64,000 nucleotides of DNA. Source: Candidatus Nomurabacteria bacterium. Lineage in GTDB: Bacteria > Patescibacteriota > Minisyncoccia > Phycocordibacterales > UBA918. Numbering within the stretch: position 1 is the stretch's first letter; each line of letters begins with the position of its first letter. The position numbers and the translations under genes are program-made. Shown in pieces: positions 1-64,000 of the stretch. Below the pieces are notes generated by a model. That model had not been told where the DNA came from. It did not search any database and worked only from the letters and a program-made list of their open reading frames with translations. The stretch lies in assembly GCA_020631995.1 (NCBI GenBank), contig JACKGJ010000002.1, positions 26,773 through 90,772 of the forward strand, given 5' to 3'.

Positions 1-445
1 CGGAACGTTCACCGCTCCGCATCAGCTTAGTGGCTTCGCTGATTGAGTTTCCTGGACCAGAGTTTAAAGACCCTCGCCCGCTGTTGCTACTTGTCTGACC
101 CATTTCAGCCCTGAGTTTATTGATTCGCTCTTCTGCTTGTTTTTTCAACTCCTCTAGTTGTTCCTTATTTTTGTCACGCAATTCTTGCAACTGCTGCTTT
201 TGCTGCTCACTTAACTCGTCTAGGTCTGCTTTGTTTTGTGCACGCATCTCATTAATGCGAGCACGAGCCTCTTCCAGGCGTTGTTTGATTTGCTCCTTTG
301 CTTCAATACTTAGACTTGAGCCCACAGTGTCGTCAGATGAGTCTTCAGCATTAGCGGTTTGTACAAACGCTAATGCAAAAAAAGCAGATATTATAAAACC
401 TATTAATATAGAGATCGTTAGTTTGTGCGTAGTGGCGTTTAACAT
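1..445 (-). CDS. hypothetical secreted coiled-coil protein, N-terminal part only (gene runs off the left window edge)
   Basis: Absent from the ORF track because it has no in-window stop. The reverse complement from ATG (CAT 443-445) reads MLNATTHKLTISILIGFIISAFFALAFVQTANAEDSSDD..., a signal-peptide-like h-region with an AxA site. K/E/Q-rich heptad-like text follows (KEQIKQRLEEARARINEMRAQNKADLDELSEQQKQQLQELRDKNKEQLEELKKQAEERINKLRAEMG) and stays open to nt 1. The + strand ORF 120-494 is its C/S-rich antisense shadow. Confidence 0.55.
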   Translation of the reverse strand, partial: MLNATTHKLTISILIGFIISAFFALAFVQTANAEDSSDDTVGSSLSIEAKEQIKQRLEEARARINEMRAQNKADLDELSEQQKQQLQELRDKNKEQLEELKKQAEERINKLRAEMGQTSSNSGRGSLNSGPGNSISEATKLMRSGERS

Positions 446-628
446 TTTTGTTTTTGTAAGTCTAATAAAAAGAATAAAGGCCCGCCCCAGATAGGGACGG
501 ACCTCCAACACGATCATATTAACCTATAATTACTCAGATTAAGTTGATGGGTGTGGACAGGTATTTTGAAGTGTACTGAGTTTTTCTTATATACAGGTCA
601 GCTAATATGTGTTAATAATACTGCCACT

Positions 629-1597
629 ATGTTTGTAGATGAAATAACTATAAAAGCTAAGGCTGGCGACGGTGGCGACGGTGTCGCTCGTTGGAGACAG
701 GAAAAATTTAAGCCACACGGTGGCCCAGCTGGAGGTAATGGTGGAAGAGGAGGAAGCGTCTATGTACGTGCTGTTCGTGATTTGTCTCTACTCTCTAAGT
801 ACACTGGATCTAAGGTATTTAAGGCTAAGGATGGCGAACAGGGACGTAGTCTTAGTCAACATGGTCACGCCTCAGAGGACCTCTATATAGACGTCCCCGT
901 CGGGTCTCGTGTCACTGACCTTGGTAGAGAACGTACTGTGGAATTAGTGGAAGAGGGACAAACCGAGAAGATATTAGAGGGTGGTCGTGGGGGACTTGGA
1001 AATGAATATTTTAAGTCATCAGTCAATCGGACTCCGATGCAAACGACTCTTGGCAAAAAGGGAGAAGAGGGAGATTTCCTAATTGAGCTTGCTCTCGTGG
1101 TGGATGTTGGACTGATTGGTAAGCCAAATGCTGGAAAGTCTACATTACTTAATGCAATGACTAACGCTCGTTCAGCAATAGGTGACTATCCTTTCACCAC
1201 ATTAGAACCACACCTAGGAGATATGTACGGATTTGTCTTAGCAGATATTCCGGGGCTTATTGAGGGTGCTTCTGAAGGAAAAGGTCTGGGTCATAAATTT
1301 TTAAAGCATATTTCTAAGACGAAAATGCTCCTACATCTGGTTTCTTTAGAGGAGGAAGACCCAAAGGAAGCGTATTATACAATTTTGAAAGAGCTATCTG
1401 CCTATGATAAAACTGTAGCTGATAAAGAAACTTGGATTATATTTACTAAAAAAGACCTTGTTTCTCAACATAAAATAGACGAGGTACTAGAGAGTATTGA
1501 CACACCTGAAAATCGTGTGTTTGTAATATCAACTTTTGACTCAGAAAGTGTCAAATTGCTACAAGATTCACTCACTAAAAATCTTCGAGACAAATAA
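629..1597 (+). CDS. obg: GTPase Obg/CgtA (short form, no C-terminal extension)
   Basis: Lies in track ORF 551-1597. The conserved Obg N-terminus MFVDEITIKAKAGDGGDG...GGNGGRGG begins at ATG 629. GTPase motifs present: GKPNAGKST (G1), DIPG (G3), TKKD (G4). Confidence 0.9.
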   Translation: MFVDEITIKAKAGDGGDGVARWRQEKFKPHGGPAGGNGGRGGSVYVRAVRDLSLLSKYTGSKVFKAKDGEQGRSLSQHGHASEDLYIDVPVGSRVTDLGRERTVELVEEGQTEKILEGGRGGLGNEYFKSSVNRTPMQTTLGKKGEEGDFLIELALVVDVGLIGKPNAGKSTLLNAMTNARSAIGDYPFTTLEPHLGDMYGFVLADIPGLIEGASEGKGLGHKFLKHISKTKMLLHLVSLEEEDPKEAYYTILKELSAYDKTVADKETWIIFTKKDLVSQHKIDEVLESIDTPENRVFVISTFDSESVKLLQDSLTKNLRDK

Positions 1598-1651
1598 AAA
1601 CACAAAGACCCTTGTGTTCAGAAGTGCCAAAAGGTACTATAAGTGTCAATT

Positions 1652-3097
1652 ATGAGCACTTACAAACCAACAATTGGAATCGAGGTCCACGCCGAATTGA
1701 ACACAAAAAGTAAAATGTTCTGTTCGTGCAAGAACGATCCACATTCAAGTCAACCCAACACTAATATATGTGCAGTGTGTTTGGCTCATCCGGGAACGTT
1801 GCCACGTGTTAATTCAGAGGCTATTAAAAAAGTTTTAATTTTAGGTAAAGCAATTAATGGAGAGATTGCTGACTTTAGCGAATTCGACAGAAAACAGTAT
1901 TTTTATCCAGATATACCAAAAGCTTATCAGCTCAGTCAGTACGCATATCCTTTTGTTAAGGGAGGGAAGTTGGCAGGAGTAGAAATAACGAGGGTCCATC
2001 TAGAGGAAGATACGGCCCGAAGCGCACATACTAATGCAAATGATACTGAGCTTAATGCAAGTGGACATAGTGCAGTAGATTTCAACAGGGCAGGAGTACC
2101 ACTTATGGAGTTGGTTACAGAGCCAGTAATTCATGATGCGAACACTGCCTCTGATTTTGTTAAAGAACTACAACTCTTGCTTCGTACCCTAGGGATATCC
2201 GAGGCAAATATGGAGAAGGGTGAGATGAGAGTGGAGGCTAACATATCAATTAGTGCCACAGATCAGCTCGGAACCAAGGTAGAAGTAAAAAACCTTAATT
2301 CTTTCAAAGCTATGGCTCAGGCGATTGATTTTGAGATATCTCGTCAAGCCGAGATGTTGGACAAAAATATGCCTATAAAGCAGGAAACTCGCGGCTGGGA
2401 TGAAAATAAGTCTCGTACATTTTCACAAAGATCTAAGGAAAAGGCAGACGAATATCGTTATTTTCCTGACCCTGATATACCGAAATTCAAAATTTCTGAG
2501 ATTTCTTCATTTGGTCCAGAGAGTTTATCCAGCGCTATCCGAGATACGCCTGAGAATATAAGGAATAAGTACCGAGATATCGGTTTGACGGAAATACAGA
2601 CAGAAACTTTACTTCTGAATCCTGCACTGAGGAGCTTCTTTGAAATAGGTTTTGCTGATATACAAAGTGAAGTAAAAGGTGAAGAAGCAAGAATGGCTGC
2701 AAACTACCTAACCTCAGACGTATTAGGTCTACTGTCTACAAAAGACGAGACTTCGTTGAGCACAGAAGCCGTAGCAGGCTTCGTAAAGCTAATTGTGATG
2801 CTTCAGAAAGGGGAGATTGGCTCAAGAGTGGCTAAAGACCTACTTCCTCAGGTGCTTTTTGATCTAAAGGACCCAGAAATAATCGCAAAAGAGCAAGGTT
2901 TATTGCAATTGTCTTCTTCAGATGACCTGAAAGCCGTAATAGACAATGTTATTGAAAACAATCCGAAGGTTGTGGATGATTATAAAGCTGGAAAGGAGGC
3001 CTCTGTGCAGTATTTGGTTGGCCAGGCTATGAAAGAAACAAAGGGTTCAGCTAATCCGGCTGTCTTGCTTACCCTCTTTAAAGAAGCTTTGAAGTAA
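1652..3097 (+). CDS. gatB: Asp/Glu-tRNA(Asn/Gln) amidotransferase subunit B
   Basis: PTIGIEVHAELNTKSKMFCSCKN, CAVCLAHPGTLP, and a C-terminal GatB/YqeY domain (YLVGQAMKETKGSANP). ATG 1652 is preferred; GTG 1643 is the track alternative. Confidence 0.9.
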   Translation: MSTYKPTIGIEVHAELNTKSKMFCSCKNDPHSSQPNTNICAVCLAHPGTLPRVNSEAIKKVLILGKAINGEIADFSEFDRKQYFYPDIPKAYQLSQYAYPFVKGGKLAGVEITRVHLEEDTARSAHTNANDTELNASGHSAVDFNRAGVPLMELVTEPVIHDANTASDFVKELQLLLRTLGISEANMEKGEMRVEANISISATDQLGTKVEVKNLNSFKAMAQAIDFEISRQAEMLDKNMPIKQETRGWDENKSRTFSQRSKEKADEYRYFPDPDIPKFKISEISSFGPESLSSAIRDTPENIRNKYRDIGLTEIQTETLLLNPALRSFFEIGFADIQSEVKGEEARMAANYLTSDVLGLLSTKDETSLSTEAVAGFVKLIVMLQKGEIGSRVAKDLLPQVLFDLKDPEIIAKEQGLLQLSSSDDLKAVIDNVIENNPKVVDDYKAGKEASVQYLVGQAMKETKGSANPAVLLTLFKEALK

Positions 3098-3167
3098 GGT
3101 TTAGTTATACACAGTTAGCGGTAGTACAACGGACTACACTTGGTCCTTAATGTTATATAATTGGGCT

Positions 3168-3914
3168 ATGGAAGAAATCTCGGTTAACGGAGAAAACTAC
3201 GTAAAAGCTAGTGTATTAGCCAAGAATTTTGGCTACACCCCAGATTATATCGGACAACTCTGTCGATCCGAGCAAGTTAAGTGCACCCTGGTTGGCCGTA
3301 GTTGGTATGTTAATGAGGACTCACTCCGTGAACACAGGAAGGGTCGCTACCGAAGTAGCTCTGCCAAATCTAAGGAGCATTTGCGTAAGGCTGTAGTTAA
3401 TCAGTCATCCACAATACCTCAGTCAAAATCTTCATCTTCGTTGAAGTACGAAACAGATGAGAGGGAACTTTTTCCAGTATTAAGCAAAGCTGAAGAAAGA
3501 CATATCGATGATTCCACTGAGGATAGACTAGTATCAAATGTGGCTATAAATAAGCCTATATCGATAGCATCAGTACAAAACGAGGTTAGTACCACAGTAT
3601 CAGGGAATACCTTGGCAATACGTCGTCCTGCGCCCGTTTTACGTACTATCCCAGCCCTGCGATCCACCAAGAGCCCTATAAGAGCTAAACAGACTCCCGT
3701 ATCAAGCAAAAGTGTGTCTGTGACGAGTCGAGTGTCTACAGTGGGTACGTTCGCATTATTCTTAGGACTACTGTTAGTGGAATCAGTGCTACTGTTTGGA
3801 GTCTTGGGCTTAGAAAAGCGTCTTGTCTCTGCAGACAGTAATCAGGCTATGGTTTTGTATGGATTTGATGCAGAAAAGGTCATAGATACAGTAAGACAAA
3901 CATTTCAAAAATAA
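3168..3914 (+). CDS. membrane-tethered protein with N-terminal excisionase/MerR-like HTH and C-terminal TM helix
   Basis: Track ORF 3150-3914. HTH-like text: YVKASVLAKNFGYTPDYIGQLCRSEQVKCTLVGRSWYVNEDSL. An S/T/P-rich linker follows, then TM VGTFALFLGLLLVESVLLFGVLGL. A perfect TATAAT at 3156-3161 lies 6 nt before ATG 3168, so 3168 (MEEISVNG...) is preferred over ATG 3150. The N-terminal module is paralogous to that of the downstream giant ORF. Confidence 0.7.
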   Translation: MEEISVNGENYVKASVLAKNFGYTPDYIGQLCRSEQVKCTLVGRSWYVNEDSLREHRKGRYRSSSAKSKEHLRKAVVNQSSTIPQSKSSSSLKYETDERELFPVLSKAEERHIDDSTEDRLVSNVAINKPISIASVQNEVSTTVSGNTLAIRRPAPVLRTIPALRSTKSPIRAKQTPVSSKSVSVTSRVSTVGTFALFLGLLLVESVLLFGVLGLEKRLVSADSNQAMVLYGFDAEKVIDTVRQTFQK

Positions 3915-3935
3915 AATTATAAAAGTATAAAAGAT

Positions 3936-3959
3936 ATCCCCACATTGGGGATTTTTTTT
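3936..3959 (+). terminator. intrinsic terminator
   Basis: ATCCCC-acatt-GGGGAT hairpin followed by T8. Confidence 0.8.
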
Positions 3960-3993
3960 ATAAATTTATTCTGACATTACTATACAATTACTA

Positions 3994-6900
3994 GTGATGT
4001 CAGATAGTACAGAGCCTTCAGGCGTAGCCGCTTTGAAATCTAAAAAATTTCTTTCCGTCAAAGAGGCGGCTTCTGTTTCTTCTTATACTACTGCCCACAT
4101 AACTAGACTCGCTCAGAAGGGATTAGTCGAGGCTAAACGTGATGGTCGTCAATGGTTGATTGACCCTATTTCTCTCCAAAAATTCGTACTGGAAACAGAA
4201 GAAAAAAAGAAAGTCAGAAAGGAACAATTACGAAAGGAACGAGTGGAGGAATTACATTCTTCTAACGTTGGACAATCTTTAGACGATTCCGAGGAGAGTT
4301 TTTCTATTTTTGATTTTCAAACAGCTGTTATATCTACAGCTTTCACAGTATGTGTTGCTTTACTGTTTTCCTTAGGTGGCGCTTATGGTCAGGATGAATC
4401 AGTGGTTGCTGGTAGTACAGTAGTGTCAGGGGTAGAGAAAATGTCTAATGATTTTAAAGATAGAGTATTTCCTCGCACACGTGATCTGACAGCGACTACA
4501 CTCTTGTCTGCTCCGATTGCTAATTACTCAGGAAAAGTATTGGGATGGTTGTGGTGTGACTTTAAATTACTTTGGTACAAAAACGATAGTTGTGGTGCTC
4601 CACCTATCGAGTATGCCATTGTTCCTAGTGTAAATAATGAGGACTCTAAGGTTGAGACCAAAAATGAAAATGATGTAATTGTGTACAACACTTACATCAC
4701 TAATCCTATAGATAGAGAAGTTGTAGAGCGAGAAATTGTTCGCGAAATTTTCGTTCAGGGAGGTGAGCTCTCCTCTTTTGTCGCATATGTAACTCGCACT
4801 GAATACAATAATCAGGTCGACGCCATAATGCGCTCCATCGAAAATATCGATACTAGTAATAGTGGCGGCGGCGGAGGTGGTACTAGCAATGTCTCTTCTC
4901 TAGAGGATTTGTCAGACGTTGCTTCAATGACTGAGGCTGTTGGTAATTTGTTAGTTTGGACCGGTTCTTCTTGGTCCAACATCGCTACCTCCTCCTTGGG
5001 AATTGTGGGCACTGGTGCTGTCGACTCAGTCAACGGTCAAATCGGCGTAGTAGTACTAGACACTGGAGACATTTCAGAAAACGGTAATCTATACTTCACT
5101 GATGCACGTGCTCGCTCCACTTTATCCTCTACGGCTACTGGTCTTTCATACACTACTTCAACTGGTGTATTTAGTTTGACCAGTGGTTATGTCATCCCAT
5201 TCTCAGCTTCAACTACGCAGTGGGCTAACACTACCAACCTAGTTAACGCATCAAGTTCATCTTGGACTACTGCCTTCAATACCATCAACGCTTCTTCAAC
5301 CTTCTGGGACACTGCATACAGTTGGGGAGATCACAGTCTCGCAGGATACTTAAGCAACATTACTGGTGAATCAGTAGAAAGTCTTTCTGACGTTGCTTCA
5401 ATGACTCAAGCGACTGGTGACCTTCTGTATTGGACCGGTTCTGCTTGGAGTAACATTGCCACTTCTTCGTTGGGAATTTCCGGAGGGGGTGCAGTAGATT
5501 CTGTAAACGGTCAAACTGGCGTAGTGGTACTAGATACTGGAGACATTACAGAAAACGGTAATCTATACTTCACTAACGCTCGAGCTGATGCTCGTATTGC
5601 AGCTGGTACTTCCACTATCCGCAATATGCTCTCCGGCACATCCTCAATCGTATACAACGCTTCAACTGGTGAAATCTCATTCAACAATCCTGGATACATC
5701 ACCGGTACTGCTTGGGGAGATATTACTGGCACACTCTCTAATCAAACAGACCTCCAATTAGCTCTAGACGCTAAACTATCTACCACTACCGCAGCCAGTA
5801 CATACTACCTGGCTTCAAACCCAGCTGGATATACCACTAACACTGGTACTGTTACCTCTGTTGGCCTCACTCTACCAACTGGACTATCTGTGACTGGTTC
5901 ACCAATCACTACTTCAGGTGCATTGGCTGTTACTCTCACTAGTGGTTATGTTATTCCGCTTTCAGCTTCAACTACCGAGTGGTCAACCGCTTATGGTTGG
6001 GGAGATCACAGTCTTGCTGGTTATCTAACCTCAATCACTGGACAATCACTTGAAGACCTTAGTGATGTCGCTTCAATGACTCAAACATCTGGTGACCTTC
6101 TTTCTTGGAACGGTTCAAGCTGGACTAATGTTGCAACCTCATCCCTCGGCTTTGTTGCCACTGAATCCGATCCAATCTTCACTGCCTCAACTGCCTTCGG
6201 TATTGATAACACTGACGTAACTAACTGGAATACCGCTTACGCTTCAACCACCGCCCTCACTCCTTCATACATCCGCAACCTATTCTCTAACTCAGCTACC
6301 GGCCTCACATACAATTCATCTACCGGAGCTACTTCACTAACCGCTGGATACAGTATTCCACTCACAGCTTCAACTACTGCTTGGAACAACACTACCAACC
6401 TAGTTAACGCATCAAGTTCATCTTGGACTACTGCCTTCAATACCATCAACGCATCTTCAACCTTCTGGGACACTGCATACAGTTGGGGGAATCACGGTAT
6501 TGTTGGTTACCTAACCACTGTTGATATTAGTGATAATACTAACTTAGCTGGTGACACTGAGATTGTCCTCACTGGAGACACTCTATCAATCGCTTCATCT
6601 ATCACTCGTGATGCTGAAATAGATACAGAGTCTGAACTAGAGGCCTTCCTCACGGACGTCACTAACATCTTCACTAACAATGATGGTGCACTTAATGACG
6701 ATGACCTCTCAGATAACACCACCACTGACCTAGCAGAAGGCACTAACCAATACTTCACCACCTCACGGGCTCGCTCTGCTCTCTCTGCTGGTGCCGGCAT
6801 TACCTACGCTACCTCTACCGGTATTATTGCCTTGAATGCCACCGGCGACTGGACTGGCACCTTTGACGGTCAAGAAGGTACATACTACCTATCACGTGCT

Positions 6901-9900
6901 AACCACACCGGTACACAACTAGCATCAACTATCTCTGACTTCGCTACCGCAGCTGATGCTCGTATTGCAGCTGGTACTTCCACCATCCGCAATATGCTCT
7001 CTGCTGGCACAGGACTTTCATACAACTCTGGCACTGGACAGTTCACTAACACCGGCGTGCTTTCAATCGGAGGATTGACTGGGGCAATTGCTACCTCATC
7101 TCTCCACGTTGCTACTTCCACATACGCTTTCACTGCTGGTACTTCATCAGTTGCTCTGGCACTTGATGGATTTAACTCAAACGATTATCTAACCCTCGCT
7201 GCTTGGAACGCCACTACCACTGACGCACTTGATGAAGGTTCATCTAATCTATACTTCACTAACGCTCGAGCTCGTGAGTCTCTTTCATCATCAGCTACTG
7301 GTCTTTCATACGCTACTTCAACTGGTGTATTTAGTTTGACCAGTGGTTATGTCATCCCACTCTCAGCCTCTACCACTGCTTGGACAAACTTCTATAACAC
7401 TCCATCAACTCGTATCACTGCTGGTACTAACATCGACTGGACAGGGAATACACTAAACATAGACACTGACCTTGCTAACTACAACAACACCAGCACTGCT
7501 TTCATTGACTTAACAGACCTCTCTTCACTAGCCACCGGCCTCACATACAACAACACCAACGGCCAGTTCTCATTAACTAGTGGATACAACATCCCACTCA
7601 CAGCCAGCACAACCAACTGGAACAACACATACAACACCGTCACAGCAAACAGTGCTTCTTGGGACGCAGCCGCTGCCTCAACCACCGCCCTCACTCCTTC
7701 ATACATCCGCAACCTATTCTCTAACTCAGCTACCGGCCTCACATACAATTCATCTACCGGAGCTACTTCACTAACCGCTGGATACAGTATTCCACTCACA
7801 GCTTCAACTACTGAGTGGTCTAACAAAGTCTCAAGTCAATGGACTACATCAGGTTCAAACATCTACTACAACGCTGGGAAAGTGGGGATAGGGACGACTA
7901 CTCCAACTGAGTCATTACATGTATATGGTTCTGGTAACCAACGCATGATGGTTGAAACTAGTGATGATGGGTCAGCTCAATTTCGTCTTAAAAATTCCAA
8001 TACAGAATGGCACTTTGAAGCATGGAATAACGCTTTTAATTTTGTTGAAACTTATGCAGGCAACAGACTCACTATCTTAGAAGGTGGCAATGTTGGTATT
8101 GGAACAACGACTCCAGGTAGTCTCTTGACGGTCGCCGGAACTGCTAACATTACCGGCGCCACCACACTCTCATCAACCCTTAACGTCACCGGCAACACCA
8201 CTCTTGCTAACGCCTCTTCAACTAACTTCACTGTTTCCGGTAACAGCTACCTCGGTGTAGTCACCAGTGGTACTTGGAACGGCACCGCCATCGACATCTC
8301 TTCATACACCAACCTTGGCGTCACTGCTACTGGCCTTGAACTCTCAGGCGACGCTATTGTTCTATCAAGTGGATACAACATCCCACTCACAGCCAGCACA
8401 ACCAACTGGAACAACACATACAACACCGTCACAGCAAACAGTGCTTCTTGGGACGCAGCCGCTGCCTCAACCACCGCCCTCACTCCTTCATACATCCGCA
8501 ACCTATTCTCTAACTCAGCTACCGGCCTCACATACAATTCATCTACCGGAGCTACTTCACTAACTGCTGGATACAGTATTCCACTCACAGCTTCAACTAC
8601 TGCTTGGAACAACACTACCAACCTAGTTAACGCATCAAGTTCATCTTGGACTACTGCCTTCAATACCATCAACGCATCTTCAACCTTCTGGGACACTGCA
8701 TACAGTTGGGGGAATCACGGTATTGTTGGTTACCTAACCACTGTTGATATTAGTGACAACACCAACCTCTCCGTCACCGCCACTGGCCTCGAACTCTCAG
8801 GCGACGCTATTGTTCTATCAAGTGGATACACCATCCCACTCTCAGCCTCTACCACCGCTTGGACAAACTTCTATAACACTCCATCAACTCGTATCACTGC
8901 TGGTACTGGTCTTTCTTGGACAGGGAATACTTTGAACGCTTCTTCGTCTGCTGACATTAACTACTGGACACTTTCTGGTAGCAACGTCTACCGTACAACA
9001 GGGAATGTCGGTATTGGAACCTCTACTCCAAACAGCGCGCTGACTGTAGTGGGTAACACTTATCTATCAGGTAACTTAACAGCAAGTGGCACTCTAGCAG
9101 TAACCGGGACAGCTACCTCTACCTTTGCCGGTGGTATTGAAATTACTGGCGATATTATTCCATCAGCTGATGATGTTTATTCGTTAGGTTCATTGTCACG
9201 AGTGTGGCGCGACGTATACATTGGACCTGGTTCTTTGTATGTAAACGGAAAGAAGGTGATTCAAGATATTTCTGACACGATTACTATCTCAACTGACCCT
9301 GACCAAAACTTGATGTCACAAACTTCTGGAGTTGGTGTTATTACAATGCGCGCCACTGGTTCTGGAAATGCTAACGTTAATACTGGTTCTGGAAACATCA
9401 ACATCACCTCTACTTCCGGAAACGTTAATATCGGCACTTCTGGTTCTGGTCAGTTAAACTTCGGTACTGTAACTACTGGTGTTTGGCACGGCACCGACAT
9501 CGACGTCTCTGATTACACCAACCTCTCCGTCACCGCTACTGGCCTTGAACTCTCAGGCGACGCTATTGTTCTATCAAGTGGATACACCATCCCACTCTCA
9601 GCCTCTACCACTGCTTGGACAAACTTCTATAACACTCCATCAACTCGTATCACTGCTGGTACTAACATCGACTGGACAGGGAATACACTAAACATAGACA
9701 CTGACCTTGCTAACTACAACAACACCAGCACTGCTTTCATTGACTTAACAGACCTCTCTTCACTAGCCACCGGCCTCACATACAACAACACCAATGGCCA
9801 GTTCTCATTAACTAGTGGATACAACATCCCACTCACAGCCAGCACAACCAACTGGAACAACACATACAACACCGTCACAGCAAACAGTGCTTCTTGGGAC

Positions 9901-12900
9901 GCAGCCGCTGCCTCAACCACCGCCCTCACTCCTTCATACATCCGCAACCTATTCTCTAACTCAGCTACCGGCCTCACATACAATTCATCTACCGGAGCTA
10001 CTTCACTAACCGCTGGATACAGTATTCCACTCACAGCTTCAACTACTGCTTGGAACAACACTACCAACCTAGTTAACGCATCAAGTTCATCTTGGACTAC
10101 TGCCTTCAATACCATCAACGCATCTTCAACCTTCTGGGACACTGCATACAGTTGGGGGAATCACGGTATTGTTGGTTACCTAACCAACATTACTGGTGAA
10201 TCACTCGAAAACCTAAGTGATGTCGCTTCAATGACCCAAGCGACTGGTGACCTTCTTTCTTGGAACGGTGCAAACTGGACTAATGTTGCAACAAGCTCAC
10301 TTGGCTTTAATGACCACTCTTCAGTCACTCTCGCAGGTTCATACGATTACCTTACTCTCTCTGGTCAACAAATTACCTTAAATCAAATAGATCTTACCAC
10401 CGACGTCACTGGTGTCCTTCCTAACGCTAACGTGGCTGATGATATTACCCTTACCAACATTACCCAAATCACTAACCGCGCTATCAGCGACACTACCGGT
10501 ACTTTAACTGTTGCTCGTGGTGGTACAGGTGCCACCTCTCTCACCGGACTTCTGCTAGGAAATGGCACCAGTGCATTTACTGCTACCACTACATTATCTC
10601 AAGGCTACGGAGGAACAGGTATTGGCTCATACACTGCAGGAGATTTACTTTACGCAAACTCTAATGGCGCGCTAGAAAAACTGCCAATCGGTTCATCAGG
10701 ACAAGTATTGAAAGTCTCAGCTGGCTTGCCGTCATGGGGGGTAGATCAAACAGTGGGAGAGGGTGGAGGCGGAGGAGTCTGGGCAACCTCTACTGAATTT
10801 ATTTATCCTCAAAACACATCTAATAGAGTTGTGATCGGTAATAGTGCTACTTCAACTAATAATGCAATATTTGAAGTGACTGGTATCTCATACTTCTCAA
10901 ACAAAGTCGGCATCGGTGACACTAGCCCAACCTCGCTCTTCACTGTAGGTGCTGGAGATGCTTTCCAAGTCACGTCTCTTGGTGTTATTGCTTCTGGAAC
11001 TTGGAACGGCACCGATATCGACATCAGCGACTACACCAACCTCTCCGTCACCGCCACTGGCCTTGAACTCTCAGGCGACGCTATTGTTCTATCAAGTGGA
11101 TACAACATCCCACTCACAGCCAGCACAACCAACTGGAACAACACATACAACACCGTCACAGCAAACAGTGCTTCTTGGGACGCAGCCGCTGCCTCAACCA
11201 CCGCCCTCACTCCTTCATACATCCGCAACCTATTCTCTAACTCAGCTACCGGCCTCACATACAATTCATCTACCGGAGCTACTTCACTAACTGCTGGATA
11301 CAGTATTCCACTCACAGCTTCAACTACTGCTTGGAACAACACTACCAACCTAGTTAACGCATCAAGTTCATCTTGGACTACTGCCTTCAATACCATCAAC
11401 GCATCTTCAACCTTCTGGGACACTGCATACAGTTGGGGGAATCACGGTATTGTTGGTTACCTAACCACTGTTGATATTAGTGATAATACTAACTTAGCTG
11501 GTGACACTGAGATTGTCCTCACTGGAGACACTCTATCAATCGCTTCATCTATCACTCGTGATGCTGAAATAGATACAGAGTCTGAACTAGAGGCCTTCCT
11601 CACGGACGTCACTAACATCTTCACTAACAATGATGGTGCACTTAATGACGATGACCTCTCAGATAACACCACCACTGACCTAGCAGAAGGCACTAACCAA
11701 TACTTCACCACCTCACGGGCTCGCTCTGCTCTCTCTGCTGGTGCCGGCATTACCTACGCTACCTCTACCGGTATTATTGCCTTGAATGCCACCGGCGACT
11801 GGACTGGCACCTTTGACGGTCAAGAAGGTACATACTACCTATCACGTGCTAACCACACCGGTACACAACTAGCATCAACTATCTCTGACTTCGCTACCGC
11901 AGCTGATGCTCGTATTGCAGCTGGTACTTCCACCATCCGCAATATGCTCTCTGCTGGCACAGGACTTTCATACAACTCTGGCACTGGACAGTTCACTAAC
12001 ACCGGCGTGCTTTCAATCGGAGGATTGACTGGGGCAATTGCTACCTCATCTCTCCACGTTGCTACTTCCACATACGCTTTCACTGCTGGTACTTCATCAG
12101 TTGCTCTGGCACTTGATGGATTTAACTCAAACGATTATCTAACCCTCGCTGCTTGGAACGCCACTACCACTGACGCACTTGATGAAGGTTCATCTAATCT
12201 ATACTTCACTAACGCTCGAGCTCGTGAGTCTCTTTCATCATCAGCTACTGGTCTTTCATACGCTACTTCAACTGGTGTATTTAGTTTGACCAGTGGTTAT
12301 GTCATCCCACTCTCAGCCTCTACCACTGCTTGGACAAACTTCTATAACACTCCATCAACTCGTATCACTGCTGGTACTAACATCGACTGGACAGGGAATA
12401 CACTAAACATAGACACTGACCTTGCTAACTACAACAACACCAGCACTGCTTTCATTGACTTAACAGACCTCTCTTCACTAGCCACCGGCCTCACATACAA
12501 CAACACCAACGGCCAGTTCTCATTAACTAGTGGATACAACATCCCACTCACAGCCAGCACAACCAACTGGAACAACACATACAACACCGTCACAGCAAAC
12601 AGTGCTTCTTGGGACGCAGCCGCTGCCTCAACCACCGCCCTCACTCCTTCATACATCCGCAACCTATTCTCTAACTCAGCTACCGGCCTCACATACAATT
12701 CATCTACCGGAGCTACTTCACTAACTGCTGGATACAGTATTCCACTCACAGCTTCAACTACTGCTTGGAACAACACTACCAACCTAGTTAACGCATCAAG
12801 TTCATCTTGGACTACTGCCTTCAATACCATCAACGCATCTTCAACCTTCTGGGACACTGCATACAGTTGGGGGAATCACGGTATTGTTGGTTACCTAACC

Positions 12901-15900
12901 ACTGTTGATATTAGTGATAATACTAACTTAGCTGGTGACACTGAGATTGTCCTCACTGGAGACACTCTATCAATCGCTTCATCTATCACTCGTGATGCTG
13001 AAATAGATACAGAGTCTGAACTAGAGGCCTTCCTCACGGACGTCACTAACATCTTCACTAACAATGATGGTGCACTTAATGACGATGACCTCTCAGATAA
13101 CACCACCACTGACCTAGCAGAAGGCACTAACCAATACTTCACCACCTCACGGGCTCGCTCTGCTCTCTCTGCTGGTGCCGGCATTACCTACGCTACCTCT
13201 ACCGGTATTATTGCCTTGAATGCCACCGGCGACTGGACTGGCACCTTTGACGGTCAAGAAGGTACATACTACCTATCACGTGCTAACCACACCGGTACAC
13301 AACTAGCATCAACTATCTCTGACTTCGCTACCGCAGCTGATGCTCGTATTGCAGCTGGTACTTCCACCATCCGCAATATGCTCTCTGCTGGCACAGGACT
13401 TTCATACAACTCTGGCACTGGACAGTTCACTAACACCGGCGTGCTTTCAATCGGAGGATTGACTGGGGCAATTGCTACCTCATCTCTCCACGTTGCTACT
13501 TCCACATACGCTTTCACTGCTGGTACTTCATCAGTTGCTCTGGCACTTGATGGATTTAACTCAAACGATTATCTAACCCTCGCTGCTTGGAACGCCACTA
13601 CCACTGACGCACTTGATGAAGGTTCATCTAATCTATACTTCACTAACGCTCGAGCTCGTGAGTCTCTTTCATCATCAGCTACTGGTCTTTCATACGCTAC
13701 TTCAACTGGTGTATTTAGTTTGACCAGTGGTTATGTCATCCCACTCTCAGCCTCTACCACCGCTTGGACAAACTTCTATAACACTCCATCAACTCGTATC
13801 ACTGCTGGTACTAACATCGACTGGACAGGGAATACACTAAACATAGACACTGACCTTGCTAACTACAACAACACCAACACTGCTTTCATTGACTTAACAG
13901 ACCTCTCTTCACTAGCCACCGGCCTCACATACAACAACACCAACGGCCAGTTCTCATTAACTAGTGGATACAACATCCCACTCACAGCCAGCACAACCAA
14001 CTGGAACAACACATACAACACCGTCACAGCAAACAGTGCTTCTTGGGACGCAGCCGCTGCCTCAACCACCGCCCTCACTCCTTCATACATCCGCAACCTA
14101 TTCTCTAACTCAGCTACCGGCCTCACATACAATTCATCTACCGGAGCTACTTCACTAACTGCTGGATACAGTATTCCACTCACAGCTTCAACTACTGCTT
14201 GGAACAACACTACCAACCTAGTTAACGCTTCTTCAACTTTCTGGAACACAGCATATAGCTGGGGGAATCACGCTACACAAAACTACTTTGACCTCGACAA
14301 CGCACCACTCACTGTGGCAAATGGTGGTACTGGTACCACAACCCTGACAGGACTTCTGCTAGGAAATGGCACCGGTGCATTTACCGCTACCACGACTCTT
14401 TCTTCTTCATATATAGAAGATGCTTATGTTCGCAACACTGGGGATTCTATTTCCGGCACCTTCACTCTCTCCGGCTCTGCTGCCAACATCGCCCTCGGCA
14501 CTAACTACATCAGCTACGCTGGTGGTGATACTGCCTTCAACATCACTTCTGGTGATGTGGTACGCATTGGAGCTTCTGGTACTGCCAACAGTACATCTAA
14601 CTCCGGTGACCTCTACGTCGAAGACATTCTTGAGGTTGATGGGGCTAGTTACTTAGCTACTGTGTCCACTACCGGCAACGTCGGTATTGGTACCTCTGTT
14701 GGTGCTCAACGATTGACTGTATCGGCTGACGCCACAAGTGACGCTGGCCTCTTCGTCACTGGTGGAGCACTCTCAACTATTGGTACTGCTAACGCTAACA
14801 GTGGTCAGATCTTGGTTGGTAATAGTACATACAATGCTTCAATCGGTTATGACTACACCACCTACGATACTTTTATCGATAACTATTCATCAGGTTCATT
14901 TGATGGAGAAATAGTCTTCCGAACTAGCCCGTCAACCACACTCGTAGCCGGCCTCACCCTCACCAACGCTGGTGCCGTTAAAGTTGGTAGTGGCGGTACA
15001 ACCAACTACGCCACTGGCAACGGTGACCTCTATGTCCAAGATGCTCTTGAAGTTGATGGTACTAGTTACTTAACAGGAGTTACCAATGCCGGCACTTTCA
15101 CCAACACCGGCACCTTCACTCTCTCCGGCACCGCCGCCAACATCGCCCTCGGCGCTAACTACATTAGCTACGCTGGTGGTGATACTGCCTTCAACATCAC
15201 TTCTGGTGATGTGGTACGGATTGGAGCTGGTACCGTCAACAGTGCATCTAACTCCGGTGACCTTTATGTCCAAGACATCCTTGAGGTGGATGGTGCTAGT
15301 TACTTAGACACCGTGTCCACTACTGGCAACGTCGGTATTGGTACCTCTGTTGGTGCTCAACGATTGACTGTATCGGCTGACGCCACCAGTGACGCTGGTC
15401 TCTTTGTGACCGGTGGAGCACTCTCAACTATTGGTACTGCTAATGCGAACAGTGGTCAGATCTTGGTTGGTAATAGTACATACAATGCTTCAATCGGTTA
15501 TGACTACACCACCTACGATACTTTTATTGATAACTATTCATCAGGTTCATTTGATGGAGAAATAGTCTTCCGAACTAGCCCGTCAACCACACTCGTAGCC
15601 GGCCTCACCCTCACCAACGCTGGTGCAGTTAAAGTTGGTAGTGGCGGTTCAGCCAACTACGCCACTGGCAACGGTGACCTCTATGTCCAAGATGCACTTG
15701 AAGTTGATGGTACCAGTTACTTAACAGGAGTTACCAATGCCGGCACTTTCACCAACACCGGCACCTTCACTCTCTCCGGCACCGCCGCCAACATCGCCCT
15801 CGGCGCTAACTACATTAGCTACGCTGGTGGTGATACTGCCTTCAACATCACTTCTGGTGATGTGGTACGGATTGGAGCTGGTACCGTCAACAGTGCATCT

Positions 15901-18900
15901 AACTCCGGTGACCTTTATGTCCAAGACATCCTTGAGGTGGATGGTGCTAGTTACTTAGACACCGTGTCCACTACTGGCAACGTCGGTATTGGTACCTCTG
16001 TTGGTGCTCAACGATTGACTGTATCGGCTGACGCCACCAGTGACGCTGGTCTCTTTGTGACCGGTGGAGCACTCTCAACTATTGGTACTGCTAATGCGAA
16101 CAGTGGTCAGATCTTAATTGGTAATGGTTCATACAACACCTCTCTCGCATTTGACTACAACACCTTTGCCACTTACCTCGACAATTCATACACCACTTCT
16201 GGCGGTGATATTATCTTGCGAACTAGTCCTGCTGGTGTTCGCACAGCCGGCCTCACCCTCACCAACGCTGGTGCAGTTAAAGTTGGTAGTGGCGGTTCAG
16301 CCAACTACGCCACTGGCAACGGTGACCTCTATGTCCAAGATGCACTTGAAGTTGATGGTACCAGTTACTTAACAGGAGTTACCAATGCCGGCACTTTCAC
16401 CAACACCGGCACCTTCACTCTCTCCGGCACCGCCGCCAACATCGCCCTCGGCGCTAACTACATTAGCTACGCTGGTGGTGATACTGCCTTCAACATCACT
16501 TCTGGTGATGTGGTACGGATTGGAGCTGGTACCGTCAACAGTGCATCTAACTCCGGTGACCTTTATGTCCAAGACATCCTTGAGGTGGATGGTGCTAGTT
16601 ACTTAGACACCGTGTCCACTACTGGCAACGTCGGTATTGGTACCTCTGTTGGTGCTCAACGATTGACTGTATCGGCTGACGCCACCAGTGACGCTGGTCT
16701 CTTTGTGACCGGTGGAGCACTCTCAACTATTGGTACTGCTAATGCGAACAGTGGTCAGATCTTGGTTGGTAATAGTACATACAATGCTTCAATCGGTTAT
16801 GACTACACCACCTACGATACTTTTATTGATAACTATTCATCAGGTTCATTTGATGGAGAAATAGTCTTCCGAACTAGCCCGTCAACCACACTCGTAGCCG
16901 GCCTCACCCTCACCAACGCTGGTGCAGTTAAAGTTGGTAGTGGCGGTTCAGCCAACTACGCCACTGGCAACGGTGACCTCTATGTCCAAGATGCACTTGA
17001 AGTTGATGGTACCAGTTACTTAACAGGAGTTACCAATGCCGGCACTTTCACCAACACCGGCACCTTCACTCTCTCCGGCACCGCCGCCAACATCGCCCTC
17101 GGCGCTAACTACATTAGCTACGCTGGTGGTGATACTGCCTTCAACATCACTTCTGGTGATGTGGTACGGATTGGAGCTGGTACCGTCAACAGTGCATCTA
17201 ACTCCGGTGACCTTTATGTCCAAGACATCCTTGAGGTGGATGGTGCTAGTTACTTAGACACCGTGTCCACTACTGGCAACGTCGGTATTGGTACCTCTGT
17301 TGGTGCTCAACGATTGACTGTATCGGCTGACGCCACCAGTGACGCTGGTCTCTTTGTGACCGGTGGAGCACTCTCAACTATTGGTACTGCTAATGCGAAC
17401 AGTGGTCAGATCTTAATTGGTAATGGTTCATACAACACCTCTCTCGCATTTGACTACAACACCTTTGCCACTTACCTCGACAATTCATACACCACTTCTG
17501 GCGGTGATATTATCTTGCGAACTAGTCCTGCTGGTGTTCGCACAGCCGGCCTCACCCTCACCAACGCTGGTGCAGTTAAAGTTGGTAGTGGCGGTTCAGC
17601 CAACTACGCCACTGGCAACGGTGACCTCTATGTCCAAGATGCACTTGAAGTTGATGGTACCAGTTACTTAACAGGAGTTACCAATGCCGGCACTTTCACC
17701 AACACCGGCACCTTCACTCTCTCCGGCACCGCCGCCAACATCGCCCTCGGCGCTAACTACATTAGCTACGCTGGTGGTGATACTGCCTTCAACATCACTT
17801 CTGGTGATGTGGTACGGATTGGAGCTGGTACCGTCAACAGTGCATCTAACTCCGGTGACCTTTATGTCCAAGACATCCTTGAGGTGGATGGTGCTAGTTA
17901 CTTAGACACCGTGTCCACTACTGGCAACGTCGGTATTGGTACCTCTGTTGGTGCTCAACGATTGACTGTATCGGCTGACGCCACCAGTGACGCTGGTCTC
18001 TTTGTGACCGGTGGAGCACTCTCAACTATTGGTACTGCTAATGCGAACAGTGGTCAGATCTTGGTTGGTAATAGTACATACAATGCTTCAATCGGTTATG
18101 ACTACACCACCTACGATACTTTTATTGATAACTATTCATCAGGTTCATTTGATGGAGAAATAGTCTTCCGAACTAGCCCGTCAACCACACTCGTAGCCGG
18201 CCTCACCCTCACCAACGCTGGTGCCGTTAAAGTTGGTAGTGGCGGTACAACCAACTACGCCACTGGCAACGGTGACCTCTATGTCCAAGATGCTCTTGAA
18301 GTTGATGGTACTAGTTACTTAACAGGAGTTACCAATGCCGGCACTTTCACCAACACCGGCACCTTCACTCTCTCCGGCTCTGCTGCCAACATCGCCCTCG
18401 GCACTAACTACATCAGCTACGCTGGTGGTGATACTGCCTTCAACATCACTTCTGGTGATGTGGTACGCATTGGAGCTTCTGGTACTGCCAACAGTACATC
18501 TAACTCCGGTGACCTCTACGTCGAAGACATTCTTGAGGTTGATGGGGCTAGTTACTTAACAGGAATTACCAACACTGGTACCCTTAGCAATTCTGGCACC
18601 TTAACCCTCTCCGGTACCGCCGCTAACATTGCGCTTGGTTCTAACTACCTCTCTGGAGATGGAGACGATGAAGGTATTTATGTAAGTGCAACAGGCAACG
18701 TCGGCATCGGCTCCTCGACTCCATCATCTAAACTCACTGTCCAAGGTGACACTTGGATTGGAGGCAATGTAACTGCCACTGGTACACTAGCCGTCACTGG
18801 TGCTACAACACTATCTTCAACACTTGGTGTTACAGGTCACGCAACTCTCGCTACAGCATCATCTACCAACATCACTGTTTCTGGTAACTCATATTTAGGT

Positions 18901-21900
18901 ACAGTACGAAGTGGAACCTGGAACGGCACCGCCATCGACATCTCTTCATACACCAACCTCGGTGTCACTGCTACCGGTCTTTCACTCTCAGGTGACAACA
19001 TTGCACTAACTGCCGGATACAACATCCCACTCACAGCCAGCACAACCAACTGGAATACTGCATATGGCTGGGGAGACCACTCATCCCAAAACTACTTTGA
19101 CCTCGACAGTGCACCACTGACTGTCGCAAACGGTGGTACCGGAGCTACTTCACTCACTGGACTTCTACTAGGTAACGGTACTGGTGCGTTCACTGCAACT
19201 ACTACACTCAGTTCTTCTTATATAGATGATGTTTTCTTACGAAATGATGGAGATGACACAACATCAGGTATCCTAACTGCAGCTGGTTTTAATACTTCTG
19301 GCACATCAACTCTTGCTACCACTACAATAAGTGGCAGGTTGGGTATTGGAACAGAAAATCCAATTTCTCCACTTGATATTGACGGAGGTACGGTTCCTTC
19401 TGGAGGAAAAGTATTTAATCTTTCTGCAACAATTCCAAACACAACAAGTAACAGTCAATACGGAATGTTGCTTTCTGGAACTGGTTCTGGAACTGGCACA
19501 GGCTTTTCTGCAGTACTGCGCGTTCTTTTTAACGCTGGATACACTGGGAGTGGTGCAAACAGTGGCCTTTCTTTCTATAACAACAACGCAGGTACAGGAA
19601 GCGATCTCAAGTTCAATGTCAGTAACTCAACACCAACAGGAAACTCCGGCTTTGTTGGGTTTGCTGGTAATACTACTATAGGAGCAAACTATGGTGGTAT
19701 CGCTGAAGCTTTGAATGGAAATATAAACATTGGTATGTTTGGTAGAGCTAACTTTGCAAAAAATAGCGCAACTAACATTGGTGTCATTGGTGCCGCTCGC
19801 AACACTGGTACATCTCCGACACAGGTCGGTGGTTGGTTCACTTTAGCCAATACTACTCCATCATGGGAAAGTGCTGCGCTTGTTGCAGACAATGCCGATC
19901 AAACCTCACCAATCTTCCTTGGTAAAGACAATGGAGATACCGTCTTCTCAATAATTGACGGTGGCAACGTCGGCATCGGCTCCTCGACTCCATCATCTAA
20001 ACTCACTGTCCAAGGTGACACTTGGATTGGAGGCAGTGTAACTGCCACCGGTACACTAGCCGTCACTGGTGCTACAACACTATCTTCAACACTTGGTGTT
20101 ACAGGTCACGCAACTCTCGCTACAGCATCATCTACCAACATCACTGTTTCTGGTAACTCATATTTAGGTACAGTACGAAGTGGAACCTGGAACGGCACCG
20201 CCATCGACATCTCTTCATACACCAACCTCGGTGTCACTGCTACCGGTCTTTCACTCTCAGGTGACAACATTGCGCTCACCGCTGGATACAACATCCCACT
20301 CACAGCTTCTACCACCGCTTGGAACAACACTACTAACACTGTTAATGCTGGAGCTTCTAACTGGAACACAGCCTTTGGTTGGGGAGATCATAGTATCGTT
20401 GGTTACCTAACCAACATCGGTGGAGAATCTTTCTACGACCTAGCAGACACTCAAGGAGCATATACAGCTAACCGAGTTCTTTACCAAGATGGTGGAGGAG
20501 TAACTGACTCAGCCAACCTTACCTTCAATGGTTCATTGTTTAATGTAATCGGTACAGCTTCTTCTACCAGCCTAGTGGCTGGTAATGCCTCAACCACCAA
20601 CCTTACAGTATCTGGAAACCTGTATGTTCCTAGTTCTATAAGATTCCCTTCAATCGGTGCTGCTAGTACAATCACTCGAGCAGGAAACCACGCTCTTACT
20701 TTGACATCAGGTGCTACTACCAATGCTACTTTTCCTTCTGGAACAGTTACTTTGGCAGACCTTGGTTCAACCCAAACTTTTAGTGGTGCCAAAACTTTTT
20801 CTAATGCCACTGTTGCTCTATCTGGAGGTACTGCCATTTTGAGCTTTTCATCAGCAACAGGTAACAAGACAATTTCTACTGGAGGTTCCACAAACCTGAT
20901 TTTATCTCCTGGCGGCAACGTCGGTATCGGCACCACCAATCCAAACACCAAACTCGAAGTCTCCGGCACAGCCTCATCTACTGGCCTTCAAGTAAATGGT
21001 AATGGACTACTCACTGGTACTTTCGGAGTCACCGGACACGCTACTCTAGCTACTGCTTCATCAACTGCTCTCACTGTCTCAGGAAAGACCACCTTAGCCA
21101 ACGCTTCATCCACATCTCTAACAATTTCAGGTAACTCCTACCTCGGTACAGTTTCCAGCGGAGTCTGGAACGGTACTGCCATCGATATCTCTTCATACAC
21201 CAACCTAGGCGTCACCGCTACCGGTCTTTCACTTTCAGGTGACAACATTGCACTAACTGCCGGATACAACATCCCACTCACAGCCAGCACAACCAACTGG
21301 AATACTGCATATGGCTGGGGAGATCATAGTATCGTAGGGTACTTGACCAACATCACCGGACAATCACTCGAAGACCTAAGTGATGTCGCTTCAATGACTC
21401 AGACATCTGGTGACCTTCTTTCTTGGAACGGTTCAAGCTGGACTAATGTTGCAACCTCATCACTTGGTATTAGTGGTGGTAGTTCAGTGTTCACAGAAGC
21501 AGGAAATGACGCATACTTCACCGGTGGTCGTATCTCTATTGGTACTACCAGTACTTCAAGCCTCCTCACTATTCAAGCAAGTAGTACAGAGAACGTCTTC
21601 TCACTCCTCACAGCCACTGGTGCAAACCTCTTCACCGTAGCAGGGGAGACTACCGGTACTTCTACTCTTGCTACTAACCTAGCTATCACCGGAAACCTAT
21701 CACTCTCTGGTTCACTCTACGACAGTGCAAGCTCTGCCGGTACATCAGGTATGGTCTTGCAGAGCACTGGTAGTGGCACTACTTGGGTGGCGACTTCAAC
21801 CTTAGGGATTACTGGTATATCCGATGGTGTCGCCTCCTCAAGCGTGGCCTTTAGTGTTCATAAGAATGGGACGAACCAGGGAAGTATAACCAGTGATAGT

Positions 21901-24900
21901 TTCACCAAACTCACTTGGTCTACTGAGCTTTTTGACACCAATAACAATTTCAATACCAGCACTAGTCGTTTTACACCAACCATAGCTGGTAAATACATTA
22001 TCAATGCTACAGCTTTGTTTACAGGATTAGGCTTTGACCAAGTGGAAATAATTACAAGCATCTATAAAAATGGAACACTTTTGTACGACAGTCCCGTCGT
22101 TAGAGGAAGTGGTGCTAACCCTCAAGGAGGTTCCGTATCGGGTATAGTTGATATGAACGGTACTACTGATTATATTGAAATTTATGTCTGGCAAAATTCA
22201 GGTTCCGCCAGGACCATTTCTGGTGCCACTACCAGCACTCATTTCTCCGGCGCCCTCATCGCTCCATCTAACGGTCTCGCTGGCGGTTGGTCTAACGACG
22301 AAACTCAGTCATATCTCGCTGACTATACAGACCTCGTCGCTATCGGTACCACTACTGCTGCTGCAAAACTAGACATCTGGGGCAGTGCTGGCTCAACAGA
22401 TATCCTTGGTATCTCTTCAAGTACCGGCACCCGCCTCCTTACCGTCTCTTCGGCCGGCAACGTTGGTATCGGTACCTCTACACCTGGTTCACTCCTCACT
22501 GTTACTGGCACCAGCACTATGGGTACCATCCTTCCTGGTGGTGCATACACCGGTAATATGTCTGCCTTTAACCTTGGAGCCTCTGCAAGCAGATGGAATG
22601 AAGTCTGGGCTGGTACATATAATGTTGGTACTTCTACTTGGTCACTCTCTGCTACTGGCCCTGACCGCTTTGGTATCTTTAGCTCAGCTAGTGCCGGTGG
22701 TACTGAAGTATTTTCTATACTACAAGGAGGGAACATTGGTATCGGTACCACTACACCGTCTGACAAACTCACCGTAGCTGGTGGTGCTACCTTTGACCAC
22801 TTCACCACTTCATCTACGACCGCCACTTCTACCATTGCTGGTAATCTTGAGGTCACTGGAAATATATCATTCACTGGTTCACTGCTCGATAGTATTGGTT
22901 CAGCTGGCTCGGCTGGTATGGTACTTCAAAGTACTGGTAGTGGTGTGCAGTGGGTAGCTACCTCATCACTTGGTATCTCTGCTGGAGGTTCGGCTGACGA
23001 TGGAGTCCTTTCACACACCTTTACCGCCTCAAGTACTTGGAACGCTATTACGTCACTTAGCGAAACATCAACTGTGCAGGTGGTACTTGATGCTTCAAAT
23101 GTAACTAACGGACAACTTATCCTCACTGTCGATGGGTCTAATGTCCTTACCACTAACGCTGGGGAAAAGAATTACCGTGTAGTGAGTGCTGATAGTTCGG
23201 TGAGTATCTCAACGAGTGAGGTTGGTTTCAGTTTTGCCACCACCACTTTTGTGGATTCGTTTAGTGTTGCATCAGATGAAAGTTCACCAAATGATGTCGT
23301 TTTCAGCAATGATGGGACAAAGATGTTTGTGTCAGGCAATGAATTTAGTGAGATTATAGAGTATCATCTCGGCACTGCCTTCGACGTCTCTACCGCCGTC
23401 TACGACAGTGGATTTTATACCGGATTTCAGGATAATTTGCCTCGTGGCTTCGCCTTCAACACTGATGGTACTAAAATGTTTGTGGTGGGTGGTGAAGGAG
23501 ATGATGTTAACGAATACACCCTCAGCACAGGCTTTGACGTCTCCACTGCCTCCTTCGTCGATTCCTTCAGTGTATCGGCACAGGAGACTGACCCATACGG
23601 CCTCGCTTTCAGTAGCGACGGTACCAAGATGTTTGTGGTTGGTAGTGTTGGGGACGATGTTAACGAATACACCCTCAGCACAGGCTTTGACGTCTCCACC
23701 GCCTCCTTCGTCGATTCCTTCAGCATCTCGGCGCAGGACACTGCTCCAACCGGCCTTGCCTTCAACACCAACGGTACCAAGATGTTTGTGATGGGCTGGA
23801 CTGGTGACGATGTCAACATATACCACCTCGGTACTGCCTTCGATGTCTCCACCGCCGTATACAACAGTGTCTTCAGTGTAGCGGCTCAGGAGACCTCACC
23901 AACTGGTATTGCCTTCAATACCAACGGTACTAAGATGTTTGTGGTAGGTCAGGCTGGTGACGACGTGAACGAATATACTCTTGGAGCTGCTTTTACATTG
24001 AATCCGACTGCTTTCGTTGACTCCTTCAGTGTATCGACACAAGAGTCTGCACCAAACGACGTTGCCTTCTCTACCGACGGCACCAAGATGTTTGTGATGG
24101 GCTGGACTGGTGACGATGTCAACGAATATAATCTAGGTACTGCCTTCGACGTCTCCACCGCCGTGTACGACAGTGTATTTTATGTCGGATCTCAGGAGGC
24201 TACACCATCTGGCCTCGCTTTCTCCACCGACGGTACCAAGATGTTTGTAACCGGATTTAGTGGTGTGGATGTCAATGAATACCACCTCGGTACCGCCTGG
24301 GACGTCTCCACTGCCGTTTATGATAGTATATTTTACGTTGGGTCGCAGGAGAGTACACCACGTGACGTTGCTTTCTCTACCGACGGCCTGAAGATGTTTA
24401 TATCAGGCGCTACAGGAATAGATATTACTGAATATAATCTCGGTGTTGCCTTCGATGTCTCCACCGCAGTCTACGATAGTGCATTCAGTGTATCGGCACA
24501 GGACACTGCACCATTTGGTCTCACTTTTTCACCAGACGGCCTCAAGATGTTTGTGGTGGGTGATACGGGAAATGATATTAATGAATATACCCTCGGCACC
24601 GCCTTCGATGTCTCCACCGCTTCATACAGTACTGTCTTCAGTGTAGCGGCTCAGGACACCACACCTCGTGGTATCGCTTTCAACACCAACGGTACTAAGA
24701 TGTTTGTGGTAGGTCAGGCTGGTGTCGACGTTAACGAATACACACTTGCTGGTCCGTTCTCCGGCACCGCCCATGCATACATCTCATATGTCGCAGAAAA
24801 CACCGGTGGAGCCGACCTGGCAGAAATGTACGCCACAGCAGAAAGTGACCTCGAAGCCGGTGACGTAGTAGCACTAGACACAGAACGTCCTGGCTACGTT

Positions 24901-25878
24901 AAGAAAGCTACCGGTATGGCGGGAGAGCGAGTAGTAGGTATCGTAGCGACTAAACCTGGTATCGTCCTAGACGACAATGCTAATGAAGGAGCACTAAAGG
25001 TACCAATAGCACTAGCAGGACGTGTACCAGTGAAGGTAACTATTGATGGCGGCGTAATAGCTATCGGTGACTTAATCACTATGGGTACTAGTACTCCTGG
25101 AGTAGCTCGTAAAGCAGAGATAGGTGACGCTGTCATTGGTTACGCTCTAGCACCATTTAGTGCAGAAGAACCAGGTACGGTTGAAGTATTTGTTAACCTA
25201 GACCTTGGTGACTCTATGATGGCGTACTACTACCAGAACGCTTCATCAACTGCTTCTTCTACTGAACCGTTCTCAGCTCACTCACTCTTTGAGCGAGTGA
25301 TAGAGCTAGCTCAGGCCTTTGTAGATGGAGTGCTTAGAATTGTGGAGATTGTGGTGCAGAAGTTGACTGTTGGTTCTGCTACACAGCCGGCTGGTGTGAC
25401 ACTCTTCGACGTTGAAACCGGTGAACCATACTGTCTCGTCATTAAGGACGGAAAGCCAGCAAGTCTTGAGGGTACTTGTGAGGAGGCTGATTTGTCACAG
25501 TACCTACCAGAGCCTGAACCAGAACCAGAACCAGAACCGGAAACTGAAACAGAAACACCAACAGAATCAGAAGAACCAACTGATACTACTCCTACCGACA
25601 CGGCCAGCACTACCGATGATGGAACTGGTACTGATACGGGTGAAGAACCAACTGATTCAGACCCTGAAGATTCTGATAACACTGGAGGAGTAGGTTCAGG
25701 CAGTGGGGGTGGCACAGAAACTCCTGAAGGCGGAGAAGACACAGACACTACGACTCCACCAACAACAGGAGAAGGGAAGTCTGAAGAACCAGCTCCAGCA
25801 CCGGAGCCTGAACCAACCTCTGAACCAACACCGGAGCCTGAGCCAGCACCAACTCCAGCACCAGCACCAGCGACATAG
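3994..25878 (+). CDS. giant (7,294 aa) membrane-anchored surface fibre protein: HTH + TM + tail-fibre-like repeats, C1q-like domain, propeller-like repeats, acidic PE/PT tail
   Basis: One uninterrupted ORF of 21,885 nt. Start is GTG 3994 or ATG 3997; TACAAT at 3983-3988 lies 8 nt before ATG 3997. The composition is strongly T/S/G/N/A-rich. Cys occurs only near the two ends. The module map is given in the sub-features and findings. All antisense ORFs inside it are composition artefacts. Confidence 0.9.
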   Translation: MMSDSTEPSGVAALKSKKFLSVKEAASVSSYTTAHITRLAQKGLVEAKRDGRQWLIDPISLQKFVLETEEKKKVRKEQLRKERVEELHSSNVGQSLDDSEESFSIFDFQTAVISTAFTVCVALLFSLGGAYGQDESVVAGSTVVSGVEKMSNDFKDRVFPRTRDLTATTLLSAPIANYSGKVLGWLWCDFKLLWYKNDSCGAPPIEYAIVPSVNNEDSKVETKNENDVIVYNTYITNPIDREVVEREIVREIFVQGGELSSFVAYVTRTEYNNQVDAIMRSIENIDTSNSGGGGGGTSNVSSLEDLSDVASMTEAVGNLLVWTGSSWSNIATSSLGIVGTGAVDSVNGQIGVVVLDTGDISENGNLYFTDARARSTLSSTATGLSYTTSTGVFSLTSGYVIPFSASTTQWANTTNLVNASSSSWTTAFNTINASSTFWDTAYSWGDHSLAGYLSNITGESVESLSDVASMTQATGDLLYWTGSAWSNIATSSLGISGGGAVDSVNGQTGVVVLDTGDITENGNLYFTNARADARIAAGTSTIRNMLSGTSSIVYNASTGEISFNNPGYITGTAWGDITGTLSNQTDLQLALDAKLSTTTAASTYYLASNPAGYTTNTGTVTSVGLTLPTGLSVTGSPITTSGALAVTLTSGYVIPLSASTTEWSTAYGWGDHSLAGYLTSITGQSLEDLSDVASMTQTSGDLLSWNGSSWTNVATSSLGFVATESDPIFTASTAFGIDNTDVTNWNTAYASTTALTPSYIRNLFSNSATGLTYNSSTGATSLTAGYSIPLTASTTAWNNTTNLVNASSSSWTTAFNTINASSTFWDTAYSWGNHGIVGYLTTVDISDNTNLAGDTEIVLTGDTLSIASSITRDAEIDTESELEAFLTDVTNIFTNNDGALNDDDLSDNTTTDLAEGTNQYFTTSRARSALSAGAGITYATSTGIIALNATGDWTGTFDGQEGTYYLSRANHTGTQLASTISDFATAADARIAAGTSTIRNMLSAGTGLSYNSGTGQFTNTGVLSIGGLTGAIATSSLHVATSTYAFTAGTSSVALALDGFNSNDYLTLAAWNATTTDALDEGSSNLYFTNARARESLSSSATGLSYATSTGVFSLTSGYVIPLSASTTAWTNFYNTPSTRITAGTNIDWTGNTLNIDTDLANYNNTSTAFIDLTDLSSLATGLTYNNTNGQFSLTSGYNIPLTASTTNWNNTYNTVTANSASWDAAAASTTALTPSYIRNLFSNSATGLTYNSSTGATSLTAGYSIPLTASTTEWSNKVSSQWTTSGSNIYYNAGKVGIGTTTPTESLHVYGSGNQRMMVETSDDGSAQFRLKNSNTEWHFEAWNNAFNFVETYAGNRLTILEGGNVGIGTTTPGSLLTVAGTANITGATTLSSTLNVTGNTTLANASSTNFTVSGNSYLGVVTSGTWNGTAIDISSYTNLGVTATGLELSGDAIVLSSGYNIPLTASTTNWNNTYNTVTANSASWDAAAASTTALTPSYIRNLFSNSATGLTYNSSTGATSLTAGYSIPLTASTTAWNNTTNLVNASSSSWTTAFNTINASSTFWDTAYSWGNHGIVGYLTTVDISDNTNLSVTATGLELSGDAIVLSSGYTIPLSASTTAWTNFYNTPSTRITAGTGLSWTGNTLNASSSADINYWTLSGSNVYRTTGNVGIGTSTPNSALTVVGNTYLSGNLTASGTLAVTGTATSTFAGGIEITGDIIPSADDVYSLGSLSRVWRDVYIGPGSLYVNGKKVIQDISDTITISTDPDQNLMSQTSGVGVITMRATGSGNANVNTGSGNINITSTSGNVNIGTSGSGQLNFGTVTTGVWHGTDIDVSDYTNLSVTATGLELSGDAIVLSSGYTIPLSASTTAWTNFYNTPSTRITAGTNIDWTGNTLNIDTDLANYNNTSTAFIDLTDLSSLATGLTYNNTNGQFSLTSGYNIPLTASTTNWNNTYNTVTANSASWDAAAASTTALTPSYIRNLFSNSATGLTYNSSTGATSLTAGYSIPLTASTTAWNNTTNLVNASSSSWTTAFNTINASSTFWDTAYSWGNHGIVGYLTNITGESLENLSDVASMTQATGDLLSWNGANWTNVATSSLGFNDHSSVTLAGSYDYLTLSGQQITLNQIDLTTDVTGVLPNANVADDITLTNITQITNRAISDTTGTLTVARGGTGATSLTGLLLGNGTSAFTATTTLSQGYGGTGIGSYTAGDLLYANSNGALEKLPIGSSGQVLKVSAGLPSWGVDQTVGEGGGGGVWATSTEFIYPQNTSNRVVIGNSATSTNNAIFEVTGISYFSNKVGIGDTSPTSLFTVGAGDAFQVTSLGVIASGTWNGTDIDISDYTNLSVTATGLELSGDAIVLSSGYNIPLTASTTNWNNTYNTVTANSASWDAAAASTTALTPSYIRNLFSNSATGLTYNSSTGATSLTAGYSIPLTASTTAWNNTTNLVNASSSSWTTAFNTINASSTFWDTAYSWGNHGIVGYLTTVDISDNTNLAGDTEIVLTGDTLSIASSITRDAEIDTESELEAFLTDVTNIFTNNDGALNDDDLSDNTTTDLAEGTNQYFTTSRARSALSAGAGITYATSTGIIALNATGDWTGTFDGQEGTYYLSRANHTGTQLASTISDFATAADARIAAGTSTIRNMLSAGTGLSYNSGTGQFTNTGVLSIGGLTGAIATSSLHVATSTYAFTAGTSSVALALDGFNSNDYLTLAAWNATTTDALDEGSSNLYFTNARARESLSSSATGLSYATSTGVFSLTSGYVIPLSASTTAWTNFYNTPSTRITAGTNIDWTGNTLNIDTDLANYNNTSTAFIDLTDLSSLATGLTYNNTNGQFSLTSGYNIPLTASTTNWNNTYNTVTANSASWDAAAASTTALTPSYIRNLFSNSATGLTYNSSTGATSLTAGYSIPLTASTTAWNNTTNLVNASSSSWTTAFNTINASSTFWDTAYSWGNHGIVGYLTTVDISDNTNLAGDTEIVLTGDTLSIASSITRDAEIDTESELEAFLTDVTNIFTNNDGALNDDDLSDNTTTDLAEGTNQYFTTSRARSALSAGAGITYATSTGIIALNATGDWTGTFDGQEGTYYLSRANHTGTQLASTISDFATAADARIAAGTSTIRNMLSAGTGLSYNSGTGQFTNTGVLSIGGLTGAIATSSLHVATSTYAFTAGTSSVALALDGFNSNDYLTLAAWNATTTDALDEGSSNLYFTNARARESLSSSATGLSYATSTGVFSLTSGYVIPLSASTTAWTNFYNTPSTRITAGTNIDWTGNTLNIDTDLANYNNTNTAFIDLTDLSSLATGLTYNNTNGQFSLTSGYNIPLTASTTNWNNTYNTVTANSASWDAAAASTTALTPSYIRNLFSNSATGLTYNSSTGATSLTAGYSIPLTASTTAWNNTTNLVNASSTFWNTAYSWGNHATQNYFDLDNAPLTVANGGTGTTTLTGLLLGNGTGAFTATTTLSSSYIEDAYVRNTGDSISGTFTLSGSAANIALGTNYISYAGGDTAFNITSGDVVRIGASGTANSTSNSGDLYVEDILEVDGASYLATVSTTGNVGIGTSVGAQRLTVSADATSDAGLFVTGGALSTIGTANANSGQILVGNSTYNASIGYDYTTYDTFIDNYSSGSFDGEIVFRTSPSTTLVAGLTLTNAGAVKVGSGGTTNYATGNGDLYVQDALEVDGTSYLTGVTNAGTFTNTGTFTLSGTAANIALGANYISYAGGDTAFNITSGDVVRIGAGTVNSASNSGDLYVQDILEVDGASYLDTVSTTGNVGIGTSVGAQRLTVSADATSDAGLFVTGGALSTIGTANANSGQILVGNSTYNASIGYDYTTYDTFIDNYSSGSFDGEIVFRTSPSTTLVAGLTLTNAGAVKVGSGGSANYATGNGDLYVQDALEVDGTSYLTGVTNAGTFTNTGTFTLSGTAANIALGANYISYAGGDTAFNITSGDVVRIGAGTVNSASNSGDLYVQDILEVDGASYLDTVSTTGNVGIGTSVGAQRLTVSADATSDAGLFVTGGALSTIGTANANSGQILIGNGSYNTSLAFDYNTFATYLDNSYTTSGGDIILRTSPAGVRTAGLTLTNAGAVKVGSGGSANYATGNGDLYVQDALEVDGTSYLTGVTNAGTFTNTGTFTLSGTAANIALGANYISYAGGDTAFNITSGDVVRIGAGTVNSASNSGDLYVQDILEVDGASYLDTVSTTGNVGIGTSVGAQRLTVSADATSDAGLFVTGGALSTIGTANANSGQILVGNSTYNASIGYDYTTYDTFIDNYSSGSFDGEIVFRTSPSTTLVAGLTLTNAGAVKVGSGGSANYATGNGDLYVQDALEVDGTSYLTGVTNAGTFTNTGTFTLSGTAANIALGANYISYAGGDTAFNITSGDVVRIGAGTVNSASNSGDLYVQDILEVDGASYLDTVSTTGNVGIGTSVGAQRLTVSADATSDAGLFVTGGALSTIGTANANSGQILIGNGSYNTSLAFDYNTFATYLDNSYTTSGGDIILRTSPAGVRTAGLTLTNAGAVKVGSGGSANYATGNGDLYVQDALEVDGTSYLTGVTNAGTFTNTGTFTLSGTAANIALGANYISYAGGDTAFNITSGDVVRIGAGTVNSASNSGDLYVQDILEVDGASYLDTVSTTGNVGIGTSVGAQRLTVSADATSDAGLFVTGGALSTIGTANANSGQILVGNSTYNASIGYDYTTYDTFIDNYSSGSFDGEIVFRTSPSTTLVAGLTLTNAGAVKVGSGGTTNYATGNGDLYVQDALEVDGTSYLTGVTNAGTFTNTGTFTLSGSAANIALGTNYISYAGGDTAFNITSGDVVRIGASGTANSTSNSGDLYVEDILEVDGASYLTGITNTGTLSNSGTLTLSGTAANIALGSNYLSGDGDDEGIYVSATGNVGIGSSTPSSKLTVQGDTWIGGNVTATGTLAVTGATTLSSTLGVTGHATLATASSTNITVSGNSYLGTVRSGTWNGTAIDISSYTNLGVTATGLSLSGDNIALTAGYNIPLTASTTNWNTAYGWGDHSSQNYFDLDSAPLTVANGGTGATSLTGLLLGNGTGAFTATTTLSSSYIDDVFLRNDGDDTTSGILTAAGFNTSGTSTLATTTISGRLGIGTENPISPLDIDGGTVPSGGKVFNLSATIPNTTSNSQYGMLLSGTGSGTGTGFSAVLRVLFNAGYTGSGANSGLSFYNNNAGTGSDLKFNVSNSTPTGNSGFVGFAGNTTIGANYGGIAEALNGNINIGMFGRANFAKNSATNIGVIGAARNTGTSPTQVGGWFTLANTTPSWESAALVADNADQTSPIFLGKDNGDTVFSIIDGGNVGIGSSTPSSKLTVQGDTWIGGSVTATGTLAVTGATTLSSTLGVTGHATLATASSTNITVSGNSYLGTVRSGTWNGTAIDISSYTNLGVTATGLSLSGDNIALTAGYNIPLTASTTAWNNTTNTVNAGASNWNTAFGWGDHSIVGYLTNIGGESFYDLADTQGAYTANRVLYQDGGGVTDSANLTFNGSLFNVIGTASSTSLVAGNASTTNLTVSGNLYVPSSIRFPSIGAASTITRAGNHALTLTSGATTNATFPSGTVTLADLGSTQTFSGAKTFSNATVALSGGTAILSFSSATGNKTISTGGSTNLILSPGGNVGIGTTNPNTKLEVSGTASSTGLQVNGNGLLTGTFGVTGHATLATASSTALTVSGKTTLANASSTSLTISGNSYLGTVSSGVWNGTAIDISSYTNLGVTATGLSLSGDNIALTAGYNIPLTASTTNWNTAYGWGDHSIVGYLTNITGQSLEDLSDVASMTQTSGDLLSWNGSSWTNVATSSLGISGGSSVFTEAGNDAYFTGGRISIGTTSTSSLLTIQASSTENVFSLLTATGANLFTVAGETTGTSTLATNLAITGNLSLSGSLYDSASSAGTSGMVLQSTGSGTTWVATSTLGITGISDGVASSSVAFSVHKNGTNQGSITSDSFTKLTWSTELFDTNNNFNTSTSRFTPTIAGKYIINATALFTGLGFDQVEIITSIYKNGTLLYDSPVVRGSGANPQGGSVSGIVDMNGTTDYIEIYVWQNSGSARTISGATTSTHFSGALIAPSNGLAGGWSNDETQSYLADYTDLVAIGTTTAAAKLDIWGSAGSTDILGISSSTGTRLLTVSSAGNVGIGTSTPGSLLTVTGTSTMGTILPGGAYTGNMSAFNLGASASRWNEVWAGTYNVGTSTWSLSATGPDRFGIFSSASAGGTEVFSILQGGNIGIGTTTPSDKLTVAGGATFDHFTTSSTTATSTIAGNLEVTGNISFTGSLLDSIGSAGSAGMVLQSTGSGVQWVATSSLGISAGGSADDGVLSHTFTASSTWNAITSLSETSTVQVVLDASNVTNGQLILTVDGSNVLTTNAGEKNYRVVSADSSVSISTSEVGFSFATTTFVDSFSVASDESSPNDVVFSNDGTKMFVSGNEFSEIIEYHLGTAFDVSTAVYDSGFYTGFQDNLPRGFAFNTDGTKMFVVGGEGDDVNEYTLSTGFDVSTASFVDSFSVSAQETDPYGLAFSSDGTKMFVVGSVGDDVNEYTLSTGFDVSTASFVDSFSISAQDTAPTGLAFNTNGTKMFVMGWTGDDVNIYHLGTAFDVSTAVYNSVFSVAAQETSPTGIAFNTNGTKMFVVGQAGDDVNEYTLGAAFTLNPTAFVDSFSVSTQESAPNDVAFSTDGTKMFVMGWTGDDVNEYNLGTAFDVSTAVYDSVFYVGSQEATPSGLAFSTDGTKMFVTGFSGVDVNEYHLGTAWDVSTAVYDSIFYVGSQESTPRDVAFSTDGLKMFISGATGIDITEYNLGVAFDVSTAVYDSAFSVSAQDTAPFGLTFSPDGLKMFVVGDTGNDINEYTLGTAFDVSTASYSTVFSVAAQDTTPRGIAFNTNGTKMFVVGQAGVDVNEYTLAGPFSGTAHAYISYVAENTGGADLAEMYATAESDLEAGDVVALDTERPGYVKKATGMAGERVVGIVATKPGIVLDDNANEGALKVPIALAGRVPVKVTIDGGVIAIGDLITMGTSTPGVARKAEIGDAVIGYALAPFSAEEPGTVEVFVNLDLGDSMMAYYYQNASSTASSTEPFSAHSLFERVIELAQAFVDGVLRIVEIVVQKLTVGSATQPAGVTLFDVETGEPYCLVIKDGKPASLEGTCEEADLSQYLPEPEPEPEPEPETETETPTESEEPTDTTPTDTASTTDDGTGTDTGEEPTDSDPEDSDNTGGVGSGSGGGTETPEGGEDTDTTTPPTTGEGKSEEPAPAPEPEPTSEPTPEPEPAPTPAPAPAT
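4039..4188 (+). other. N-terminal excisionase/MerR-type HTH module of the giant protein (aa ~16-65)
   Basis: KSKKFLSVKEAASVSSYTTAHITRLAQKGLVEAKRDGRQWLIDPISLQKF. This shows the same pattern as aa ~12-55 of the upstream protein: hydrophobic-S/K-V-x-x-A, then YT-x-x-x-I-x-x-L, then G-R-x-W. A K/E-rich helix (ETEEKKKVRKEQLRKERVEEL) follows. Confidence 0.6.
4312..4386 (+). other. single predicted TM helix of the giant protein (aa ~107-131)
   Basis: FQTAVISTAFTVCVALLFSLGGAYG is the only long hydrophobic stretch in the 7,294 aa. Positive charges lie on the N-terminal side, which implies an N-in topology with an extracellular remainder. Confidence 0.6.
6241..7812 (+). repeat. distal copy (about 1.1 units) of the 1,434-bp coding repeat
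   Basis: 6241-7812 matches 11191-12762 (offset 4,950) and 12625-14196 essentially base for base. Identical antisense ORFs at 6507/11457/12891 and 6885/11835/13269 confirm this. Confidence 0.9.
11098..14270 (+). repeat. tandem array, about 2.2 copies of a 1,434-bp (478-codon) unit
   Basis: Unit phase marker GCCTCAACCACCGCC occurs at 11191, 12625 and 14059 (period 1,434). I spotted only a few substitutions, e.g. act/acc near 12330 vs 13764 and agc/aac near 12443 vs 13877. The last copy is truncated by an apparent in-frame deletion (NASSSSWTTAFNTINASSTFW becomes NASSTFW). Confidence 0.9.
14458..18558 (+). repeat. tandem array, about 6.3 copies of a 217/216-codon unit (654, 651, 648, 651, 648, 651 bp plus a 198-bp partial)
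   Basis: The unit start ACCTTCACTCTCTCCGGC occurs at 14458, 15112, 15763, 16411, 17062, 17710 and 18361. There are two body variants: A (ILVGNSTYNASIGYDYTTYDTFIDNYSSGSFDGEIVFRTSPSTTLVAG) and B (ILIGNGSYNTSLAFDYNTFATYLDNSYTTSGGDIILRTSPAGVRTAG). Their order is A A B A B A. Units 2-6 are virtually identical at the DNA level. Unit 1 differs at synonymous sites. Confidence 0.9.
18694..19045 (+). repeat. dispersed coding duplicate, copy 1 (GNVGIGSSTPSSKLTVQGDTWIGG...GYNIPLTASTT)
   Basis: About 350 bp, near-identical to 19963-20314 (offset 1,269). A third, more divergent copy of its 3' half lies at about 21181-21320. Confidence 0.85.
19963..20314 (+). repeat. dispersed coding duplicate, copy 2
   Basis: See 18694-19045. 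The two copies bracket a unique ~900-bp segment (19060-19960) rich in G/N/T/S. Confidence 0.85.
21844..22270 (+). other. C1q/TNF-like jelly-roll domain within the giant protein
   Basis: VAFSVHKNGTNQGSITSDSFTKLTWSTELFDTNNNFNTSTSRFTPTIAGKYIINATALFTG...IITSIYKNGTLLYDS...VDMNGTTDYIEIYVWQ. The pattern is AFSV, then a property-independent F..N.. segment, then G.Y.F/I, then KNG, spread over about 140 aa. This matches C1q globular heads and the BclA C-terminal domain as I recall them. Confidence 0.5.
23248..24777 (+). repeat. ten tandem 51-codon (153-bp) degenerate repeats, beta-propeller-blade-like
   Basis: Approximate consensus: [FY]vDSFSVsaQet.P.GlAFstDGTKMFVvG..GDDVNEYtLgTAFDVSTA. I counted 10 copies by eye. 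They are divergent at the DNA level, unlike the upstream arrays. Confidence 0.75.
24778..25200 (+). other. C-terminal globular module of the giant protein (ADLAEMY...GDVV type)
   Basis: GGADLAEMYATAESDLEAGDVVALDTERPGYVKKATGMAGERVVGIVATKPGIVLDDN...IALAGRVPVKVTIDGGVIAIGDLITMG...AVIGYALAPF...GTVEVFVNL. Non-repetitive, with beta-rich text. The family assignment is uncertain. Confidence 0.35.
25507..25875 (+). repeat. low-complexity acidic Pro/Glu/Thr tail, including a (GAACCA)n-type hexanucleotide run
   Basis: PEPEPEPEPEPETETETPTESEEPTDTTPTD...EPAPAPEPEPTSEPTPEPEPAPTPAPAPAT, running to the stop codon. Confidence 0.9.
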
Positions 25879-26032
25879 CGAGTACTATTAAGATATACAC
25901 TGAAACTATTCGGGCAACACAAGCGCAAATAGTACAGGTGCTTGGAGTTACTCAATCAGGTTGTCTCTAGTAGTATTAAGAACGTGTTTTCTGACGGTGA
26001 AATTGAAGAGAAGAGTAATGTATAAGAAATGC

Positions 26033-26063
26033 ATAACAATAGACACTCGATGTCTATTGTTAT
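26033..26063 (+). terminator. hairpin downstream of the giant ORF (weak U-tract)
   Basis: ATAACAATAGACA-ctcga-TGTCTATTGTTAT forms a 13-bp perfect stem. It is followed by ATGTGTG, so no clean T-run. Confidence 0.4.
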
Positions 26064-26084
26064 ATGTGTGGGTGAGGAGTTGCG

Positions 26085-26654
26085 GTGTATAATGGCTATA
26101 TGAAGCTTGATGCGCAAATAGAGGCTTTGCTTTTTTATAAAGCTGAGCCAATTAAAAAAGCAGTTTTATTAAAAACTTTAGGAGTGAAGGAGGGTGAGTT
26201 GGGCTCCGCCTTGGAGGCGCTCAAAGAGCGCCTCCAAGGCGGAGCGACCGCACTCCTCGTAACTGAGGAGGAGGTGTCATTAGTGGTGGCCCCAGAATTT
26301 GATGAGCTTATTGATAGTACTCGCAAGGAAGAAATGAAGCGTGGTATTGGTAAGGCCGGGGCAGAAACCTTGGCAATTGTGATGTATCGAGGGCCCATTA
26401 CCCGCGTGGAGATTGATCGAGTGCGTGGCGTAAACTCCTCATATATATTACGTAATCTGGAAATACGCGGTTTGGTAGAGAGGAGGATGGGGAAGCGACA
26501 GAACGAGTTTGTTATTACCACTGAACTTTTGCGTCATTTGGGGATACGGGAAAAAACTGAAATGCCAGATTATGCTAAGGTACTTAACGCGTTGGAAGCT
26601 TTCGAGAGTAGTGCTTTTGAAAATGACGAATCTCCGCGTCAGGCTACGGAATAA
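26085..26654 (+). CDS. scpB: segregation and condensation protein B
   Basis: EALLFYKAEPIKKAVLLKTLG and GKAGAETLAIVMYRGPITRVEIDRVRGVNSSYILRNLEIRGLV. SD GAGGAG at 26074-26079 lies 5 nt before GTG 26085. Confidence 0.85.
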   Translation: MYNGYMKLDAQIEALLFYKAEPIKKAVLLKTLGVKEGELGSALEALKERLQGGATALLVTEEEVSLVVAPEFDELIDSTRKEEMKRGIGKAGAETLAIVMYRGPITRVEIDRVRGVNSSYILRNLEIRGLVERRMGKRQNEFVITTELLRHLGIREKTEMPDYAKVLNALEAFESSAFENDESPRQATE

Positions 26655-26813
26655 TAAGTTCAACGTATATTGAATACGCCTCACTTATTTTTCCTTGCCT
26701 TCCTTGACCTTCATTCATTTTCAAAAGCACCAAGAAAGTGGTAAAAATGATGAATTACTGCGTTAGGTTACGGAACATTGATCTCAATATAGGCAACAAA
26801 ATTTGAATAAAAA

Positions 26814-27866
26814 ATGACTAATTTAGAAAACAACGATATTAACAACGAAAATCTCAGTGAGGGAGAGAGCTTATCTTTTGTGCCAGTCTCGGTAAACAAA
26901 ACTTCAAATATGCCGGTTCGACGACAATTGGCCATAGTCGCTTTGTTGCTTTTGGGTATTTTTAGTTTTGGTGCTAGCGCTTTATGGCTCGGTGGTGATA
27001 GTGATAACGGTGGAGGGATGACCGCTTCTTTGGTTCAGTCAGAAGAATTGGATGAAAATGAAACAGATGTTGAGCGTATTAGTTTTGATGATTTAGAAAT
27101 ATTGGCTCAGTCTGCCATTGTGATAGATGTCCAGACAGATGAGGTGCTCTACCAAAAGTCGCCTGATGAGTCGTTGCCACTTGCTAGTATTACAAAGTTA
27201 ATGACAGCTTTGGTAGCTAGCGAAGTAGTGGAAGCCAATGATGTTATTCCAATAACTGCGAATGCTCTCGATCAGGCTGGGGATAGTGGACTCCAGTCGG
27301 GTGAAAGATTTTCTTATAAAAGTCTAATTGACTTAGTATTACTTACTTCATCTAATGATGGAGCTTATGCGCTGTCTGCCTATGTCGGTGGTGCACTTGA
27401 CTCATATGAACCAGAAGTCGCCTTTGTGAAAGCAATGAATGTGCGAGCTAAGGAGCTTGGTCTTTCACAGACTTCCTTCCGCAATCCAACTGGGCTTGAT
27501 ATATCGGAGACTGAAGCTGGTGCATACGGCAGTGCACGTGACGTGGCTAAACTAATGAAATACATCTTAGAAAGTTCTCCAGAGTTACTTGAGGCCACTA
27601 CATATATAGATACTTCAGTTTATAGTGAGTCTGGAACTCTGCATAAAGCTGATAATACTAATTATGTAGTAGACGCTATACCAAACACCATTGCCTCTAA
27701 AACTGGCTACACCACTCTCTCGGGAGGGAACTTAGTTGTAGCTTTCAATGTGGGACTCAATCGACCAGTTATTGCTGTGGTGCTCGGTTCAACACATCAG
27801 GGACGTTTTTCTGACATACTAAAGTTAGTGGAAGCTACCAAGAGCGAAATAATGAGTGGAGAATAG
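26814..27866 (+). CDS. D-alanyl-D-alanine carboxypeptidase (peptidase S11, PBP5-like), membrane anchored
   Basis: SxxK (ASITKLM), SxN (SSNDGA) and KTG (SKTGYT) motifs, plus an N-terminal TM (LAIVALLLLGIFSFGASALWL). Confidence 0.8.
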   Translation: MTNLENNDINNENLSEGESLSFVPVSVNKTSNMPVRRQLAIVALLLLGIFSFGASALWLGGDSDNGGGMTASLVQSEELDENETDVERISFDDLEILAQSAIVIDVQTDEVLYQKSPDESLPLASITKLMTALVASEVVEANDVIPITANALDQAGDSGLQSGERFSYKSLIDLVLLTSSNDGAYALSAYVGGALDSYEPEVAFVKAMNVRAKELGLSQTSFRNPTGLDISETEAGAYGSARDVAKLMKYILESSPELLEATTYIDTSVYSESGTLHKADNTNYVVDAIPNTIASKTGYTTLSGGNLVVAFNVGLNRPVIAVVLGSTHQGRFSDILKLVEATKSEIMSGE

Positions 27867-27915
27867 ACAGAACAGCAACTTGACGTCGTGTTGCTGTTGT
27901 ATATACTATAGGCAT

Positions 27916-28194
27916 ATGGCTAAGACAACTATCAACATCAAAGCTGACAAATATATTAAGGAAGAGGCGCAAAAAACGGCTCGTGAGCTTGGTATGCCAC
28001 TGTCTACTGTAATCAATGGGTATTTAGCTCAGTTTGTCAGAACAAAAGAAGTTTATTTCTATCTTGAAGGGGAGCTCAAGCCTATGGCAAAGCGTCGCCT
28101 TGACCGACTACAAAAGGAGGCTCTGGAAGGCAAGAACCTTACTGGGTCCTTTGATAGTGCGCGGAAGGCAATTGACCATTTACATTCACAATGA
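27916..28194 (+). CDS. type II antitoxin, RelB/DinJ family
   Basis: MAKTTINIKADKYIKEEAQKTARELGMPLSTVINGYLAQFV shows a ribbon-helix-helix pattern. ATG 27916 lies within track ORF 27856-28194. It overlaps the toxin gene by 4 nt (ATGA). Confidence 0.8.
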   Translation: MAKTTINIKADKYIKEEAQKTARELGMPLSTVINGYLAQFVRTKEVYFYLEGELKPMAKRRLDRLQKEALEGKNLTGSFDSARKAIDHLHSQ

Positions 28195-28451
28195 ATATAG
28201 GTTTTCACCGCAACTTTATTAAACAGTATAAGAGAGTGCCAAAGAGTACACGTTTTCGGGTTGATGAGCGTTTGGAACTTTTTGAGCTCAATGCGCTACA
28301 TCCACTACTTAATACCCACCCCTTAACGGGAAATCGGACAGGGCAGTGGAGTATAAATATCACTGGAGACTGGAGAGCTGTTTTTGTTTATCAAGATAGA
28401 GAAACTGTCATTTTTATTGATTTAGATACACACAGTAATCTGTATAAGTAG
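28191..28451 (+). CDS. type II toxin, RelE/YafQ family mRNA interferase
   Basis: 86 aa. ...LNTHPLTGNRTGQWSINITGDWRAVFVYQDRETVIFIDLDTHSNLY. The H.L.G..G.....I..DWR.I/VF pattern is typical of YafQ/RelE. Confidence 0.8.
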   Translation: MNIGFHRNFIKQYKRVPKSTRFRVDERLELFELNALHPLLNTHPLTGNRTGQWSINITGDWRAVFVYQDRETVIFIDLDTHSNLYK

Positions 28452-28495
28452 ATTTAGTTTGTGTTGTGATACTATGACAGTGATAGAATTTTGCT

Positions 28496-29569
28496 ATGGA
28501 ACTTACCCTCATTAAAGTATTTCTACCTACTGCACTCGCTTTCATAATTGGCGTGGCTACGACTCCTATTGTTACTCATTACTTATATAAGTATCAAGCG
28601 TGGAAGAAAGTATCTGGTAAAGGTAATGGCTATGGTGGGGGAGGGACACCACTTTTTGATGCTCTTCATAAAACTCGTGACACTAACACTCCGAGACTTG
28701 GTGGTATTGTGATTTGGTCTAGTGTGTTCTTAACGGTATTACTACTGGCTGTATTTGAATTTCTTTTCCCGGATTCTGTGTTTGGTAAGTTGAATTTTCT
28801 TTCACGGTCTCAGACGTGGTTACCGCTCCTGGCTCTTTTAATCGGTGCCTTGGTCGGTTTTATAGATGATGTACTTACTATTCGGGGAGATGGTAAGCAT
28901 TTTGCTGGCGGGCTTCCTTTATCACAGAGACTCTTGGTTGTGACTGCTACTGCTTTCTTGTCGGCCTGGTGGTTTTTTGACAAACTTGAAGTAGATAGTG
29001 TGTCCTTGCTTGGTTTTGGTGAATTGACCTTGGGTATTTGGTTTATTCCATTCTTTGTGTTTGTGGCGGTATGTGTGTATGCGTCGAGTGTTATAGATGG
29101 TATTGATGGCTTGGCCGGTGGAGTGTTTATGTTCATCTTTACCGCTTACGCTGGAATAGCACTGTGGCAAAATCAGATTGATATAGCGGCACTCTCCGCC
29201 ACCATAGTTGGTGGTATCTTGGCATTTTTATGGTTTAACATCCCTCCAGCCCGCTTCTATATGTCTGAAACTGGAGTAATGGCCCTCACAATGGCTCTAA
29301 CCATCATAGCTTTTATGACAGACACATTGGGAGAAGGGGAAGGTGTGTCCCTTTTGCCAGTGGTAGGATTTTTACTCGTAGCTACAGTAGTCGCTAATGC
29401 TGTGCAAGTAGCGTCCAAAAAAATCTTGGGGCGAAGGGTGTTAAAGATTGCCCCACTACATCATCACTTTGAAGCCGACGGTTGGCCGAACTACAAAGTG
29501 ACTATGCGTTATTGGGTACTCGGTTTCGTTCTGGCAGTCATTGGAATGATATTAGCGATCGCTATCTAA
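28496..29569 (+). CDS. mraY: phospho-N-acetylmuramoyl-pentapeptide transferase
   Basis: TPRLGGIVIW, GFIDDVLTI, IDGIDGLAGG, IAPLHHHFE. Extended -10 TGaTAGAAT (28481-28489) lies 6 nt before the ATG. Confidence 0.9.
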   Translation: MELTLIKVFLPTALAFIIGVATTPIVTHYLYKYQAWKKVSGKGNGYGGGGTPLFDALHKTRDTNTPRLGGIVIWSSVFLTVLLLAVFEFLFPDSVFGKLNFLSRSQTWLPLLALLIGALVGFIDDVLTIRGDGKHFAGGLPLSQRLLVVTATAFLSAWWFFDKLEVDSVSLLGFGELTLGIWFIPFFVFVAVCVYASSVIDGIDGLAGGVFMFIFTAYAGIALWQNQIDIAALSATIVGGILAFLWFNIPPARFYMSETGVMALTMALTIIAFMTDTLGEGEGVSLLPVVGFLLVATVVANAVQVASKKILGRRVLKIAPLHHHFEADGWPNYKVTMRYWVLGFVLAVIGMILAIAI

Positions 29570-29773
29570 ACTTCCAAAATCAGGTAAGGGAACCTTTCTT
29601 TCTGCGTTCGTTCGGTCATATCCAAACTTTCACCACGGCTTGGCTACGACACTCGCTCACTTGAAAGTAAAACCTAGGACTTCAGGGTTTTTCCTCAGTC
29701 ATCGTAGTTTGTTCTACGTATCCCTCACAAAAACCCTTCCAGTCTGTCGGTTTTCCTCTGATTTTGAAAGTTT
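29568..29773. repeat. intergenic imperfect-palindrome element, copy 1 (longest)
   Basis: Terminal inverted repeat AAACTTCCAAAATCAG (29568-29583) / CTGATTTTGAAAGTTT (29758-29773), 15 of 16 complementary. The core is GGGTTTTT-CCTCAGTCATCGTAGTTTGTTCTACGTATCCCTCAC-AAAAACCC (29685-29736). It starts inside the mraY stop codon. Confidence 0.7.
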
Positions 29774-29830
29774 ATAATTTCAACTCATTTCTACTATTAG
29801 ACTATAATAGTGTGTATCTAAAAACTAACT

Positions 29831-30940
29831 ATGGTATCTCCTAAATCAGTCGACAAAATATTACTGGGTATTGTACTCACTTTAGTGGCTGGTGGCTTTT
29901 TTATTTTTTCCTCGGCTTCACTCGGTCTATTAGTAGACGGCAATGTTAGATTTACTTCTGTTGCTTTTAATCAAATAGTCTTAGGTATTGGTGGGGGAAT
30001 GGTAGCTATGTTCATTATGAGCCGTATCTACTACCGCACTTGGAGACGGTTTGCTTTTTATATTTTTCTTCTAGGAGTTCTGGGGGCATTTCTGGTATTT
30101 GTGCCAGGGCTTGGACTTGAACACGGAGGGGCTAGGCGTTGGATAGATGTGGCTGGCTTTTCTTTTCAACCGGCAGAATTTTTGAAGATTGCTTTTGTTA
30201 TATATGTAGCTACTTGGTTTTCAGCTATTCGCAAAGGAACTAATAACTTTTGGCAAAGTACGGCACCGTTTATTGCTAGTGTATTTGTGGTTGGGGTGGT
30301 GATGTTGCTTCAGAAAGACACTGATACTTTCTTAATTATGGTGGCGGCTGGTACGTCTATGTTCTTCGTGCAAAGCGGAAAGTGGCGTGAGATTTTAATA
30401 ATGGGACTCGTGATGATAGCGTTGGTTGGTAGTCTCGCTTTCGTGCACGACTATGTTAAAAATCGCTTATTGGCTTTTGTTAATTCTGATTATGACCCAC
30501 AAGGAGCTGGTTACCAAGTGAAGCAGTCACTAATAGCTGTTGGTTCTGGCGGAGTGTGGGGGAGAGGCTTTGGTCAAAGTGTACAGAAGTTTGAATATCT
30601 GCCTGAGCCAATCGGAGACTCAATCTTTGCTGTCTATGCGGAAGAATTTGGTTTTGTTGGAGCTTTCATTTTAATTTTACTTTTTTCTGGTTTTGTTTTT
30701 AGAGGTTATCGATTAGCTACACATGCACCTGATGATTTTGGGATGTTGCTGGTAGTGGGGCTAGTTACTATGATTGTACTTCAGGCCTTTTTGCATATAG
30801 CGGCGATGGTGAAGTTTGCACCTATGCTCGGACTGCCATTACCTTTTATTAGTCATGGAGGAACCGCTATGCTTATGACTTTGGCAGCGGTAGGTATCAT
30901 ATTGAATGTATCGAAATACCAAAAGAGGATGATAAAATGA
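29831..30940 (+). CDS. ftsW: peptidoglycan glycosyltransferase, FtsW/RodA (SEDS) family
   Basis: QPAEFLKIAF, PEPIGDSIFAVYAEEFGF, LPFISHGGTAM. Multi-TM protein. Located between mraY and murG. Confidence 0.85.
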   Translation: MVSPKSVDKILLGIVLTLVAGGFFIFSSASLGLLVDGNVRFTSVAFNQIVLGIGGGMVAMFIMSRIYYRTWRRFAFYIFLLGVLGAFLVFVPGLGLEHGGARRWIDVAGFSFQPAEFLKIAFVIYVATWFSAIRKGTNNFWQSTAPFIASVFVVGVVMLLQKDTDTFLIMVAAGTSMFFVQSGKWREILIMGLVMIALVGSLAFVHDYVKNRLLAFVNSDYDPQGAGYQVKQSLIAVGSGGVWGRGFGQSVQKFEYLPEPIGDSIFAVYAEEFGFVGAFILILLFSGFVFRGYRLATHAPDDFGMLLVVGLVTMIVLQAFLHIAAMVKFAPMLGLPLPFISHGGTAMLMTLAAVGIILNVSKYQKRMIK

Positions 30941-30943
30941 TAA

Positions 30944-32071
30944 GTGAATATGAGAATAGTACTAGTAGGTGGTGGAACTGGTGGACACTTTTATCCGTTG
31001 ATGGCGGTAGGGGAGGCGTTGCGCGAGCACGACAAGAGAGAGGGAAGAGAAACCGAGGTTTTCTATATGGGTCCAGATGTTTATAGTGCAGAATCTCTAA
31101 ATGCTCTTAATATAAAATTTGTATATTGTTCGGCTGGCAAGAAACGCAAATATTTTTCTCTCTTAAATTACTTCGATACCCTGAAGACAGGTTATGGAGT
31201 GATTGTGGCTTTTGTGAAATTGTTAAAACTCTATCCTGATGCTGTGTTTAGCAAGGGGGGCTATACGAGTGTTCCTGTAACTATTGCAGCAGCACTACTG
31301 CGCATACCGGTCGTGATACACGAATCAGATGCTGTACCAGGTCGGGCTAATAAGCTAGCCTCTCGCTTTGCTCGCATTATCGGTATTGCTCATAATGACG
31401 TGGCAGAATTTTTCCCAAAAGAAAAGGTGATTAATGTTGGAATGCCGATAAGGCAGGCCTTTATGAAACCTGTTGCTGATCCACATACACTGCTTGGAAT
31501 TGGTAAGGACAAGCCAGTTATACTTGTGACTGGTGGTTCATCGGGGGCGGAAAGATTAAATGACTTCGTGCTTGCTGCCTTACCGAAGCTCCTCTCTGCC
31601 TATACTATAGTGCATCAGGTAGGGGAGAAGAATGTAGAAAAAGTATCAGCAGCGGCCACGTCACTTTTTACCGACCAGTCTGCTCTAGCTAATTATTATT
31701 TGTTTGGACATTTGCCACAGGAAAAATTTGCCGCCGCTTTCCAGGTGGCTGACCTTATCGTGACGCGCGCTGGGAGTACTACATTATTTGAAATAGCCTT
31801 AAGTCAGAAGCCATCTATTCTGGTACCTATACCAGAGGAGGTAAGTCGCGACCAGCGTAGTAACGCTTATGCATATGCCCGGGCTACAGGAGCCATTGTC
31901 CTTGAAGAGCATAATTTAAGTGATGATATTTTGGTTGCGGAAATAAACAGAATACTGGGCGACAGCCAAGTCTATCAGACGATGGTGGAGGGAACTAAGG
32001 CTTTGACATCTGACCAGGCCGCGTATAAGCTGGCGGATATATTACTTGAAATTGGCCACTCACATGAGTAA
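30944..32071 (+). CDS. murG: UDP-GlcNAc:lipid I N-acetylglucosaminyltransferase
   Basis: GGGTGGHFYPLMAV, LVTGGSSGAERLN, RAGSTTLFEIA. Start is GTG 30944 or ATG 30950, 3-9 nt after the ftsW stop. Confidence 0.85.
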   Translation: MNMRIVLVGGGTGGHFYPLMAVGEALREHDKREGRETEVFYMGPDVYSAESLNALNIKFVYCSAGKKRKYFSLLNYFDTLKTGYGVIVAFVKLLKLYPDAVFSKGGYTSVPVTIAAALLRIPVVIHESDAVPGRANKLASRFARIIGIAHNDVAEFFPKEKVINVGMPIRQAFMKPVADPHTLLGIGKDKPVILVTGGSSGAERLNDFVLAALPKLLSAYTIVHQVGEKNVEKVSAAATSLFTDQSALANYYLFGHLPQEKFAAAFQVADLIVTRAGSTTLFEIALSQKPSILVPIPEEVSRDQRSNAYAYARATGAIVLEEHNLSDDILVAEINRILGDSQVYQTMVEGTKALTSDQAAYKLADILLEIGHSHE

Positions 32072-32081
32072 ACGAAAACCG

Positions 32082-32190
32082 CCAAAATGAGCGATCTTCT
32101 TGCTCGGCGGAATTTTTATTCCACGCACCGTATAACTGATACGGCTTGGTCACAAAAATTCCGCCGAACGGCGAATCTCATCTCATTTTG
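32082..32190. repeat. intergenic imperfect-palindrome element, copy 2
   Basis: Outer stem CAAAATGAG (32083-32091) / CTCATTTTG (32182-32190). Inner perfect 14-bp stem TCGGCGGAATTTTT (32104-32117) / AAAAATTCCGCCGA (32154-32167). The 5' end CCGCCAAAATGAGCGATC resembles copies 1 and 4. Confidence 0.7.
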
Positions 32191-32232
32191 ACAATTTTCT
32201 GATTGCTGACCATACTGTAAGCTAAATCTCAA

Positions 32233-33699
32233 ATGAACTCTATTGAAAAAAAAGTCGTAACCCGCTTCGCGCCGTCTCCGACGGGCTTTCTACACATAGG
32301 AGGTGTGCGAACTGCTATCTTTTCGTACCTTTATGCCAAGAAAATGGGCGGTACTTTTATTTTGCGTATTGAAGACACTGACAAAGAACGTGAGGTGGCG
32401 GGCTCAATTGAACACATTATGGAGTCATTGCGTTGGCTGAACATTGAGTGGGATTATGGTCCTGATAAGCCGGGGACGTTCGGTTCTTGTATACAATCAG
32501 AGCGCCTCGCTAGTTATAAAAAATATGCACTACAACTGATTGATAAAGGTTTGGCATATCCTGACCCGTATACCAAAGAAGAAGTTGAGAAGTTTCGCCA
32601 AGACGCTGAAGCACAGAAAAAGCCGTTTCTATTTCGTAATTATCGTCCTGAGACATTTGATGAGTGGGATGGTAGTAAGCCACTTCGCCTCAAGGTGCCA
32701 GAGGTAAAACGATATGTTTGGGAAGATGCTGTTCGTGGCCAGCTTGAGGCAGGGGAGGAGATGTTGGACGATATCGTCTTGATAAAGTCAGACGGTTATC
32801 CAACTTACAACTTTGCTCATATTATTGATGACCTAGAGATGGGTGTCACCCATATAATGCGCGCGGATGAATTCATCGCTAGCCAGCCAAAGTTTTTATC
32901 CATCTATGATGCATTAGAAATTCCGTATCCAGTTTTTGTTTCACTACCACCGATTCTCCGAGATGATAGAACCAAGAAGCTCGGTAAAAGAGATGGTGCG
33001 AAAGATATTTTAGACTACAGAACAGAAGGTTATCTACCAGAAGCAATGTTTAATTTTCTAACATTGATTGGTTGGAATCCAGGTACTGAGAAAGAAGTCT
33101 TCACAAAGGATGAGTTAATAAATGAATTTGATCTTCATCGTATTCAAAAGTCAGGGGGAGCTTTTAACGAAGAGAAACTAAAGTGGTTAAACAAAGAACA
33201 CTTAAATAGTTTGAGTGCTTCTAAATATAAGGAGTTGGTGCTAAAAGCAATTCCTGCTAAGTACACAGGACTTCCATCTTTCACTGAAGACAGATTAGAA
33301 AAACTAATGCCTGTGATTCGTGAACGTACACATATTATGGCGGATGTAACGACTGCCTTTGAAGTATGCGAGTACGACTTCGTTTTTACAGACCCAGATG
33401 TTTCTCTAGATATATTGCGTTTTAAAAAGGATCCAGATGTACATTCTGCTGCCCCTCGGCTTCAACATCTGGCTCTGCTATTAGAAACTGCCGATTTTTC
33501 TTCACCTGACACGATAAAATCTGCGGTATGGGATTATGCTGAACAGGAGGGTAGGGGAGAGGTCTTATGGCCTATGCGTGTGGCTCTGACAGGCCTCGAA
33601 CGCTCTCCAGACCCTTTTACTGTGGCTTATATTATTGGTCAAACAGATACGCTACGCCGACTTCAGGCTGCATATGATAAGATCGGTCACGCTAAATAG
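32233..33699 (+). CDS. gltX: glutamyl-tRNA synthetase
   Basis: RFAPSPTGFLHIGGVRTAIF (HIGH region) and KLGKRDGA (KMSKS-type). Confidence 0.9.
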   Translation: MNSIEKKVVTRFAPSPTGFLHIGGVRTAIFSYLYAKKMGGTFILRIEDTDKEREVAGSIEHIMESLRWLNIEWDYGPDKPGTFGSCIQSERLASYKKYALQLIDKGLAYPDPYTKEEVEKFRQDAEAQKKPFLFRNYRPETFDEWDGSKPLRLKVPEVKRYVWEDAVRGQLEAGEEMLDDIVLIKSDGYPTYNFAHIIDDLEMGVTHIMRADEFIASQPKFLSIYDALEIPYPVFVSLPPILRDDRTKKLGKRDGAKDILDYRTEGYLPEAMFNFLTLIGWNPGTEKEVFTKDELINEFDLHRIQKSGGAFNEEKLKWLNKEHLNSLSASKYKELVLKAIPAKYTGLPSFTEDRLEKLMPVIRERTHIMADVTTAFEVCEYDFVFTDPDVSLDILRFKKDPDVHSAAPRLQHLALLLETADFSSPDTIKSAVWDYAEQEGRGEVLWPMRVALTGLERSPDPFTVAYIIGQTDTLRRLQAAYDKIGHAK

Positions 33700-33719
33700 C
33701 GTGACATCGGGGCAATCTT

Positions 33720-33815
33720 TCTAGATAAGGAACCGGCTCCGCCGATACATGCCTTTATTGTTTCCTCCGACAGCGAATAAAATTCGCTGTATTCGGCAAC
33801 ATCTAGTAAAATAAG
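33720..33815. repeat. intergenic element, copy 3 (short and degenerate, core only)
   Basis: TTTCCTCCGACA-GCGAAT-AAA-ATTCGC-TGTATTCGGCAAC has the same layout as the copy 1 and 5 cores but a different stem sequence (hairpin 33771-33789). GATAAGGAACC resembles GGTAAGGGAACC of copy 1. Confidence 0.45.
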
Positions 33816-33818
33816 AGG

Positions 33819-35135
33819 GTGATTGTAGCCAAATCGTATAAATACCTAATAGCTTTTATAATTGGTGCACTTATTTTGCCTGGAGTTTTTTTTATGATGC
33901 CAACGGTAAATGCTCAAACTGAAACTGAGCGTCTACAAGCAGAGATCAAAGAAAGAAATGCACGATTGTCTGAAATTGAGAAAGAAATCGCAGGGTACGA
34001 GGCGGAACTCAAGAAAGTAGGTGCAGAAAAAAGTACTCTACAAAGTGCCATTAACCAGTTGGAGCTTGAAAGAAAGAAAATTCAAGCTGACATTACCTAC
34101 ACGCAAAACAAAATCGATAACACCGACTTAGAAATAAATAAGCTCTCCTTGGAGATAGACGACACTAGTGAAAGCATTAGTAAAAGTGCAGCAGCGGTGG
34201 GGGAGATTCTGCGTGTTGTCGATCAAAATGACCAGGAGTCACTGATTGAATTATTTCTTAGGCACGAGAATCTTTCTGAATTCTGGAATGAAGTCGCAGG
34301 GCTAGAGAGCGTGCGCACAGTGATGAACGACCGTGTTTATGAACTAACGGTACTTAAAAGTTCCCTTGAGGGAAAAGTGGGGGAGGAGACAATGAAGCGT
34401 GGTGAATTGATGTCATTAAAGAATCAGTACTCGGGACAACAGGCTGTCTTGGATAATAATCGTAAGCAAAAAAGCGAGCTGTTAACCGCCACTAAAAATG
34501 AGGAGGCAGAGTATCAAAAGCTACTTAATGATAAAAAAGCTGCCCGTGAAAAGTTGGTGAAGGAAGTACAAGCGATTGAATCTGAACTTCAGTTTATGCT
34601 GGATCCCAACTCTATCCCGGTTAAGGGGAGTTCTGTATTCCAATGGCCACTTGAGAAGGTGGTGCTTACACAGTACTTTGGCTACACTAAATTCGCGCTT
34701 CAAAACCAAGGTGTATACAAAAACAATATGCACAATGGTATTGACCTCGGTGCTCCGACTGGTACTAAGATATTTGCCCCACTTGGTGGAACGGTACGCG
34801 CTACTGCCAATACTGACCTAGTACCAGGTTGTTATTCTTGGGGGCAATGGGCCTTAGTAGATCACCCAAATGGCCTCTCTACACTTTATGCTCATATGAG
34901 CAACACTTCTGTGTCAGCAGGACAAAAGTTGAATACAGGGGATTTGATAGGCTTTGTGGGAGCAACTGGCTACGCCACTGGTCCTCACCTTCACTTTACT
35001 GTTTATGTGAGTGCTGCAGTTAGCGTTAAGAGCTTCAATCAATTTAAGGCCGTTACTGGCTGTGGTGCGGCGCTTTCACCATTCTCCGCAGTGGAGGGTT
35101 ATTTAAACCCGATGGACTATTTACCCGCTTCCTAG
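33819..35135 (+). CDS. M23 family murein endopeptidase with N-terminal coiled coil (EnvC-like)
   Basis: Signal/TM YLIAFIIGALILPGVFFMMPTVNA, then a long coiled coil, then MHNGIDLGAPTGTKIFAP and GATGYATGPHLHFTVY. Confidence 0.85.
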   Translation: MIVAKSYKYLIAFIIGALILPGVFFMMPTVNAQTETERLQAEIKERNARLSEIEKEIAGYEAELKKVGAEKSTLQSAINQLELERKKIQADITYTQNKIDNTDLEINKLSLEIDDTSESISKSAAAVGEILRVVDQNDQESLIELFLRHENLSEFWNEVAGLESVRTVMNDRVYELTVLKSSLEGKVGEETMKRGELMSLKNQYSGQQAVLDNNRKQKSELLTATKNEEAEYQKLLNDKKAAREKLVKEVQAIESELQFMLDPNSIPVKGSSVFQWPLEKVVLTQYFGYTKFALQNQGVYKNNMHNGIDLGAPTGTKIFAPLGGTVRATANTDLVPGCYSWGQWALVDHPNGLSTLYAHMSNTSVSAGQKLNTGDLIGFVGATGYATGPHLHFTVYVSAAVSVKSFNQFKAVTGCGAALSPFSAVEGYLNPMDYLPAS

Positions 35136-35137
35136 AG

Positions 35138-35258
35138 TACTTTTCCAAAATTAGCGCATCTGCACTAGTGTCAGACTTTTACTCAATCACCTTAGGTTAA
35201 CTAAGGCTCTTTCGCAAAATTCCTCCAACTAATACACCCGCATCCGCTTTTGGAAGAA
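35138..35258. repeat. intergenic imperfect-palindrome element, copy 4
   Basis: ACTTTTCCAAAATTAGCGCATC at the 5' end and CCGCTTTTGGAAGAAGT at the 3' end (TTCCAAAA 35143-35150 / TTTTGGAA 35248-35255). Internal CCTTAG-gttaa-CTAAGG hairpin and an AAAATTCCTCCAAC box. Confidence 0.6.
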
Positions 35259-35396
35259 GTTAAATTTAGTAGTTCAAAGCTGTCCACAGTTTACGGCTAT
35301 TTTTATATCGGTTATACTCCGGATTAGGTGAGTACATAAGAGTGTGAGAGTGCGGAGTGACTTACAAAAGCCAAACCAAACTTAACGAGGAAGAAA

Positions 35397-35549
35397 ATGG
35401 AAAAAGATACGGGGACTAATCTCACTGAGACTGAATCCACCTCAAATGAATCAGATGCAGACAAGGGGAAGCTTACTCTCCAAAATAAGTTGATGATTCT
35501 TGCGGCAGTAGCCGTCATCTCTATTCCACTTTTTGGGATCGATCTTTGA
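35397..35549 (+). CDS. small (50 aa) membrane protein candidate
   Basis: Below the ORF-track cutoff. SD GAGGAAG lies 4 nt upstream. The sequence is MEKDTGTNLTETESTSNESDADKGKLTLQNKLMILAAVAVISIPLFGIDL, an acidic head followed by one TM helix. An intrinsic terminator follows about 30 nt later. The antisense track ORF 35324-35563 has neither signal. Confidence 0.4.
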   Translation: MEKDTGTNLTETESTSNESDADKGKLTLQNKLMILAAVAVISIPLFGIDL

Positions 35550-35580
35550 ACTAGTGAGTGCAAACAAATAATGAAGGGTG

Positions 35581-35611
35581 ACGTCGGCTAATTTGGCCGG
35601 CGTTTTGTATT
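35581..35611 (+). terminator. intrinsic terminator
   Basis: ACGTCGGC-taatttg-GCCGGCGT (one G-U pair) followed by TTTTGTATT. Confidence 0.5.
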
Positions 35612-35956
35612 GTCTTCTCTATATCATTTAATTTAGACATCCGTGTCGACGGAGTCTCTTCAGTCTAAAAACAGGATGTACGGTACGGGCTATATACACT
35701 ACTACCTCTCTTGTGTCTGGAAATAAACAGGGAAGTGAGTACCCTTAAACCTGAGCATTCAATTTTTACTTTTATGACTCCCCTACCGGATAGTGGGGGA
35801 GAGGGCCCAGGACTATCCCAGCCTAATTTTAAATTTTAATAAAATATTAAAAATGAGAGAACAAAATCTTTTCTAAAAAATTCTGTGTATGTCGGAGTAG
35901 GGGACTTCAGTTGAACAATATTGAAGATTTAAATCTAAATGCAAAATTTAAGCACC

Positions 35957-35965
35957 TGTGGATAA
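35957..35965 (+). promoter_or_regulatory. perfect DnaA box (TGTGGATAA = complement of TTATCCACA) upstream of the recombinase promoter
   Basis: Exact 9-mer. A perfect -10 TATAAT lies at 35994-35999, so the box sits just upstream of the expected -35 position. Confidence 0.5.
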
Positions 35966-36068
35966 CTTTGCTGTTGTGTTGTAATTTGCAGTATATAATT
36001 GAGTATTAGAGATATTATACTCAGTTCCATATATAGAGTTTAAGCCCTATTCTAACCATTCCTATATA

Positions 36069-37103
36069 ATGTTCTCTAAGTCCCTCCATACTTTCCCCTC
36101 ACCTATGAATGACAAAAAAGAAACAACAGAAGTTACTGAAACCTTAAAGACTGCTAAATTTGCCGTCCTCCCCCACGTGTCTCATTTTCTGACTTCAATC
36201 CTGGCCAATAATTATTCCAGTAAAACTCACGATTCATATAAACGTGACCTTTTGACCTTTGATCGGTTTTTGGCCTCTGAAATGGGACATATTACCTTCA
36301 GTGAGATAGATAAGCACGTTATAGAGCTTTTTAAGGCTTATTTGAACTCCGATGACCGGCACACGACACTTAATACTAAAGTTCCAGAGCGTCGTCTTAA
36401 AAGCGGTTCTGTGAATCGAATGTTGTCGTCACTGCGTCGATATTTTGCGTATTTGATCGATATGGACTACGAGTCGCCGCTTGCACCAACTGCAATCAAA
36501 CTCGTGCGGGCTGAAAAAAAGCATGGACAAGTTGCTGAATTGCATGAATTAATTTCGCTGATTGAGTCACCAACTAAGTTTGAAAAAAATAAATTTGTGG
36601 CCACGCGTAATCGTGCGATGCTTGAGACCTTATTAGCAAGCGGAATGCGTATTTCTGAGCTTCTAGGGCTCAGACTTAATCAACTTGATAAGTCAGGTCG
36701 TATTTTTATTGAAGGAAAAGGTAAAAAGCAGCGCTTTATATATTTAACTGAGCGTGCAAGGCGACATATAGATGATTATCTCAAATTAAGAGTAGACGAC
36801 CTTCCCTATTTATTTATTCCAAAAAGAGGCCAGAATGCTGGAGAAAAAAACAAACGCATTTCTTCCAATTACCTCCAAATGAAGATTAAAAAGTATCGGG
36901 AGCTTCTTGGTATTAATGTGCCAACCTCTGCTCACTCGCTACGTCACGGCTTCGCCACTTACTTGGCTGAACAAGGTGCCAACCCAGCCGCTATTCAGGT
37001 GCTTTTAGGACACGAGTCGCTCGATACTACCACTCGATACGTTCATGCATCAGATCGTTACGCTGAAGAAACTCATCGTAAGTTTCATCCGCTTGGAAAG
37101 TAA
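36069..37103 (+). CDS. tyrosine recombinase, XerC/XerD family
   Basis: ASGMRISELLGLRLNQL (Arg), IEGKGKKQRFIYL (Lys), HSLRHGFATYLAEQG (HxxR), LLGHESLDTTTRYVH (His and Tyr). An N-terminal SAM-like core-binding domain is present. Confidence 0.85.
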   Translation: MFSKSLHTFPSPMNDKKETTEVTETLKTAKFAVLPHVSHFLTSILANNYSSKTHDSYKRDLLTFDRFLASEMGHITFSEIDKHVIELFKAYLNSDDRHTTLNTKVPERRLKSGSVNRMLSSLRRYFAYLIDMDYESPLAPTAIKLVRAEKKHGQVAELHELISLIESPTKFEKNKFVATRNRAMLETLLASGMRISELLGLRLNQLDKSGRIFIEGKGKKQRFIYLTERARRHIDDYLKLRVDDLPYLFIPKRGQNAGEKNKRISSNYLQMKIKKYRELLGINVPTSAHSLRHGFATYLAEQGANPAAIQVLLGHESLDTTTRYVHASDRYAEETHRKFHPLGK

Positions 37104-37120
37104 CGAAATTATGATTAGAC

Positions 37121-37155
37121 AAAACAAAAACTCCCAAAAGGGAGTTTTTGTTTTG
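37121..37155. terminator. bidirectional intrinsic terminator
   Basis: CAAAAACTCCC-aaaa-GGGAGTTTTTG flanked by an A-run and a T-run. It serves the recombinase (+) and the convergent small ORF (-). Confidence 0.8.
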
Positions 37156-37169
37156 AATTAAATTTCTAA

Positions 37170-37283
37170 CTAGCCTTCACAACTGACACACGTTGATTCA
37201 CCGGCAAAATGAACGCGAGGTTTAGCTGCTGCGGCACCTTCTACAGCTGGTAGTTCGAAGTTGAATTCATTTGTGTTTTGCAT
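37170..37283 (-). CDS. 37-aa peptide ORF candidate (Cys/Ser/Thr-containing C-terminus)
   Basis: MQNTNEFNFELPAVEGAAAAKPRVHFAGESTCVSCEG. It ends 15 nt before the bidirectional terminator. No convincing SD or -35 was seen. Below the track cutoff. Confidence 0.25.
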   Translation of the reverse strand: MQNTNEFNFELPAVEGAAAAKPRVHFAGESTCVSCEG

Positions 37284-37387
37284 GACTTATATTTTAACAT
37301 TTTGAGCCAGGACCGCGATGTGTATAACTAGTCTACATTATTACGGCTATAGATAAAGATTTATTTGACCCCGCTCCCCCACCAAAC

Positions 37388-37415
37388 TTGACAATATTTT
37401 AGGCAGTGTTATTTT
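37388..37415 (+). promoter_or_regulatory. sigma70-type promoter (TTGACA-N16-TATTTT)
   Basis: Perfect -35 TTGACA at 37388-37393 and -10 TATTTT at 37410-37415. Confidence 0.55.
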
Positions 37416-37421
37416 AATGGA

Positions 37422-37537
37422 GTAATTTGTTCTTGTTGAGTCCCCGAGAGAGTGGCTGGTCCCCGTTGCCCCGCCAAACCAACTGCTCTCCCCTGCCCCC
37501 AAGATTTTCCTAGGAAAATCTTGGGGGCTTTTCTTTT
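37422..37537 (+). ncRNA. candidate ~115-nt C-rich small RNA, delimited by its own promoter and terminator
   Basis: Only a 2-codon ORF follows the promoter. The body is GAGTCCCCGAGAGAGTGGCTGGTCCCCGTTGCCCCGCCAAACCAACTGCTCTCCCCTGCCCCC. It ends in a perfect 32-nt palindrome plus a T-tract. It matches no RNA family I recognise. Confidence 0.35.
37496..37537 (+). terminator. strong intrinsic terminator
   Basis: CCCCCAAGATTTTCCTAGGAAAATCTTGGGGG (perfect palindrome, 37496-37527) followed by CTTTTCTTTT. Confidence 0.85.
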
Positions 37538-37598
37538 AGTACATATCTCTTTCTAAAAAAACTGCAAATATAAAAATATTATTGTTACAATTGCTTGA

Positions 37599-38396
37599 AT
37601 GAAGTCTTCTCCAAATCAACGTTTTAATGATCTTGATTTGTCCGACTGGAAGAACCTAGATATTTGGACCGATAGTCTATGGCTGATACCAGAACGAGAT
37701 AAAACTGGCAAACATGATGGTTTTTACCATGGTAACTTTGTACCTCAACTTCCACGTCAATTAATATCTAGATATAGTAAAAAGAATGAGGTAATCTTTG
37801 ATCCTTTTCTGGGTAGCGGTACCACAGCGTATGAGGCGGAAGCTCTGGATAGGTGTTTTGTTGGTATTGAGATTCAAAAGGAACTAGTAGATCACGTAAC
37901 GAATCGCTTGGGACCTAGTGACAACTTTTCTGCTGTACTACAAGGTGACAGCACTGAGAAGAAATCTTTTAGTAAAGTTAAAGAATTCTTACGTCTACAT
38001 AAGCTAGAACGTGTTCATTTGGCTATATTGCATCCCCCGTATGCTGACATAGTAAAGTTCAGCGACCTCAATGGAGATTTGTCAAACTCCCCTTCTTTAA
38101 CAGACTTCCTCGATAAATTTTCTGCCGTGGTTCAAAATACCCTAGATATATTAGAGGATGGGCGATATTTGGCAGTGGTAATTGGAGACAAATACAGTAA
38201 AGGACAATGGATCCCTCTGGGTTTTTATTGTATGAACGAGGTCCAAAAATTAGGCCCCACACTCAAAAGTATTATAATTAAAAATATGGCGGGCAACAGA
38301 GCAAAGCAAAACAAGGAAGGAATTTGGAGGTATCGAGCATTGTCTTCTGATTACTACATTTTTAAACACGAATACATACTTCTCTTCAAGAAATAA
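37599..38396 (+). CDS. DNA methyltransferase (N4/N6 family) with motif I before motif IV
   Basis: FVPQLPRQLISRYS (motif X-like), IFDPFLGSGTTAYEAEAL (motif I), FVGIEIQ, then AILHPPYADIV (motif IV, with His in place of D/N/S). Extended -10 TGtTACAAT (37583-37591) lies 7 nt before the ATG. Confidence 0.7.
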   Translation: MKSSPNQRFNDLDLSDWKNLDIWTDSLWLIPERDKTGKHDGFYHGNFVPQLPRQLISRYSKKNEVIFDPFLGSGTTAYEAEALDRCFVGIEIQKELVDHVTNRLGPSDNFSAVLQGDSTEKKSFSKVKEFLRLHKLERVHLAILHPPYADIVKFSDLNGDLSNSPSLTDFLDKFSAVVQNTLDILEDGRYLAVVIGDKYSKGQWIPLGFYCMNEVQKLGPTLKSIIIKNMAGNRAKQNKEGIWRYRALSSDYYIFKHEYILLFKK

Positions 38397-38399
38397 TAT

Positions 38400-39260
38400 A
38401 TGGCTATAGTTAACATACGAGAAGTGAATTTTATTAAACTAAAATCACTCAAAAAAGAATATCTTAAGGAATTTTGTGAAAAATTTTCTATAGCTATTTC
38501 CTCTAACATCGCAGGGACAATTGAAAAAATACTAGAGGATTTTGATAGTGGACGTATTAAGACTTCTGATATTAATGATTTTATTAAATCAAAATATCAG
38601 AACTTAAGGTCAGAAGAAATTATAAAAACAGGAGCTACACATAAAGCGATTCTCTCAGAGTTGAATAAAATTGACGTGCGTACTTGGGGCATGGTTCAGG
38701 GTGCTGTAGACGCACATATACAATCTAATTACGTTAGAAAATTTTTTCGGTTCGAAGATGTAATTTCTGCAATACGAGGGGGGCTCTACCAAACTATTGA
38801 GTCATATACCCTGTCAACTTGGTACAATCACTGGAGTACTGTTTTCTTAGAAGACTTAATAAATGAGAATAAGAATGTCGTTCCGATAATAAAAAAAGTT
38901 AAGGGTGTGGACATTATCTGGAATGAACAGCCTTTGGACATTAAGGTTACTAATTTACCAAGAGAGTGGTTTAAGAATGGACTTACTTTCGAAGATGCGT
39001 TGAGTGACCCAAAAAAAGTTTGTAAATATATGTATCAACTCCAAGGAGCACAACGCTTTGGTAGTGAGAATAGGCTGTTTATAGTGATTTTTGATAGAAA
39101 TAAACCTGAAGAGAGTTGGAAGATAAAACGTGATTACAACCTTATAAAATCAAAGATCAATGACTTTTTTGATCAGGCAGTTCAACTTGATGCAATTAAC
39201 TTTAGTTTTGGTCGTAATCAGTATTTAGCACACAGTAAGGTAATGTTTATAGTGAAATGA
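38400..39260 (+). CDS. putative type II restriction endonuclease
   Basis: 286 aa, sandwiched between two methyltransferase genes with 3-nt gaps. Possible PD-(D/E)xK text: GVDIIWNEQPLDIKVT. No family was recognised by eye. Confidence 0.45.
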   Translation: MAIVNIREVNFIKLKSLKKEYLKEFCEKFSIAISSNIAGTIEKILEDFDSGRIKTSDINDFIKSKYQNLRSEEIIKTGATHKAILSELNKIDVRTWGMVQGAVDAHIQSNYVRKFFRFEDVISAIRGGLYQTIESYTLSTWYNHWSTVFLEDLINENKNVVPIIKKVKGVDIIWNEQPLDIKVTNLPREWFKNGLTFEDALSDPKKVCKYMYQLQGAQRFGSENRLFIVIFDRNKPEESWKIKRDYNLIKSKINDFFDQAVQLDAINFSFGRNQYLAHSKVMFIVK

Positions 39261-39263
39261 TAT

Positions 39264-40334
39264 ATGAATTATATTGGCAGTAAACTCTCATTGCTTCAAT
39301 TTTTGGAAGAATCAATTGACAAAGTGGCAGGTAAAGACTGTCGTACTTTTTGTGATTTATTTGCTGGAACTGGAGCAGTTGGATTGCATTTTAAGAAGAA
39401 AGGCTACAAAGTTATTGCCAATGACATTCAGTTTTATAGCTACGCTTTAAATCGCCACTACATTGGTAACCACAAACCTTTAAAATTTTCTGGTTTAGTT
39501 AAAGACATACCGAATTTAGAGGAAGTGAATGTTACCGATCGAGCAGTTGTTGTATGTGATCACTTGTCGGACCTTCAAGGAACCGAGGGTTTTATATTTA
39601 ACAATTATTGCCTTGGAGGAACAAATTTGTCAGCAGAACCCCGTCAATATTTTTCTGACGATAATGGAAAAAAGTGTGATGCTATTCGTCAGAAAATTGA
39701 ATCCTGGAAAAAGACTGACTTATTGAACGATGATGAATATTACTTTCTTTTAACCACCCTTCTTGAGTCTATTGATAAGTACGCAAACACTGCAGCAGTG
39801 TATGGAGCTTTTTTGAAGAAGCTCAAGAAATCTGCACAAAAGAGTATAGTATTGACCCCAGCAATGTTGACTATAAATGATCAAGAACACTTAGTTTTCA
39901 ATAAAGATGTGAATAGTTTAGCGAAGGAGATTGAGGGTGACATACTCTACTTGGATCCTCCGTACAATCAGAGACAATACGCTACCAACTATCACTTGTT
40001 GGAAACTATAGCTAAATATGACAATCCGGAGATCCATGGAAAGACTGGTTTGCGTGAATACTCAGCACAGAAATCTCTATATTGTTCCAGAAAAGAGGTA
40101 AAGTCTGCCTTCAAGGACCTCATTCTTAGTGCAAAAGCCAAATATATATTTCTTAGCTACAATAACGAAGGTTTAATGTCTGCAGGTGACGTGAAAGAAA
40201 TAATGAGCTTACGAGGAAAGTATGGTTTTTTCACTAAGGAATATGGTCGTTTTAAAGCAGATAAGTCTGAGAAGAGAAATTATAAATCTAATAGAACTAC
40301 AGAATATTTGCATTATGTAGTTTGTAATTCTTGA
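39264..40334 (+). CDS. D12-class (Dam-like) N6-adenine DNA methyltransferase
   Basis: MNYIGSKLSLLQFL, FCDLFAGTGAVG (FxGxG), ILYLDPPYNQRQY (DPPY). The motif order is alpha class. Confidence 0.85.
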   Translation: MNYIGSKLSLLQFLEESIDKVAGKDCRTFCDLFAGTGAVGLHFKKKGYKVIANDIQFYSYALNRHYIGNHKPLKFSGLVKDIPNLEEVNVTDRAVVVCDHLSDLQGTEGFIFNNYCLGGTNLSAEPRQYFSDDNGKKCDAIRQKIESWKKTDLLNDDEYYFLLTTLLESIDKYANTAAVYGAFLKKLKKSAQKSIVLTPAMLTINDQEHLVFNKDVNSLAKEIEGDILYLDPPYNQRQYATNYHLLETIAKYDNPEIHGKTGLREYSAQKSLYCSRKEVKSAFKDLILSAKAKYIFLSYNNEGLMSAGDVKEIMSLRGKYGFFTKEYGRFKADKSEKRNYKSNRTTEYLHYVVCNS

Positions 40335-40357
40335 GATTATTTAGCACTTGATAAAGC

Positions 40358-40390
40358 AAAAGCGCGGGCTGAAGGCCTGCGCTTTTCTTT
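40358..40390 (+). terminator. intrinsic terminator of the R-M operon
   Basis: AAAAGCGCGGGC-tgaag-GCCTGCGCTTTT followed by CTTTC. Confidence 0.75.
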
Positions 40391-40622
40391 CTATATTGAA
40401 TTGACTGATGTGTCTATTGACTCACAGTCAAACTCCGGCGGATTTGGTCGAATGCGGCGATTAGGGAGTCGCGGTTAAATTCTGTCACTGTCCCCTCTTC
40501 GTAATTATCTATCCAAGAGTAATTATTTCGTTTGCGGAAAGCTAAAACTAGAGGTTTGAGTACTAAGTGATTATATGCTTAACTTGCGCTAGCGAATCGA
40601 TAGTTCCCTACAGGAGGAGAGC

Positions 40623-41441
40623 ATGACTAATGCAAACATAGTCTCTGTCTCTGTTAATGAGATTTGGGACAGGGTCAGAGCAAGGCTTAAGGCCACTATT
40701 GGACCCGAGAAGTACAATAGCTGGTTTACCTCTGCTCAGTTGGAGGAAACGCACTCGAATGGAGTGACTGCCACTGTCTCGGTCGCAACGCCCTTCTTGG
40801 TGAATTGGATTAACAATACGTATCACAGTGTCATCCAAGAACTCTGGCAGGAGTATCAGCCTGAAACCAAAGTGCGAGTTGTTCTTCGCAAAAGGACTAA
40901 TGGAGAAAAGATCTTTGATCCGGAGGCGCCAGATAATAACAAACGGAAAGCGACCTCTGTTCCTAAAGACAGGACAAGAAAATCACCTACCAGCAAGGGA
41001 AAAGCAACTACTAAGCCTGCCTCTGGCAAGCTATCAAAAATACCTTCACCAGACTCGTCAGCTTTGGAGGAAGCAAAGTTGATGGTTTTATACCGTCTCA
41101 CTAGTACAGAGGGGGTGATCAAAGTCGAGCTGTGTAGGGCGTTTGTTATACGTGCCTATGGGGTAGATTATGATAAACTGGTCTCTGATTGTGTTAAATG
41201 GTCAGTGACGATACCGAGGCACATTGCGATATACTTGGCCAAGAAGCTGACCCCGCGTTCTTTGGCTGAGATAGGAGGTCTGTTCGGTGGTCGGGACCAC
41301 ACTACAGTGGTCAACTCAATAAAAAGAATAGAGACCCTTTGTGTTCGCAATCCGGAGTTCAATGACTTGATCAGTTCATACATTGATCACTTTGAGGCCT
41401 GTGTGGAACTCTCAAAGAGATCAATCGTCGAGGCGCCATAA
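40623..41441 (+). CDS. mini-DnaA: DnaA domain I + basic linker + domain IV (HTH), no AAA+ domain III
   Basis: 272 aa. N-terminus: IWDRVRARLKATIGPEKYNSWFTSAQLEE...ATVSVATPFLVNWINNTYHSVIQELWQEY (DnaA_N pattern). C-terminus: VTIPRHIAIYLAKKLTPRSLAEIGGLFGGRDHTTVVNSIKRIE (DnaA signature GGRDHTTV). No Walker A or B motif anywhere. Strong SD AGGAGGAG lies 3-4 nt upstream. Confidence 0.7.
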   Translation: MTNANIVSVSVNEIWDRVRARLKATIGPEKYNSWFTSAQLEETHSNGVTATVSVATPFLVNWINNTYHSVIQELWQEYQPETKVRVVLRKRTNGEKIFDPEAPDNNKRKATSVPKDRTRKSPTSKGKATTKPASGKLSKIPSPDSSALEEAKLMVLYRLTSTEGVIKVELCRAFVIRAYGVDYDKLVSDCVKWSVTIPRHIAIYLAKKLTPRSLAEIGGLFGGRDHTTVVNSIKRIETLCVRNPEFNDLISSYIDHFEACVELSKRSIVEAP

Positions 41442-41463
41442 GACGCCTCAACTCACAGACTCC

Positions 41464-41490
41464 AAACGCCTTCGGGCGTTTTTTCTTTTT
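41464..41490 (+). terminator. intrinsic terminator
   Basis: AAACGCC-ttcg-GGCGTTT followed by TTTCTTTTT. Confidence 0.8.
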
Positions 41491-42309
41491 CTAAATAATC
41501 ACCCCTCCCAATAGCTCCTTAAGAGCATTATCATAATCAGGGCGGTGGAGGGTGAGATGGATAGTACGGGTACTTCCCTGGCTAAAGTGACTCTCTAACT
41601 CCGGATGTCTTTCCAGATAATTGACCAGTTTATTAGGGATGATTTCGTCTTGGGAAAGGATCTTAAGACTTGAATTAAAATGGGCGCGCAGACCGTCTTT
41701 GAGTTTGGTGTAGTGGGTACAGCCAAGAATGACCGTATCAAATTGATTACTCCCCTTTTCTTCTTCAATTGTCACTATGGCTTTACTCAAAGCTTCCGCA
41801 CGATCCCCGCTCTCGATTAGAGGGACCAGTTCTGGTGTCGGTACTGAATAGAGTTTAATCTTGCGTGGTGAGCGATTCTGAAGCTCCAGAGCGTATTTAC
41901 CAGACTCGACTGTGCGCTTGGTGGCAATAAGTAGGGTTGAGGTACTATCACTATTAATCAAGGCTTCGACAGTTGGAATAACGACGCCTAAGATGCGTCG
42001 GTCTGGGTAGTTATCTTTAAGGAAGCCGTCTTGAAGTCGACGGAGTGTTTCCGCAGAGGCGGTGTTACAAGCAATGACAACTAGCAGACAGTCTTTTTTA
42101 AAGAGTGCTTCTACCCCGGCTTTGGTTAGTTGGTATATCTCCTCTTCAGTCTTGTCGCCCAAAGGTAGGTTCGCAGTGTCACCATAGTAGACATAGTCAT
42201 ATTGTGGCAATTCCTTAGCCACTACCTTCAGAATAGTCAGACCACCGAGCCCAGAATCGAAGAAACCGATCTTTCCCGCTTTTTGCACATTTGGAGCTTC
42301 TTCAGTCAT
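41491..42309 (-). CDS. murI: glutamate racemase
   Basis: IGFFDSGLGGLTILK, VIACNTASA, ILGCTHY. TATACT (complement of 42316-42321) lies 6 nt before the ATG. Confidence 0.9.
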   Translation of the reverse strand: MTEEAPNVQKAGKIGFFDSGLGGLTILKVVAKELPQYDYVYYGDTANLPLGDKTEEEIYQLTKAGVEALFKKDCLLVVIACNTASAETLRRLQDGFLKDNYPDRRILGVVIPTVEALINSDSTSTLLIATKRTVESGKYALELQNRSPRKIKLYSVPTPELVPLIESGDRAEALSKAIVTIEEEKGSNQFDTVILGCTHYTKLKDGLRAHFNSSLKILSQDEIIPNKLVNYLERHPELESHFSQGSTRTIHLTLHRPDYDNALKELLGGVII

Positions 42310-42395
42310 ATATACAGTATAATGGTTATAGATGTAGCATTATAAGCTTAGATAAGTTAGTTAACTAGCTTCCTAAATAAAAGATTTCAAAATTT

Positions 42396-42785
42396 ATGGA
42401 CTTTATTGATAAAACTCTACGTGCACATGGCGCCATGGTGGGCCGTATGCTCATAGGCTTACTATTCGTATTCTCAGGAGCGGGAATTGTGATGAATGGA
42501 GTAGATGGTTTCGTTGGTATGATCGAGACTCGAGGTTTACCAATGGCTTCCCTGCTTGCTTGGGTAGTGGTGCTCATTAAAATTGCCGCTGGTGGCGCTT
42601 TAATGTTGGGGTACAAAACCAAGGAGGCTGCTTTGGCACTCTTGGTCTTCACACTCCTTGCGACTATCTTCTACCATATGAATCTTGAAGATGTTAACTT
42701 GTTCAAGAATTTGGCGATTATGGGTGGGTTGATGTATGTATATATCTACGGCCCGGGACCGGGCTGGAAACTTAAGACTTCCTAA
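42396..42785 (+). CDS. DoxX family membrane protein
   Basis: 129 aa with four hydrophobic segments. GRMLIGLLFVFSGAGIV fits the DoxX-type N-terminus. Confidence 0.7.
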   Translation: MDFIDKTLRAHGAMVGRMLIGLLFVFSGAGIVMNGVDGFVGMIETRGLPMASLLAWVVVLIKIAAGGALMLGYKTKEAALALLVFTLLATIFYHMNLEDVNLFKNLAIMGGLMYVYIYGPGPGWKLKTS

Positions 42786-42787
42786 AA

Positions 42788-42910
42788 AACTTTCTTAAAA
42801 TCGGCACATACGCACCAGTTTCATAATTTTCCTCGGTCGTCGTAGATGGACCTACGCCTCCCTCGTAAAATTCTTCCAACTGGCACGTCTGCGCTCGATT
42901 TAAAAAAAGT
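42788..42910. repeat. intergenic imperfect-palindrome element, copy 5
   Basis: AACTTTCTTAAAATCGGCACATACGCACCAGT pairs imperfectly with ACTGGCACGTCTGCGCTCGATTTAAAAAAAGT. The core AATTTT-CCTCGGTCGTCGTAGATGGACCTACGCCTCCCTCGT-AAAATT (42825-42872) is collinear with the copy 1 core. It starts 3 nt after the doxX stop. Confidence 0.7.
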
Positions 42911-42937
42911 CTGGACGAGAGGAAAATTCTACACATA

Positions 42938-42967
42938 CAAAAGGCCGCCCTTACGGGCGGCTTTTTG
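42938..42967. terminator. bidirectional intrinsic terminator between convergent genes
   Basis: CAAAAG-GCCGCCC-ttac-GGGCGGC-TTTTTG. Confidence 0.85.
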
Positions 42968-42976
42968 TATGTGGTC

Positions 42977-43399
42977 TTAACCACTGTATGCGACTGTGTT
43001 CCCCCAGCAAGGCCGAGAGGCACTCCATGGCTGTGTACCCTGATTCTCATAGAGAAAACGAGCATAGGCCATATTGTCGTGTATGTTTTCGAGATCGAGA
43101 CCAAGCTTAATAGCTGCGGCCTCGTGATAGCGTTTGTTGATTTGCATTACGCCGGTGTCGGCGGGATCAACCTTTCCTTGTAGGACTGATCCGTCAGATA
43201 AATCATGACGGAACGTTGATTCACAACGTGCCACCTGAACCATGACTGGAATGTCCTTAAAGTACTCGCGGACGATACTTTCAGTATCGGAAATGGCTAC
43301 TTTCTCCGCTTTAACCGTCTCTTCAGTAATTTGGCCATATGCGATCGGTGTTGTACTAATCGATGCTGCGCCAGTAACCGTTATGACGGCCGTTAGCAA
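42977..43399 (-). CDS. secreted lytic transglycosylase-like (SLT/goose-lysozyme-type) protein
   Basis: VARCESTFRH (catalytic Glu context), TGVMQINKRYH, YARFLYENQG. The only available start is TTG 43399, because an in-frame stop lies 9 codons upstream. Confidence 0.65.
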   Translation of the reverse strand: MLTAVITVTGAASISTTPIAYGQITEETVKAEKVAISDTESIVREYFKDIPVMVQVARCESTFRHDLSDGSVLQGKVDPADTGVMQINKRYHEAAAIKLGLDLENIHDNMAYARFLYENQGTQPWSASRPCWGNTVAYSG

Positions 43400-43408
43400 T
43401 GTGGATAA
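43400..43408 (+). promoter_or_regulatory. perfect DnaA box (TGTGGATAA) abutting the TTG start of the transglycosylase gene
   Basis: Exact 9-mer immediately 5' of the minus-strand start codon. Confidence 0.35.
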
Positions 43409-43444
43409 AATAAGCCCGTTGTCTTAGTTTTTAATAGCCCGCAT

Positions 43445-43500
43445 AAAGGACTGAAAATTGTGAGTAACTTCACTGGTTCTTCATCAATTTTCAGTCCTTT
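43445..43500. promoter_or_regulatory. perfect 16-bp inverted repeat with a 24-nt spacer
   Basis: AAAGGACTGAAAATTG (43445-43460) / CAATTTTCAGTCCTTT (43485-43500). No T-tract follows on either strand. It lies in the 5' region of the transglycosylase gene. Confidence 0.5.
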
Positions 43501-43543
43501 GTGCTTTTGAAGGCCTGGCCACGAGAGTTTTAAGGCTCCGTAC

Positions 43544-43566
43544 CAAAAAAACAGCCGTAGCTGTTT
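43544..43566 (-). terminator. intrinsic terminator of the minus-strand sugar-kinase operon
   Basis: Read on the minus strand: AAACAGC-tacg-GCTGTTT followed by TTTTTTGG. Confidence 0.7.
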
Positions 43567-43738
43567 ACCGGAATACAATAGCACAAAATGCACCTAAAAT
43601 CAAATTATGCAATAATTCAGAGTTTTGTAAATAGTATAAAAGCCTTATTTTAAGCCATTTTGCCTAAAGTGCTGAAAGCTAGCCACTGAAGAATAAGAGA
43701 AGTATCCCTCTTGTATTTTAAGTCATTCACTCAGCACC

Positions 43739-44578
43739 CTATTCCATCTGTCCGAGTAGTACCATAGCGCCATATAGGCCACTATCGTCCTTCAGTTTGG
43801 CTACCTTGAGCTCTGGTACCGCAATATCGTCTGCTAGGACCAATTCTGTATGACGTTTAATATTTTCTAGTGGTATGGCAGGGTTACCAGTAATCATTGA
43901 GCCACCAAGCACGATGACATCAGGTGACCAATAGTAGATGGTGTTGCGAAGACCGTGGGCCAAGTAATTGGCTAATTGGTCCCAGATAGCGTCGTCTTGT
44001 GGAATGTCGTAGGGCTTAGCGCCGGTCCTCTCTTCAATAGCGGAACCAGATACTAGGTTTTCAAGCGTTGGCAAGATGTCGTCACCTAAGATGGTGCGGT
44101 CAATATCAAGCACTTGCTTGCCAGGTTCAAAGCCTAAGTGATAACTATCAATCTTTCCTTTCTCTATCTTAGCTCCCCCTACTCCGGTCGAAATCGTGTG
44201 GTAGACCATAATGTCAGCTCCCTTCCCTGCACCAAAGTGAGCTTCGCCAAGACCAGCTAGGGCCGCGTCGTTTTCAAGACATACTTTGGTCTTCAGTCTT
44301 TTTGCTAAAGTGTCAGCCAATGATTCCTCTACCCATTTTGAGAGCACATCATCATGGGCAATATAGGTACGGTCCTCGCTAAGCATTCCTCGCACAGCGC
44401 CACAGGCACCTCGGATGTTAGTCTTGGCTAAACTCTCAGCTGCTTCCACGATTTTATCTATTCCCTCCTTAAAGTTAATCGGCGTCTTAAACTTAATCGG
44501 CTTCTCAAACGATTTTAAATCTTCAGATACCGCCACGCGGGTATTTGTACCACCAATGTCAAAAAGAATGTAACTCAT
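43739..44578 (-). CDS. ROK family sugar kinase (glucokinase-like)
   Basis: ILFDIGGTNTRVAV and ENDAALAGLGEAHFGAG. Confidence 0.8.
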   Translation of the reverse strand: MSYILFDIGGTNTRVAVSEDLKSFEKPIKFKTPINFKEGIDKIVEAAESLAKTNIRGACGAVRGMLSEDRTYIAHDDVLSKWVEESLADTLAKRLKTKVCLENDAALAGLGEAHFGAGKGADIMVYHTISTGVGGAKIEKGKIDSYHLGFEPGKQVLDIDRTILGDDILPTLENLVSGSAIEERTGAKPYDIPQDDAIWDQLANYLAHGLRNTIYYWSPDVIVLGGSMITGNPAIPLENIKRHTELVLADDIAVPELKVAKLKDDSGLYGAMVLLGQME

Positions 44579-44582
44579 ATGA

Positions 44583-45509
44583 TTAATCGACTATTGGACT
44601 TATTTCCTGACCAAAGACTTCACTGATGTCCTTGCAGTAGTCTTCAATACTGTCTTTAAAGTATGAAGGGTGGGCGCGCTGTATCTGACCAACGAAGTGG
44701 TAGCAGGTAGCAAGAGCAGAAGCAAAACCACCGTTGGTCGCCAATGGTAATTCAATCTTCTTGTCTTCCTCTCCCCACCCTAACTGTTCCATACCCACAT
44801 AAACAAAGAGTTCACCCTCATCACGGACGATGGTCTTAGCGTGTTTTATTTCTTCTGGCACAAAAAAGCGAGGAGTGAGCTTGGTACCAAACAATTCGTC
44901 AAACTTAGTGCGAAGCATCGGCGCTACCAAAGCGACGTCTGGAGGCAGGATAAAGGTGAAGCCATTAAACTTTGCTAGGTCTACCCCTGTTTCACTATTA
45001 GACTCAATGTGTGAAAGTATGGCCCTTGGATCTTCTTTGGTCTTTGCCAATATCATTGATAGATAGGTCGAGGTGTTATAGGTGTATGGTTCACGGTTTT
45101 TGGGAAAGGTATAGATGTTTTTAGGCTCCATAAAACTGCCAGCTGGAGCGTCCGGATTGTTTGTATAAAGTACTGCTGGCATTTGAAGTTCCTCTAAACG
45201 CTCGGCAATATTGACCGAGTGTTTACTCCCTGAAGCAGATATCAAAACCGCTCCATCCATATCCCCTATTTTACTTATCACTTCTTCAAAGTTGCTCTCA
45301 TTGGCGAATACGGCGTCCACGTCATTAAAAATAATTCTTCCGGTGTATTCTGCATTTCCGCTCCCAATGACTAAGGGTCTTTTAAAAGGAGCGGAAACGT
45401 CTGGTAGTGAAGTGCTGGAAAGCATCATTAGAGCTCCTTCCACTACCACATCTAAGTCTGGAATGTTATTCAGACCAAATTCTTTTAGAGTTTCAAGCGA
45501 TGACATCAT
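44583..45509 (-). CDS. SIS-domain-like putative sugar-phosphate isomerase
   Basis: VIGSGNAEYTG...AVLISASGSKHSVN...EPYTYNTSTYLSMIL resembles SIS-fold text. It is tightly packed between the ROK kinase and LOG genes. The assignment is tentative. Confidence 0.4.
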   Translation of the reverse strand: MMSSLETLKEFGLNNIPDLDVVVEGALMMLSSTSLPDVSAPFKRPLVIGSGNAEYTGRIIFNDVDAVFANESNFEEVISKIGDMDGAVLISASGSKHSVNIAERLEELQMPAVLYTNNPDAPAGSFMEPKNIYTFPKNREPYTYNTSTYLSMILAKTKEDPRAILSHIESNSETGVDLAKFNGFTFILPPDVALVAPMLRTKFDELFGTKLTPRFFVPEEIKHAKTIVRDEGELFVYVGMEQLGWGEEDKKIELPLATNGGFASALATCYHFVGQIQRAHPSYFKDSIEDYCKDISEVFGQEISPIVD

Positions 45510-46310
45510 TCAGGTGCTTATATTTTTAGTCTTCGGGGTGGATTTCTTCAGACGTTTTTTATTGGGACGTAAGTTACACGTTTTAGATAACTTTTCAATA
45601 ATATACGCCTCAGCCTCATCTACTGAATCTACAACATGGAATATATCTAAATCAACAGCGTCAACTGTTTCATATTTATTCACTAGTTCTTTCTCTATCC
45701 AAGATATGAGTGGCTTCCAAAACGCTTTGCCATATAAGATGACAGGCACAGCGGTAATCTTCTTGGTTTGAATGAGTGTGGCTATCTCAAATAGTTCATC
45801 GAGAGTGCCTAGCCCTCCGGGGAAATATACATAAACCTCAGAGGCATAAGCCAACATCACTTTACGGGAGAAGAAATGATCAAAAGTTAAAGAATCTGTG
45901 GTATATGGGTTTAGACGTTGTTCCATCGGTAGGCGGATATTGAGACCAACTGAGGTCCCGCCAGCCTTGAAGGCTCCTACATTCCCTGCTTCCATAATCC
46001 CTCCTCCACCACCGGTCACGATGGTGAGACCAAGTTCAGACAAACGTGCGGCAAATTCCTCAGCTTCATTGTAGTACTTATCACCTGGATGGGTACGGGC
46101 ACTGCCCCAGAAGGTGGCAGAGGGACCGAGTTTTCTGAGTAAGTTAAAGCCACCGACAAACTCCGACATTATGCTAAATAGACGCCAACTCTGATCGGTT
46201 GGTCGAAGTAGTTCGCTAGTTAAGCGACAAGTGAGAGGTTCTTCGGTTATCTTAGATTTTTTCTTCCCGTTTCCGTTACCAGACAAATTTAAAATCAAAT
46301 CACTGAACAT
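45510..46310 (-). CDS. LOG family (TIGR00730-type) nucleotide phosphoribohydrolase
   Basis: TGGGGGIMEAGNVGA and PGGLGTLDELFE. TATACT (complement of 46318-46323) lies 7 nt before the ATG. Confidence 0.85.
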   Translation of the reverse strand: MFSDLILNLSGNGNGKKKSKITEEPLTCRLTSELLRPTDQSWRLFSIMSEFVGGFNLLRKLGPSATFWGSARTHPGDKYYNEAEEFAARLSELGLTIVTGGGGGIMEAGNVGAFKAGGTSVGLNIRLPMEQRLNPYTTDSLTFDHFFSRKVMLAYASEVYVYFPGGLGTLDELFEIATLIQTKKITAVPVILYGKAFWKPLISWIEKELVNKYETVDAVDLDIFHVVDSVDEAEAYIIEKLSKTCNLRPNKKRLKKSTPKTKNIST

Positions 46311-46363
46311 TAGTATCAGTATAAGGTGTTAGAGGATACTTGTCAGTCGGTAGTTGTTAGTAG

Positions 46364-46963
46364 TTAGCTGGTCTGCCAAGGAATATCAAATTGTTCAAAC
46401 TCAGGAAGAAGTTTTTTATCATAAAGAAGCCTAGAGGTAACTTCAGCGTGGGACATTGCACCAGTTAAGGCATTGTGTGGCATTGGCTCGTTTGGTATGC
46501 CACAGTAGTTTAAGATAGCGTCTAAATCTAGGTTGCTACGCCGGTGTTGATGGTCTACGGGTGCTTCCTCTCCCCTCTTAAGTATGTGCATATAAGCTAG
46601 AGTATGAGTATCGATAGTTCGGTGAGCTAAGTCCCAGGAAAGTTTGGCCCGTCCTGCTGCACTCTGAAGAAAGTCTCGGTCAAATGAAGGATTCTGACCA
46701 GTAATGGTGCGGTTGTTGAGATGCTGACTCCATTCAAGAAATTCGGTCACGAGCTCAGCTTCACTTTTTTTGCTAGTGTCTTTTGCTTGTTCTGCAGTAA
46801 AGCCATTGATCTCTAAGGCTTCATCACTGATGTGTGCCCCATCCCAGACTCTACACTCACCATAAAAACGTCTAGTTGGATTTTCTAAGTCTAAAGCGCC
46901 AATCGAGAGGATTGAACATTTTTCAGGAGAAAGTCCACTAGTTTCAACATCAACAATTAACAT
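46364..46963 (-). CDS. DnaQ-like 3'-5' exonuclease domain protein
   Basis: MLIVDVETSGL (Exo I) and GQNPSFDRDFL (Exo II). The Exo III region reads HNALTGAMSHAE, so the usual H-x4-D Asp is not obvious. Confidence 0.7.
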   Translation of the reverse strand: MLIVDVETSGLSPEKCSILSIGALDLENPTRRFYGECRVWDGAHISDEALEINGFTAEQAKDTSKKSEAELVTEFLEWSQHLNNRTITGQNPSFDRDFLQSAAGRAKLSWDLAHRTIDTHTLAYMHILKRGEEAPVDHQHRRSNLDLDAILNYCGIPNEPMPHNALTGAMSHAEVTSRLLYDKKLLPEFEQFDIPWQTS

Positions 46964-46965
46964 AT

Positions 46966-47733
46966 TTACTCAGCTTCAATTTCTACGTTAATCTCGGTAT
47001 CACTGTCCCCGTCTACACGAGTAAAGCGTAGAGCACCACCACGGTCCATATAGATTAGCTCTAACTCTTCAGATGTGACCTTGGTGAGTTTGTAATACAT
47101 AACTTCGGAGGCTCCGACGTCAGTAGTAATTTTTAAGTAAGCTGTATTCGTTTCAAGCGGAAATGGTGCAGCAACTTCAGAGTTTATTGTGAAAATAAGC
47201 CAAGTTCCCACAGTGTCGTCACTGCCCTCATAGGAATCAGTTACTGTGCCGTTTGCCATAAACTCGCGAGTGAACTTTTCGTCGTCCACACTTCTCCACT
47301 GACCTTTAATGTTTTTGGTCGCCTCAAGAATTAAATCTGTTTCTCTACCACCGCCTTCTCCCATATCACCAAAATTGTATGGTGCGGTATTAGCATCAAA
47401 TGGCTGATTACAACTGGTAGAGGTATCAGTACGGGAATTACTAACTGTTACTTCTTCACCAGCGAAGGTGTATGTGTAGTCTCCTATTTCATACATATAT
47501 AGGTCAGAGTTGGCTACACGCACAGCTGTGCGCACTATGACTCCATCTACCAGTATATCGACTTGTGAAAAATCAGGACTGAATTCAGCCACAAAATATG
47601 AGTCGTCTTTACACATAAAAGATATGCCGTTACTTTCCATTGGCACGTCATCATTCATTGTATTTGAATATACGACGTAACCAGCAATAGCCAGTACCGC
47701 CACCATTACACCAAGAAAAAGTTTTGTTGACAT
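46966..47733 (-). CDS. hypothetical membrane-anchored extracytoplasmic protein
   Basis: N-terminal TM LFLGVMVAVLAIAGYVVY. Two beta-rich halves and an acidic C-terminus. No family was recognised with confidence. Confidence 0.6.
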   Translation of the reverse strand: MSTKLFLGVMVAVLAIAGYVVYSNTMNDDVPMESNGISFMCKDDSYFVAEFSPDFSQVDILVDGVIVRTAVRVANSDLYMYEIGDYTYTFAGEEVTVSNSRTDTSTSCNQPFDANTAPYNFGDMGEGGGRETDLILEATKNIKGQWRSVDDEKFTREFMANGTVTDSYEGSDDTVGTWLIFTINSEVAAPFPLETNTAYLKITTDVGASEVMYYKLTKVTSEELELIYMDRGGALRFTRVDGDSDTEINVEIEAE

Positions 47734-47791
47734 AAATTAGATTGAGTTTTGTTAAATGTAAATCTATTGTACTCCCGTCGCCTTGAATGTA

Positions 47792-47826
47792 AAAGGTCCC
47801 AGCTTGTGACTGGGACCTTTCTTTTT
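47792..47826. terminator. bidirectional-looking intrinsic terminator
   Basis: AAAGGTCCCAG-cttgtga-CTGGGACCTTT followed by CTTTTT. Confidence 0.75.
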
Positions 47827-47834
47827 CCTGCGAC

Positions 47835-48017
47835 CTATGCAAAGTACATCAGTAGTATCCCGAATGCGATGATTGCGAGACCCCCTGTGCCGAGACCTAT
47901 GATTCCTCGGCCTTCGTTTGAAGTTGTTGAAGAATTTTCTTTGTCCATGCAGTAGTCGTTCTCAAACTCCTCCCGCGCCAGCTTTTCTACGTCGATATTC
48001 GGCATATTTGTCTTCAT
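47835..48017 (-). CDS. small (60 aa) C-terminally anchored membrane protein
   Basis: Acidic head followed by GIIGLGTGGLAIIAFGILLMYFA. Its own terminator lies directly downstream. Confidence 0.45.
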   Translation of the reverse strand: MKTNMPNIDVEKLAREEFENDYCMDKENSSTTSNEGRGIIGLGTGGLAIIAFGILLMYFA

Positions 48018-48055
48018 CTCGGCCTCCTCCTATTCAAACCTTATTCTGTCACCAA

Positions 48056-48454
48056 TTAGATTCCTTTGCAATTGGCGGCGGGGCGAAGCCCCGCCGCCTC
48101 AGCTTCCTCTTTGGTTTTAAAGGTAATCTTATTAACTTCAGATATACGCTTCGCTCCTGAACAGTGTGGTAAATGATAGACTTCTCCATTTCGAGAAGCC
48201 ACGTAGAATGTGGACGACTCCCCTGTTCCAGTAGCAGATATAGTCTCTTTAGGGTCTGAAACGCCTTTCTCTGACCCGCTCTCAGCTTCTAGGTTAGCTC
48301 CAGCAGTCGCTTCCAGCACCACCTGCCCTACAGACTGTCTACCAAGCCCAAAGGCAGTTAAAGCCACTAGTACCAATAGGATTGATGAAAAGACCTGGGG
48401 CTCGGCAAGGTAAGCCTTGATTTTTTCTCTTATTTCTTGTAGGATAGCGGTCAT
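48056..48454 (-). CDS. membrane-anchored protein with a C-terminal Cys-containing Ada-like metal-binding-type motif
   Basis: TM VFSSILLVLVALTAFGL. The C-terminus FYVASRNGEVYHLPHCSGAKRISEVNKITFKTKEEAEAAGLRPAANCKG shows the pattern YH..C....I...N...F...eeA...G.RP...C. Confidence 0.55.
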   Translation of the reverse strand: MTAILQEIREKIKAYLAEPQVFSSILLVLVALTAFGLGRQSVGQVVLEATAGANLEAESGSEKGVSDPKETISATGTGESSTFYVASRNGEVYHLPHCSGAKRISEVNKITFKTKEEAEAAGLRPAANCKGI

Positions 48455-48497
48455 TGTATTGGGTTTAATCCCCCACCAATTATATCAATAAGACAGT

Positions 48498-48773
48498 ATG
48501 GCAACTAAAAAATCAGCGGGTACTTCCAAAAACCTACGCGACTCCCAACCAAAATATTTGGGAGTCAAGCGTGGGGACGGCCAAGCCGTAAGTACAGGAC
48601 AGGTAATCGTGCGTCAGCGCGGTACTAAAATTGAACCTGGAAAGAATGTTAAGGCTGGTCGTGACCACACTATTTTTGCTATGCAAGATGGAAAGGTCTC
48701 TTTCCGTCAGTCACGAAAAGTTCGTTTTGATGGACAGGTAGTTACCAAGAAGACTGTGGATGTGGTAGCTTAA
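48498..48773 (+). CDS. rpmA: 50S ribosomal protein L27
   Basis: [58 protein letters not shown]. Confidence 0.95.
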
Positions 48774-48795
48774 CTTTTTCTGAAGTTCGGACAAT

Positions 48796-48828
48796 AAGAA
48801 AGGGCGCGCCTATGGCGCGCCCTTTCTT
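48796..48828. terminator. bidirectional intrinsic terminator
   Basis: AAGAAAGGGCGCGCC-tat-GGCGCGCCCTTTCTT. Confidence 0.85.
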
Positions 48829-48868
48829 ATTATGTTCTGTCTAATTACCAAGAGCTAACTACCAAGCA

Positions 48869-49588
48869 CTACTTACTCACAATCTCAATTGATTCAATCA
48901 CGATAGGTTTCGCTGGTATATCTCTAGCCTTAGTTTCAACTTGTCCGATAGTGTCCACGATATCCATTCCTTTAGATACTCGGCCAAACACCGGATGCTT
49001 TGAAGATAGAGGAGGCTTGTTGAAGTCTAGGCCTGTGTTGTCCACTAGGTTAATGAACCACTGACTACCACCAGAATTTGGCTGACCAGTGTTGGCCATA
49101 GCAATGGTACCGCGGGTATTGGTAAGGAGTTCACCTTCGACGAACTCGTCAGCTACATTTTCTTCTGGTCCTCCGGTACCGTAGATTGATTCGTCACTCC
49201 CTTTAGAGTTAGGGTCTCCTCCTTGAATCATAAAGCCTTCAATGACACGGTGAAACTTGGTCTGGTCATAGAAGCCAGATTCAGCCAGCTTAATGAAGTT
49301 ACCAGTGGTGATTGGCATTTGGTCTTCAAAAAGTTCTAGTTCGATTACCCCCATATTGGTGGTGATGATTGCAGTTCTGTTCATATCATTTGTAGTTATT
49401 GGGTTTTTAACTTTTTGTTCCTCGGCGGTCAGTGGTCCTGTTACTTCCGCTTCACTTGAAAGATTAAGCTCCGCGTTATTCGTTCCTGTAGTAGACTGCC
49501 AGTAGATTAGCAGTGCCAAGATTAGGGCTGAGGCAACTACAGTGATAATTATCAAATTCAATCCTTTTAACTCTTTCAATACATTCAT
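48869..49588 (-). CDS. membrane-anchored cyclophilin-type peptidyl-prolyl isomerase
   Basis: FHRVIEGFMIQGGDP, GTIAMANTGQPNSGGSQWFI, and an N-terminal TM. TAAAAT (complement of 49596-49601) lies 7 nt before the ATG. Confidence 0.9.
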   Translation of the reverse strand: MNVLKELKGLNLIIITVVASALILALLIYWQSTTGTNNAELNLSSEAEVTGPLTAEEQKVKNPITTNDMNRTAIITTNMGVIELELFEDQMPITTGNFIKLAESGFYDQTKFHRVIEGFMIQGGDPNSKGSDESIYGTGGPEENVADEFVEGELLTNTRGTIAMANTGQPNSGGSQWFINLVDNTGLDFNKPPLSSKHPVFGRVSKGMDIVDTIGQVETKARDIPAKPIVIESIEIVSK

Positions 49589-49634
49589 AATTTTGATTTT
49601 AACTTACCATTAACTTCTTCAGAAGTCGTATTGG

Positions 49635-50069
49635 TTACTCAATATTAATCTTAAAGGTCGTATGATTCTCGCCTTGAACAAGTTCAACCTCATGCTCACC
49701 AGTAGTTTTGATAGGGGTGGCTATCTTTAGCATGTCTTTTTCTATCAATATTCCCTGCTCCTTGGCTGCGGCCACGATCTCTTCTGGTTTAACAGCAGCG
49801 AAGAGGTGACCCTTGTCGTTTTTTTGATTCTTTAACACTAACACTGATTCAGATAGAGCTTTTTTAGCAGTAAAAAATCTTTCGGTAGCGACATTTTGCT
49901 TCACGCCTTTCTCGGCTTGTATCTGTTCAATTTGCTTTAGGTTGTCCTTGGTTGCTGGTTTAGCCCAACCCTTTGGGATTAATTGATTCAGACCGTATCC
50001 ATCAGGTACATCAACTACCTCGTGCTTACGTCCAATTCTGGCCACGTCCTTTAAGAGAATGACTTTCAT
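49635..50069 (-). CDS. rplI: 50S ribosomal protein L9
   Basis: MKVILLKDVARIGRKHEVVDVPDGYGLNQLIPKGWAKPAT. SD AGGAG lies upstream. Confidence 0.9.
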   Translation of the reverse strand: MKVILLKDVARIGRKHEVVDVPDGYGLNQLIPKGWAKPATKDNLKQIEQIQAEKGVKQNVATERFFTAKKALSESVLVLKNQKNDKGHLFAAVKPEEIVAAAKEQGILIEKDMLKIATPIKTTGEHEVELVQGENHTTFKINIE

Positions 50070-50093
50070 AGGTCTCCTAATATACCTTAAAAC

Positions 50094-51389
50094 TTAAAAC
50101 TTAACACCCAACTTCTCTCCAATGGTCTTGTCTCCCTTGAGCCACTTGAGAGCAGCCTCCATTTGCTTATCTATACCCTCCATTACTTCTTGTGGGGTTC
50201 GAGGAATGTATACATTCGGTTCTAAACCTCCTTCTGAGAAGGATACTCCTTCTGGGGTAAGCCACCTAGCAATGGTAACTTTCAAAGCGCTCTTATCTGG
50301 TAGGTTGACTAATTCTTGCACAGAGCCTTTTCCGAAGGTGGTGTCACCGATGGTGGTGGCGATTTTATGCTCTGAGAGAGCTCCTGCCAAAATTTCTGAT
50401 GCCGAAGCTGAACCACCGTTAATCAGTACAACAAAGTTGTCTGGATTCAAATTAAATAATCTCTGCCCTTGAGTACGGTAGACATCTTCCTCTTTACCTT
50501 CACCAAAGTTTTCACGAACCACTACCTTGCCGGCTGGTAGGAAGTAACCAGCGATGGTGACAGCACTTTCAAGGAATCCGCCTGGATTACCACGTAGGTC
50601 AAGGATCAGATTATCCTTTCCGCTTTGTTCAAACTGGGTTATTGCTTCACGCATCTTTGACTCCGAGATACCGTTGAAACTGTACAGCTTTATCACAAAA
50701 GCGTTGTCCTTGGTCTCAGTATCAAGGGTTGGAATATTTATGACCTGACGAATGATTTTCTTCTCGAGCAGTTCGACTTCACCTTCACGATAAATCGTAA
50801 GTGTCACTTCAGTACCAGCTTCGCCACGGATGAGGCGTACCGCCTCATCGACATTCATACGATCAGTAGAGGTGTCATCAATCTTGGTAATGATGTCGCC
50901 GGTTTGGATACCTGCACCAAGAGCTGGAGAATCAGGTAATGGAGCAATGATGGTGATAAGGCCATCACGCAGTCCTACTTCCATTCCGACCCCACTAAAG
51001 TTTCCAGAGATGTCCTCAGCGAAATATGAGGCGTCTTCAGGTGGCATATAGACAGTGTATGGGTCACCATAACTGTCTACCATTCCAGCGATAGCTCCTC
51101 GCAACCTGTCGGTCTGGTTTGGAGTACTGGTTGGAGATGAAGTAACAAACTTCTCTTCCAAAAGATTCCAAACTCGCCAAAATTCACCGAGGTCTGCCTC
51201 GTCGTCTGGCTTCTCCTTAGAATATAGGAAACTGAATATACTAGCTTCTAGTGGTGACTCTCCTTTTATTCCTCCTTGTCCGAATTGGACTCCGGAGAAG
51301 AAGGCAGCTACTGCCAACATAGCGGCTAGCCCGATTCCGAGCAGTTTTCCGTTATTTTTAGTTTTCTTAGTTGTCTGTTCATTTTGCAT
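50094..51389 (-). CDS. S41 C-terminal processing peptidase with PDZ domain
   Basis: GVGMEVG, PDSPALGAGIQTGDIITKID (PDZ), LDLRGNPGGFL, NGGSASASEI, TFGKGSVQ. Extended -10 TGcGATAAT (complement of 51396-51404) lies 6 nt before the ATG. Confidence 0.9.
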   Translation of the reverse strand: MQNEQTTKKTKNNGKLLGIGLAAMLAVAAFFSGVQFGQGGIKGESPLEASIFSFLYSKEKPDDEADLGEFWRVWNLLEEKFVTSSPTSTPNQTDRLRGAIAGMVDSYGDPYTVYMPPEDASYFAEDISGNFSGVGMEVGLRDGLITIIAPLPDSPALGAGIQTGDIITKIDDTSTDRMNVDEAVRLIRGEAGTEVTLTIYREGEVELLEKKIIRQVINIPTLDTETKDNAFVIKLYSFNGISESKMREAITQFEQSGKDNLILDLRGNPGGFLESAVTIAGYFLPAGKVVVRENFGEGKEEDVYRTQGQRLFNLNPDNFVVLINGGSASASEILAGALSEHKIATTIGDTTFGKGSVQELVNLPDKSALKVTIARWLTPEGVSFSEGGLEPNVYIPRTPQEVMEGIDKQMEAALKWLKGDKTIGEKLGVKF

Positions 51390-51497
51390 TCGGCTATTAT
51401 CGCATAACGGCTTATATATCGGAAATGTGGAATACTGATGCTTTCAAGTATCATTTAACCTTTCTCTGCTTCGGCTAATTCTGTTAGAATGGTCCTA

Positions 51498-52946
51498 ATG
51501 TTACGTTTATTCAAACGCCCACCTATTCGCGAGCCGATTTTTCTCTATAACACTGCTTCGCGCACAAAAGAAGAGTTCGCTCCGCTTAAAAAAGGGAAAG
51601 TCACCATGTATAGCTGTGGTCCGACTGTCTATGATCATATACACATTGGTAATTTGCGTGCCTATCTCTTGCCAGACCTTTTGACTAGACTCTTTCTCTA
51701 TAACGGCTACCGTGTTAACTCCACTATCAACTTCACTGACTTTGGTCACTTAACCGACGACGCTGATGCGGGTGAAGACAAGATGGTGAAGGGTATGAAA
51801 CGAGAGGGTTATGACATCACACTCGACAATATGCGTGTGTTTGCAGAACCGTATATAGAATCATTTAAAGAAGACAATCTGGCTTTCGGAAACCGCCCCC
51901 CTACCCAATTCTCTCGGGCTAGTGACTACATCAAAGAACAAATAGCCTTAATTCGGACCCTTGAAGAAAAAGGCTACGCTTACCGAACTTCTGACGGTCT
52001 CTATTTTGATATCTCTAAGTTTCCATCGTATGGAAAGCTAGGTAATGTCGATATTGAAAAAATGAAGGCAGGGGCCAGAGTCGAGGTTAATGAAGAAAAG
52101 CACCACCCAGCTGATTTCTCGCTTTGGAAGCTGTCTGACCTTGGTTGGGAGAGTCGATGGGGTAAGGGTTTCCCTGGTTGGCACATAGAATGTACCGCTA
52201 TGGCTTTCGCTACCCTTGGTAAGCAGATTGATGTTCACACCGGTGGTGAAGACCTTCAATATACTCACCACAATGGTGAAGTAGCTCAAGCTGAGGCTGT
52301 GACCGGAAAGCATTATGTGAACTATTGGCTTCATAATGCTCATATCACGATAGATAGTATGAAGATTGCTAAGTCTCTTGGTAACGGTCTCCGCCTCAAG
52401 CATTTAGCAGATAGAGGGTTCTCCCCCACTGTCTATCGTTACTGGCTACTCCAGAGTCATTACCGTTCAGGCGCCAACTTTACCTGGGAGGCTATGACTG
52501 CTTCTAAGAATGCTTTGACTCGCTTATACCGTCTAGTCTATGAAGAGTTGGTGGGACTTCGTCCTGGAATGGTTAATGAAGATTATGAAAGACGCTTCTT
52601 GCAAGCTTTGTCTGATGACCTCGATACTCCACGGGCGCTATCGATACTTTGGGAGTTAGCGAAAGACACTAGCGTGGAGTCAAAGGAAAAGCTTGCCACT
52701 ATTCATGCTTTTGATTCACTGCTGGCAATTGGTTTGTCTAAAACACCTGACGAAGGTCGTCATATTTTAGGAGTTGTAGAAGAAGAGGATGTACCAGAGG
52801 TGGTACGTGAATTGAGTGTGCGTCGCGAAGCGGCGCGCGCTGCCAAAGACTTCGCTCTATCTGACCAGCTCCGAGAAGAAATTAAAGCTAATGGTTATGA
52901 AACGAAAGACACTCCTGAGGGGTCACAGCTAAGCCGGGTGGATTAA
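51498..52946 (+). CDS. cysS: cysteinyl-tRNA synthetase
   Basis: HIHIGNLRAYL (HIGH) and KIAKSLGN (KMSKS). Track ORF starts at ATG 51489, but that codon overlaps the extended -10 TGtTAGAAT (51482-51490). ATG 51498, 7 nt downstream, is preferred. Confidence 0.9.
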   Translation: MLRLFKRPPIREPIFLYNTASRTKEEFAPLKKGKVTMYSCGPTVYDHIHIGNLRAYLLPDLLTRLFLYNGYRVNSTINFTDFGHLTDDADAGEDKMVKGMKREGYDITLDNMRVFAEPYIESFKEDNLAFGNRPPTQFSRASDYIKEQIALIRTLEEKGYAYRTSDGLYFDISKFPSYGKLGNVDIEKMKAGARVEVNEEKHHPADFSLWKLSDLGWESRWGKGFPGWHIECTAMAFATLGKQIDVHTGGEDLQYTHHNGEVAQAEAVTGKHYVNYWLHNAHITIDSMKIAKSLGNGLRLKHLADRGFSPTVYRYWLLQSHYRSGANFTWEAMTASKNALTRLYRLVYEELVGLRPGMVNEDYERRFLQALSDDLDTPRALSILWELAKDTSVESKEKLATIHAFDSLLAIGLSKTPDEGRHILGVVEEEDVPEVVRELSVRREAARAAKDFALSDQLREEIKANGYETKDTPEGSQLSRVD

Positions 52947-53048
52947 GTCCTTATCAGTGCAGGTTATTTTGTACTTTTCCCCACTGTCCACTTAGTCCAC
53001 AATTGTCATACCCAAACGTCAATCGGCTGTCGGTGCTAAAATAGACAA

Positions 53049-54425
53049 ATGGTAGATTTAAATAAAAGTTTGCGTGTCCCTCCACATAACATCGAAGCTG
53101 AGCGAGCACTGCTCGGAGCAATCATCCTAAAGCCGGAAACTATCCACGATGTATCCGCCATTGTTTATCCAGAAAGTTTTTATGCAGACAAGCATCGCGA
53201 AATCTTTCGTGCTATTTTTGAAATCTTTGCAAAGGGTGACCCTATTGATCTGCTTTCAGTATCAACTCGCCTTAAACACAATGGTCAGATAGAGAGAGTC
53301 GGAGGTGCAGCTTATTTAACTGAACTTATCGAAACAGTACCAGCGGCCGGTAACGCCATCTATTACGCTACTGAGGTTCAAAACAAATCGAGCTTGCGTG
53401 GCCTCATTCATGCTGGGGATGATATCGCTGAGCTCGGTTACTCTAACCCAGACAATATTGACTCCACTTTGGACCAAGCAGAAAAGAAAGTGTACGAAGT
53501 TACCAACCAAACCACACTGCAAAAATTTGTCACTATTGGTTCAGCCTTAACCGAAGCGTGGGAGCGGTTTGAGCACTTAAGTGAGAATCATGATGATATT
53601 CGTGGTGTACCGACTGGTTTTGCTGGAATTGATAACCTGCTTGCTGGTCTCCAAAAGTCTGACCTCATCATCTTAGCTGCCCGTCCATCTATGGGTAAGA
53701 CTACCTTTGCTATGGACTTAGCTCGTAATGCTGCGGTTAAGTATAAAAAGTCAGTGGGTATATTCTCACTCGAAATGAGTTCGCAACAGCTAGTGGACCG
53801 TATGCTTGCGTCAGAGGCGGGAGTAGACTCTTGGAAGCTTCGTACTGGTAAGCTGAAGAGCGACCAAGAATTCGAAGCGGTGCAGGCTGCGATGGCACGA
53901 CTCTCTGAAGCGTCTATTCATATTGATGACCAACCAGGCACTAATATTTTGAAAATGCGTTCTTCTGCTAGACGACTCCATCATGAACACGGTCTAGACC
54001 TGCTTATTGTGGACTACCTTCAGCTGATGTCCCCTACCGCCACTAAATCATCTGACTCGATGACGCAACAAGTGACTGAGATATCGCGTTCCTTGAAGAT
54101 TCTCGCTCGTGAGCTCGATGTACCAGTCCTTGCTCTCTCTCAGCTTTCTCGGGCGGTGGAACAGCGCGGTGGACGACCGCGACTGTCTGACCTTCGTGAC
54201 TCAGGTTCTATTGAGCAGGACGCGGACGTCGTGATGTTCATTCACCGTGAAGATAAACTTAATAAAGAATCAGAGCGACCAAACATTGCAGAAATTCTCG
54301 TGGAGAAGCACCGTAACGGTCCGGTCGGAATGGCAGAACTCTACTTTGATGAGAAGCATGTACGTTTCTTGGATATTGATAAGCAACACTCTAATGCTGC
54401 TATGGCTGCAACCGAAGACTTTTAA
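53049..54425 (+). CDS. dnaB: replicative DNA helicase
   Basis: PPHNIEAERALLGAIIL and Walker A ARPSMGKTTFAM. Extended -10 TGcTAAAAT (53034-53042) lies 6 nt before the ATG. Confidence 0.95.
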   Translation: MVDLNKSLRVPPHNIEAERALLGAIILKPETIHDVSAIVYPESFYADKHREIFRAIFEIFAKGDPIDLLSVSTRLKHNGQIERVGGAAYLTELIETVPAAGNAIYYATEVQNKSSLRGLIHAGDDIAELGYSNPDNIDSTLDQAEKKVYEVTNQTTLQKFVTIGSALTEAWERFEHLSENHDDIRGVPTGFAGIDNLLAGLQKSDLIILAARPSMGKTTFAMDLARNAAVKYKKSVGIFSLEMSSQQLVDRMLASEAGVDSWKLRTGKLKSDQEFEAVQAAMARLSEASIHIDDQPGTNILKMRSSARRLHHEHGLDLLIVDYLQLMSPTATKSSDSMTQQVTEISRSLKILARELDVPVLALSQLSRAVEQRGGRPRLSDLRDSGSIEQDADVVMFIHREDKLNKESERPNIAEILVEKHRNGPVGMAELYFDEKHVRFLDIDKQHSNAAMAATEDF

Positions 54426-54433
54426 ACTTAAAT

Positions 54434-55051
54434 ATGAATCCGCTCGATAAACTAGTCACATACTTTGAGAACTTTCCCGGTATCGGCGCTCGTCAAGCGC
54501 GGCGTTTTGCTTTTCATATTCTCACTATGACACCAGAAGAGACTAAAGAGTTTTCTGCACTTGTTAGTGGTCTTCAGGACAGTGTGGCTGAATGTGCATC
54601 TTGTCGTAGGTTCTTCGCACAGAATGATGGAAGGAGTGATATTTGTGAGCTTTGTGCTAGTCCTGCTCGTGACCACGGGAAGCTGCTAGTAGTTGAGCGT
54701 GACACTGATATTCGTTCGATTGAACGCTCTGGAGTGTATGACGGTCTCTACTTCGTACTCGGAGGCACTGTGCCACTACTCGACTCACGAGAGAATAAAA
54801 AACTTCGTGGCGGTGGACTGAAGCGCATCATTGAAGCGAGACTTGGGAGCGGTTTGAATGAAGTCATTCTCGGTTTTTCAGTTAACCCTGATGGTGAAAA
54901 CACTGGTCGCTTTATTGAGTCAATTATTCGTGAAATTGATGGTGCTGATAAGCTTAAAGTTTCACACCTCGGGCGCGGTCTTTCTACTGGTAGCGAGCTT
55001 GAATATGCTGACCCAGAGACTCTAAAGAATGCCTTGCAAAACCGGTATTGA
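54434..55051 (+). CDS. recR: recombination protein RecR
   Basis: FPGIGARQARRFAFHIL (HhH), a Cys4 zinc finger (CASCRRF...CELC), and a Toprim region. Confidence 0.9.
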   Translation: MNPLDKLVTYFENFPGIGARQARRFAFHILTMTPEETKEFSALVSGLQDSVAECASCRRFFAQNDGRSDICELCASPARDHGKLLVVERDTDIRSIERSGVYDGLYFVLGGTVPLLDSRENKKLRGGGLKRIIEARLGSGLNEVILGFSVNPDGENTGRFIESIIREIDGADKLKVSHLGRGLSTGSELEYADPETLKNALQNRY

Positions 55052-55108
55052 TGTGCTATAGTTTTACGTAGCAGGGAAGCTGTCTCAACATATTGAAAAG
55101 GAGATGGC

Positions 55109-55363
55109 ATGCTAGACAAACAACTAGAACACTCACTGGCTGACAAGAAAAAAATCATCATTCTCTACAGAGCGGTTGTGCATTATTCGCACAGCTCCGT
55201 TCAGGACACGGTGAGATTTCTTGTCCCACGTGTGCCCCTTTCTGATCTCGCAAAGATGGGAATTGAATGGGGTAATGCGCGGAGCTGGTGGGAGTGGAGA
55301 GTTACGGAAAAGGAGAAGCAGCGGCTTGGACTGGAATATAAATTTGCCGCAAAGCTTCCATGA
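55109..55363 (+). CDS. orphan hypothetical protein (84 aa), GC-elevated cassette 1
   Basis: SD AAAGGAG lies 5 nt before the ATG. A GC-rich terminator follows immediately. Trp-rich text (ARSWWEWRVTEKEKQRLG). No family recognised. Confidence 0.5.
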   Translation: MLDKQLEHSLADKKKIIILYRAVVHYSHSSVQDTVRFLVPRVPLSDLAKMGIEWGNARSWWEWRVTEKEKQRLGLEYKFAAKLP

Positions 55364-55365
55364 AC

Positions 55366-55398
55366 ATGCCCGGGTGCGTTTACCACGCACCCGGGCAT
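55366..55398 (+). terminator. GC-rich intrinsic terminator
   Basis: ATGCCCGGGTGCG-tttacca-CGCACCCGGGCAT followed by AATTTTAT. Confidence 0.8.
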
Positions 55399-55420
55399 AA
55401 TTTTATACCCGGCACAAAAT

Positions 55421-55450
55421 AAAAACTCCCTTTTGGGAGTTTTTACTTTT
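55421..55450. terminator. bidirectional intrinsic terminator (serves rplU on the minus strand)
   Basis: AAAAACTCCC-tttt-GGGAGTTTTT followed by ACTTTT. Its reverse complement is identical to the 24-nt hairpin at 37126-37149. Confidence 0.8.
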
Positions 55451-55458
55451 AGTCTTTC

Positions 55459-55803
55459 TTAGATCTTGGTGATTTCAACGCGTGAGTACTTCTGTCGATG
55501 ACCAATCTTTCGGTCACGGTTACTCTTAGCCTTATATCGAACGATAGTGATCTTCTTACCCTTCTTAAGTCCAAGGTAGGTAGCGGTGACAGTAGCGCCA
55601 TCAATGTATGGTGTACCAAGAGTGGCAGCCTTACCATCGTCAGACATTACAACTTTATCAAAAGTAACTTTGTCTCCTTCAGCGTAGTCACCCAAAAGCT
55701 CGACATCGATGATGTCGCCAGCAGAAACGGCATATTGCTTCCCTCCAGTTTCAATAACTGCGAAGTCGGTGCCGAGTTCTTTTTTAGGCGCTTTTGTAGG
55801 CAT
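55459..55803 (-). CDS. rplU: 50S ribosomal protein L21 (short basic N-terminal extension)
   Basis: FAVIETGGKQYAVSAGDIIDVE...RYKAKSNRDRKIGHRQ. Confidence 0.9.
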   Translation of the reverse strand: MPTKAPKKELGTDFAVIETGGKQYAVSAGDIIDVELLGDYAEGDKVTFDKVVMSDDGKAATLGTPYIDGATVTATYLGLKKGKKITIVRYKAKSNRDRKIGHRQKYSRVEITKI

Positions 55804-55830
55804 AGTGGCGATATCCTACCTCAAAGATGG

Positions 55831-56139
55831 TCAATTTGCAATACTGCCGTCACCCTTGCGGGCTTTCTTAAGAATCCACTGAACTAAGCCCATACTCAAA
55901 CCTATTAGTGTGACCAGTCCTCCGACCGGAACAGTAAAAAGGGCCAACCACCCCATTATGCCCATAATGGAAAGCAATTCTCCCCAATCAATACCTCCAA
56001 TAATGCAAGGATGAGCAGAACTTTCATCTAATGCACAACCACCAAGGTTGGCGACTGTTAGTGCTGTCAATAATGAAATGATAGGTAATATTGCAAAAAG
56101 AATTCCACCAAAAACTAAGAATTTAACCAGTTTTTTCAT
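55831..56139 (-). CDS. small multi-pass membrane protein
   Basis: 102 aa with three hydrophobic segments and a basic C-terminus. Confidence 0.5.
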   Translation of the reverse strand: MKKLVKFLVFGGILFAILPIISLLTALTVANLGGCALDESSAHPCIIGGIDWGELLSIMGIMGWLALFTVPVGGLVTLIGLSMGLVQWILKKARKGDGSIAN

Positions 56140-56159
56140 AATATTAGACTGCTTAATAA

Positions 56160-57212
56160 CTAATCATCCTCATCCTTCGTTGGCTTGTCTAGTGTCATCA
56201 CCTCCACTCCTCCGACTTCGCCGGTGATACGAGTGACATCCTTATCCATCTTAGCTAGTTCCTTGTATCCAGCGTTGTAGTGATTAACGGTAGTGGCTAG
56301 TGTATTACCCAGCTTCTGATAGTAGTCTTCGTACTTTCCAATATGAATACCGAGCTTTTCAACATTCTTGATGATGTCCTTGGCCTTCTCTTCAATCTCC
56401 AGAGCTTTGAGACCTTGGAGTACGGTTTGAAGATAAGCCAAGAATGAGGTTGGTGAAACAATAATGACCTTGTACTTTCCAGCTGCTCGCTGAATGAGGT
56501 TCTCTTCCCCGCCGGTGATGTGATTTGAAAGTAGGTCGTAGTAGACACCTTCGGACGGAATAAACATAAAAGCAAAGTCAGTAGTCTTCTCGGTTGGACG
56601 CACATACTTGGCGGTTTCAGTAATACGGTTTTTAAGGTCATTGATGAAAAGTTTTTCAAGCGCTGCTCGTTCAGCTGGATCATGCGCTTCCACCAGACGG
56701 TTATAGTTTTCGAGTGAAAACTTTGAGTCGATAGGAATCACTTTATCTTTCACGAAAACGGCCGCATCCACTATCTCACCGTTTTCAAAAGCGTACTGCA
56801 TTTGAAAACTGCCTGGTGGCAGGACATTCTGAAGCACAGTCTCTAAATAATACTCACCAAGAATTCCACGTTGTTTAGGGTTTTTTAGTACATCTTGGAG
56901 TTGGCGGAGCTGTTCGGCGAAGCCAACTACCTGGCGGTTGGTTTCTCCAAGTTTAGTTAAACCCTCAGTTACTTCGCGTACGATTTTATTTGATTCACCG
57001 AGCTGAGTCTTTACTGACTCTTGAATGGCACGGTTTCCCTCACCGAGTCTCCGGTCCATCGTGTCGCGCAGTGTCTCCATTTGTTGCTGAATAAACAAAA
57101 GGCCGTCTCGTCCTTCGGTTTTATCTTCGGTCTTTCTAAAGAAGGTTGAGTAAACCTGGATCAGTAAAACTGCTGCCAATACCACCACTACAATGATTTG
57201 AATCACTTCCAT
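56160..57212 (-). CDS. rmuC: DNA recombination protein RmuC
   Basis: N-terminal TM, a coiled coil, and FAFMFIPSEGVYYDL. Extended -10 TGtTAAAAT (complement of 57220-57228) lies 7 nt before the ATG. Confidence 0.85.
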   Translation of the reverse strand: MEVIQIIVVVVLAAVLLIQVYSTFFRKTEDKTEGRDGLLFIQQQMETLRDTMDRRLGEGNRAIQESVKTQLGESNKIVREVTEGLTKLGETNRQVVGFAEQLRQLQDVLKNPKQRGILGEYYLETVLQNVLPPGSFQMQYAFENGEIVDAAVFVKDKVIPIDSKFSLENYNRLVEAHDPAERAALEKLFINDLKNRITETAKYVRPTEKTTDFAFMFIPSEGVYYDLLSNHITGGEENLIQRAAGKYKVIIVSPTSFLAYLQTVLQGLKALEIEEKAKDIIKNVEKLGIHIGKYEDYYQKLGNTLATTVNHYNAGYKELAKMDKDVTRITGEVGGVEVMTLDKPTKDEDD

Positions 57213-57401
57213 AAGGGCTATTTTAACATAGGGTATTAATGGGCTCTGTCACTAGGGCCTACACGTATCATTGATGATACGTAGACCCTCCTTATTATCG
57301 ATGATAAGGAGAGAGGAGGTTGATAGTAAATGAAGTCGGAGGTCTTGTTTATGACAAAAAGTTTAATCCCGAATAAATAGGATTACGAGTACTATAAAAT
57401 C

Positions 57402-57457
57402 GAAAAAAAGAAAATCGCCACCCAAAGAATCACGGATGGCGATTTTCTTGGGTGGCG
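57402..57457 (-). terminator. intrinsic terminator of GC-rich cassette 2 (two overlapping alternative hairpins)
   Basis: Read on the minus strand: CGCCACCCAAGAA...TTCTTTGGGTGGCG followed by ATTTTCTTTTTTT. An alternative 12-bp pairing is AGAAAATCGCCA / TGGCGATTTTCT. Confidence 0.7.
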
Positions 57458-57464
57458 AAAGTTG

Positions 57465-58085
57465 TTAATCGCTCATCACCATAGCAAGGCGTTGAACAGC
57501 GATGTCGAGAGTGCCGAATTGTGAATTGCGCTTGAGAAATTCGACGGCAACCTTCGCCCTGAGCTTCTCATTCCGCTTTCCGCTATCGAAAAGGGCTTCA
57601 CGGAGACGCCCTTGTGCCATCCATAGGCCAGGCAGGAACCATAGCTCCCAGAACTGACCGGACTTCATGTCTCGTTGGGAACGCATACAGACGAATCCAC
57701 ACTCCGTCAGAAAATTCGCCTGATCCTTGTAGTTCTGTGGCGTGTAGTGGAACCCGCAGAGATGCTGGATAATGATTGAGGGAGAGCTGTGGCGATGGTA
57801 TGCCTCAACGCTGTCGCCCAGAGAAAACATTTCCATCTGCACCGACGCAGGGTTACCAGCCGGTTGCCAAAACGGATGCATCTCCATATCCTGCTCTGGT
57901 GCCGGTAGCTGCTCGTATGCAGGTACGTGCTCCAAACGGCCGTCTTGTCCACGCCGCACCCAGTGGAAGCCTGCTTTGAAAGCACCAAGGAGGAGATCAG
58001 TCTCTTCCTCCTGCGCTCCACTGATGGTGAATCTGCCAGGACCGTGTGCGGACACGTCAATCGTTGCAATTTCGTCGGTCTTCAT
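57465..58085 (-). CDS. orphan hypothetical protein (206 aa), GC-rich cassette 2
   Basis: Track ORF 57465-58103. SD AGGAG lies 8 nt before ATG 58085 (MKTDEIATIDV...). My hand count of 57841-57940 gives 59 G+C per 100 nt, against 44 per 100 in 56401-56500. Three overlapping shadow ORFs are typical of a GC-rich insert. No family recognised. Confidence 0.6.
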   Translation of the reverse strand: MKTDEIATIDVSAHGPGRFTISGAQEEETDLLLGAFKAGFHWVRRGQDGRLEHVPAYEQLPAPEQDMEMHPFWQPAGNPASVQMEMFSLGDSVEAYHRHSSPSIIIQHLCGFHYTPQNYKDQANFLTECGFVCMRSQRDMKSGQFWELWFLPGLWMAQGRLREALFDSGKRNEKLRAKVAVEFLKRNSQFGTLDIAVQRLAMVMSD

Positions 58086-58260
58086 GGTGATGACTCCTGT
58101 CAATGAAAGTTGATACCGATGGCTACAATGTCACATCTACTCGCTAAACACAAGACTGCTTAATTAGACGGATTTCCTGAAAAAGAACAGTATATGATTC
58201 CAACCCCGACCCACTAAGGTCACTTTCCACTTTCCACTTTTAACTCTATACTAGTTTTAT

Positions 58261-58716
58261 ATGTCATTACATTCCGATATCAAAGGTGAACTTAAGGAGG
58301 CGATGAAAGCTAGGGACGAAGTGCGACTACGTACTGTTCGTGGCATGATGACCGCTTTTACCAATGAGTTAGTAGCGACTGGTAAAACACCACAGGATGA
58401 ACTAGATGATGCTAGTGTTTTAGCGGTTATTAAGCGTTTGGCTAAACAACGCAAGGAGTCTATTGTGCAGTTTGAAGCCGCAGGGCGAAATGAATTGGCT
58501 GAGCCTGAGAAGCTTGAGCTTGTAGTACTTGAGGGCTACCTTCCTCAAATGATGAGTCAGGAGGAAATTGAACCAATTGCTAAAGCTAAGCTTGAAGAAA
58601 TGGGTATTGCTGACAAATCTAAAATGGGAGTCGCTATTGGTGCAGTAATGAAGGAATTGAATGGAAAGGCAGACGGAGGTGATGTGAAGGTAGTGGTTGA
58701 AAAACTCCTCACCTAA
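58261..58716 (+). CDS. GatB/YqeY domain protein
   Basis: LKEAMKARDEVRLRTVRGMMTAF...LEGYLPQMMSQEEIE. TATACT (58247-58252) lies 8 nt before the ATG. Confidence 0.85.
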   Translation: MSLHSDIKGELKEAMKARDEVRLRTVRGMMTAFTNELVATGKTPQDELDDASVLAVIKRLAKQRKESIVQFEAAGRNELAEPEKLELVVLEGYLPQMMSQEEIEPIAKAKLEEMGIADKSKMGVAIGAVMKELNGKADGGDVKVVVEKLLT

Positions 58717-58848
58717 AGCTTGCTTTTAAATCGCGATTTGCTACGTTGGACCGCAAAAAATGGCACTCACTGGACTACCTCTGTCCCGTTCGTGCCCTTT
58801 TTCTTGTCCGCTTTGCATATCATCAATTTTAAAACAATCTTATGAGTA

Positions 58849-58887
58849 TGTGGATAAATTGCTTTTTATGCAATTTTGTGGTATATT
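58849..58887 (+). promoter_or_regulatory. perfect DnaA box abutting a sigma70-type promoter (TTGCTT-N17-TGgTATATT)
   Basis: TGTGGATAA at 58849-58857, -35 TTGCTT at 58859-58864, and extended -10 TGg-TATATT at 58879-58887. Confidence 0.5.
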
Positions 58888-58935
58888 ATAGGTCGGTATA
58901 GAGTATTGACGACAATCTATCAAGGAGATTCAGTC

Positions 58936-59253
58936 GTGAACTCACAAAGACAATTTGTTTCTGGACTTCCTGGTCCAGATAGAACCCAGAAGAAAACGTT
59001 ACAACAAGCGTTGGATGATTTGGGTCGAGCCATCCAGGAAAGAAAGTTGCGTGACAGGCACATTCCTCCTAGCGATCATTCCTCCAATGAGGTGAAAGAA
59101 AAAGAGGAAGAAAAAAAAGCCCTCCTCGAGGAACTGGATGCTGAGGAGTGGTACGCTGAGAAAGCTCGGCGTGAGAAAGTCCAAGCTGCTTTCGCGGCAG
59201 CCTGGGCACGGCGCGACCATCTTCTTTCTGACGATGACCAGTTACCCTTCTGA
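58936..59253 (+). CDS. orphan hypothetical protein (105 aa), GC-elevated cassette 3
   Basis: Lies in track ORF 58876-59253. SD AAGGAG lies 8 nt before GTG 58936. Charged helical text (EEKKALLEELDAEEWYAEKARREKVQAAFAAAWARR). A GC-rich terminator follows. Confidence 0.45.
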   Translation: MNSQRQFVSGLPGPDRTQKKTLQQALDDLGRAIQERKLRDRHIPPSDHSSNEVKEKEEEKKALLEELDAEEWYAEKARREKVQAAFAAAWARRDHLLSDDDQLPF

Positions 59254-59260
59254 CGAAACC

Positions 59261-59290
59261 CACCCGCGACCTTTGCTAAGGCCGCGGGTG
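59261..59290. terminator. GC-rich hairpin between convergent genes
   Basis: CACCCGCGACC-tttgctaa-GGCCGCGGGTG followed by AATTGTTTAT. Confidence 0.6.
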
Positions 59291-59296
59291 AATTGT

Positions 59297-60001
59297 TTAT
59301 ATCTCCTCCGCATCCTCAACTTTAAATTCCCCTACTTTGGTGCGACGAAGTGATTCAAGTCTGGCTGGGTAATCACCCAGTCGTTTGCCAAGTTCCTCTC
59401 CCAGTGAGCGAATATATGTTCCACTACCCACATAAAAACGGGCTTTAATTATTACGGTTTTGGTTTCAGTATCATATTTAATATCAAGAAGCTCGGCTTC
59501 ATAGACTTTCATTTCACGAATTGGAAGCTCCGAGTCCTGTATCACTTCGTCTTGTCGCGCCACAGCGCGAGCTTTTTTATAAAACGGTACACCGTCTTGC
59601 TTGATAGCCGAGTAGGCGGAGACTGGAAGAGTTAAGGTGCCCACCATTGAGGCCAAGGCGACAGAAACTTTCTCCATAGAAAAAGTTTCTGTCGCATCCG
59701 CTTCAGTAATCTCCCTCTCCTTTAGTACTCGACCGTCTCTATCTCCACTCTCTGTTCTCACACCTATTAATATTTCGGTGACGTATTCTTTATCGAGCTT
59801 GGTGAGCTCGGTCAATTTCTTGGTCCCCTCACCTACTCCAATGATCATAAGTCCCGACGCTAAAGGGTCCAAGGTCCCAGCGTGACCCATCTTTCTAATA
59901 TTTAATTTGGGACGCAAACGGCGAATAACATCAAAGGACGATATTCCAACTGGCTTATCAATCAGTAGTATGTGTGGGTATATGGATGTGTTGATCATCA
60001 C
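59297..60001 (-). CDS. truB: tRNA pseudouridine-55 synthase
   Basis: LLIDKPVGISSFDV and GHAGTLDPLASGLMIIGVG. Its 5' end overlaps the 3' end of the ATPase gene by 44 nt. Confidence 0.9.
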   Translation of the reverse strand: MMINTSIYPHILLIDKPVGISSFDVIRRLRPKLNIRKMGHAGTLDPLASGLMIIGVGEGTKKLTELTKLDKEYVTEILIGVRTESGDRDGRVLKEREITEADATETFSMEKVSVALASMVGTLTLPVSAYSAIKQDGVPFYKKARAVARQDEVIQDSELPIREMKVYEAELLDIKYDTETKTVIIKARFYVGSGTYIRSLGEELGKRLGDYPARLESLRRTKVGEFKVEDAEEI

Positions 60002-62552
60002 GGTATACGATAATCCATTTTGCTAATTCAACCAAGGCAATGTTAGCGATTATCCATAGCATCACGAAGAAGAGCCAAGTAACAGGTAGTGCCACTGTTC
60101 CGAATAAACTCTGGAAGAATGGTAGGTAAATGGTTAATAGGATTAGACAGACCCCTAGTCCAAGCCCAAAGTTTAATACTTTATTCTCAAACATTGGATA
60201 GGTGAACAGAGGCTTGCGAAGATTGCGGAAAGAAACAGCCACAAAGAGGATATAGCTAGAAAAACAAGCAAACAAAAATGATCGGCCAATGGCATTATCA
60301 AAACCAAATTTTATCGTCAGATAGTGAAGGGCGAGAAGCGCTGCGGAACTCACAATACCAATCCCGAAAGTGAGGGCAACTACTTCGCGACTCAATATAG
60401 CTGGCTCCTTGTGACGACGGAATGTTCTTTGTTGGTCGAAAGCGTAAGCGATGGCCGGTATTCCTCCAGTGAAAAAGTTAACCCAAATAACCTGCAGTGG
60501 TGTGAGTGGTAGTGAGAGACCAAGTGCTAACGAACCACCAAGTAACACTATTTCATCAAAACAGTTGGACATTAGGTAGACAAAAGACTTGCGTATGTTG
60601 GCTATAATTAGTCGCCCTTCTTCTATAGCAGCCTTAATAGTATGGAAGTCGTCATCAAGGAGCACTAGGTCGGCTACTCCTTTCGCCACGTCAGTTCCGC
60701 TCCCTACTGCTACTCCAATCGATGCGCGCTTCAATGATGGCGCGTCGTTCACCCCATCTCCGAGCATTGCCACCACTTGCCCATCGGCTTCGAGCATCTC
60801 GATGAGGCGGTACTTATCACTTGGTGTCATACGCGCAAAGATGCGCACTCTCGATAACGCATCCTGCAGTTCTTCGTCTGTCATATTCCCCATACTCTCA
60901 CCGGTCAGAACGTGCTTGTCGCTCCCTGGCCAACCTAAAGACTTGGCAATAGCTATGGCGGTGCCAGGCAGGTCACCAGTAGCCATAATGATGCGACAGC
61001 CAGCCGATTCAATATTGGCTATTGCTTCTTTCATTTTGGGACGTAGTGGGTCGTAGAATACTAAGAGTCCGACGAACTCGATTGTGAAATCTTTATCCTC
61101 TCCCGGTCGTTTTATCCCTACTCCCAACAACCGCTTACCAGAACCGCTTTCCTTTTCTAAGGTATCGAGTACCTTTTGGTGATCCTTGGCAGTTAGTTTG
61201 GCGTGTCGCAGTAATACATCTGGTGCGCCGAGTATCACCTCCTTTCCATCAGACTCATATATAGAGTATTTGTGTGCAGATGAGAAAAGTTTTACCGGCT
61301 TAGTGTTCTTGAGAACCTTAAGTACATTGATCCCCTGTTTGATGGCTGCATTCACAATACCAACATCAAGGTGTCGACCGGTCACTTTCCATTTCTGTGG
61401 TGATTTATCAATGTTGCTGATAATAGTGGAGGTGTTAGCGACAGCGTAGGCTAAAATCGTTTTCTTGCTTTCGGTCACTGAGGGCGTTCCGTTTAGGATA
61501 GAAGCAATACTTAACACTTCAACTAACTCCAACTTCCCGGTGGTCAATGTACCAGTCTTGTCCGTGATGATTACATTCGTACTACCAAGCGTTTCAGCGG
61601 CGAGAAGTGAGCGCACAATACCGCGGCTTTTTGCAATACGCTCCACTCCGACCGCCAAGATAGCGGTGAGGCCAGGTGGCAAGGCTTCAGGAATAGCTCC
61701 GACGGCGATAGCTACTCCAAGTAGGAAGATGTCGAGGTGTTCCATTCCGCGTGCCATACCGAGTATGTACACCACTCCTACTAGTACGAGTGTGATAAAG
61801 GTAATAACCCAGCCCAGTGACGAGACAGCTTTCTGAAGCGGAGTCTTTTCGCTTTTTTGGGTCAGAACTGATTCTGCTATCTGACCAAATTCCGTCTCTA
61901 TTCCAGTGGCGGTGATTAATATACGCCCTTGTCCTTCGGCTACGTAGGTACCGCCAAAGACCATATTGGAACGCTCTGGCAGTGAAGATGCTTCGGCGAG
62001 CACGCCACCTTGCTTGACTACTGGTAGGGATTCTCCGGTCAGGATAGACTCATCTATAGCGAGTTCGTGACTTTCGATTATCCGACCGTCGGCGGGAATG
62101 CGCTCTCCAGCGCGCAGTAAGATGATATCGCCTGGTACAGTCCACTTAGCTTCGGCTTCCATTTCGCGACCATCTCTTATGAAACGTACGCGTTCTTCAA
62201 TATATGACTTCAACGCAGCAGTTGCTCTTTCGGCTTTGTATTCTTGATAGAATCCCAAGCCTACTGAAGTAACAACAGCTAGCAAGATAAACAGAGCGTC
62301 TACTATATCTTCAAAGTATAAGGTGACAGACGCAGCTACTAACAGGATGATGATAAGAGGGCTAGCAAACTGTCGCAAAAAAGTCAGTAATGTTGAGTGA
62401 TTAGCACCCTCACCAAAAGTGTTTTGCCCGTAGGTGGTTAGTCTATCTTTTACTTGCTTTTCAATCAGTCCGTCCCCCTTACTCACCTCTAGTTGTTTTA
62501 GAAGAGAGTCGATATTCTTTGCCCACGCGTTTTGGATAGTGTTAGGTTTCAT
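59958..62552 (-). CDS. P-type cation-transporting ATPase (P2-like, Ca2+/Mg2+ type)
   Basis: LTGESLPV, ITDKTGTLT, MATGD, GDGVNDAPSLK, and about 10 TM segments. TATACT (complement of 62560-62565) lies 7 nt before the ATG. Confidence 0.9.
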   Translation of the reverse strand: MKPNTIQNAWAKNIDSLLKQLEVSKGDGLIEKQVKDRLTTYGQNTFGEGANHSTLLTFLRQFASPLIIILLVAASVTLYFEDIVDALFILLAVVTSVGLGFYQEYKAERATAALKSYIEERVRFIRDGREMEAEAKWTVPGDIILLRAGERIPADGRIIESHELAIDESILTGESLPVVKQGGVLAEASSLPERSNMVFGGTYVAEGQGRILITATGIETEFGQIAESVLTQKSEKTPLQKAVSSLGWVITFITLVLVGVVYILGMARGMEHLDIFLLGVAIAVGAIPEALPPGLTAILAVGVERIAKSRGIVRSLLAAETLGSTNVIITDKTGTLTTGKLELVEVLSIASILNGTPSVTESKKTILAYAVANTSTIISNIDKSPQKWKVTGRHLDVGIVNAAIKQGINVLKVLKNTKPVKLFSSAHKYSIYESDGKEVILGAPDVLLRHAKLTAKDHQKVLDTLEKESGSGKRLLGVGIKRPGEDKDFTIEFVGLLVFYDPLRPKMKEAIANIESAGCRIIMATGDLPGTAIAIAKSLGWPGSDKHVLTGESMGNMTDEELQDALSRVRIFARMTPSDKYRLIEMLEADGQVVAMLGDGVNDAPSLKRASIGVAVGSGTDVAKGVADLVLLDDDFHTIKAAIEEGRLIIANIRKSFVYLMSNCFDEIVLLGGSLALGLSLPLTPLQVIWVNFFTGGIPAIAYAFDQQRTFRRHKEPAILSREVVALTFGIGIVSSAALLALHYLTIKFGFDNAIGRSFLFACFSSYILFVAVSFRNLRKPLFTYPMFENKVLNFGLGLGVCLILLTIYLPFFQSLFGTVALPVTWLFFVMLWIIANIALVELAKWIIVYRDDQHIHIPTHTTD

Positions 62553-62603
62553 TTATACCAGTATAACGTGGCGCTATATGAAAATGACCGTGGTTTCAAC
62601 AGG

Positions 62604-63011
62604 TTAAACAACCAACATATCTTTCACTGATAGATGGTCATATTTTTGAATAGCCCGCTTTCTTTCTTTGTAATCTGGTATCGTCTCACCAACCAAGTCC
62701 CAAAAACGTTGCGAGTGGTTAAGTTCTTTTAAATGACAGAGTTCGTGAACGATAATGTAGTCACATAACTCTGGTGGTATGAATAATAAGCGGTAGCTAA
62801 AGTTTAAGTTACCAAGAGCAGAGCAACTGCCCCAACAACGCTTCTGGTTGCGAATAGCGACACGTTTGTATATAAGACCATAGTGAGTATTAAAAAATTC
62901 TAGGCGTGCGTGCACCAAGGCGCGAGCCGCTTCCTTATTATCTATATAGTGTTTGGTGACTGATGAAGTGCGGCGCCTACGGCGCCGCACAATTTTAAAC
63001 CACTTCTGCAT
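62604..63011 (-). CDS. YgjP-like (DUF45/M48-related) zinc metallohydrolase, short form
   Basis: VHELCHLKELNHSQRFW contains the HExxH motif. Confidence 0.75.
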   Translation of the reverse strand: MQKWFKIVRRRRRRTSSVTKHYIDNKEAARALVHARLEFFNTHYGLIYKRVAIRNQKRCWGSCSALGNLNFSYRLLFIPPELCDYIIVHELCHLKELNHSQRFWDLVGETIPDYKERKRAIQKYDHLSVKDMLVV

Positions 63012-63039
63012 AAAAGTATCAAACCTAGTGCCCCTTAAG

Positions 63040-64000
63040 CTACTTAGTAGTTAACCTCCAATAAATACGTCCGAGTCTCACTTGGTCGTAGTCATACTTC
63101 TCTTTTAGATACTCAAAGATTGGTTTTAACTTCTCGTCCCCTACTTCTTCAATCGCCTTTTGCATATGTGGCCAAGTCTGTTCCCAGTCACTTGGTGTTA
63201 GGTGTGCAATTTCGGTCCTCAGTAGCTGTTCTTCATTAATAAGATTCTCAACATGACTCCAAATAGTGGATTCTACCATTTTGCGATTCTTTGCAATTTC
63301 ACTAACCGACATTTTATCGAGTAGCATTCGTTTGGTAACTTCGTGTGTACTTTCCTTCTTTACCCTCTCCCCTGCTTCCACTGCCTTTACTTCCTCGGGC
63401 TTTGGTAATTTGCCTCCACCGGATTTCACGAAGTTCGTGTGTAGTTTCAATAATTCCTCATCTGACATTTCATTGAAGACATCTTCGGCTGATTGGCTAT
63501 CATCTTTAAAACGCACATCCTGTGCCACAACTCGAGGATCCACCGATAGTGCGTTTGGATTCATTCCAGAGAGTTTGAGTCCAGCTAAGGCTCGCACACG
63601 TGAGAGTGCCACATAGCCCTGGCCATAGACGAAGGCCTTTGAGAGATCTATCTCAGCAGCATCCAGCGACATACCTTGGCTTTTGTGCACGGTAATACCC
63701 CAGGCAAGTCGCAGTGGTACTTGTTCAATAGTGGCACGCACCTTGCCGTCTTCGGCCACTTCCCAACTGGTTGATTCCGCCTTAATGGTTCGGCCGTCTG
63801 AGGTTTTCACTATTGGCCAGCCTTCGGTACGATCAAAGTCAATGACCCGGCCCAAAGTCCCATTCACATAGCCCTTCTCAAAGTTGTTTTTGGTGAACAT
63901 CACCATCGCTTCTTCTTTCAGTTCTAGAGTTTCTGGAGATAAACAGTTGCGCATCAGGCTTTCTACCAAGACTCTCCCGCCCTTGCCATGCATTCTAAAG
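63040..64000 (-). CDS. PIF1/RecD-like helicase, C-terminal part with terminal HTH (5' end beyond the right window edge)
   Basis: ITVHKSQGMSLD, GYVALSRVR, and a C-terminal HTH-like MSVSEIAKNRKMVESTIWSHVENLI. The frame stays open upstream of the track start 63993 through nt 64000. Confidence 0.8.
   Translation of the reverse strand, partial: FRMHGKGGRVLVESLMRNCLSPETLELKEEAMVMFTKNNFEKGYVNGTLGRVIDFDRTEGWPIVKTSDGRTIKAESTSWEVAEDGKVRATIEQVPLRLAWGITVHKSQGMSLDAAEIDLSKAFVYGQGYVALSRVRALAGLKLSGMNPNALSVDPRVVAQDVRFKDDSQSAEDVFNEMSDEELLKLHTNFVKSGGGKLPKPEEVKAVEAGERVKKESTHEVTKRMLLDKMSVSEIAKNRKMVESTIWSHVENLINEEQLLRTEIAHLTPSDWEQTWPHMQKAIEEVGDEKLKPIFEYLKEKYDYDQVRLGRIYWRLTTK

Follow-up and report, generated by a model that had tools for sequence, protein, structure and literature searches.

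The window, that is, the whole 64,000-nt stretch of DNA analysed here, raises the question of whether its genes are transcribed without leaders, and of which genes retain Shine-Dalgarno (SD) sites. A sequence-only reading of this stretch had listed 13 genes with a -10 hexamer 6-8 nt before the ATG, no SD and, on several of them, a TGn extension, and had proposed leaderless translation of native genes and SD-led initiation of foreign ones. All 13 hexamers were found where that reading had placed them, strand and distance included; none of the 13 genes has a 5-mer SD match 4-18 nt from its start, and six of them (mraY, the methyltransferase at 37599, cysS, dnaB, the S41 peptidase and rmuC) carry the TGn. 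These genes are included in Table 1, together with cases beyond the 13, namely, scpB, orf92, the M23 peptidase, rplI, rplU, orf140 and obg, and with the SD-led genes discussed below.

Table 1. Promoter-like and SD elements before gene starts in the window.
Gene	Coordinates	Strand	Element	Spacing to start (nt)	Start codon
orf248	3156..3170	+	TATAAT (3156-3161)	6	ATG 3168
7293-aa giant ORF	3983..3999	+	TACAAT (3983-3988)	5 or 8	GTG 3994 / ATG 3997
scpB	26088..26102	+	perfect TATAAT (26088-26093)	6	ATG 26100 (revised)
orf92, antitoxin-like, upstream of yafQ	27902..27918	+	TATACTAT	6-8	ATG 27916
mraY	28481..28498	+	TGaTAGAAT	6	ATG 28496
ftsW	29803-29808 (hexamer)		TATAAT; no SD	22	ATG
M23 peptidase	33807..33821	+	TAAAAT (33807-33812)	6	GTG 33819
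N4/N6 methyltransferase	37583..37601	+	TGtTACAAT	7	ATG 37599
murI	42307..42321	-	TATACT (complement of 42316-42321)	6	ATG 42309
orf140			leaderless-type geometry		TTG 43399
LOG	46308..46323	-	TATACT	7	ATG 46310
PPIase, 239-aa form	49586..49601	-	TAAAAT	7	ATG 49588
rplI (L9)	50067..50084	-	TATATT (50079-50084)	9	ATG 50069
S41 peptidase	51387..51404	-	TGcGATAAT	6	ATG 51389
cysS	51482..51500	+	TGtTAGAAT	7	ATG 51498
dnaB	53034..53051	+	TGcTAAAAT	6	ATG 53049
rplU (L21)	55801..55818	-	TAGGAT	9	ATG 55803
rmuC, 350-aa form	57210..57228	-	TGtTAAAAT	7	ATG 57212
yqeY	58247..58263	+	TATACT	8	ATG 58261
P-type ATPase	62550..62565	-	TATACT	7	ATG 62552
obg			AATAAT	9	
orf50	35387..35399	+	SD GAGGAAG	3	ATG 35397
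mini-DnaA	40612..40625	+	SD AGGAGGAG	3	ATG 40623
orf60	48015..48031	-	SD AGGAGGAGG	5	ATG 48017
orf84 (55109-55363)	55098..55111	+	SD AAGGAGA	4	ATG 55109
orf206 (57465-58085)	58083..58098	-	SD AGGAG	8	ATG 58085
orf115	58879..58938	+	SD AAGGAG (58922-58927)	8	GTG 58936

The sequence-only reading had also suggested comparing hexamer-to-start distances with shuffled controls. Using the pattern TANNNT at a spacing of 5-9 nt, we found this geometry in 21 of 46 curated genes of the window, compared with 7.2 ± 2.4 in shuffled 40-nt upstream regions and a maximum of 18 in 5000 shuffles. Chance could be proposed as an explanation, with AT-rich intergenic DNA yielding functionless hexamers near starts, as TANNNT is common anyway (the two strands of the window hold 2149 sites) and control windows displaced 10-40 nt upstream still match in 4-12 of the 46 genes. 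However, the observed count exceeds every shuffle, and the -10 motif has a sharp positional peak in the window and in related loci, with the following results. First, a motif-first count of TANAAT followed by ATG, which is independent of gene calls, gave 5, 10 and 5 occurrences at spacings of 6, 7 and 8 in the window, and 0-4 at any other spacing. Second, the same count over 1.36 Mb of related loci peaks at spacings of 6-10. Third, among 1431 gene calls from the related loci, made crudely by taking the first ATG of ORFs of 80 aa or more, the -10 peak falls at -15 to -12, and 587 calls show the geometry versus 238 at a control offset. TANNNT is localised some 6-8 nt before starts, above background, and in about half of the genes the -10 box lies merely 6-9 bases ahead of the start codon.

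Some 80 related species keep the geometry in their orthologues, against out-of-frame nulls of roughly 5-15%. It was found in orthologues of rmuC (50/50), LOG (35/39), P-type ATPase (13/15), rplU (54/67, mostly at a spacing of 9-10), dnaB (62/78, 55 of those 62 with TGn), cysS (44/57) and yqeY (42/58), and the S41 peptidase orthologues keep TG-n-(G/A/C)ATAAT. This spacing is retained even where the flanking sequence of the orthologues has diverged completely, which argues against chance, as does a motif logo built from 479 conserved leaderless-type genes, with T at -15 in 67%, G at -14 in 59%, A at -9 in 62% and A at -8 in 55%, all of them positions left free in the search pattern. With these controls the chance reading of the hexamers is refuted.

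In the same logo, information falls at the sigma-70 contacts T-12, A-11 and T-7, plus the TG that precedes the hexamer by one base, and there is none near -35; a generic -35/-10 scan likewise showed no enrichment (36 found versus 30 ± 5.8 in shuffles), as for promoters in which the -35 element is dispensable. The motif is a predicted extended -10 promoter, TGnTAnAAT, without a -35 element. The TA-rich element might instead be a translational signal on a leadered mRNA, such as an S1-binding site or an AU-rich enhancer, for which there is precedent in the AU-rich non-SD signals near starts known in other phyla (PMC3160421). This is very improbable given that the information coincides exactly with the contacts and the TG of an extended -10 promoter, and that the element is present in divergent intergenic regions, which must hold a promoter, before 56% of the conserved genes in that context.

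Homologue N-termini or family profiles back the starts adjacent to the -10 box in PPIase, rmuC, scpB, cysS and orf248. Both starts that had been revised from the letters alone hold, since 3168 equals the NCBI call P0042 (248 aa) and 51498 equals the public 482-aa call of cysS. In orf248, the long calls of homologues share a conserved 'YN', which is the TATAAT box translated; an N-terminal extension MLYNWA was rejected as protein, as those letters encode the conserved box. The public 171-aa PPIase call is too short, because homologues match the long form from residues 1-15 onwards. Two genes that had been cited as SD-led were misread. First, the ATG of scpB at 26100 lies 6 nt past a perfect TATAAT, in agreement with the TIGR00281 profile, in which position 2 matches residue 8 of the longer version that starts at GTG 26085; GAGGAG at 26074-26079 was rejected as its SD, being upstream of the -10 box. 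Second, the AGGAG of rplI (50074-50078) sits within the spacer between TATATT and ATG, an SD was found before 0 of 53 rplI orthologues, and in two related loci, L002 and L003, the orthologue is preceded by TGaTATAGT with a 9-nt spacing. Upstream of rmuC there is a terminator hairpin (57408-57449).

The real SD genes of the window number six, all of them lineage-specific, and the claim of AGGAG-type sites stands for orf50, mini-DnaA and the GC-rich orphans. All six have a canonical SD, defined as an AGGAGG-type motif at a distance of 4-10 nt from the start codon; the spacings listed in Table 1 run from 3 to 8 nt. The protein of orf50 has 50 aa and a C-terminal transmembrane segment; mini-DnaA, at the edge of an integrase/RM island, consists of DnaA_N and DnaA_C without the AAA+ domain; orf60 encodes a small tail-anchored protein in a segment with no alignment to the nearest relative; orf84 occupies a variable slot after recR; orf206 (GC 0.54) lies within a 1-kb segment missing from the related locus L001; and orf115 has a promoter, TGgTATATT (58879-58887), followed by a leader roughly 40 nt long.

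Over the clade as a whole, leaderless geometry and SDs occur in 51-54% and 1-2% of cases in conserved families, versus 19% and 23%, respectively, in singletons (odds ratio 15.6). A singleton here lacks homologues in the loci of other species, over about 20 kb, which is not the same as a proven accessory gene. The SD signal on singletons is spread over 48 of 81 loci, and a second neighbourhood, around gltX, replicates the split with an odds ratio of 8.0. The conserved classes consist of 28 and 27 families from the two neighbourhoods, repeated across species, and per-gene p-values overstate independence because the same few families recur. Conserved genes that lack leaderless geometry have SDs at background level, namely, 1-3% in every context.

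This contrast between core and orphan genes could be an artefact of gene calling, of a definition of conservation based on synteny, or of operon position: genes were called crudely, only two neighbourhoods supplied the conserved classes, and an SD is absent from 77% of the singletons, some of which may be spurious ORFs. We nevertheless regard an artefact as unlikely. The split is independent of operon context, as it appears in every upstream context, divergent genes included, and it is robust to start choice, with an SD excess of 21% vs 2% when all candidate starts are compared with out-of-frame nulls. Moreover, SD-led families amount to 0 of 28 in the first neighbourhood and 0 of 27 around gltX (0 of 55 overall), the SDs involved are canonical AGGAGG-type motifs at 5-9 nt, and all four window segments that do not align to L001 carry an SD-led ORF, the matching slots of L001 holding different SD-led ORFs.

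The proposed contrast between native and foreign genes is largely right, as a real trend throughout the clade, with classical SDs occurring almost exclusively on orphan or mobile genes that are lineage-specific. It is not a clean rule, and its scpB and rplI examples were wrong; some clearly accessory genes have leaderless geometry as well, namely, the methyltransferase at 37599, first gene of an RM module and next to an integrase, and the antitoxin-like orf92. The label of foreign has direct evidence for orf206 only, whose family is also present on large phage contigs, and that of GC-rich fits the window orphans but is clade-wide only a tendency, the GC3 z averaging +0.5 and exceeding +2 sd in 17% of orphans vs 2% of core genes.

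Based on enrichment by position, the extended -10 signature and spacing conserved over some 80 species, which give the leaderless reading strong but indirect support, the best explanation, with a probability of about 0.8, would be leaderless transcription of the kind known in other bacteria (the "group C" of GeneMarkS-2; Zheng et al., 2011), with SDs on orphans. The host belongs to Patescibacteria (CPR), class Paceibacteria; the dnaB gene of the window has an identical counterpart in GCA_020632025.1 and shares 97% identity with that of Patescibacteria UBA6201. Its sigma-70-type extended -10 promoters sit so near the starts that RNA polymerase would be expected to begin at the A that opens the start codon, or no more than about 3 nt away. 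Given this placement, about half of the conserved genes would be transcribed as leaderless and largely monocistronic mRNAs, even from genes just 40-60 bp downstream of a same-strand neighbour, and ribosomes would bind the 5'-terminal AUG without an SD. Conserved genes that abut tightly (gaps of up to 10 nt) lack both signals and presumably depend on translational coupling, and SD-led genes would occupy variable slots between conserved genes.

Real promoters could, however, still produce leaders of a few nt, or transcription could come mainly from promoters further upstream, with unstructured, SD-independent leaders in the style of Bacteroidota and cyanobacteria. Spacings of 9-10 nt are common in relatives, for instance before rplU and dnaB, and some conserved genes are clearly leadered yet without SD, such as ftsW and rpmA, most orthologues of the latter having TATACT some 30 nt upstream. 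We consider this quite unlikely, as spacings in the window are most often 6-7 nt, for which transcription is expected to begin precisely at the A of the ATG, and as more than 90% of the start codons next to a -10 box in the orthologue set are ATG, as predicted by 5'-terminal initiation. Leaders of up to 5 nt, moreover, act as leaderless in mycobacteria. Spacings of 9-10 nt would give leaders of 1-3 nt, not strictly leaderless mRNAs.

In Mycobacterium tuberculosis and Deinococcus deserti, many genes reportedly start with AUG or GUG at the 5' end of the transcript, past a -10 box, as mapped by dRNA-seq; here, the starts are read from sequence alone, and leadered core genes commonly use SDs in those two species, unlike in this clade. 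The GeneMarkS-2 group C comprises Actinobacteria and Deinococcus-Thermus, with about 25-50% of transcription units predicted to be leaderless (Lomsadze et al., 2018, PMC6028130), and its architecture matches that of the window. However, group C models the remaining operon-internal or leadered genes with SDs, whereas conserved non-leaderless genes have them here in about 1-2% of cases and SDs are on orphans instead; in addition, the genomes are Patescibacteria of 42-47% GC, and the promoter is an extended -10 without -35 element. Zheng et al. (2011, PMC3160421) described a TA-like signal, TANNNT, lying about 12 bp ahead of start codons; it agrees with ours in nature, position and inference, with a TG peak in its low-GC genomes, but that survey predates CPR genomes, and the core/accessory partition is not reported there. 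We found no published account of such leaderless architecture in Patescibacteria/CPR.

A 16S sequence was found neither in the window nor in the approximately 2.3 Mb of related loci fetched, and a functional anti-SD would be expected if the SDs of the orphans are used. In the same broad lineage, a subgroup of Parcubacteria is described as having lost the anti-SD motif (Tsurumaki et al., 2022, PMC9297842), independent evidence for relaxed SD-dependent initiation there; it would count against SD reading by the ribosome of this organism. That account of anti-SD loss draws, in itself, no tie to leaderless mRNAs, and canonical SDs persist here on orphans. Homologues of orf206 in three other hosts, two of them with CPR-like gene context, have likewise retained an SD, which argues indirectly that this ribosome still reads the SD.

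The 13 hexamers listed in the sequence-only reading as −10 elements were all found at the positions and on the strands claimed, 6-8 nt from an ATG, and in six of them a TGn motif (extended −10) lies one base upstream. To place these in a wider count, 46 gene starts were curated by homologue N-termini and family profiles, which gave, for instance, a 239-aa form of PPIase and a 350-aa form of rmuC, together with the starts of obg, gatB and scpB included in the table. A TANNNT hexamer at a spacing of 5-9 nt precedes 21/46 curated genes, with near-matches in S41 (GATAAT) and obg (AATAAT). Shuffling of the 40-nt upstreams yielded 7.2 ± 2.4 such genes, and never more than 18 in 5000 trials, and 4-12 of the 46 genes matched when the test was moved by 10-40 nt. 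A tally of TANAAT-to-ATG distances, free of gene calls, had its maximum at 6-8 nt for the window, and at 6-10 nt across related loci totalling 1.36 Mb. The −10 box was taken into account when the starts of orf248 (unnamed ORFs are numbered by their length in amino acids), scpB and cysS were picked; each is nevertheless independently supported, including the two that had been revised from the sequence, namely, those of orf248 and cysS. The NCBI pipeline also starts orf248 at this codon; thus, annotation silently copes with the pattern.

We then compared orthologues from 80 species-level loci around dnaB, scoring an in-frame start near the aligned N-terminus, 5-10 nt after a TANNNT, against the other two frames as a null (about 5-15%). 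The geometry was present in orthologues of dnaB (62/78, 55 of them with TGn), rmuC (50/50), cysS (44/57), LOG (35/39), yqeY (42/58), rplU (54/67), RNase T (35/43) and the P-type ATPase (13/15), and S41 orthologues carry TG-n-(G/A/C)ATAAT variants, which lie outside the strict search pattern. Where orthologue N-termini gain or lose a few codons, the −10 box shifts along with the ATG, within flanks that are unalignable in the raw upstreams. The observation thus stands, and more strongly than first stated. A logo of 479 conserved leaderless-type genes aligned on the hexamer, read at positions that the alignment did not impose, gave T at −15 (67%), G at −14 (59%), A at −9 (62%) and A at −8 (55%), which is the sigma-70 extended −10 signature, with no signal around −35. 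A generic −35/−10 scanner was not enriched (36 versus 30 ± 5.8), which is consistent with promoters devoid of a −35 element, so that the scan lends no independent support.

The pattern in the window is best explained as a known bacterial leaderless architecture, the same as that described from TANNNT signals some 12 bp ahead of the start codon (Zheng et al., 2011; PMC3160421) and as 'group C' of GeneMarkS-2, in which a Pribnow box lies 6-8 nt from the first gene of the operon (PMC6028130). Extended −10 promoters would start transcription at or adjacent to the start codon: the canonical +1 would fall on the A of the ATG where the spacer is 6 nt, and spacers of 7-9 nt would leave a leader of 1-3 nt at most. 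Ribosomes would in turn initiate on the 5'-terminal AUG of these leaderless mRNAs; ATG makes up more than 90% of the starts with this geometry. We regard both steps, transcription from the start codon or an adjacent base and initiation on the 5'-terminal AUG, as most likely.

The geometry occurs at 59-61% of same-strand gaps of 11-100 nt, 56% of divergent genes and 25% of gaps of at most 10 nt. Being as frequent at 11-100 nt gaps as in divergent genes, it suggests that most conserved genes own a promoter, and abutting conserved genes are presumably translationally coupled. Terminator-like hairpins are enriched about twofold over shuffles (38 versus 17.6 ± 3.8), the strong ones dividing convergent or successive units; this suggests that transcripts end by intrinsic termination, which would fit a large number of short units. 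Long, perfect GC-rich hairpins with stems of 14-18 bp lie at convergent gene ends and after orf206. At one site, rpmA (L27) and orf132 (Ada-type zinc-binding domain) diverge over only 43 bp with interleaved promoters, the TATAAT of orf132 being the reverse complement (ATTATA) abutting the rpmA ATG and the TATACT of rpmA lying inside the 5' end of orf132; this arrangement is kept across the clade, in about 45 related loci.

Genes of the window had also been proposed to be led by Shine-Dalgarno (SD) sites, with the following results. First, scpB is not one of them: its GAGGAG precedes an upstream GTG, and a perfect TATAAT followed by 6 nt precedes the ATG from which it encodes MKLDAQIEALLF. In the long form, the match to the ScpB equivalog profile starts only at residue 8; on this evidence and that of the TATAAT, scpB is of the leaderless type. 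Second, the AGGAG of rplI sits within the 9-nt spacer between TATATT and the ATG; an SD was found in 0/53 orthologues, the closest relative's rplI lacks the AGGAG, and several orthologues carry TGaTATAGT at 8-9 nt. Third, the SDs of orf50 and of the mini-DnaA hold, these being among six genuine SD-led genes (see table), all lineage-specific, of which only the mini-DnaA has a Pfam family. For the last of these, orf115, a promoter of its own (TGgTATATT) lies about 40 nt before the SD.

Features of the window discussed in the text, with SD motifs and curated starts where available
Feature	Strand	Position	Details
obg start		629	ATG (MFVDE...)
gatB start		1652	ATG
orf248 start		3168	ATG
Giant ORF		3997-25878	7293 aa
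Shadow ORFs in giant ORF		6507, 11457, 12891	spacing ~1434 bp
Repeat in giant ORF		23443-24740	153-bp unit, 8.5 copies
scpB, long form		26085-26654	GAGGAG before GTG 26085
scpB -10 and start		26088-26093; 26100	TATAAT; ATG
Toxin/antitoxin-like pair		27916-28451	orf92 from ATG 27916
yafQ-family toxin		28191-28451
Probable integrated mobile island		35397-41441
orf50	+	35397-35549	SD GAGGAAG, ATG 35397
Tyrosine integrase		36105-37103
RM methyltransferase		37599	TGtTACAAT
Mini-DnaA	+	40623	SD AGGAGGAG, ATG
Segment unaligned to L001		47796-48042	orf60
orf60	-	47835-48017	SD AGGAGGAGG, ATG 48017
rpmA/orf132 divergence		48455-48497
GC-rich hairpins		48793-48831, 55366-55445, 57408-57449
PPIase		48869-49588
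cysS start		51498
Segment unaligned to L001		55078-55415	orf84
orf84	+	55109	SD AAGGAGA, ATG
rmuC		56160-57212
Segment unaligned to L001		57229-58259	orf206
orf206	-	57465-58085	SD AGGAG, ATG 58085
Segment unaligned to L001		58701-59306	orf115
orf115	+	58936	SD AAGGAG, GTG

Alignment with the syntenic locus of the nearest species representative (L001, about 80% nucleotide identity) leaves four segments of the window unaligned, and these are exactly the ones with orf60, orf84, orf206 and orf115. Among the 25 genes of the region covered by L001, 4/4 non-aligning genes are SD-led, compared with 1/21 aligning ones (rplI, itself doubtful); the hypergeometric probability of such a match, computed by hand, is about 4e-4. 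The matching slots in L001 carry different small ORFs, again with SDs. In several SD-led orphans of only 50-70 aa, the N-terminus is acidic or polar and the one hydrophobic helix is C-terminal, so that these proteins look tail-anchored: orf50 and orf60 in the window and, in the L001 slot at ~4470-4690, a different protein of the same type.

The association between SD use and conservation was evaluated in 1430 crude gene calls from 81 loci, grouped by BLASTP clustering. Genes with homologues in at least five loci have leaderless geometry in 51-54% of cases and a 5-mer SD in 1-2%, whereas for singletons the figures are 19%, near the positional background of 16-17%, and 23% (SD in singletons versus conserved genes, Fisher's odds ratio 15.6, p = 2e-34). 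SD singletons are spread over 48/81 loci, and 0/28 conserved families have an SD in 20% or more of their members. A scan of all candidate starts against out-of-frame nulls gave an SD excess of 21% in singletons and 2% in conserved genes, and a leaderless excess of 8% and 36%, respectively. The contrast was replicated independently in the gltX neighbourhood (80 metagenome loci), where conserved genes have SDs in 1.3-1.7% and leaderless geometry in 43-51%, and singletons in 10% and 30% (odds ratio 8.0, p = 3e-6; SD-led families, 0/27), 'conserved' standing here for 55 families from the two neighbourhoods and 'singleton' being defined by local synteny.

The idea that operon position dictates SD use was rejected, as the contrast persists in each upstream context and singleton SDs are equally frequent in divergent genes. 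SD singletons are short (median 125 aa), group with other singletons, and about 85% of them lack a Pfam or PHROG match; with viral contigs tied to orf206 only, a phage origin of SD orphans in general was also rejected. The same applies to GC richness as their general trait: their mean GC equals that of the local core, and the difference lies in GC3, which is more dispersed (|z| of 1.5 versus 0.78) and has a high tail (17% versus 2% above +2 sd). Of the proposal that native genes are leaderless and foreign genes SD-led, what stands is a statistical association of SDs with orphan and mobile genes. The scpB and rplI examples were wrong, and there are exceptions: the restriction-modification (RM) methyltransferase, which adjoins the integrase in a module of GC 0.33-0.39, and the antitoxin-like orf92 are accessory yet have the leaderless geometry, and ftsW, rpmA and orf132 are conserved yet leadered, without an SD.

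The orf206 family has 41 homologues of about 200 aa. It is patchy among Patescibacteria MAGs, with a Patescibacteria-type gene context in 2/4 hosts examined and one homologue on a contig of 63.5% GC; the GC of the gene stays at 0.52-0.55 while that of its hosts ranges over 0.41-0.51; and 14 viral contigs of IMG/VR, of up to 470 kb, carry relatives. This patchiness, steady GC and viral-contig relatives mark orf206 as a mobile, phage-linked gene. A conserved C-G-Y/F...G-F-x-C-M-R-S motif is among the 29 invariant residues of the family (loci L088-L106), whose protein is uncharacterised. An SD-like motif precedes the gene in 3/4 hosts, and these SDs are kept across 40-50% protein divergence. Such retention, together with the canonical sequence and spacing of orphan SDs, argues that the ribosome still reads the SD. 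[quoted passage not shown]

Based on these results, we give a probability of about 0.5 to the reading that the vertical core of Paceibacteria has nearly dropped the SD in favour of extended −10 promoters fused to the start codon, producing leaderless, mostly monocistronic mRNAs, and that fast-turnover orphan, phage-linked and island genes are the main SD users. Possible reasons for SD avoidance in the core include genome compaction by fusing promoter and start codon, weak SD dependence in the lineage, and the arrival of new genes carrying their own SD. If the reading is true, two translation-initiation regimes would coexist in one cell, an SD would be a sign that a gene is young or mobile across this large and uncultured radiation, and a tie could be made with the anti-SD erosion reported in some Parcubacteria. 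Within the literature collection searched, we found no paper linking leaderless mRNAs with Patescibacteria, CPR, Parcubacteria or Saccharibacteria, the nearest being the detection of an anti-SD motif in only 48% of Parcubacteria (Tsurumaki et al., 2022; PMC9297842). The architecture is of a known kind, apparently undescribed for CPR. In the present data SDs do associate with orphan and mobile genes, which, as far as we found, is new. If genome-wide, this near-exclusive association would offer an inexpensive way of flagging recent gene gains from sequence, and would make it testable how genes entering an SD-poor, leaderless genome are expressed.

Since nearly all CPR/Patescibacteria, which account for a large part of bacterial diversity, are uncultured, how they express their genes has to be read from sequence; the dominance of leaderless genes with extended −10 promoters in their core would be fundamental to their biology. 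Public metagenome calls give wrong starts for PPIase (171 aa, correct form 239 aa) and scpB (189 aa, correct form 184 aa), and one public source does so for rmuC (306 aa, where another has the correct 350 aa). Such errors are what an SD-biased caller would produce on a leaderless genome, and could bias reported CPR protein lengths and N-terminal domain completeness.

The proteins of the window place its source among Patescibacteria (CPR) of Paceibacteria/Kaiserbacteria-Nomurabacteria type. DnaB is identical to a protein on contig JACKGK010000001.1 of GCA_020632025.1 and shares 97% identity with its counterpart in 'Patescibacteria group bacterium UBA6201', the next 79 matches all being Patescibacteria MAGs, and another window protein is a 100% match to 'hypothetical protein H6788_01850 [Candidatus Nomurabacteria bacterium]' of NCBI. 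Public gene calls and Pfam identify as core genes obg, gatB, scpB, mraY, ftsW, murG, gltX, murI, ROK kinase, LOG, RNase T, rpmA, PPIase, rplI, S41 peptidase, cysS, dnaB, recR, rplU, rmuC, yqeY, truB, P-type ATPase, ygjP and PIF1 helicase. GC is 41-47% outside the giant ORF, which has negative GC skew, a tandem repeat, shadow ORFs whose spacing suggests larger internal modules and, as its one family match, a weak Kelch-repeat near the C-terminus.

Accessory content comprises several small orphans, the integrase/RM/mini-DnaA island (~35.4-41.4 kb) and the yafQ toxin pair. Besides the tyrosine integrase, the island holds an N4/N6 methyltransferase, orf286 (likely a restriction enzyme), a Dam-like methyltransferase and the mini-DnaA, of 272 aa, with DnaA_N and DnaA_C domains and without the AAA+ module; no tRNA was found in the window, including next to the integrase, where one was sought. 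The yafQ-family toxin shares a 4-nt overlap with the antitoxin-like gene upstream, and the pair is wedged between an S11 peptidase gene and mraY.

Follow-up and report, generated by a model that had tools for sequence, protein, structure and literature searches.

Attachment to other cells is the presumed way of life of Patescibacteria (CPR), and giant surface proteins are prime candidates for making this contact. A study of Vampirococcus is said to have described very large, repeat-rich, probably extracellular CPR proteins that are thought to mediate attachment. The giant proteins of Omnitrophota contain many TM helices and SecA-like domains, and neither 'helix-turn-helix' nor 'HTH' occurs in the giant-gene preprint (10.1101/2023.11.21.568195). 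The giant protein analysed here is encoded in a stretch of 64,000 nucleotides from a Candidatus Nomurabacteria bacterium, which we call the window. It resembles the CPR and Omnitrophota giants in being a very large, repeat-rich, probably extracellular protein of an ultra-small bacterium, but unlike the Omnitrophota proteins, with their many TM helices and SecA-like domains, it has one TM helix. This helix is preceded by an N-terminal winged-helix (wHTH) head of a type called B, and the small protein encoded upstream (gene A) carries a second such head.

The closest folds are those of the excisionase/HTH_17 family (PF12728, TIGR01764), in which Xis, RdfS and BldC have the same fold as the heads, two helices and a beta-hairpin wing (Foldseek 0.95-0.99, rmsd 1.5-2.9 A). 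Xis and BldC form head-to-tail multimers on DNA, and the tandem or paired heads found here recall these arrays. Known members of the family are small and soluble, whereas the proteins described here carry the domain at their N-terminus, span the membrane once and in some cases are thousands of residues long. RacA of B. subtilis has a MerR-like wHTH followed by a long helix and is anchored through DivIVA, without a TM helix. The heads share with RacA and the MerR family the MerR-like wHTH and the long helix, and GlnR and CbpM are among their fold matches; however, the RacA/MerR proteins have no TM helix and the window proteins have one. Pfam MerR and MerR_1 gave no match to the window proteins, which places them outside that family, and the long helix of the heads is ER/K-rich or basic rather than of the hydrophobic-heptad kind, with no effector domain. 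RodZ is laid out as an HTH, a basic juxtamembrane helix, a TM helix and an external C-terminal domain. This layout and a housekeeping genomic context are shared by the proteins described here, but the Xre-type HTH (HTH_25) and the periplasmic DUF4115 of RodZ were not detected in Pfam scans of A, B and the giant head.

Membrane-bound one-component and co-component regulators such as ToxR/TcpP, CadC and VtrA/VtrC achieve outside-in signalling without a kinase (PMC9214523). The ToxR/CadC type combines an N-terminal cytoplasmic wHTH with a single TM helix, an external domain and a partner encoded next to it, and this locus shows the same arrangement, with heads predicted to be cytoplasmic. The differences are that the ToxR/CadC wHTH is OmpR-type (Trans_reg_C) with a partner that has no HTH, whereas here HTH_17-type heads are on both partners, and that the external part here is 34 aa or 7,166 aa. 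Pfam scans gave no match to Trans_reg_C, so that the heads do not qualify as OmpR-type.

The small protein and the giant protein

The features of gene A and its product are as follows.

3168..3914, + strand: gene A, 248 aa, with wHTH head, basic helix, disordered linker, TM helix and an external tail of 34 aa
3168..3347, + strand: A head, residues 1-60, a beta-beta-alpha-alpha-beta-beta winged HTH running on into helix 50-80 (AF2 pLDDT 89-97)
3447..3476, + strand: A-family linear motif Y-E-x-D-x-x-x-L-x-P, residues 94-103, here YETDERELFP
3738..3809, + strand: TM helix of A, residues 191-214 (AF2 helix), its one hydrophobic helix
3810..3911, + strand: C-terminal external tail, 34 aa, predicted beta-hairpin and helix (AF2 pLDDT 88-95)

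Position 3168 is taken as the start, and not 3150, because homologues begin at MEEIS. The product is an exact match to the NCBI entry 'hypothetical protein H6788_01850 [Candidatus Nomurabacteria bacterium]'. The best Foldseek matches of the A head are Pukovnik Xis (4j2n, probability 0.99, rmsd 1.8 A), BldC (6ama) and RdfS (8dgl). Its core is slightly acidic, as counted from the sequence, and alignment A1 contains an invariant Asp (D26) in the recognition helix. In the same alignment Y94 of the linear motif is invariant, P103 is nearly so and the pattern of the tail is kept; the motif also stands behind the tandem heads of P0141, P0145 and P0149.

For the giant gene the corresponding features are these.

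3997..25878, + strand: giant gene, 7,293 aa, with B-type head, ER/K-rich helix, one TM helix and a 7,166-aa ectodomain
4045..4194, + strand: giant head, residues about 17-66, a B-type winged HTH (AF2 pLDDT 94-97)
4165..4269, + strand: long charged helix, residues 57-91, EEKKKVRKEQLRKERVEEL, between head and membrane
4315..4377, + strand: TM helix, residues 107-127
23443..24740, + strand: tandem repeats near the C-terminus, 8.5 copies of a 153-nt (51-aa) unit of beta-propeller-blade type

The open reading frame runs from 3994/3997 to 25878, and its length is counted from the ATG at 3997. The giant head matches Pukovnik Xis (probability 0.97, rmsd 1.5 A), RdfS, GlnR and CbpM in Foldseek, and the charged helix is kept as a K/R/E-rich stretch throughout the B family. 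No second hydrophobic segment was found in the giant beyond helix 107-127, which would act as an uncleaved signal anchor; signal peptidase is unlikely to cut there, since the A-x-G motif after the helix is not conserved in the homologues of loci L001 and L003. A cleavable signal peptide processed between AYG and Q was rejected for that reason. With no signal peptide ahead of them, both heads should stay in the cytoplasm. The ectodomain is rich in Thr, Ser, Gly, Ala and Asn. Its C-terminal 999 aa gave weak propeller matches (Pfam SGL at 30.4 bits and a Kelch-type model under its cut-off), while the whole giant, searched against Pfam in two halves, gave nothing useful. Peptidase_S74 and C1q domains occur in the L001 homologue and are absent from the window giant. 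A word-indexed search with the first 288 aa returned a single fragment although L001-L004 hold homologues, a result that marks the sensitivity limit of that search and not an absence of relatives.

The original prediction had been that the two proteins share an excisionase-like HTH followed by one TM helix, with external parts of about 35 and 7,100 aa. Both head peptides that it quoted were found as written, each head is followed by a single TM helix, and the external parts come to 34 and 7,166 aa; the 249 aa given for the small protein are 248 aa and a stop codon. Compared directly by BLASTP, the heads reach a marginal 23.5 bits (E = 0.003 for a single comparison). Profiles are decisive: the A-head HMM hits the giant head with 18.3 bits (E = 3.8e-4 among 5,476 ORFs), the B-head HMM scores 55.8 bits on window A and 68 bits on the giant, and aligning the A profile with the B/giant profile by hhalign yields a probability of 99.3-99.7 % (E = 8e-21 and 2e-25) over 54-55 columns, which puts both heads in one family as predicted. 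AF2 models share an alpha-alpha-beta-beta-long alpha core with pLDDT above 90, to which the A head adds two N-terminal strands relative to the giant head.

Both heads have the winged-helix fold of the HTH_17/excisionase family by AF2 and Foldseek, and the matches that rank highest in probability and TM-score are Xis, RdfS, BldC and MerR-type DNA binders. By sequence neither window protein passes the curated cut-off of the family: the giant head scores 18.1 bits against HTH_17 (cut-off 27) and stays below the 28.8 of TIGR01764, and the window A head has no match to HTH_17 or TIGR01764. Searches of PDB sequences by phmmer with either head and with the A4 head profile found nothing. HTH_17 was nevertheless matched at E <= 0.01 by 28 of 46 head fragments (best 1.1e-8), and the B' protein of locus L007 is over the cut-off at 33.5 bits. 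Because these relatives match while the window heads fall short, the head family can be placed as a divergent HTH_17 branch. Gene A and the giant gene thus have paralogous N-terminal domains from a divergent branch of the excisionase/HTH_17 winged-helix family.

A conserved gene pair and its fusions

The order obg, gatB, A, B was found at 76 of the 77 Paceibacteria loci that could be assessed, in at least 76 related species, with a B-type head gene following A within 700 nt on the same strand; the window has the same one-strand order of obg, gatB, A-type and B-type genes. Relatives of A are encoded at 401 genome loci. Queried with the first 320 aa of the giant, phmmer returned stand-alone B proteins at E = 1e-19 to 3e-25, in alignments that span HTH, helix and TM. 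The window giant is a B protein in which head, charged helix and TM helix are joined to a surface ectodomain of huge size. Most genomes encode B on its own, as a protein of about 240 aa ahead of a large secreted protein. The ectodomain of stand-alone B has the C-terminal motif FSDxVxV...YRFLMVPV. At 40 loci the large protein starts at -4 to +9 nt after B, with a signal peptide and a conserved INYQGKL N-terminus, and B is translationally coupled to the large secreted protein in most relatives.

A head sits directly on the large protein at 9 loci, in at least three separate places of a UPGMA clustering of A, and fusions like the window giant appear to have arisen several times, the direction of change (fusion or fission) being judged from this clustering and not from a proper phylogeny. 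Two A-type heads precede an ectodomain of about 1,690 aa in the fusion proteins of L085 and L087, the L085 gene lying directly behind obg-gatB, and at L086 a tandem-head A is followed by a B head fused to the large protein. The head family comprises about 10,300 clusters at 50 % identity; eight clusters with source names were checked and carried 'hypothetical protein' or no name. In the open-access literature we found no description of membrane-anchored HTH_17 proteins in CPR.

The synteny across relatives bears out the earlier proposal of a conserved module as opposed to chance neighbours. Of the two results named as refuting that proposal neither was obtained, since the profiles join the heads in one family and the gene order is kept. 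Another part of the proposal has to be revised. The small protein had been seen as a possible head-only paralogue of the giant, but A is a family of its own with its own motif, TM position and folded tail; the giant head belongs to a second family, the usually separate B of about 240 aa, the window giant being a lineage-specific fusion. A and B are two old paralogue families.

Upstream regions and the 9-mer box

Both genes are preceded by short elements, in the second case within the A-giant gap.

3105..3113, + strand: DnaA-box-like 9-mer TTATACACA, starting 63 nt upstream of the gene A ATG
3154..3161, + strand: -10-like box TATATAAT, 6 nt upstream of the A ATG
3934..3942, + strand: degenerate box ATATCCCCA, starting 63 nt upstream of the giant ATG and overlapping the 5' arm of the terminator stem
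3936..3960, + strand: hairpin ATCCCCACATTGGGGAT and T8, an intrinsic-terminator-like site behind gene A, the hairpin itself at 3936-3952
3971..4003, + strand: imperfect inverted repeat CTGACAT-tactaTACAATtactagtg-ATGTCAG, flanking the -10-like box and taking in the giant start codon
3981-3988: -10-like box TATACAAT, 8 nt upstream of the giant ATG

A terminator between the genes and a -10 element for each had been proposed, and both were recovered, as the hairpin with its run of 8 T and as TATAAT-like boxes 6 nt (A) and 8 nt (giant) before the ATG. A simple sigma-70 scan missed both boxes because there is no -35 element. A TATAAT-like box stands at the equivalent place in most of the related loci inspected by eye, and most of the A upstream regions inspected have a TATAAT/TATACT-like box at the same position (uncounted). 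There is no visible Shine-Dalgarno sequence before A, so its mRNA probably begins at or just before the start codon, with no leader or a very short one. Inverted repeats analogous to that at the giant start, each specific to its lineage, occur in 47 % of B upstream regions compared with 3.5 % of shuffled controls; for a comparison of RNA hairpin and DNA operator, mismatches in the palindrome around the -10 box are G.T in 18 cases and A.C in 10, a split that favours neither decisively. The A-B gaps of 280-720 nt are conserved only over their last ~100 nt, and a scan of 12 loci gave no Rfam match to an RNA gene at the gathering threshold. The stretch between A and the giant in L003/L004 was considered as a remnant of HTH-HTH recombination and rejected; it is a tandem duplication of ~520 bp whose junction is arbitrary.

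Relatives have TTATCCCCA, TTGTCCACA or TTATTAACA at the position of the giant box. The box-bearing DNA sequence is written as TTATCCACA. Counting PWM matches of at least 8 bits within 110 nt upstream, we found the box before 32 of 80 A genes (40 %) and 11 of 389 other genes of the same loci (2.8 %), and these two figures are the independent tests; the 63 of 75 B genes (84 %) are a circular figure, as the PWM was built from B instances. Small pilin-like surface proteins are encoded by 4 of the 8 other genes with the strict box pattern. The window holds 8 strict boxes, below the shuffled expectation of 14. The common box at -63 points indirectly to DNA binding by the heads, which are candidate binders of the box itself, although DnaA or another factor could bind it instead.

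Possible roles of the anchored heads

We give an even chance to a role as a membrane-tethered, DNA-binding regulator that couples gene expression to a giant adhesin or fibre and serves as an anchoring module for surface proteins. A and B would form the cytoplasm-facing, membrane-embedded base of a surface-protein system, in which B serves as the tether of the large surface protein, by a covalent link in the lineage of the window and non-covalently in most others. The two wHTH heads would work jointly inside the cell, most probably on DNA, and the A and B genes would be co-regulated through their common 9-mer box. Against DNA binding stand the lack of a sequence match to any solved DNA-binding protein, the scores of the two window heads below the Pfam and NCBIfam cut-offs, the slightly acidic core of the A head and the invariant Asp of its recognition helix. 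From adjacency and fusions we infer that A contacts B and that B tethers the large protein.

An extension of this model, which we regard as unlikely, is that the giant head is a cis-acting DNA anchor. The first 66 residues would fold while the 22-kb gene is still being transcribed and translated and bind the -63 box of their own leaderless promoter, while the TM helix inserts, so that the gene is held at the translocon for co-translational export of 7,166 residues. Such binding would also close the giant promoter and thereby make it autoregulated, and A, which has this kind of head and box in common with the giant, would define the threshold or pass on the state. If true, this would be a single-pass route from the giant host-contact fibre of an episymbiont directly to its DNA.

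Alternatively the heads could be protein-protein modules. A and B would then resemble RodZ, as envelope or morphogenesis proteins that bind a cytoplasmic partner through their HTH (cytoskeleton, divisome, Sec machinery, or A and B each other), and the giant would have borrowed the module as an anchor. The B layout of HTH, basic helix, TM and an external domain of ~130 aa matches RodZ, the neighbours are housekeeping and envelope genes (secA, murB, obg, gatB, scpB, a D-Ala-D-Ala carboxypeptidase and a GT4 transferase), and a near-universal A-B pair fits a core cell function. The invariant acidic residue within the 'recognition' helix points the same way, as does the resemblance of the acidic-hydrophobic YExDxxxLxP motif of A to a docking peptide. 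The HTH, however, is unlike that of RodZ, matching HTH_17 with no Pfam HTH_25 or DUF4115; the closest folds are DNA binders throughout, and the tandem heads recall the head-to-tail DNA-binding arrays of Xis and BldC. We therefore hold this alternative to be possible but doubtful.

A chromosome-to-membrane tether of the RacA/Noc kind, in which wHTH, long helix and anchor hold chromosomal sites with little transcriptional role, would draw on the RacA-like design of a MerR/Xis-type wHTH before a long helix, on scpB directly downstream of the giant gene, on the ER/K helix as a possible spacer of about 5 nm and on the DnaA-box-like sites within the locus. It is distinctly improbable, since the box is enriched near the promoters, at a fixed distance, of A, B and pilin-like genes, which argues for gene regulation rather than scattered anchoring sites, and strict boxes are fewer in the window than in shuffled sequence (8 against 14). 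Less favoured still, and very improbable, is a small protein that is a head-only decoy derived from the giant and competes with its head for one target. Homologous heads, adjacent genes and a promoter-like region for each would fit a decoy, but the giant head matches the B family far better (E = 1e-19 to 3e-25) than it matches A (18 bits), profile scores place the A and B/giant heads in two separate families, A is marked by a conserved motif, TM position and tail of its own, and A and B occur together at 76 of 77 loci whether the giant is fused or not. A chance likeness of two unrelated neighbouring HTH proteins, which the marginal raw pairwise score and the huge size of the HTH_17 superfamily might suggest, is refuted by the hhalign E-values (8e-21 to 2e-25) and the conserved synteny, together with the common box at an identical 63-nt distance.

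The heads belong to a very large unannotated family in which a domain of DNA-binding type is predicted to lie on the cytoplasmic side of single-pass membrane proteins, and which forms a fixed two-gene pair that has repeatedly been fused to giant ectodomains. This bears on the question of how CPR anchor their giant surface proteins or connect them with the inside of the cell, and it offers a concrete target that can be tested, made up of domains of about 60 aa, a 9-mer box and two defined neighbouring genes. Should the heads bind DNA, they would represent a new kind of regulator tethered to the membrane, and host contact might then be coupled directly to transcription, in organisms that have few classical signalling systems.

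The head domains of A and the giant

The source genome belongs to the Patescibacteria (CPR). The genes considered here lie on one strand of the window in the following order, with a repeat inside the giant listed beneath it.

551-1597, + strand, obg
1643-3097, + strand, gatB
3168-3914, + strand, gene A, small head-bearing membrane protein, 248 aa
3994/3997-25878, + strand, giant ORF, 7,293 aa from the ATG at 3997
23443-24740, + strand, 8.5 copies of a 51-aa propeller-blade-like repeat, giant C-terminal region
26085-26654, + strand, scpB
3' of scpB, + strand, D-Ala-D-Ala carboxypeptidase, then GT4 transferase

A database entry, 'hypothetical protein H6788_01850 [Candidatus Nomurabacteria bacterium]', matches the product of A exactly. 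The original prediction placed A correctly, counting 249 aa where we count 248 aa, and held that A and the giant share an excisionase-like HTH followed by a single TM helix. Both peptides quoted in its support are found in the two proteins, and each protein contains one hydrophobic helix only, at residues 191-214 in A (34 aa C-terminal to it) and 107-127 in the giant (7,166 aa C-terminal to it). This long tail is enriched in Thr, Ser, Gly, Ala and Asn, and its C-terminal part runs from the 51-aa repeats through a conserved ADLAEMY...GDVV...PVKV region to a Pro/Glu/Thr-rich tail (window 23443-24740 and 25400-25875). A homologue at locus L001, one of the related loci (L001-L087), carries C1q-like and Peptidase_S74 (tail-fibre chaperone) domains in place of these features.

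Pairwise BLASTP of the two heads gave 23.5 bits (E = 0.003, one comparison), which at the level of sequence we judge insufficient alone, with family information deciding homology. The head of A has no Pfam or NCBIfam match, and that of the giant has a sub-threshold match to HTH_17/excisionase (18.1 bits, Pfam and NCBIfam). Scanning one genome per species gave 401 loci encoding a relative of A, of which 80 were fetched; the A homologues (n=101) are 240-430 aa long with the first 60 residues strongly conserved. An HMM of the A head scores the giant head at 18.3 bits (E = 3.8e-4 among 5,476 ORFs) and at nearly all loci detects a second head-bearing gene, B, just 3' of A (30-69 bits), while the B-head HMM scores the window giant at 68 bits and window A at 55.8 bits. 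When A heads were compared with B/giant heads, profile against profile, the probability was 99.7 % (E = 2e-25 over 55 columns) with our own script and 99.3 % (E = 8e-21 over 54 columns) in a second run with an existing tool. The consensus sequences, G..YVKAS..AK..GYT.DYIGQLCR..KV.A.LVGRSWYV for A and ..I..K.AA...GYT.DYISRLAREGKI.A.QIGRQWFV for B, are near-superimposable.

AlphaFold2 models built from the family alignments have a head pLDDT of at least 90. The A model contains strands 3-6 and 9-13, helices 14-21 and 25-33, strands 39-42 and 45-49 and helix 50-80, and the giant model helices 21-27 and 32-41, strands 46-49 and 52-55, helix 57-91 and the TM helix. Ranked by probability and TM-score, the top PDB matches are mycobacteriophage Pukovnik Xis (probability 0.99 for A and 0.97 for the giant; rmsd 1.8 and 1.5 A), RdfS excisionase, BldC, GlnR and CbpM. 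The Foldseek E-values are weak (~0.1-0.4), as expected for domains of only 45 residues. Pfam HTH_17 is matched by 28/46 head fragments (E <= 0.01), and together with the fold matches this identifies the head as a divergent excisionase/MerR-type winged HTH, belonging to a divergent branch of HTH_17/excisionase, in line with the original prediction. The heads of A and the giant are thus homologous and excisionase-like, each followed by one TM helix.

The linker of A is otherwise disordered but includes, at residues 94-103 (window 3447-3476) and in homologues, a conserved acidic-hydrophobic linear motif, Y-E-x-D-x-x-x-L-(F/L)-P, which looks like a docking peptide for some partner.

A conserved gene pair and its fusions

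A is preceded by obg and gatB almost everywhere. Among 77 loci with enough sequence 3' of A, after removal of duplicate contigs, a B-type head gene lies 3' of A on the same strand at -12 to +685 nt in 76, L045 being the only one where it is absent. The A-B pair is therefore conserved, bearing out the suggestion that the two genes form a module, and it occurs in three arrangements.

In class II, which comprises the majority of loci, B stands alone as a protein of 156-293 aa with a head, a K/R/E-rich helix, a TM helix near residue 100 and an external part of ~130 aa, whose C-terminus (e.g. L033 7153-7890) has the conserved motif FSDxVxV...TGxxxPxF...YRFLMVPV. At 40 loci a large protein (>1,300 aa) starts -4 to +9 nt after B, with a classical signal peptide and then a conserved mature N-terminus, INYQGKLTD..G..V.DG.Y.M.F.LYT (e.g. 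L033 7892 onward). From the two motifs, a strand-exchange or docking pair between the C-terminus of B and this N-terminus is possible. LVIVD repeats occur in the large proteins of L077 and L014, the two examples that were Pfam-scanned. Seven loci have other proteins in this position, six of them pilin-like (~235 aa).

In class I (the window, L001, L003, L009, L010, L013, L021, L061 and L066) the large protein itself carries the B-type head, helix and TM. The window has no separate B gene, and residues 1-320 of the giant match stand-alone B proteins across HTH, helix and TM (E = 1e-19 to 3e-25); the giant's head is B-type. In class III (L006, L007 and L022) A is followed by a short B', next by signal peptidase I (Pfam S26) and lastly by a giant bearing a head of a third, more divergent type, W.PL.EAA.FTPYSAEYLSLLARKGR, its TM helix lying at residues 150-240.

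L006 7380-7940, signal peptidase I gene between B' and giant (Pfam S26 scan)
L007 7360-7905, signal peptidase I gene between B' and giant (Pfam S26 scan)
L022 7347-7868, 173-aa ORF in the signal-peptidase position (assigned by position)

In a UPGMA clustering of A, which is not a rigorous phylogeny, the window groups with L001, L003, L006-L011, L013 and L022, while the fused loci L021, L061 and L066 fall among class II loci, so fusion (or fission) occurred more than once. Separately, L003 (10733-11351) and L004 (10733-11353) contain a ~520-bp tandem duplication reaching from the 3' end of gene A across the intergenic region into the giant's first ~35 head codons, with a defunct second start of the head as the result; in L003 an assembly gap (run of N) lies at this site.

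An exhaustive HMMER search of 1.84 billion representative proteins with a 55-position head profile gave 10,308 matches at E <= 1e-3, 5,164 at E <= 1e-10 and 355 at E <= 1e-30. The best of these have two tandem heads (~residues 8-60 and 84-136), a Y..DE..L.P motif as in A and then a TM helix, and tandem heads occur in many family members (search matches P0141-P0290; L085 8001-13079; L086 4364-5353; L087 6001-11100). P0145 and P0150 (~1,690 aa) join two A-type heads, the motif and a TM helix to a giant ectodomain. The P0145 gene lies directly 3' of obg-gatB with no separate A or B, and its product has the ADLAEMY...GDVV...PVKV region in common with the window giant. L086 has the order gatB, tandem-head A and then a protein (at least 668 aa) to which a B-head is fused. 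The heads are fused repeatedly to large ectodomains, and these examples mean that the giant ectodomain can sit on either paralogue. Among the evidence collected here, 'Rosetta-stone' fusions of this kind make the best case for placing A, B and the large surface protein in one system. A small soluble MerR-family protein (79 aa) is encoded divergently just upstream of the two-head giant at L085 and L087.

The head family is very large and unannotated: source names checked for eight top-match clusters were all 'hypothetical protein' from Patescibacteria or Minisyncoccia, and one B-family protein was labelled 'helix-turn-helix domain-containing protein'.

Promoter-proximal elements

The terminator and separate -10 elements originally proposed for A and the giant correspond to a hairpin with an 8-T run at 3936-3960, between the two genes, and to TATAAT-like boxes that precede the start codon by 6 nt in A and by 8 nt in the giant. 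Neither gene has a visible Shine-Dalgarno sequence. A conserved 9-mer, TTATCCCCA, TTGTCCACA, TTATCCACA, TTATACACA or TTATTAACA, lies ~55-80 nt before the ATG of B/giant and also 5' of A; we take it to be the DnaA-box consensus TTATNCACA.

3105-3113, 9-mer box TTATACACA, starting exactly 63 nt before the ATG of A
3934-3942, 9-mer box ATATCCCCA, starting exactly 63 nt before the ATG of the giant
3971-4003, inverted repeat CTGACAT...ATGTCAG, start codon included

Searching the 110 nt upstream of each gene at L001-L084 with a box PWM (threshold 8 bits) gave matches for 63/75 B genes (84 %), 32/80 A genes (40 %) and 11/389 other genes from these loci (2.8 %), the independent tests being the A and 'other' figures, as the PWM was derived from B instances. 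A and B have a promoter-proximal box in common. It often lies in or beside the terminator hairpin of the upstream gene, and a strict box precedes eight other genes, four of which encode pilin-like surface proteins, 3' of B in some loci. The window holds 8 strict boxes, fewer than the mean of 14 after shuffling; five of the 8 lie outside all ORFs of at least 120 aa, including all three perfect TTATCCACA copies. Perfect TTATCCACA and TTATACACA boxes (35957 and 37319) adjoin genes for a tyrosine recombinase (phage integrase family) and an N6/N4 DNA methylase at 36069-38396, a region that may be a small mobile or defence island.

Around the TATAAT-like box of B there is a long inverted repeat with its 3' end 0-7 nt before the ATG and no visible Shine-Dalgarno sequence; 47 % of loci reach a repeat score of at least 8, compared with 3.5 % of shuffles. 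Its arms (10-18 nt) are lineage-specific in sequence with complementarity kept (e.g. L015, L026, L033 and L058), and it may act as an operator spanning a leaderless promoter or, alternatively, form a hairpin in the 5' UTR. Many A-B gaps are 280-720 nt long, AT-rich, non-coding and without a convincing ORF (L010, L012, L016, L017, L019, L020, L023-L025, L027-L029, L031, L036-L042, L044, L048, L050, L059, L061, L063, L066, L067, L080 and L083). Conservation in long gaps is confined to the ~100 nt adjoining B, and an Rfam scan of 12 of these loci gave no match at the gathering threshold.

Possible roles of the heads

We hold the evolutionary and structural part of this account with high confidence; the combined functional model we regard as evenly balanced. 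The heads would sit in the cytoplasm, because signal peptides are absent, the ectodomain composition is of extracellular type and the class II large protein has a signal peptide. B would tether the large surface protein, covalently in the window, A and B would work jointly, and the target of the heads would be DNA, possibly the box at -63.

The window architecture is comparable to that of ToxR, CadC and VtrA/VtrC, membrane-bound one-component or co-component regulators (PMC9214523), and also to that of RodZ, but the HTH types that define these proteins are not those of the window heads. The main rival, that the heads are protein-protein modules with a RodZ-like envelope role, is a lesser, tentative possibility, and its variant of a RacA/Noc-like chromosome tether is quite unlikely. 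The original suggestion of a head-only paralogue, read as a decoy, is very unlikely as phrased, since A forms a family of its own, set apart by a conserved motif, the placing of its TM helix and a folded tail, and occurs alongside B in loci with and without a fused giant.

Within the literature searched, the coverage of which is incomplete, there is no description of membrane-anchored HTH_17 proteins, the A-B gene pair or HTH-headed giant proteins. The family gives an experimentally testable entry point to the anchoring of giant surface proteins in CPR, and possibly to their coupling to gene expression.

What the first reader, a model, noticed from the sequence alone, without database searches (positions are those of the whole stretch)
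6241..14270. Near-identical 1,434-bp coding repeat: about 2.2 tandem copies plus a distal copy 4,950 bp upstream
What the sequence shows: the phase marker GCCTCAACCACCGCC recurs at 11191, 12625 and 14059, and as GCTTCAACC... at 6241 and 7675. Whole antisense shadow ORFs are letter-identical between copies (6507/11457/12891 and 6885/11835/13269). I found only 2-3 substitutions per 1.4 kb. Sub-blocks P (ASTTALTPSYIRNLF...), Q (AWNNTTNLVNASSSSW...) and S (AWTNFYNTPSTRITAG...) are also reshuffled at 8380-8740, 9540-10180 and 11098-11460. This gives a mosaic made by repeated recombination. Inference: very recent expansion or gene conversion is likely. Copy number is probably polymorphic, giving length or antigenic variation of the fibre. 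The region is also a prime place for assembly collapse or expansion.
Basis: seen in the sequence. Interest (0 to 1): 0.6.

Follow-up and report, generated by a model that had tools for sequence, protein, structure and literature searches.

The report
Recently amplified modules in giant fibre gene
The near-identical 1.4-kb repeats are real and lie inside one 7,294-codon gene for a membrane-anchored, phage-tail-fibre-like surface protein of a tiny Patescibacteria (Nomurabacteria) bacterium; they look like very recent in-frame duplications and cassette swaps that change fibre length between strains, which is a familiar kind of surface-protein variation and not a new mechanism.

Summary
Observation confirmed. 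Window 11095-14228 holds 2.19 tandem copies of a 1,434-nt unit (2 mismatches in 1,700 nt). A third copy lies at 6241-7813 (3-5 mismatches in 1,573 nt). The three copies differ at five sites, four of them synonymous, and identity falls to random right outside the blocks.

The structure is richer than reported. There are seven copies of a ~99-100 % identical "tail-head" linker, with marker spacings of 1434, 789, 1446, 1281, 1434 and 1434 nt, all in frame. The linkers alternate with four kinds of central cassette (M three times, X1, X2, X3).

Everything lies in one ORF (3994-25878, 7,294 aa) flanked by housekeeping genes of a Candidatus Nomurabacteria chromosome. The protein has an N-terminal HTH-like domain and one transmembrane segment. 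About 6,300 aa of phage-tail-fibre-like modules follow, then a beta-propeller-like repeat region and a phi29-appendage-like C-terminal domain.

The syntenic orthologue in a related species is 3,120 aa with one diverged unit. A contig from another sample (99.6 % identical flanks) joins the first head directly to the last, omitting 7,818 nt in frame. Other short-read assemblies break inside the gene.

Best reading: recent homologous recombination between conserved linkers, giving length and cassette variation of a surface fibre. This is a new member of a known kind. Copy number still needs spanning long reads.

The parts
3994..25878 (+). Single giant ORF of 7,294 aa with a GTG start (ATG at 3997). 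It encodes a membrane-anchored, phage-tail-fibre-like protein and contains every repeat discussed here.
   Evidence: Composition is T 15.8, S 12.3, G 11.6, A 10.2, N 7.7 %. Flanking genes are Obg, GatB, ScpB, DacA, MraY, FtsW, MurG and GltX.
4048..4188 (+). N-terminal HTH-like (excisionase/HTH_17-type) domain, aa 19-65.
   Evidence: Pfam HTH_17 E 0.0037 and TIGR01764 E 0.0029, both below the curated cut-offs. The orthologue scores E 1.8e-4. The motif is conserved at the N-terminus of most giant relatives.
4303..4383 (+). The only transmembrane-like segment (aa ~104-130), preceded by a Lys/Arg-rich stretch. Inferred to be an N-in signal anchor.
   Evidence: Hydropathy scan, maximum 2.01 at aa 111. 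Relatives have a similar peak at aa 95-132.
6241..7674 (+). Unit copy 1, the distal copy: head H (6241-6543), middle cassette M (6544-7352), tail T (7353-7674). 478 aa.
7675..7813 (+). Head fragment H139, first 139 nt of the head.
7814..8367 (+). Cassette X1. Single copy within the array; contains GNVGIGTTTP-type tail-fibre motifs.
   Evidence: 31-mer multiplicity 1; motif map. Its 3' part (from 8152) is 77-79 % identical to segments at 18796, 20065 and 21058.
8368..8766 (+). Linker copy: T96 + H303.
   Evidence: 399 nt match 12529-12927 with 3 mismatches; 8368-8633 is 100 % identical to 13963-14228.
8767..9587 (+). Cassette X2. Largely single copy, with a short S-block fragment at 8832-8907.
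9588..10186 (+). Linker copy: T322 + H277. It spans a unit junction.
   Evidence: 599 nt match 12303-12901 with 2 mismatches.
10187..11094 (+). Cassette X3. Single copy; contains DVASMT and GGTG motifs.
11095..11190 (+). Tail fragment T96, which opens the tandem array.
11191..12624 (+). Unit copy 2 (H-M-T), first full tandem copy.
12625..14058 (+). Unit copy 3 (H-M-T), second full tandem copy. It differs from copy 2 at 13761 (synonymous) and 13877 (Ser->Asn).
14059..14228 (+). Head fragment H170, which closes the array. It is the exit point used by contig L001.
14453..18561 (+). Second tandem array in the same gene: about 6.3 copies of 651/648 nt (217/216 aa) with a super-period of ~1,300 nt.
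   Evidence: It contains an exact 1,862-nt repeat (15064-16925 = 16363-18224).
23311..24750 (+). Region of ~51-aa (153-nt) 'DGTKMFV' repeats, beta-propeller-like.
   Evidence: TRF period 153. The regex found seven copies; the array is probably about 9-10 blades, but this was not counted. Weak Kelch and hydrazine-synthase-beta hits.
24751..25395 (+). C-terminal all-beta domain resembling the phage phi29 pre-neck appendage gp12 C-terminal (Peptidase_G2 intramolecular-chaperone) fragment.
   Evidence: AF2 pLDDT 79, above 90 for residues 21-150. Foldseek: 3gqh/3suc E 2e-5; BFVD 'Preneck appendage protein' E 5e-14. 10 of 36 homologues match PF11962.
25400..25875 (+). Pro/Glu/Thr-rich low-complexity C-terminal tail.
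   Evidence: Translation. Contigs L003 and L087 start here.

Best explanation
The repeats are a real, very recent, in-frame amplification and reshuffling of modules inside one giant gene. The gene encodes a membrane-anchored, phage-tail-fibre-like surface protein of a Candidatus Nomurabacteria (Patescibacteria) bacterium.

Shown:
- Region 6241-14228 is an array of seven ~99-100 % identical 'tail-head' linkers. The minimal shared core is T96 + H139 = 235 nt.
- The linkers separate four kinds of central cassette. The 809-nt cassette M is present three times, as part of the 1,434-nt H-M-T unit. X1, X2 and X3 are each present once.
- All spacings are multiples of three.
- The edges of the identical blocks lie in or next to short motifs that recur throughout the protein: SGY-x-IPL-x-AS-TT-x-W (23 copies) and WGNHGIVGYLT.

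Inferred mechanism: RecA-type homologous recombination between these linkers, by unequal crossing-over or replication slippage, possibly followed by gene conversion. Such events duplicate, delete or swap whole cassettes without breaking the frame. They change the length and module content of the extracellular fibre. By rough scaling from phage T4 long tail fibres (from memory), each 478-aa unit adds a few tens of nm.

Inferred function: a long trimeric fibre used by an episymbiotic cell to reach or bind its host's surface. Length and cassette variation between strains would be the selectable outcome.
For: - Near-identity with copy-specific substitutions: 2 mismatches in 1,700 nt and 3-5 in 1,573 nt. 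There are five variable sites, four synonymous, and the block boundaries are sharp.
- Linker/cassette map from exact 31-mer multiplicity.
- Breakpoints at recurrent motifs (motif counts).
- Divergence between copies (0.12-0.32 %) is no greater than divergence between strains (0.13-0.37 %).
- The syntenic orthologue in Patescibacteria UBA6201 (Obg-GatB-hyp-gene-ScpB) is 3,120 aa. It has one M-like segment flanked by two linkers that are only 91 % identical to each other, and no kb-scale near-identical repeats.
- Contig L001, from another sample, has flanks 99.6 % identical to the window. It joins the first head directly to sequence 14229 onward, which is exactly the product of head-head recombination (-7,818 nt, frame kept). 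Its array-2 units are only 81-99 % identical to any window unit, so it is a different allele. Its longest internal exact repeat is 107 nt, below k=141.
- Other giant relatives carry long exact internal protein repeats: P0225 470 aa and P0242 279 aa. Periods are 476-505 aa, similar to 478 aa here.
- Fibre nature: phrog_9729 tail fibre E 2e-19 with 5 stretches. 159 stretches in viral contigs encode relatives of the unit. The C-terminal domain has the phi29 gp12-like fold. The orthologue and a paralogue end in Peptidase_S74 above the gathering score.
- Cellular context and organism.
- A single TM segment follows a basic stretch.
- Published work notes that very large proteins of patescibacterial epibionts tend to be surface-targeted and proposes them as candidates for host recognition (PMC13059738).
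Against: - No reads are available. The exact number of tandem H-M-T copies in the window, and whether L001 is a true short allele, are unverified.
- The UBA6201 orthologue and L001 come from short-read assemblies, which tend to under-represent near-identical repeats.
- Surface location, trimeric state and host binding are inferred from homology and hydropathy only. No signal-peptide or topology predictor was available.
- The AF2 model of the unit is poor (pLDDT 52).
- Recent duplication and ongoing gene conversion cannot be separated with five variable sites.
Confidence: 0.62

Rival explanations
1. Assembly artefact. The tandem copy number, or the whole linker/cassette arrangement, was produced or inflated by the assembler, and the real gene is shorter.
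For: Exact repeats of up to 1,862 nt in the gene can only be resolved by long reads. Every short-read assembly of this species that was retrieved breaks or shortcuts here: L001, L002, L003, L087 and L086. The window's exact giant protein is not in the 15-billion-protein collection under either start.
Against: The tandem copies carry copy-specific substitutions at 13761 and 13877, and the distal copy has its own at 6243, 6342 and 7776. Seven linker copies abut four unrelated cassettes with sharp, in-frame junctions, and the 21.9-kb frame stays open. Other members of the family, from other assemblies, also contain 279-470-aa exact repeats. NCBI protein accession numbering (MCB9818901 to MCB9818910) fits a single gene between the same neighbours on a 220-kb contig.
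Confidence: 0.13
2. The repeats are old and are kept identical by continuing gene conversion (concerted evolution) between linkers. They are not recent duplications, and copy number may be stable.
For: Linkers next to unrelated cassettes X1-X3 are as similar (99.2-100 %) as those inside the tandem units. The extents of identity are ragged (H139, H170, H277, H303; T96, T322), as conversion tracts would be. The C/T site at head offset 102 is C in heads 6241, 7675 and 9910 and T in the other four, so both heads of the distal block share the same state. A ~476-505-aa super-repeat period recurs in relatives, so the unit itself is older than this species.
Against: The 809-nt M cassettes are identical in all three copies, with no variable site between unit offsets 102 and 1137. 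The related species has only one M-like segment, and its two linkers are 91 % identical to each other. L001 lacks the array altogether. Conversion and recent duplication are not mutually exclusive.
Confidence: 0.3
3. L001 is a collapsed short-read contig, not a real short allele. In that case there is no evidence yet for polymorphism.
For: L001 takes the shortest path across all three repeat systems: 6241 to 14059, array 2 reduced to ~2.3 units, and 18698 to 19967. The contig ends inside a repeat. The UBA6201 MAG also comes from short reads.
Against: The 'k141_' name suggests a MEGAHIT unitig-type contig. From my knowledge of de Bruijn assemblers, such contigs stop at equal-coverage branches, and the alternative exit from the head would carry about 5x the coverage. 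L001's longest exact internal repeat is 107 nt. Its array-2 units differ by up to 19 % from every window unit, while the flanks differ by 0.37 %, so the allele is truly different in sequence.
Confidence: 0.35
4. A dedicated programmed variation system acts on the gene: a diversity-generating retroelement, a site-specific invertase/shufflon, or silent-cassette conversion.
For: Target-protein diversification by retroelements is common in Patescibacteria (general knowledge). The cassette-plus-conserved-linker layout superficially resembles shufflons and pilin cassette systems.
Against: No reverse transcriptase was found among the window's ORFs of 100 aa or more that were scanned. The only recombinase is a tyrosine integrase 10 kb downstream of the gene (about 22 kb beyond the end of the repeat array), next to methyltransferases. 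There are no inverted repeats of 25 nt or more in 3000-27000. Differences between copies are C/T and G/A transitions, not adenine-targeted. All copies lie inside the expressed ORF, so there are no silent cassettes.
Confidence: 0.03

Closest known systems
Large repetitive bacterial surface adhesins with near-identical intragenic tandem repeats and strain-to-strain copy-number variation (e.g. group B Streptococcus alpha C protein/Rib, staphylococcal SasG/Aap/Ebh, Bap/Esp, MpIBP). Recalled from general knowledge.
   Same: Anchored, Ser/Thr/Gly-rich giant protein. In-frame tandem DNA repeats are almost identical even at synonymous sites. Recombination between repeats changes length. Short-read assemblies collapse.
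   Different: The units here are much longer (1,434 nt, and 651 nt in array 2) and are built from phage-fibre modules, not Ig-like, G5-E or Rib folds. The anchor is an N-terminal HTH-like domain plus TM segment, not a signal peptide plus LPXTG or a T1SS signal. Conserved linkers also flank different cassettes. Copy-number variation is only suggested, by L001.
Mosaic phage tail-fibre genes, in which recombination at short conserved motifs swaps adhesin segments (T-even gp37/gp38 'His-box' exchanges; P2/Mu/lambda-type fibre mosaics). Recalled from general knowledge.
   Same: Module families are shared with uncultivated-phage fibres. Breakpoints fall at short conserved motifs. A C-terminal chaperone-type domain is present: phi29 gp12-like here, Peptidase_S74 in the orthologue.
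   Different: The gene sits among housekeeping genes of a cellular chromosome with no virion genes. At 7,294 aa it is several times longer than typical tail-fibre proteins (from memory). It has an N-terminal TM anchor. The recombination here is intragenic amplification, not exchange between phages.
Very large surface-targeted proteins of patescibacterial epibionts (Absconditicoccaceae: Strigamonas, Vampirococcus, Absconditicoccus), PMC13059738.
   Same: Same phylum. The proteins are over 1,500 aa with TM or signal regions and are proposed to mediate host recognition.
   Different: The domains reported there are FN3, Ca-stabilised adhesin repeats, fibrinogen C, ConA and integrin-type, not tail-fibre modules. 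Recent kb-scale internal amplification is not described in the passages I read.
Giant genes of Omnitrophota and other uncultivated bacteria (bioRxiv 10.1101/2023.11.21.568195).
   Same: The genes are metagenome-derived, their detection is obscured by assembly fragmentation, and they are repeat-rich.
   Different: Different phylum, much larger proteins (tens of thousands of aa) and different proposed function (prey cell-wall degradation). No sequence relationship was tested.

Membership tests
Phage tail-fibre / tail-spike-like proteins | Tail-fibre repeat modules detectable by profile | tested here: met
   phrog_9729 'tail fiber protein' E 2e-19 with 5 stretches on aa 331-749; phrog_19602 on the C-terminal part, E 3e-6. 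159 stretches in IMG/VR viral contigs encode relatives of the unit. Pfam has no matching model.
Phage tail-fibre / tail-spike-like proteins | C-terminal intramolecular chaperone / autoproteolytic domain (Peptidase_S74 or Peptidase_G2) | tested here: inconclusive
   The window protein has no Pfam hit to S74 or G2. Its C-terminal domain model matches phi29 gp12 C-terminal fragments 3gqh/3suc (E 2e-5, TM 0.41-0.53) and BFVD 'Preneck appendage protein' (E 5e-14). 10 of 36 homologues match PF11962. The orthologue and paralogue in UBA6201 match Peptidase_S74 at 43.5 bits against a cut-off of 22. Cleavage was not tested.
Phage tail-fibre / tail-spike-like proteins | Encoded within a phage or prophage morphogenesis module | tested here: not met
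   Neighbours are Obg, GatB, ScpB, DacA, MraY, FtsW, MurG and GltX. No virion genes occur in 64 kb. The same synteny is seen in UBA6201. The protein therefore resembles a phage fibre but is not a phage structural gene in situ.
Phage tail-fibre / tail-spike-like proteins | Homotrimeric fibrous assembly | not testable with these tools
   The monomer AF2 model of the unit is poor (pLDDT 52). It shows six helix + beta-hairpin modules. No multimer prediction was available.
Tandem-repeat surface adhesins with copy-number variation | In-frame tandem repeats that are near-identical at the DNA level | tested here: met
   2.19 copies of 1,434 nt at 99.88 % identity, and about 6.3 copies of 651/648 nt containing an exact 1,862-nt repeat.
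Tandem-repeat surface adhesins with copy-number variation | Export or anchoring signal that places the repeat region outside the cell | tested here: inconclusive
   There is one hydrophobic segment at aa ~104-130 after a Lys/Arg-rich stretch, conserved in relatives. No topology or signal-peptide predictor was available. There is no LPXTG-type end.
Tandem-repeat surface adhesins with copy-number variation | Repeat number differs between strains | tested here: inconclusive
   L001 lacks 7,818 nt of the array and has about 2.3 instead of about 6.3 array-2 units. The orthologue is 3,120 aa against 7,294 aa here. Both come from short-read assemblies and no reads are available.
Diversity-generating retroelement target | Nearby reverse transcriptase and template/variable repeat pair with adenine-specific differences | tested here: not met
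   No RT was found among the window's ORFs that were scanned (L086 annotation). The differences between copies are C/T and G/A transitions.
Invertible-segment / shufflon systems | Inverted repeats flanking segments, plus an adjacent site-specific recombinase | tested here: not met
   There are no inverted repeats of 25 nt or more in 3000-27000. The only integrase is at 36069-37103, 10 kb downstream of the gene.

The most novel reading that the evidence does not exclude
The ~100 % identical tail-head linkers may be more than by-products of recent duplication. They could be maintained recombination 'splice sites' of a cassette-shuffling system. In this reading, an ultrasmall episymbiont has domesticated phage tail-fibre modules into a cell-anchored giant fibre. 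It bears a conserved cytoplasmic HTH-like domain at the N-terminus and alternative phage-type chaperone domains at the C-terminus. The cell would rapidly vary fibre length and cassette content, and so host range, within populations. That would be a cellular counterpart of tail-fibre host-range switching.
Probability: 0.15. Interest if true: 0.65.

Novelty: new member of a known kind. Interest (0 to 1): 0.35.

Why it matters
If the layout and the strain difference are real, this locus shows genome plasticity in a reduced-genome Patescibacteria cell concentrated in one host-facing gene that takes up 21.9 kb. It also shows that phage-fibre building blocks are reused in a cellular surface structure.

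There are two practical lessons. First, genes of this type are broken or shortened in most of the short-read MAGs retrieved here, so their lengths and repeat contents in public databases are unreliable. Second, the conserved HTH-like + TM leader could be used to find and catalogue this unannotated family; Pfam gives no hit above its curated thresholds anywhere in the protein.

The repeat phenomenon itself (recent in-frame tandem amplification in a surface protein) is well known, so a specialist would not be very surprised.

Tried and rejected
- Phage or prophage origin of the region: rejected. The neighbours are housekeeping genes, synteny is conserved in UBA6201, and the window has no tRNA.
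- Antisense 'shadow ORFs' as genes: rejected. They are 64-99-aa open stretches wholly inside the giant ORF, identical only because the DNA is identical. There is no Rfam hit on either strand.
- DGR or invertible-segment mechanisms: rejected.
- Purifying selection as the cause of identity: rejected, because synonymous sites are identical as well.
- Pfam, NCBIfam and PDB sequence searches on the repeat unit found nothing significant. tblastn against isolated phage genomes found nothing for the unit.
- AF2 of the 478-aa unit gave pLDDT 52, too poor for a fold search.
- Attempts to retrieve the 219,983-nt NCBI contig, or further alleles, failed: exact look-ups with four window proteins, a search with the N-terminal 329 aa (one short hit only), an exact DNA search for cassette M in viral contigs, and cluster look-ups of the giant protein under both starts and of the L001/L002 partial products.
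- The JGI metagenome scan with the unit returned only distant relatives, at most 42 % identity over most of the unit.

Full report

Yes. A self-megablast of the gene gives three main matches:
- 11095-12794 = 12529-14228: 1,700 nt, 2 mismatches, no gaps. The period is 1,434 nt, so 11095-14228 holds 2.19 tandem copies.
- 6241-7813 = 11191-12763: 1,573 nt, 3 mismatches, offset 4,950.
- 6241-7813 = 12625-14197: 5 mismatches.

A three-way comparison shows only five variable positions. Unit offsets 3, 102, 1137 and 1536 are synonymous C/T changes, and offset 1253 is Ser->Asn. Identity falls to the random level in the first bases outside each block.

The marker GC[CT]TCAACCACCGCC occurs at seven sites: 6241, 7675, 8464, 9910, 11191, 12625 and 14059. 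Only 6241 carries GCT.

That follows directly from DNA identity. They are 64-99 aa long and wholly inside the sense ORF, and nothing supports them as genes. There is no Rfam match on either strand.

**2. What the region really looks like**

Exact 31-mer multiplicity and the pairwise blocks resolve 6241-14228 into three kinds of block:
- Head H starts at the ASTTALTPSYIRNLF marker. Its first 139 nt are present seven times, 170 nt six times, and 277-303 nt five times.
- Middle cassette M is about 809 nt and is present three times.
- Tail T is 322 nt and is present four times. Its last 96 nt are present six times.

The layout is:

6241 [H M T] 7675 [H139 X1 T96] 8464 [H303 X2 T322] 9910 [H277 X3 T96] 11191 [H M T] 12625 [H M T] 14059 [H170]

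Marker spacings are 1434, 789, 1446, 1281, 1434 and 1434 nt, all multiples of three. The feature is therefore a seven-period array of a 99-100 % identical tail-head linker that alternates with four different central cassettes. The '2.2 tandem + 1 distal' copies are the three periods that share cassette M.

The edges of the identical blocks lie in or beside short motifs that recur throughout the protein. These are SGY-x-IPL-x-AS-TT-x-W, with 23 copies, and WGNHGIVGYLT.

**3. Context**

All of this lies in one ORF, 3994-25878, 7,294 aa.
- Upstream genes are Obg, GatB and a 254-aa protein. Downstream are ScpB, a D-Ala-D-Ala carboxypeptidase, MraY, FtsW, MurG and GltX.
- The rest of the window is housekeeping: CysS, DnaB, RecR, RmuC, TruB, a P-type ATPase and others.
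- There is no tRNA.
- Exact protein matches name the organism as Candidatus Nomurabacteria bacterium. GltX = MCB9818910.1, and the upstream protein = MCB9818901.1 from an internal start.

This is a cellular Patescibacteria chromosome, not a phage.

**4. What the protein is**

*N-terminus.* Pfam and NCBIfam see almost nothing. There is a sub-threshold excisionase/HTH_17-type hit at aa 19-65. The single hydrophobic segment is at aa ~104-130 and follows a Lys/Arg-rich stretch.

*Body.* It is Thr/Ser/Gly/Ala/Asn-rich and matches phage tail-fibre profiles (phrog_9729, E 2e-19, five stretches).
- Homologues of the 478-aa unit are mostly Patescibacteria hypothetical proteins, plus proteins carrying Peptidase_S74 or Collar domains.
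- 159 stretches in IMG/VR viral contigs encode relatives of parts of the unit, with best segments 28-76 % identical.
- No close full-length copy of the unit exists elsewhere.
- The monomer AF2 model of the unit is poor (pLDDT 52) but shows six helix + beta-hairpin modules.

*C-terminal part.* After an array of ~51-aa beta-propeller-like repeats comes a C-terminal domain.
- Its model is confident (pLDDT above 90 over residues 21-150).
- It resembles the phi29 gp12 appendage C-terminal fragment (3gqh/3suc, E 2e-5).
- In the viral structure library it matches 'preneck appendage protein' barrels (E 5e-14, ~30 % identity).
- 10 of 36 sequence homologues match Peptidase_G2.

*The wider family.* An exhaustive search with aa 1-1199 finds 5,120 relatives. 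Most of the largest ones (2,100-5,700 aa) begin with the same HTH-like motif and a TM segment at aa 95-132. This is an unannotated but widespread architecture: HTH-like leader, TM anchor, giant fibre.

**5. Evidence from other genomes and assemblies**

(a) *The orthologue in a related species.* The syntenic orthologue in Patescibacteria UBA6201 (76 % identical N-terminus; Obg-GatB-hyp-gene-ScpB) is 3,120 aa.
- It has one M-like segment (76 % nucleotide identity) between two linkers that are 91 % identical to each other.
- It has no near-identical kb-scale repeats.
- It ends in a bona fide Peptidase_S74 domain instead of the window's propeller + phi29-like end.
- The body and C-terminus are therefore modular and exchangeable between species, while the leader and genomic position are conserved.

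(b) *Contig L001* (ENA ERZ27333130) matches window 1-6410 at 99.63 %.
- It then continues at 14229, so the first head is joined to the sequence that follows the last head. That omits 7,818 nt and keeps the frame.
- It has about 2.3 instead of about 6.3 units in the next array, and these are only 81-99 % identical to any window unit.
- Its last 137 nt match the second copy of a 344-nt repeat pair (19967-20103, 100 %) better than the first copy (18698-18834, 98.5 %). This suggests it also skips the 1,269 nt between them. The contig ends there.
- Its longest exact internal repeat is 107 nt, as expected for a clean k=141 unitig. From what I know of de Bruijn assemblers, such a contig would stop at an equal-coverage branch. 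I therefore favour a real short allele (about 0.65) over collapse (about 0.35). Only reads can decide.

(c) *Other short-read contigs.* L002, L003, L087 and the NCBI MAG contig L086 all end inside or at the edge of the gene.

(d) *Other giant relatives* contain long exact internal repeats. P0225 has 470 aa at offset 505 and P0242 has 279 aa at offset 491. P0209 and P0222 have periods of 476 aa. Amplification of a ~480-aa super-repeat recurs in this family.

**6. Mechanism**

*Shown:* near-identity that includes synonymous sites; in-frame periodicity; conserved linkers flanking unrelated cassettes; breakpoints at recurrent motifs; divergence between copies (0.12-0.32 %) no larger than between strains (0.13-0.37 %).

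*Inferred:* homologous recombination between linkers (unequal crossing-over or slippage, possibly with conversion) duplicates, deletes and swaps cassettes. At least four junction-spanning fragments of different extent imply several separate recent events or continuing conversion.

The head-offset-102 C/T pattern (C in heads 6241, 7675 and 9910; T in the other four) hints at local conversion but does not prove it.

No dedicated machinery is nearby. There is no reverse transcriptase, no inverted repeat of 25 nt or more, and the only integrase is 10 kb downstream of the gene.

*Functional reading (inference):* an N-in anchored, probably trimeric fibre used for contact with a host cell. This agrees with published views on very large surface proteins of patescibacterial epibionts (PMC13059738). 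Repeat number would set reach, and cassette content would set binding properties.

**7. Rivals**

- Assembly artefact (0.13). Argued against by copy-specific substitutions, the ordered in-frame junctions with four distinct cassettes, and the same behaviour in relatives. It cannot be excluded for the exact tandem copy number.
- Concerted evolution of older repeats (0.30). This overlaps with the best explanation.
- L001 as a collapse (0.35).
- A programmed DGR or shufflon mechanism (0.03).

**8. Comparison and novelty**

The feature works like the near-identical tandem repeats of large bacterial surface adhesins, and like motif-guided mosaicism of phage tail-fibre genes (both from general knowledge). 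It is not a phage structural gene in situ: the membership test for genomic context was not met.

I file the repeat phenomenon as a new member of a known kind. The less expected points are the phage-fibre composition of a 7,294-aa cellular protein, the conserved HTH-like + TM leader, and the linker/cassette layout. These justify moderate interest (0.35).

The most novel reading not excluded is a maintained cassette-shuffling system for varying host-contact fibres in an episymbiont. I give it about 0.15 probability.

Noticed in passing
window 14453-18561: A second, larger tandem array lies in the same gene, just outside the finding. It has about 6.3 copies of 651/648 nt (217/216 aa) with a ~1,300-nt super-period. 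It includes an exact 1,862-nt repeat (15064-16925 = 16363-18224). Contig L001, from another sample, has only about 2.3 units, and they are 81-99 % identical to the window's.
   Followed up: partly
window 4048-4383 and 3150-3914; relatives P0209, P0210, P0212, P0219, P0220, P0224, P0238, P0242, P0266: The giant protein starts with an excisionase/HTH_17-like domain followed by a basic stretch and one TM segment. The same leader heads most giant relatives (2,100-5,700 aa). A weakly similar HTH (31 % over 71 aa) plus a C-terminal TM segment is found in the 254-aa protein encoded immediately upstream. A presumably cytoplasmic DNA-binding-type domain on a giant surface fibre is unexplained.
   Followed up: partly
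window 24751-25395 versus L004 17801-19360 and L005 14800-16395: The C-terminal modules differ between orthologues. The window has beta-propeller-like repeats plus a phi29 gp12/Peptidase_G2-like domain. The UBA6201 orthologue and a paralogue end in Peptidase_S74. Both types are followed by a Pro/Glu/Thr-rich tail. This suggests whole-domain swapping at the distal end of the fibre.
   Followed up: partly
window 18694-19037 and 19963-20306: A 344-nt direct repeat pair, 98.3 % identical, 1,269 nt apart, in the same gene. L001 ends inside it, and its last 137 nt match the second copy (100 %) better than the first (98.5 %).
   Followed up: partly
window 23311-24750: An array of ~51-aa (153-nt) 'FNTDGTKMFVVG' repeats, 73-79 % identical at the DNA level. 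It gives weak Kelch and hydrazine-synthase-beta (beta-propeller) hits. The same repeat type occurs in relative P0238.
   Followed up: partly
window 2879-3070: 12 of the 24 mismatches between the window and contig L001 across 6.4 kb of flank cluster in about 190 nt at the 3' end of gatB. This looks like a small imported recombination tract between strains.
   Followed up: no
window 36069-40334: A tyrosine integrase (36069-37103) is followed by an N6/N4 DNA methyltransferase, a 286-aa protein with no Pfam hit, and a Dam-type (D12) methyltransferase. GC dips to 0.35 at 38-40 kb. A short 272-aa DnaA-like ORF (DnaA_N + Bac_DnaA_C) follows at 40623-41441. This may be a small integrated island or an orphan methylase cluster.
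   Followed up: no
window ~27916-28451: Two small genes lie between the carboxypeptidase gene and mraY: a 92-aa protein and an 86-aa YafQ-type toxin, as annotated on the near-identical contig L086. This is probably a toxin-antitoxin pair inside the cell-wall gene cluster.
   Followed up: no
window 6001-14000: The coding strand has a strongly negative GC skew (-0.21 to -0.30) across the repeat region. I attribute this, without testing, to ACC/ACT/TCx/GCC-rich Thr/Ser/Ala codons. That bias would also explain why long antisense frames stay open.
   Followed up: no
window 3936-3952: A terminator-like hairpin (7-bp stem, then a T run) sits in the 80-nt gap between the upstream 254-aa gene and the giant gene. 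This suggests the giant gene has its own transcription start.
   Followed up: no
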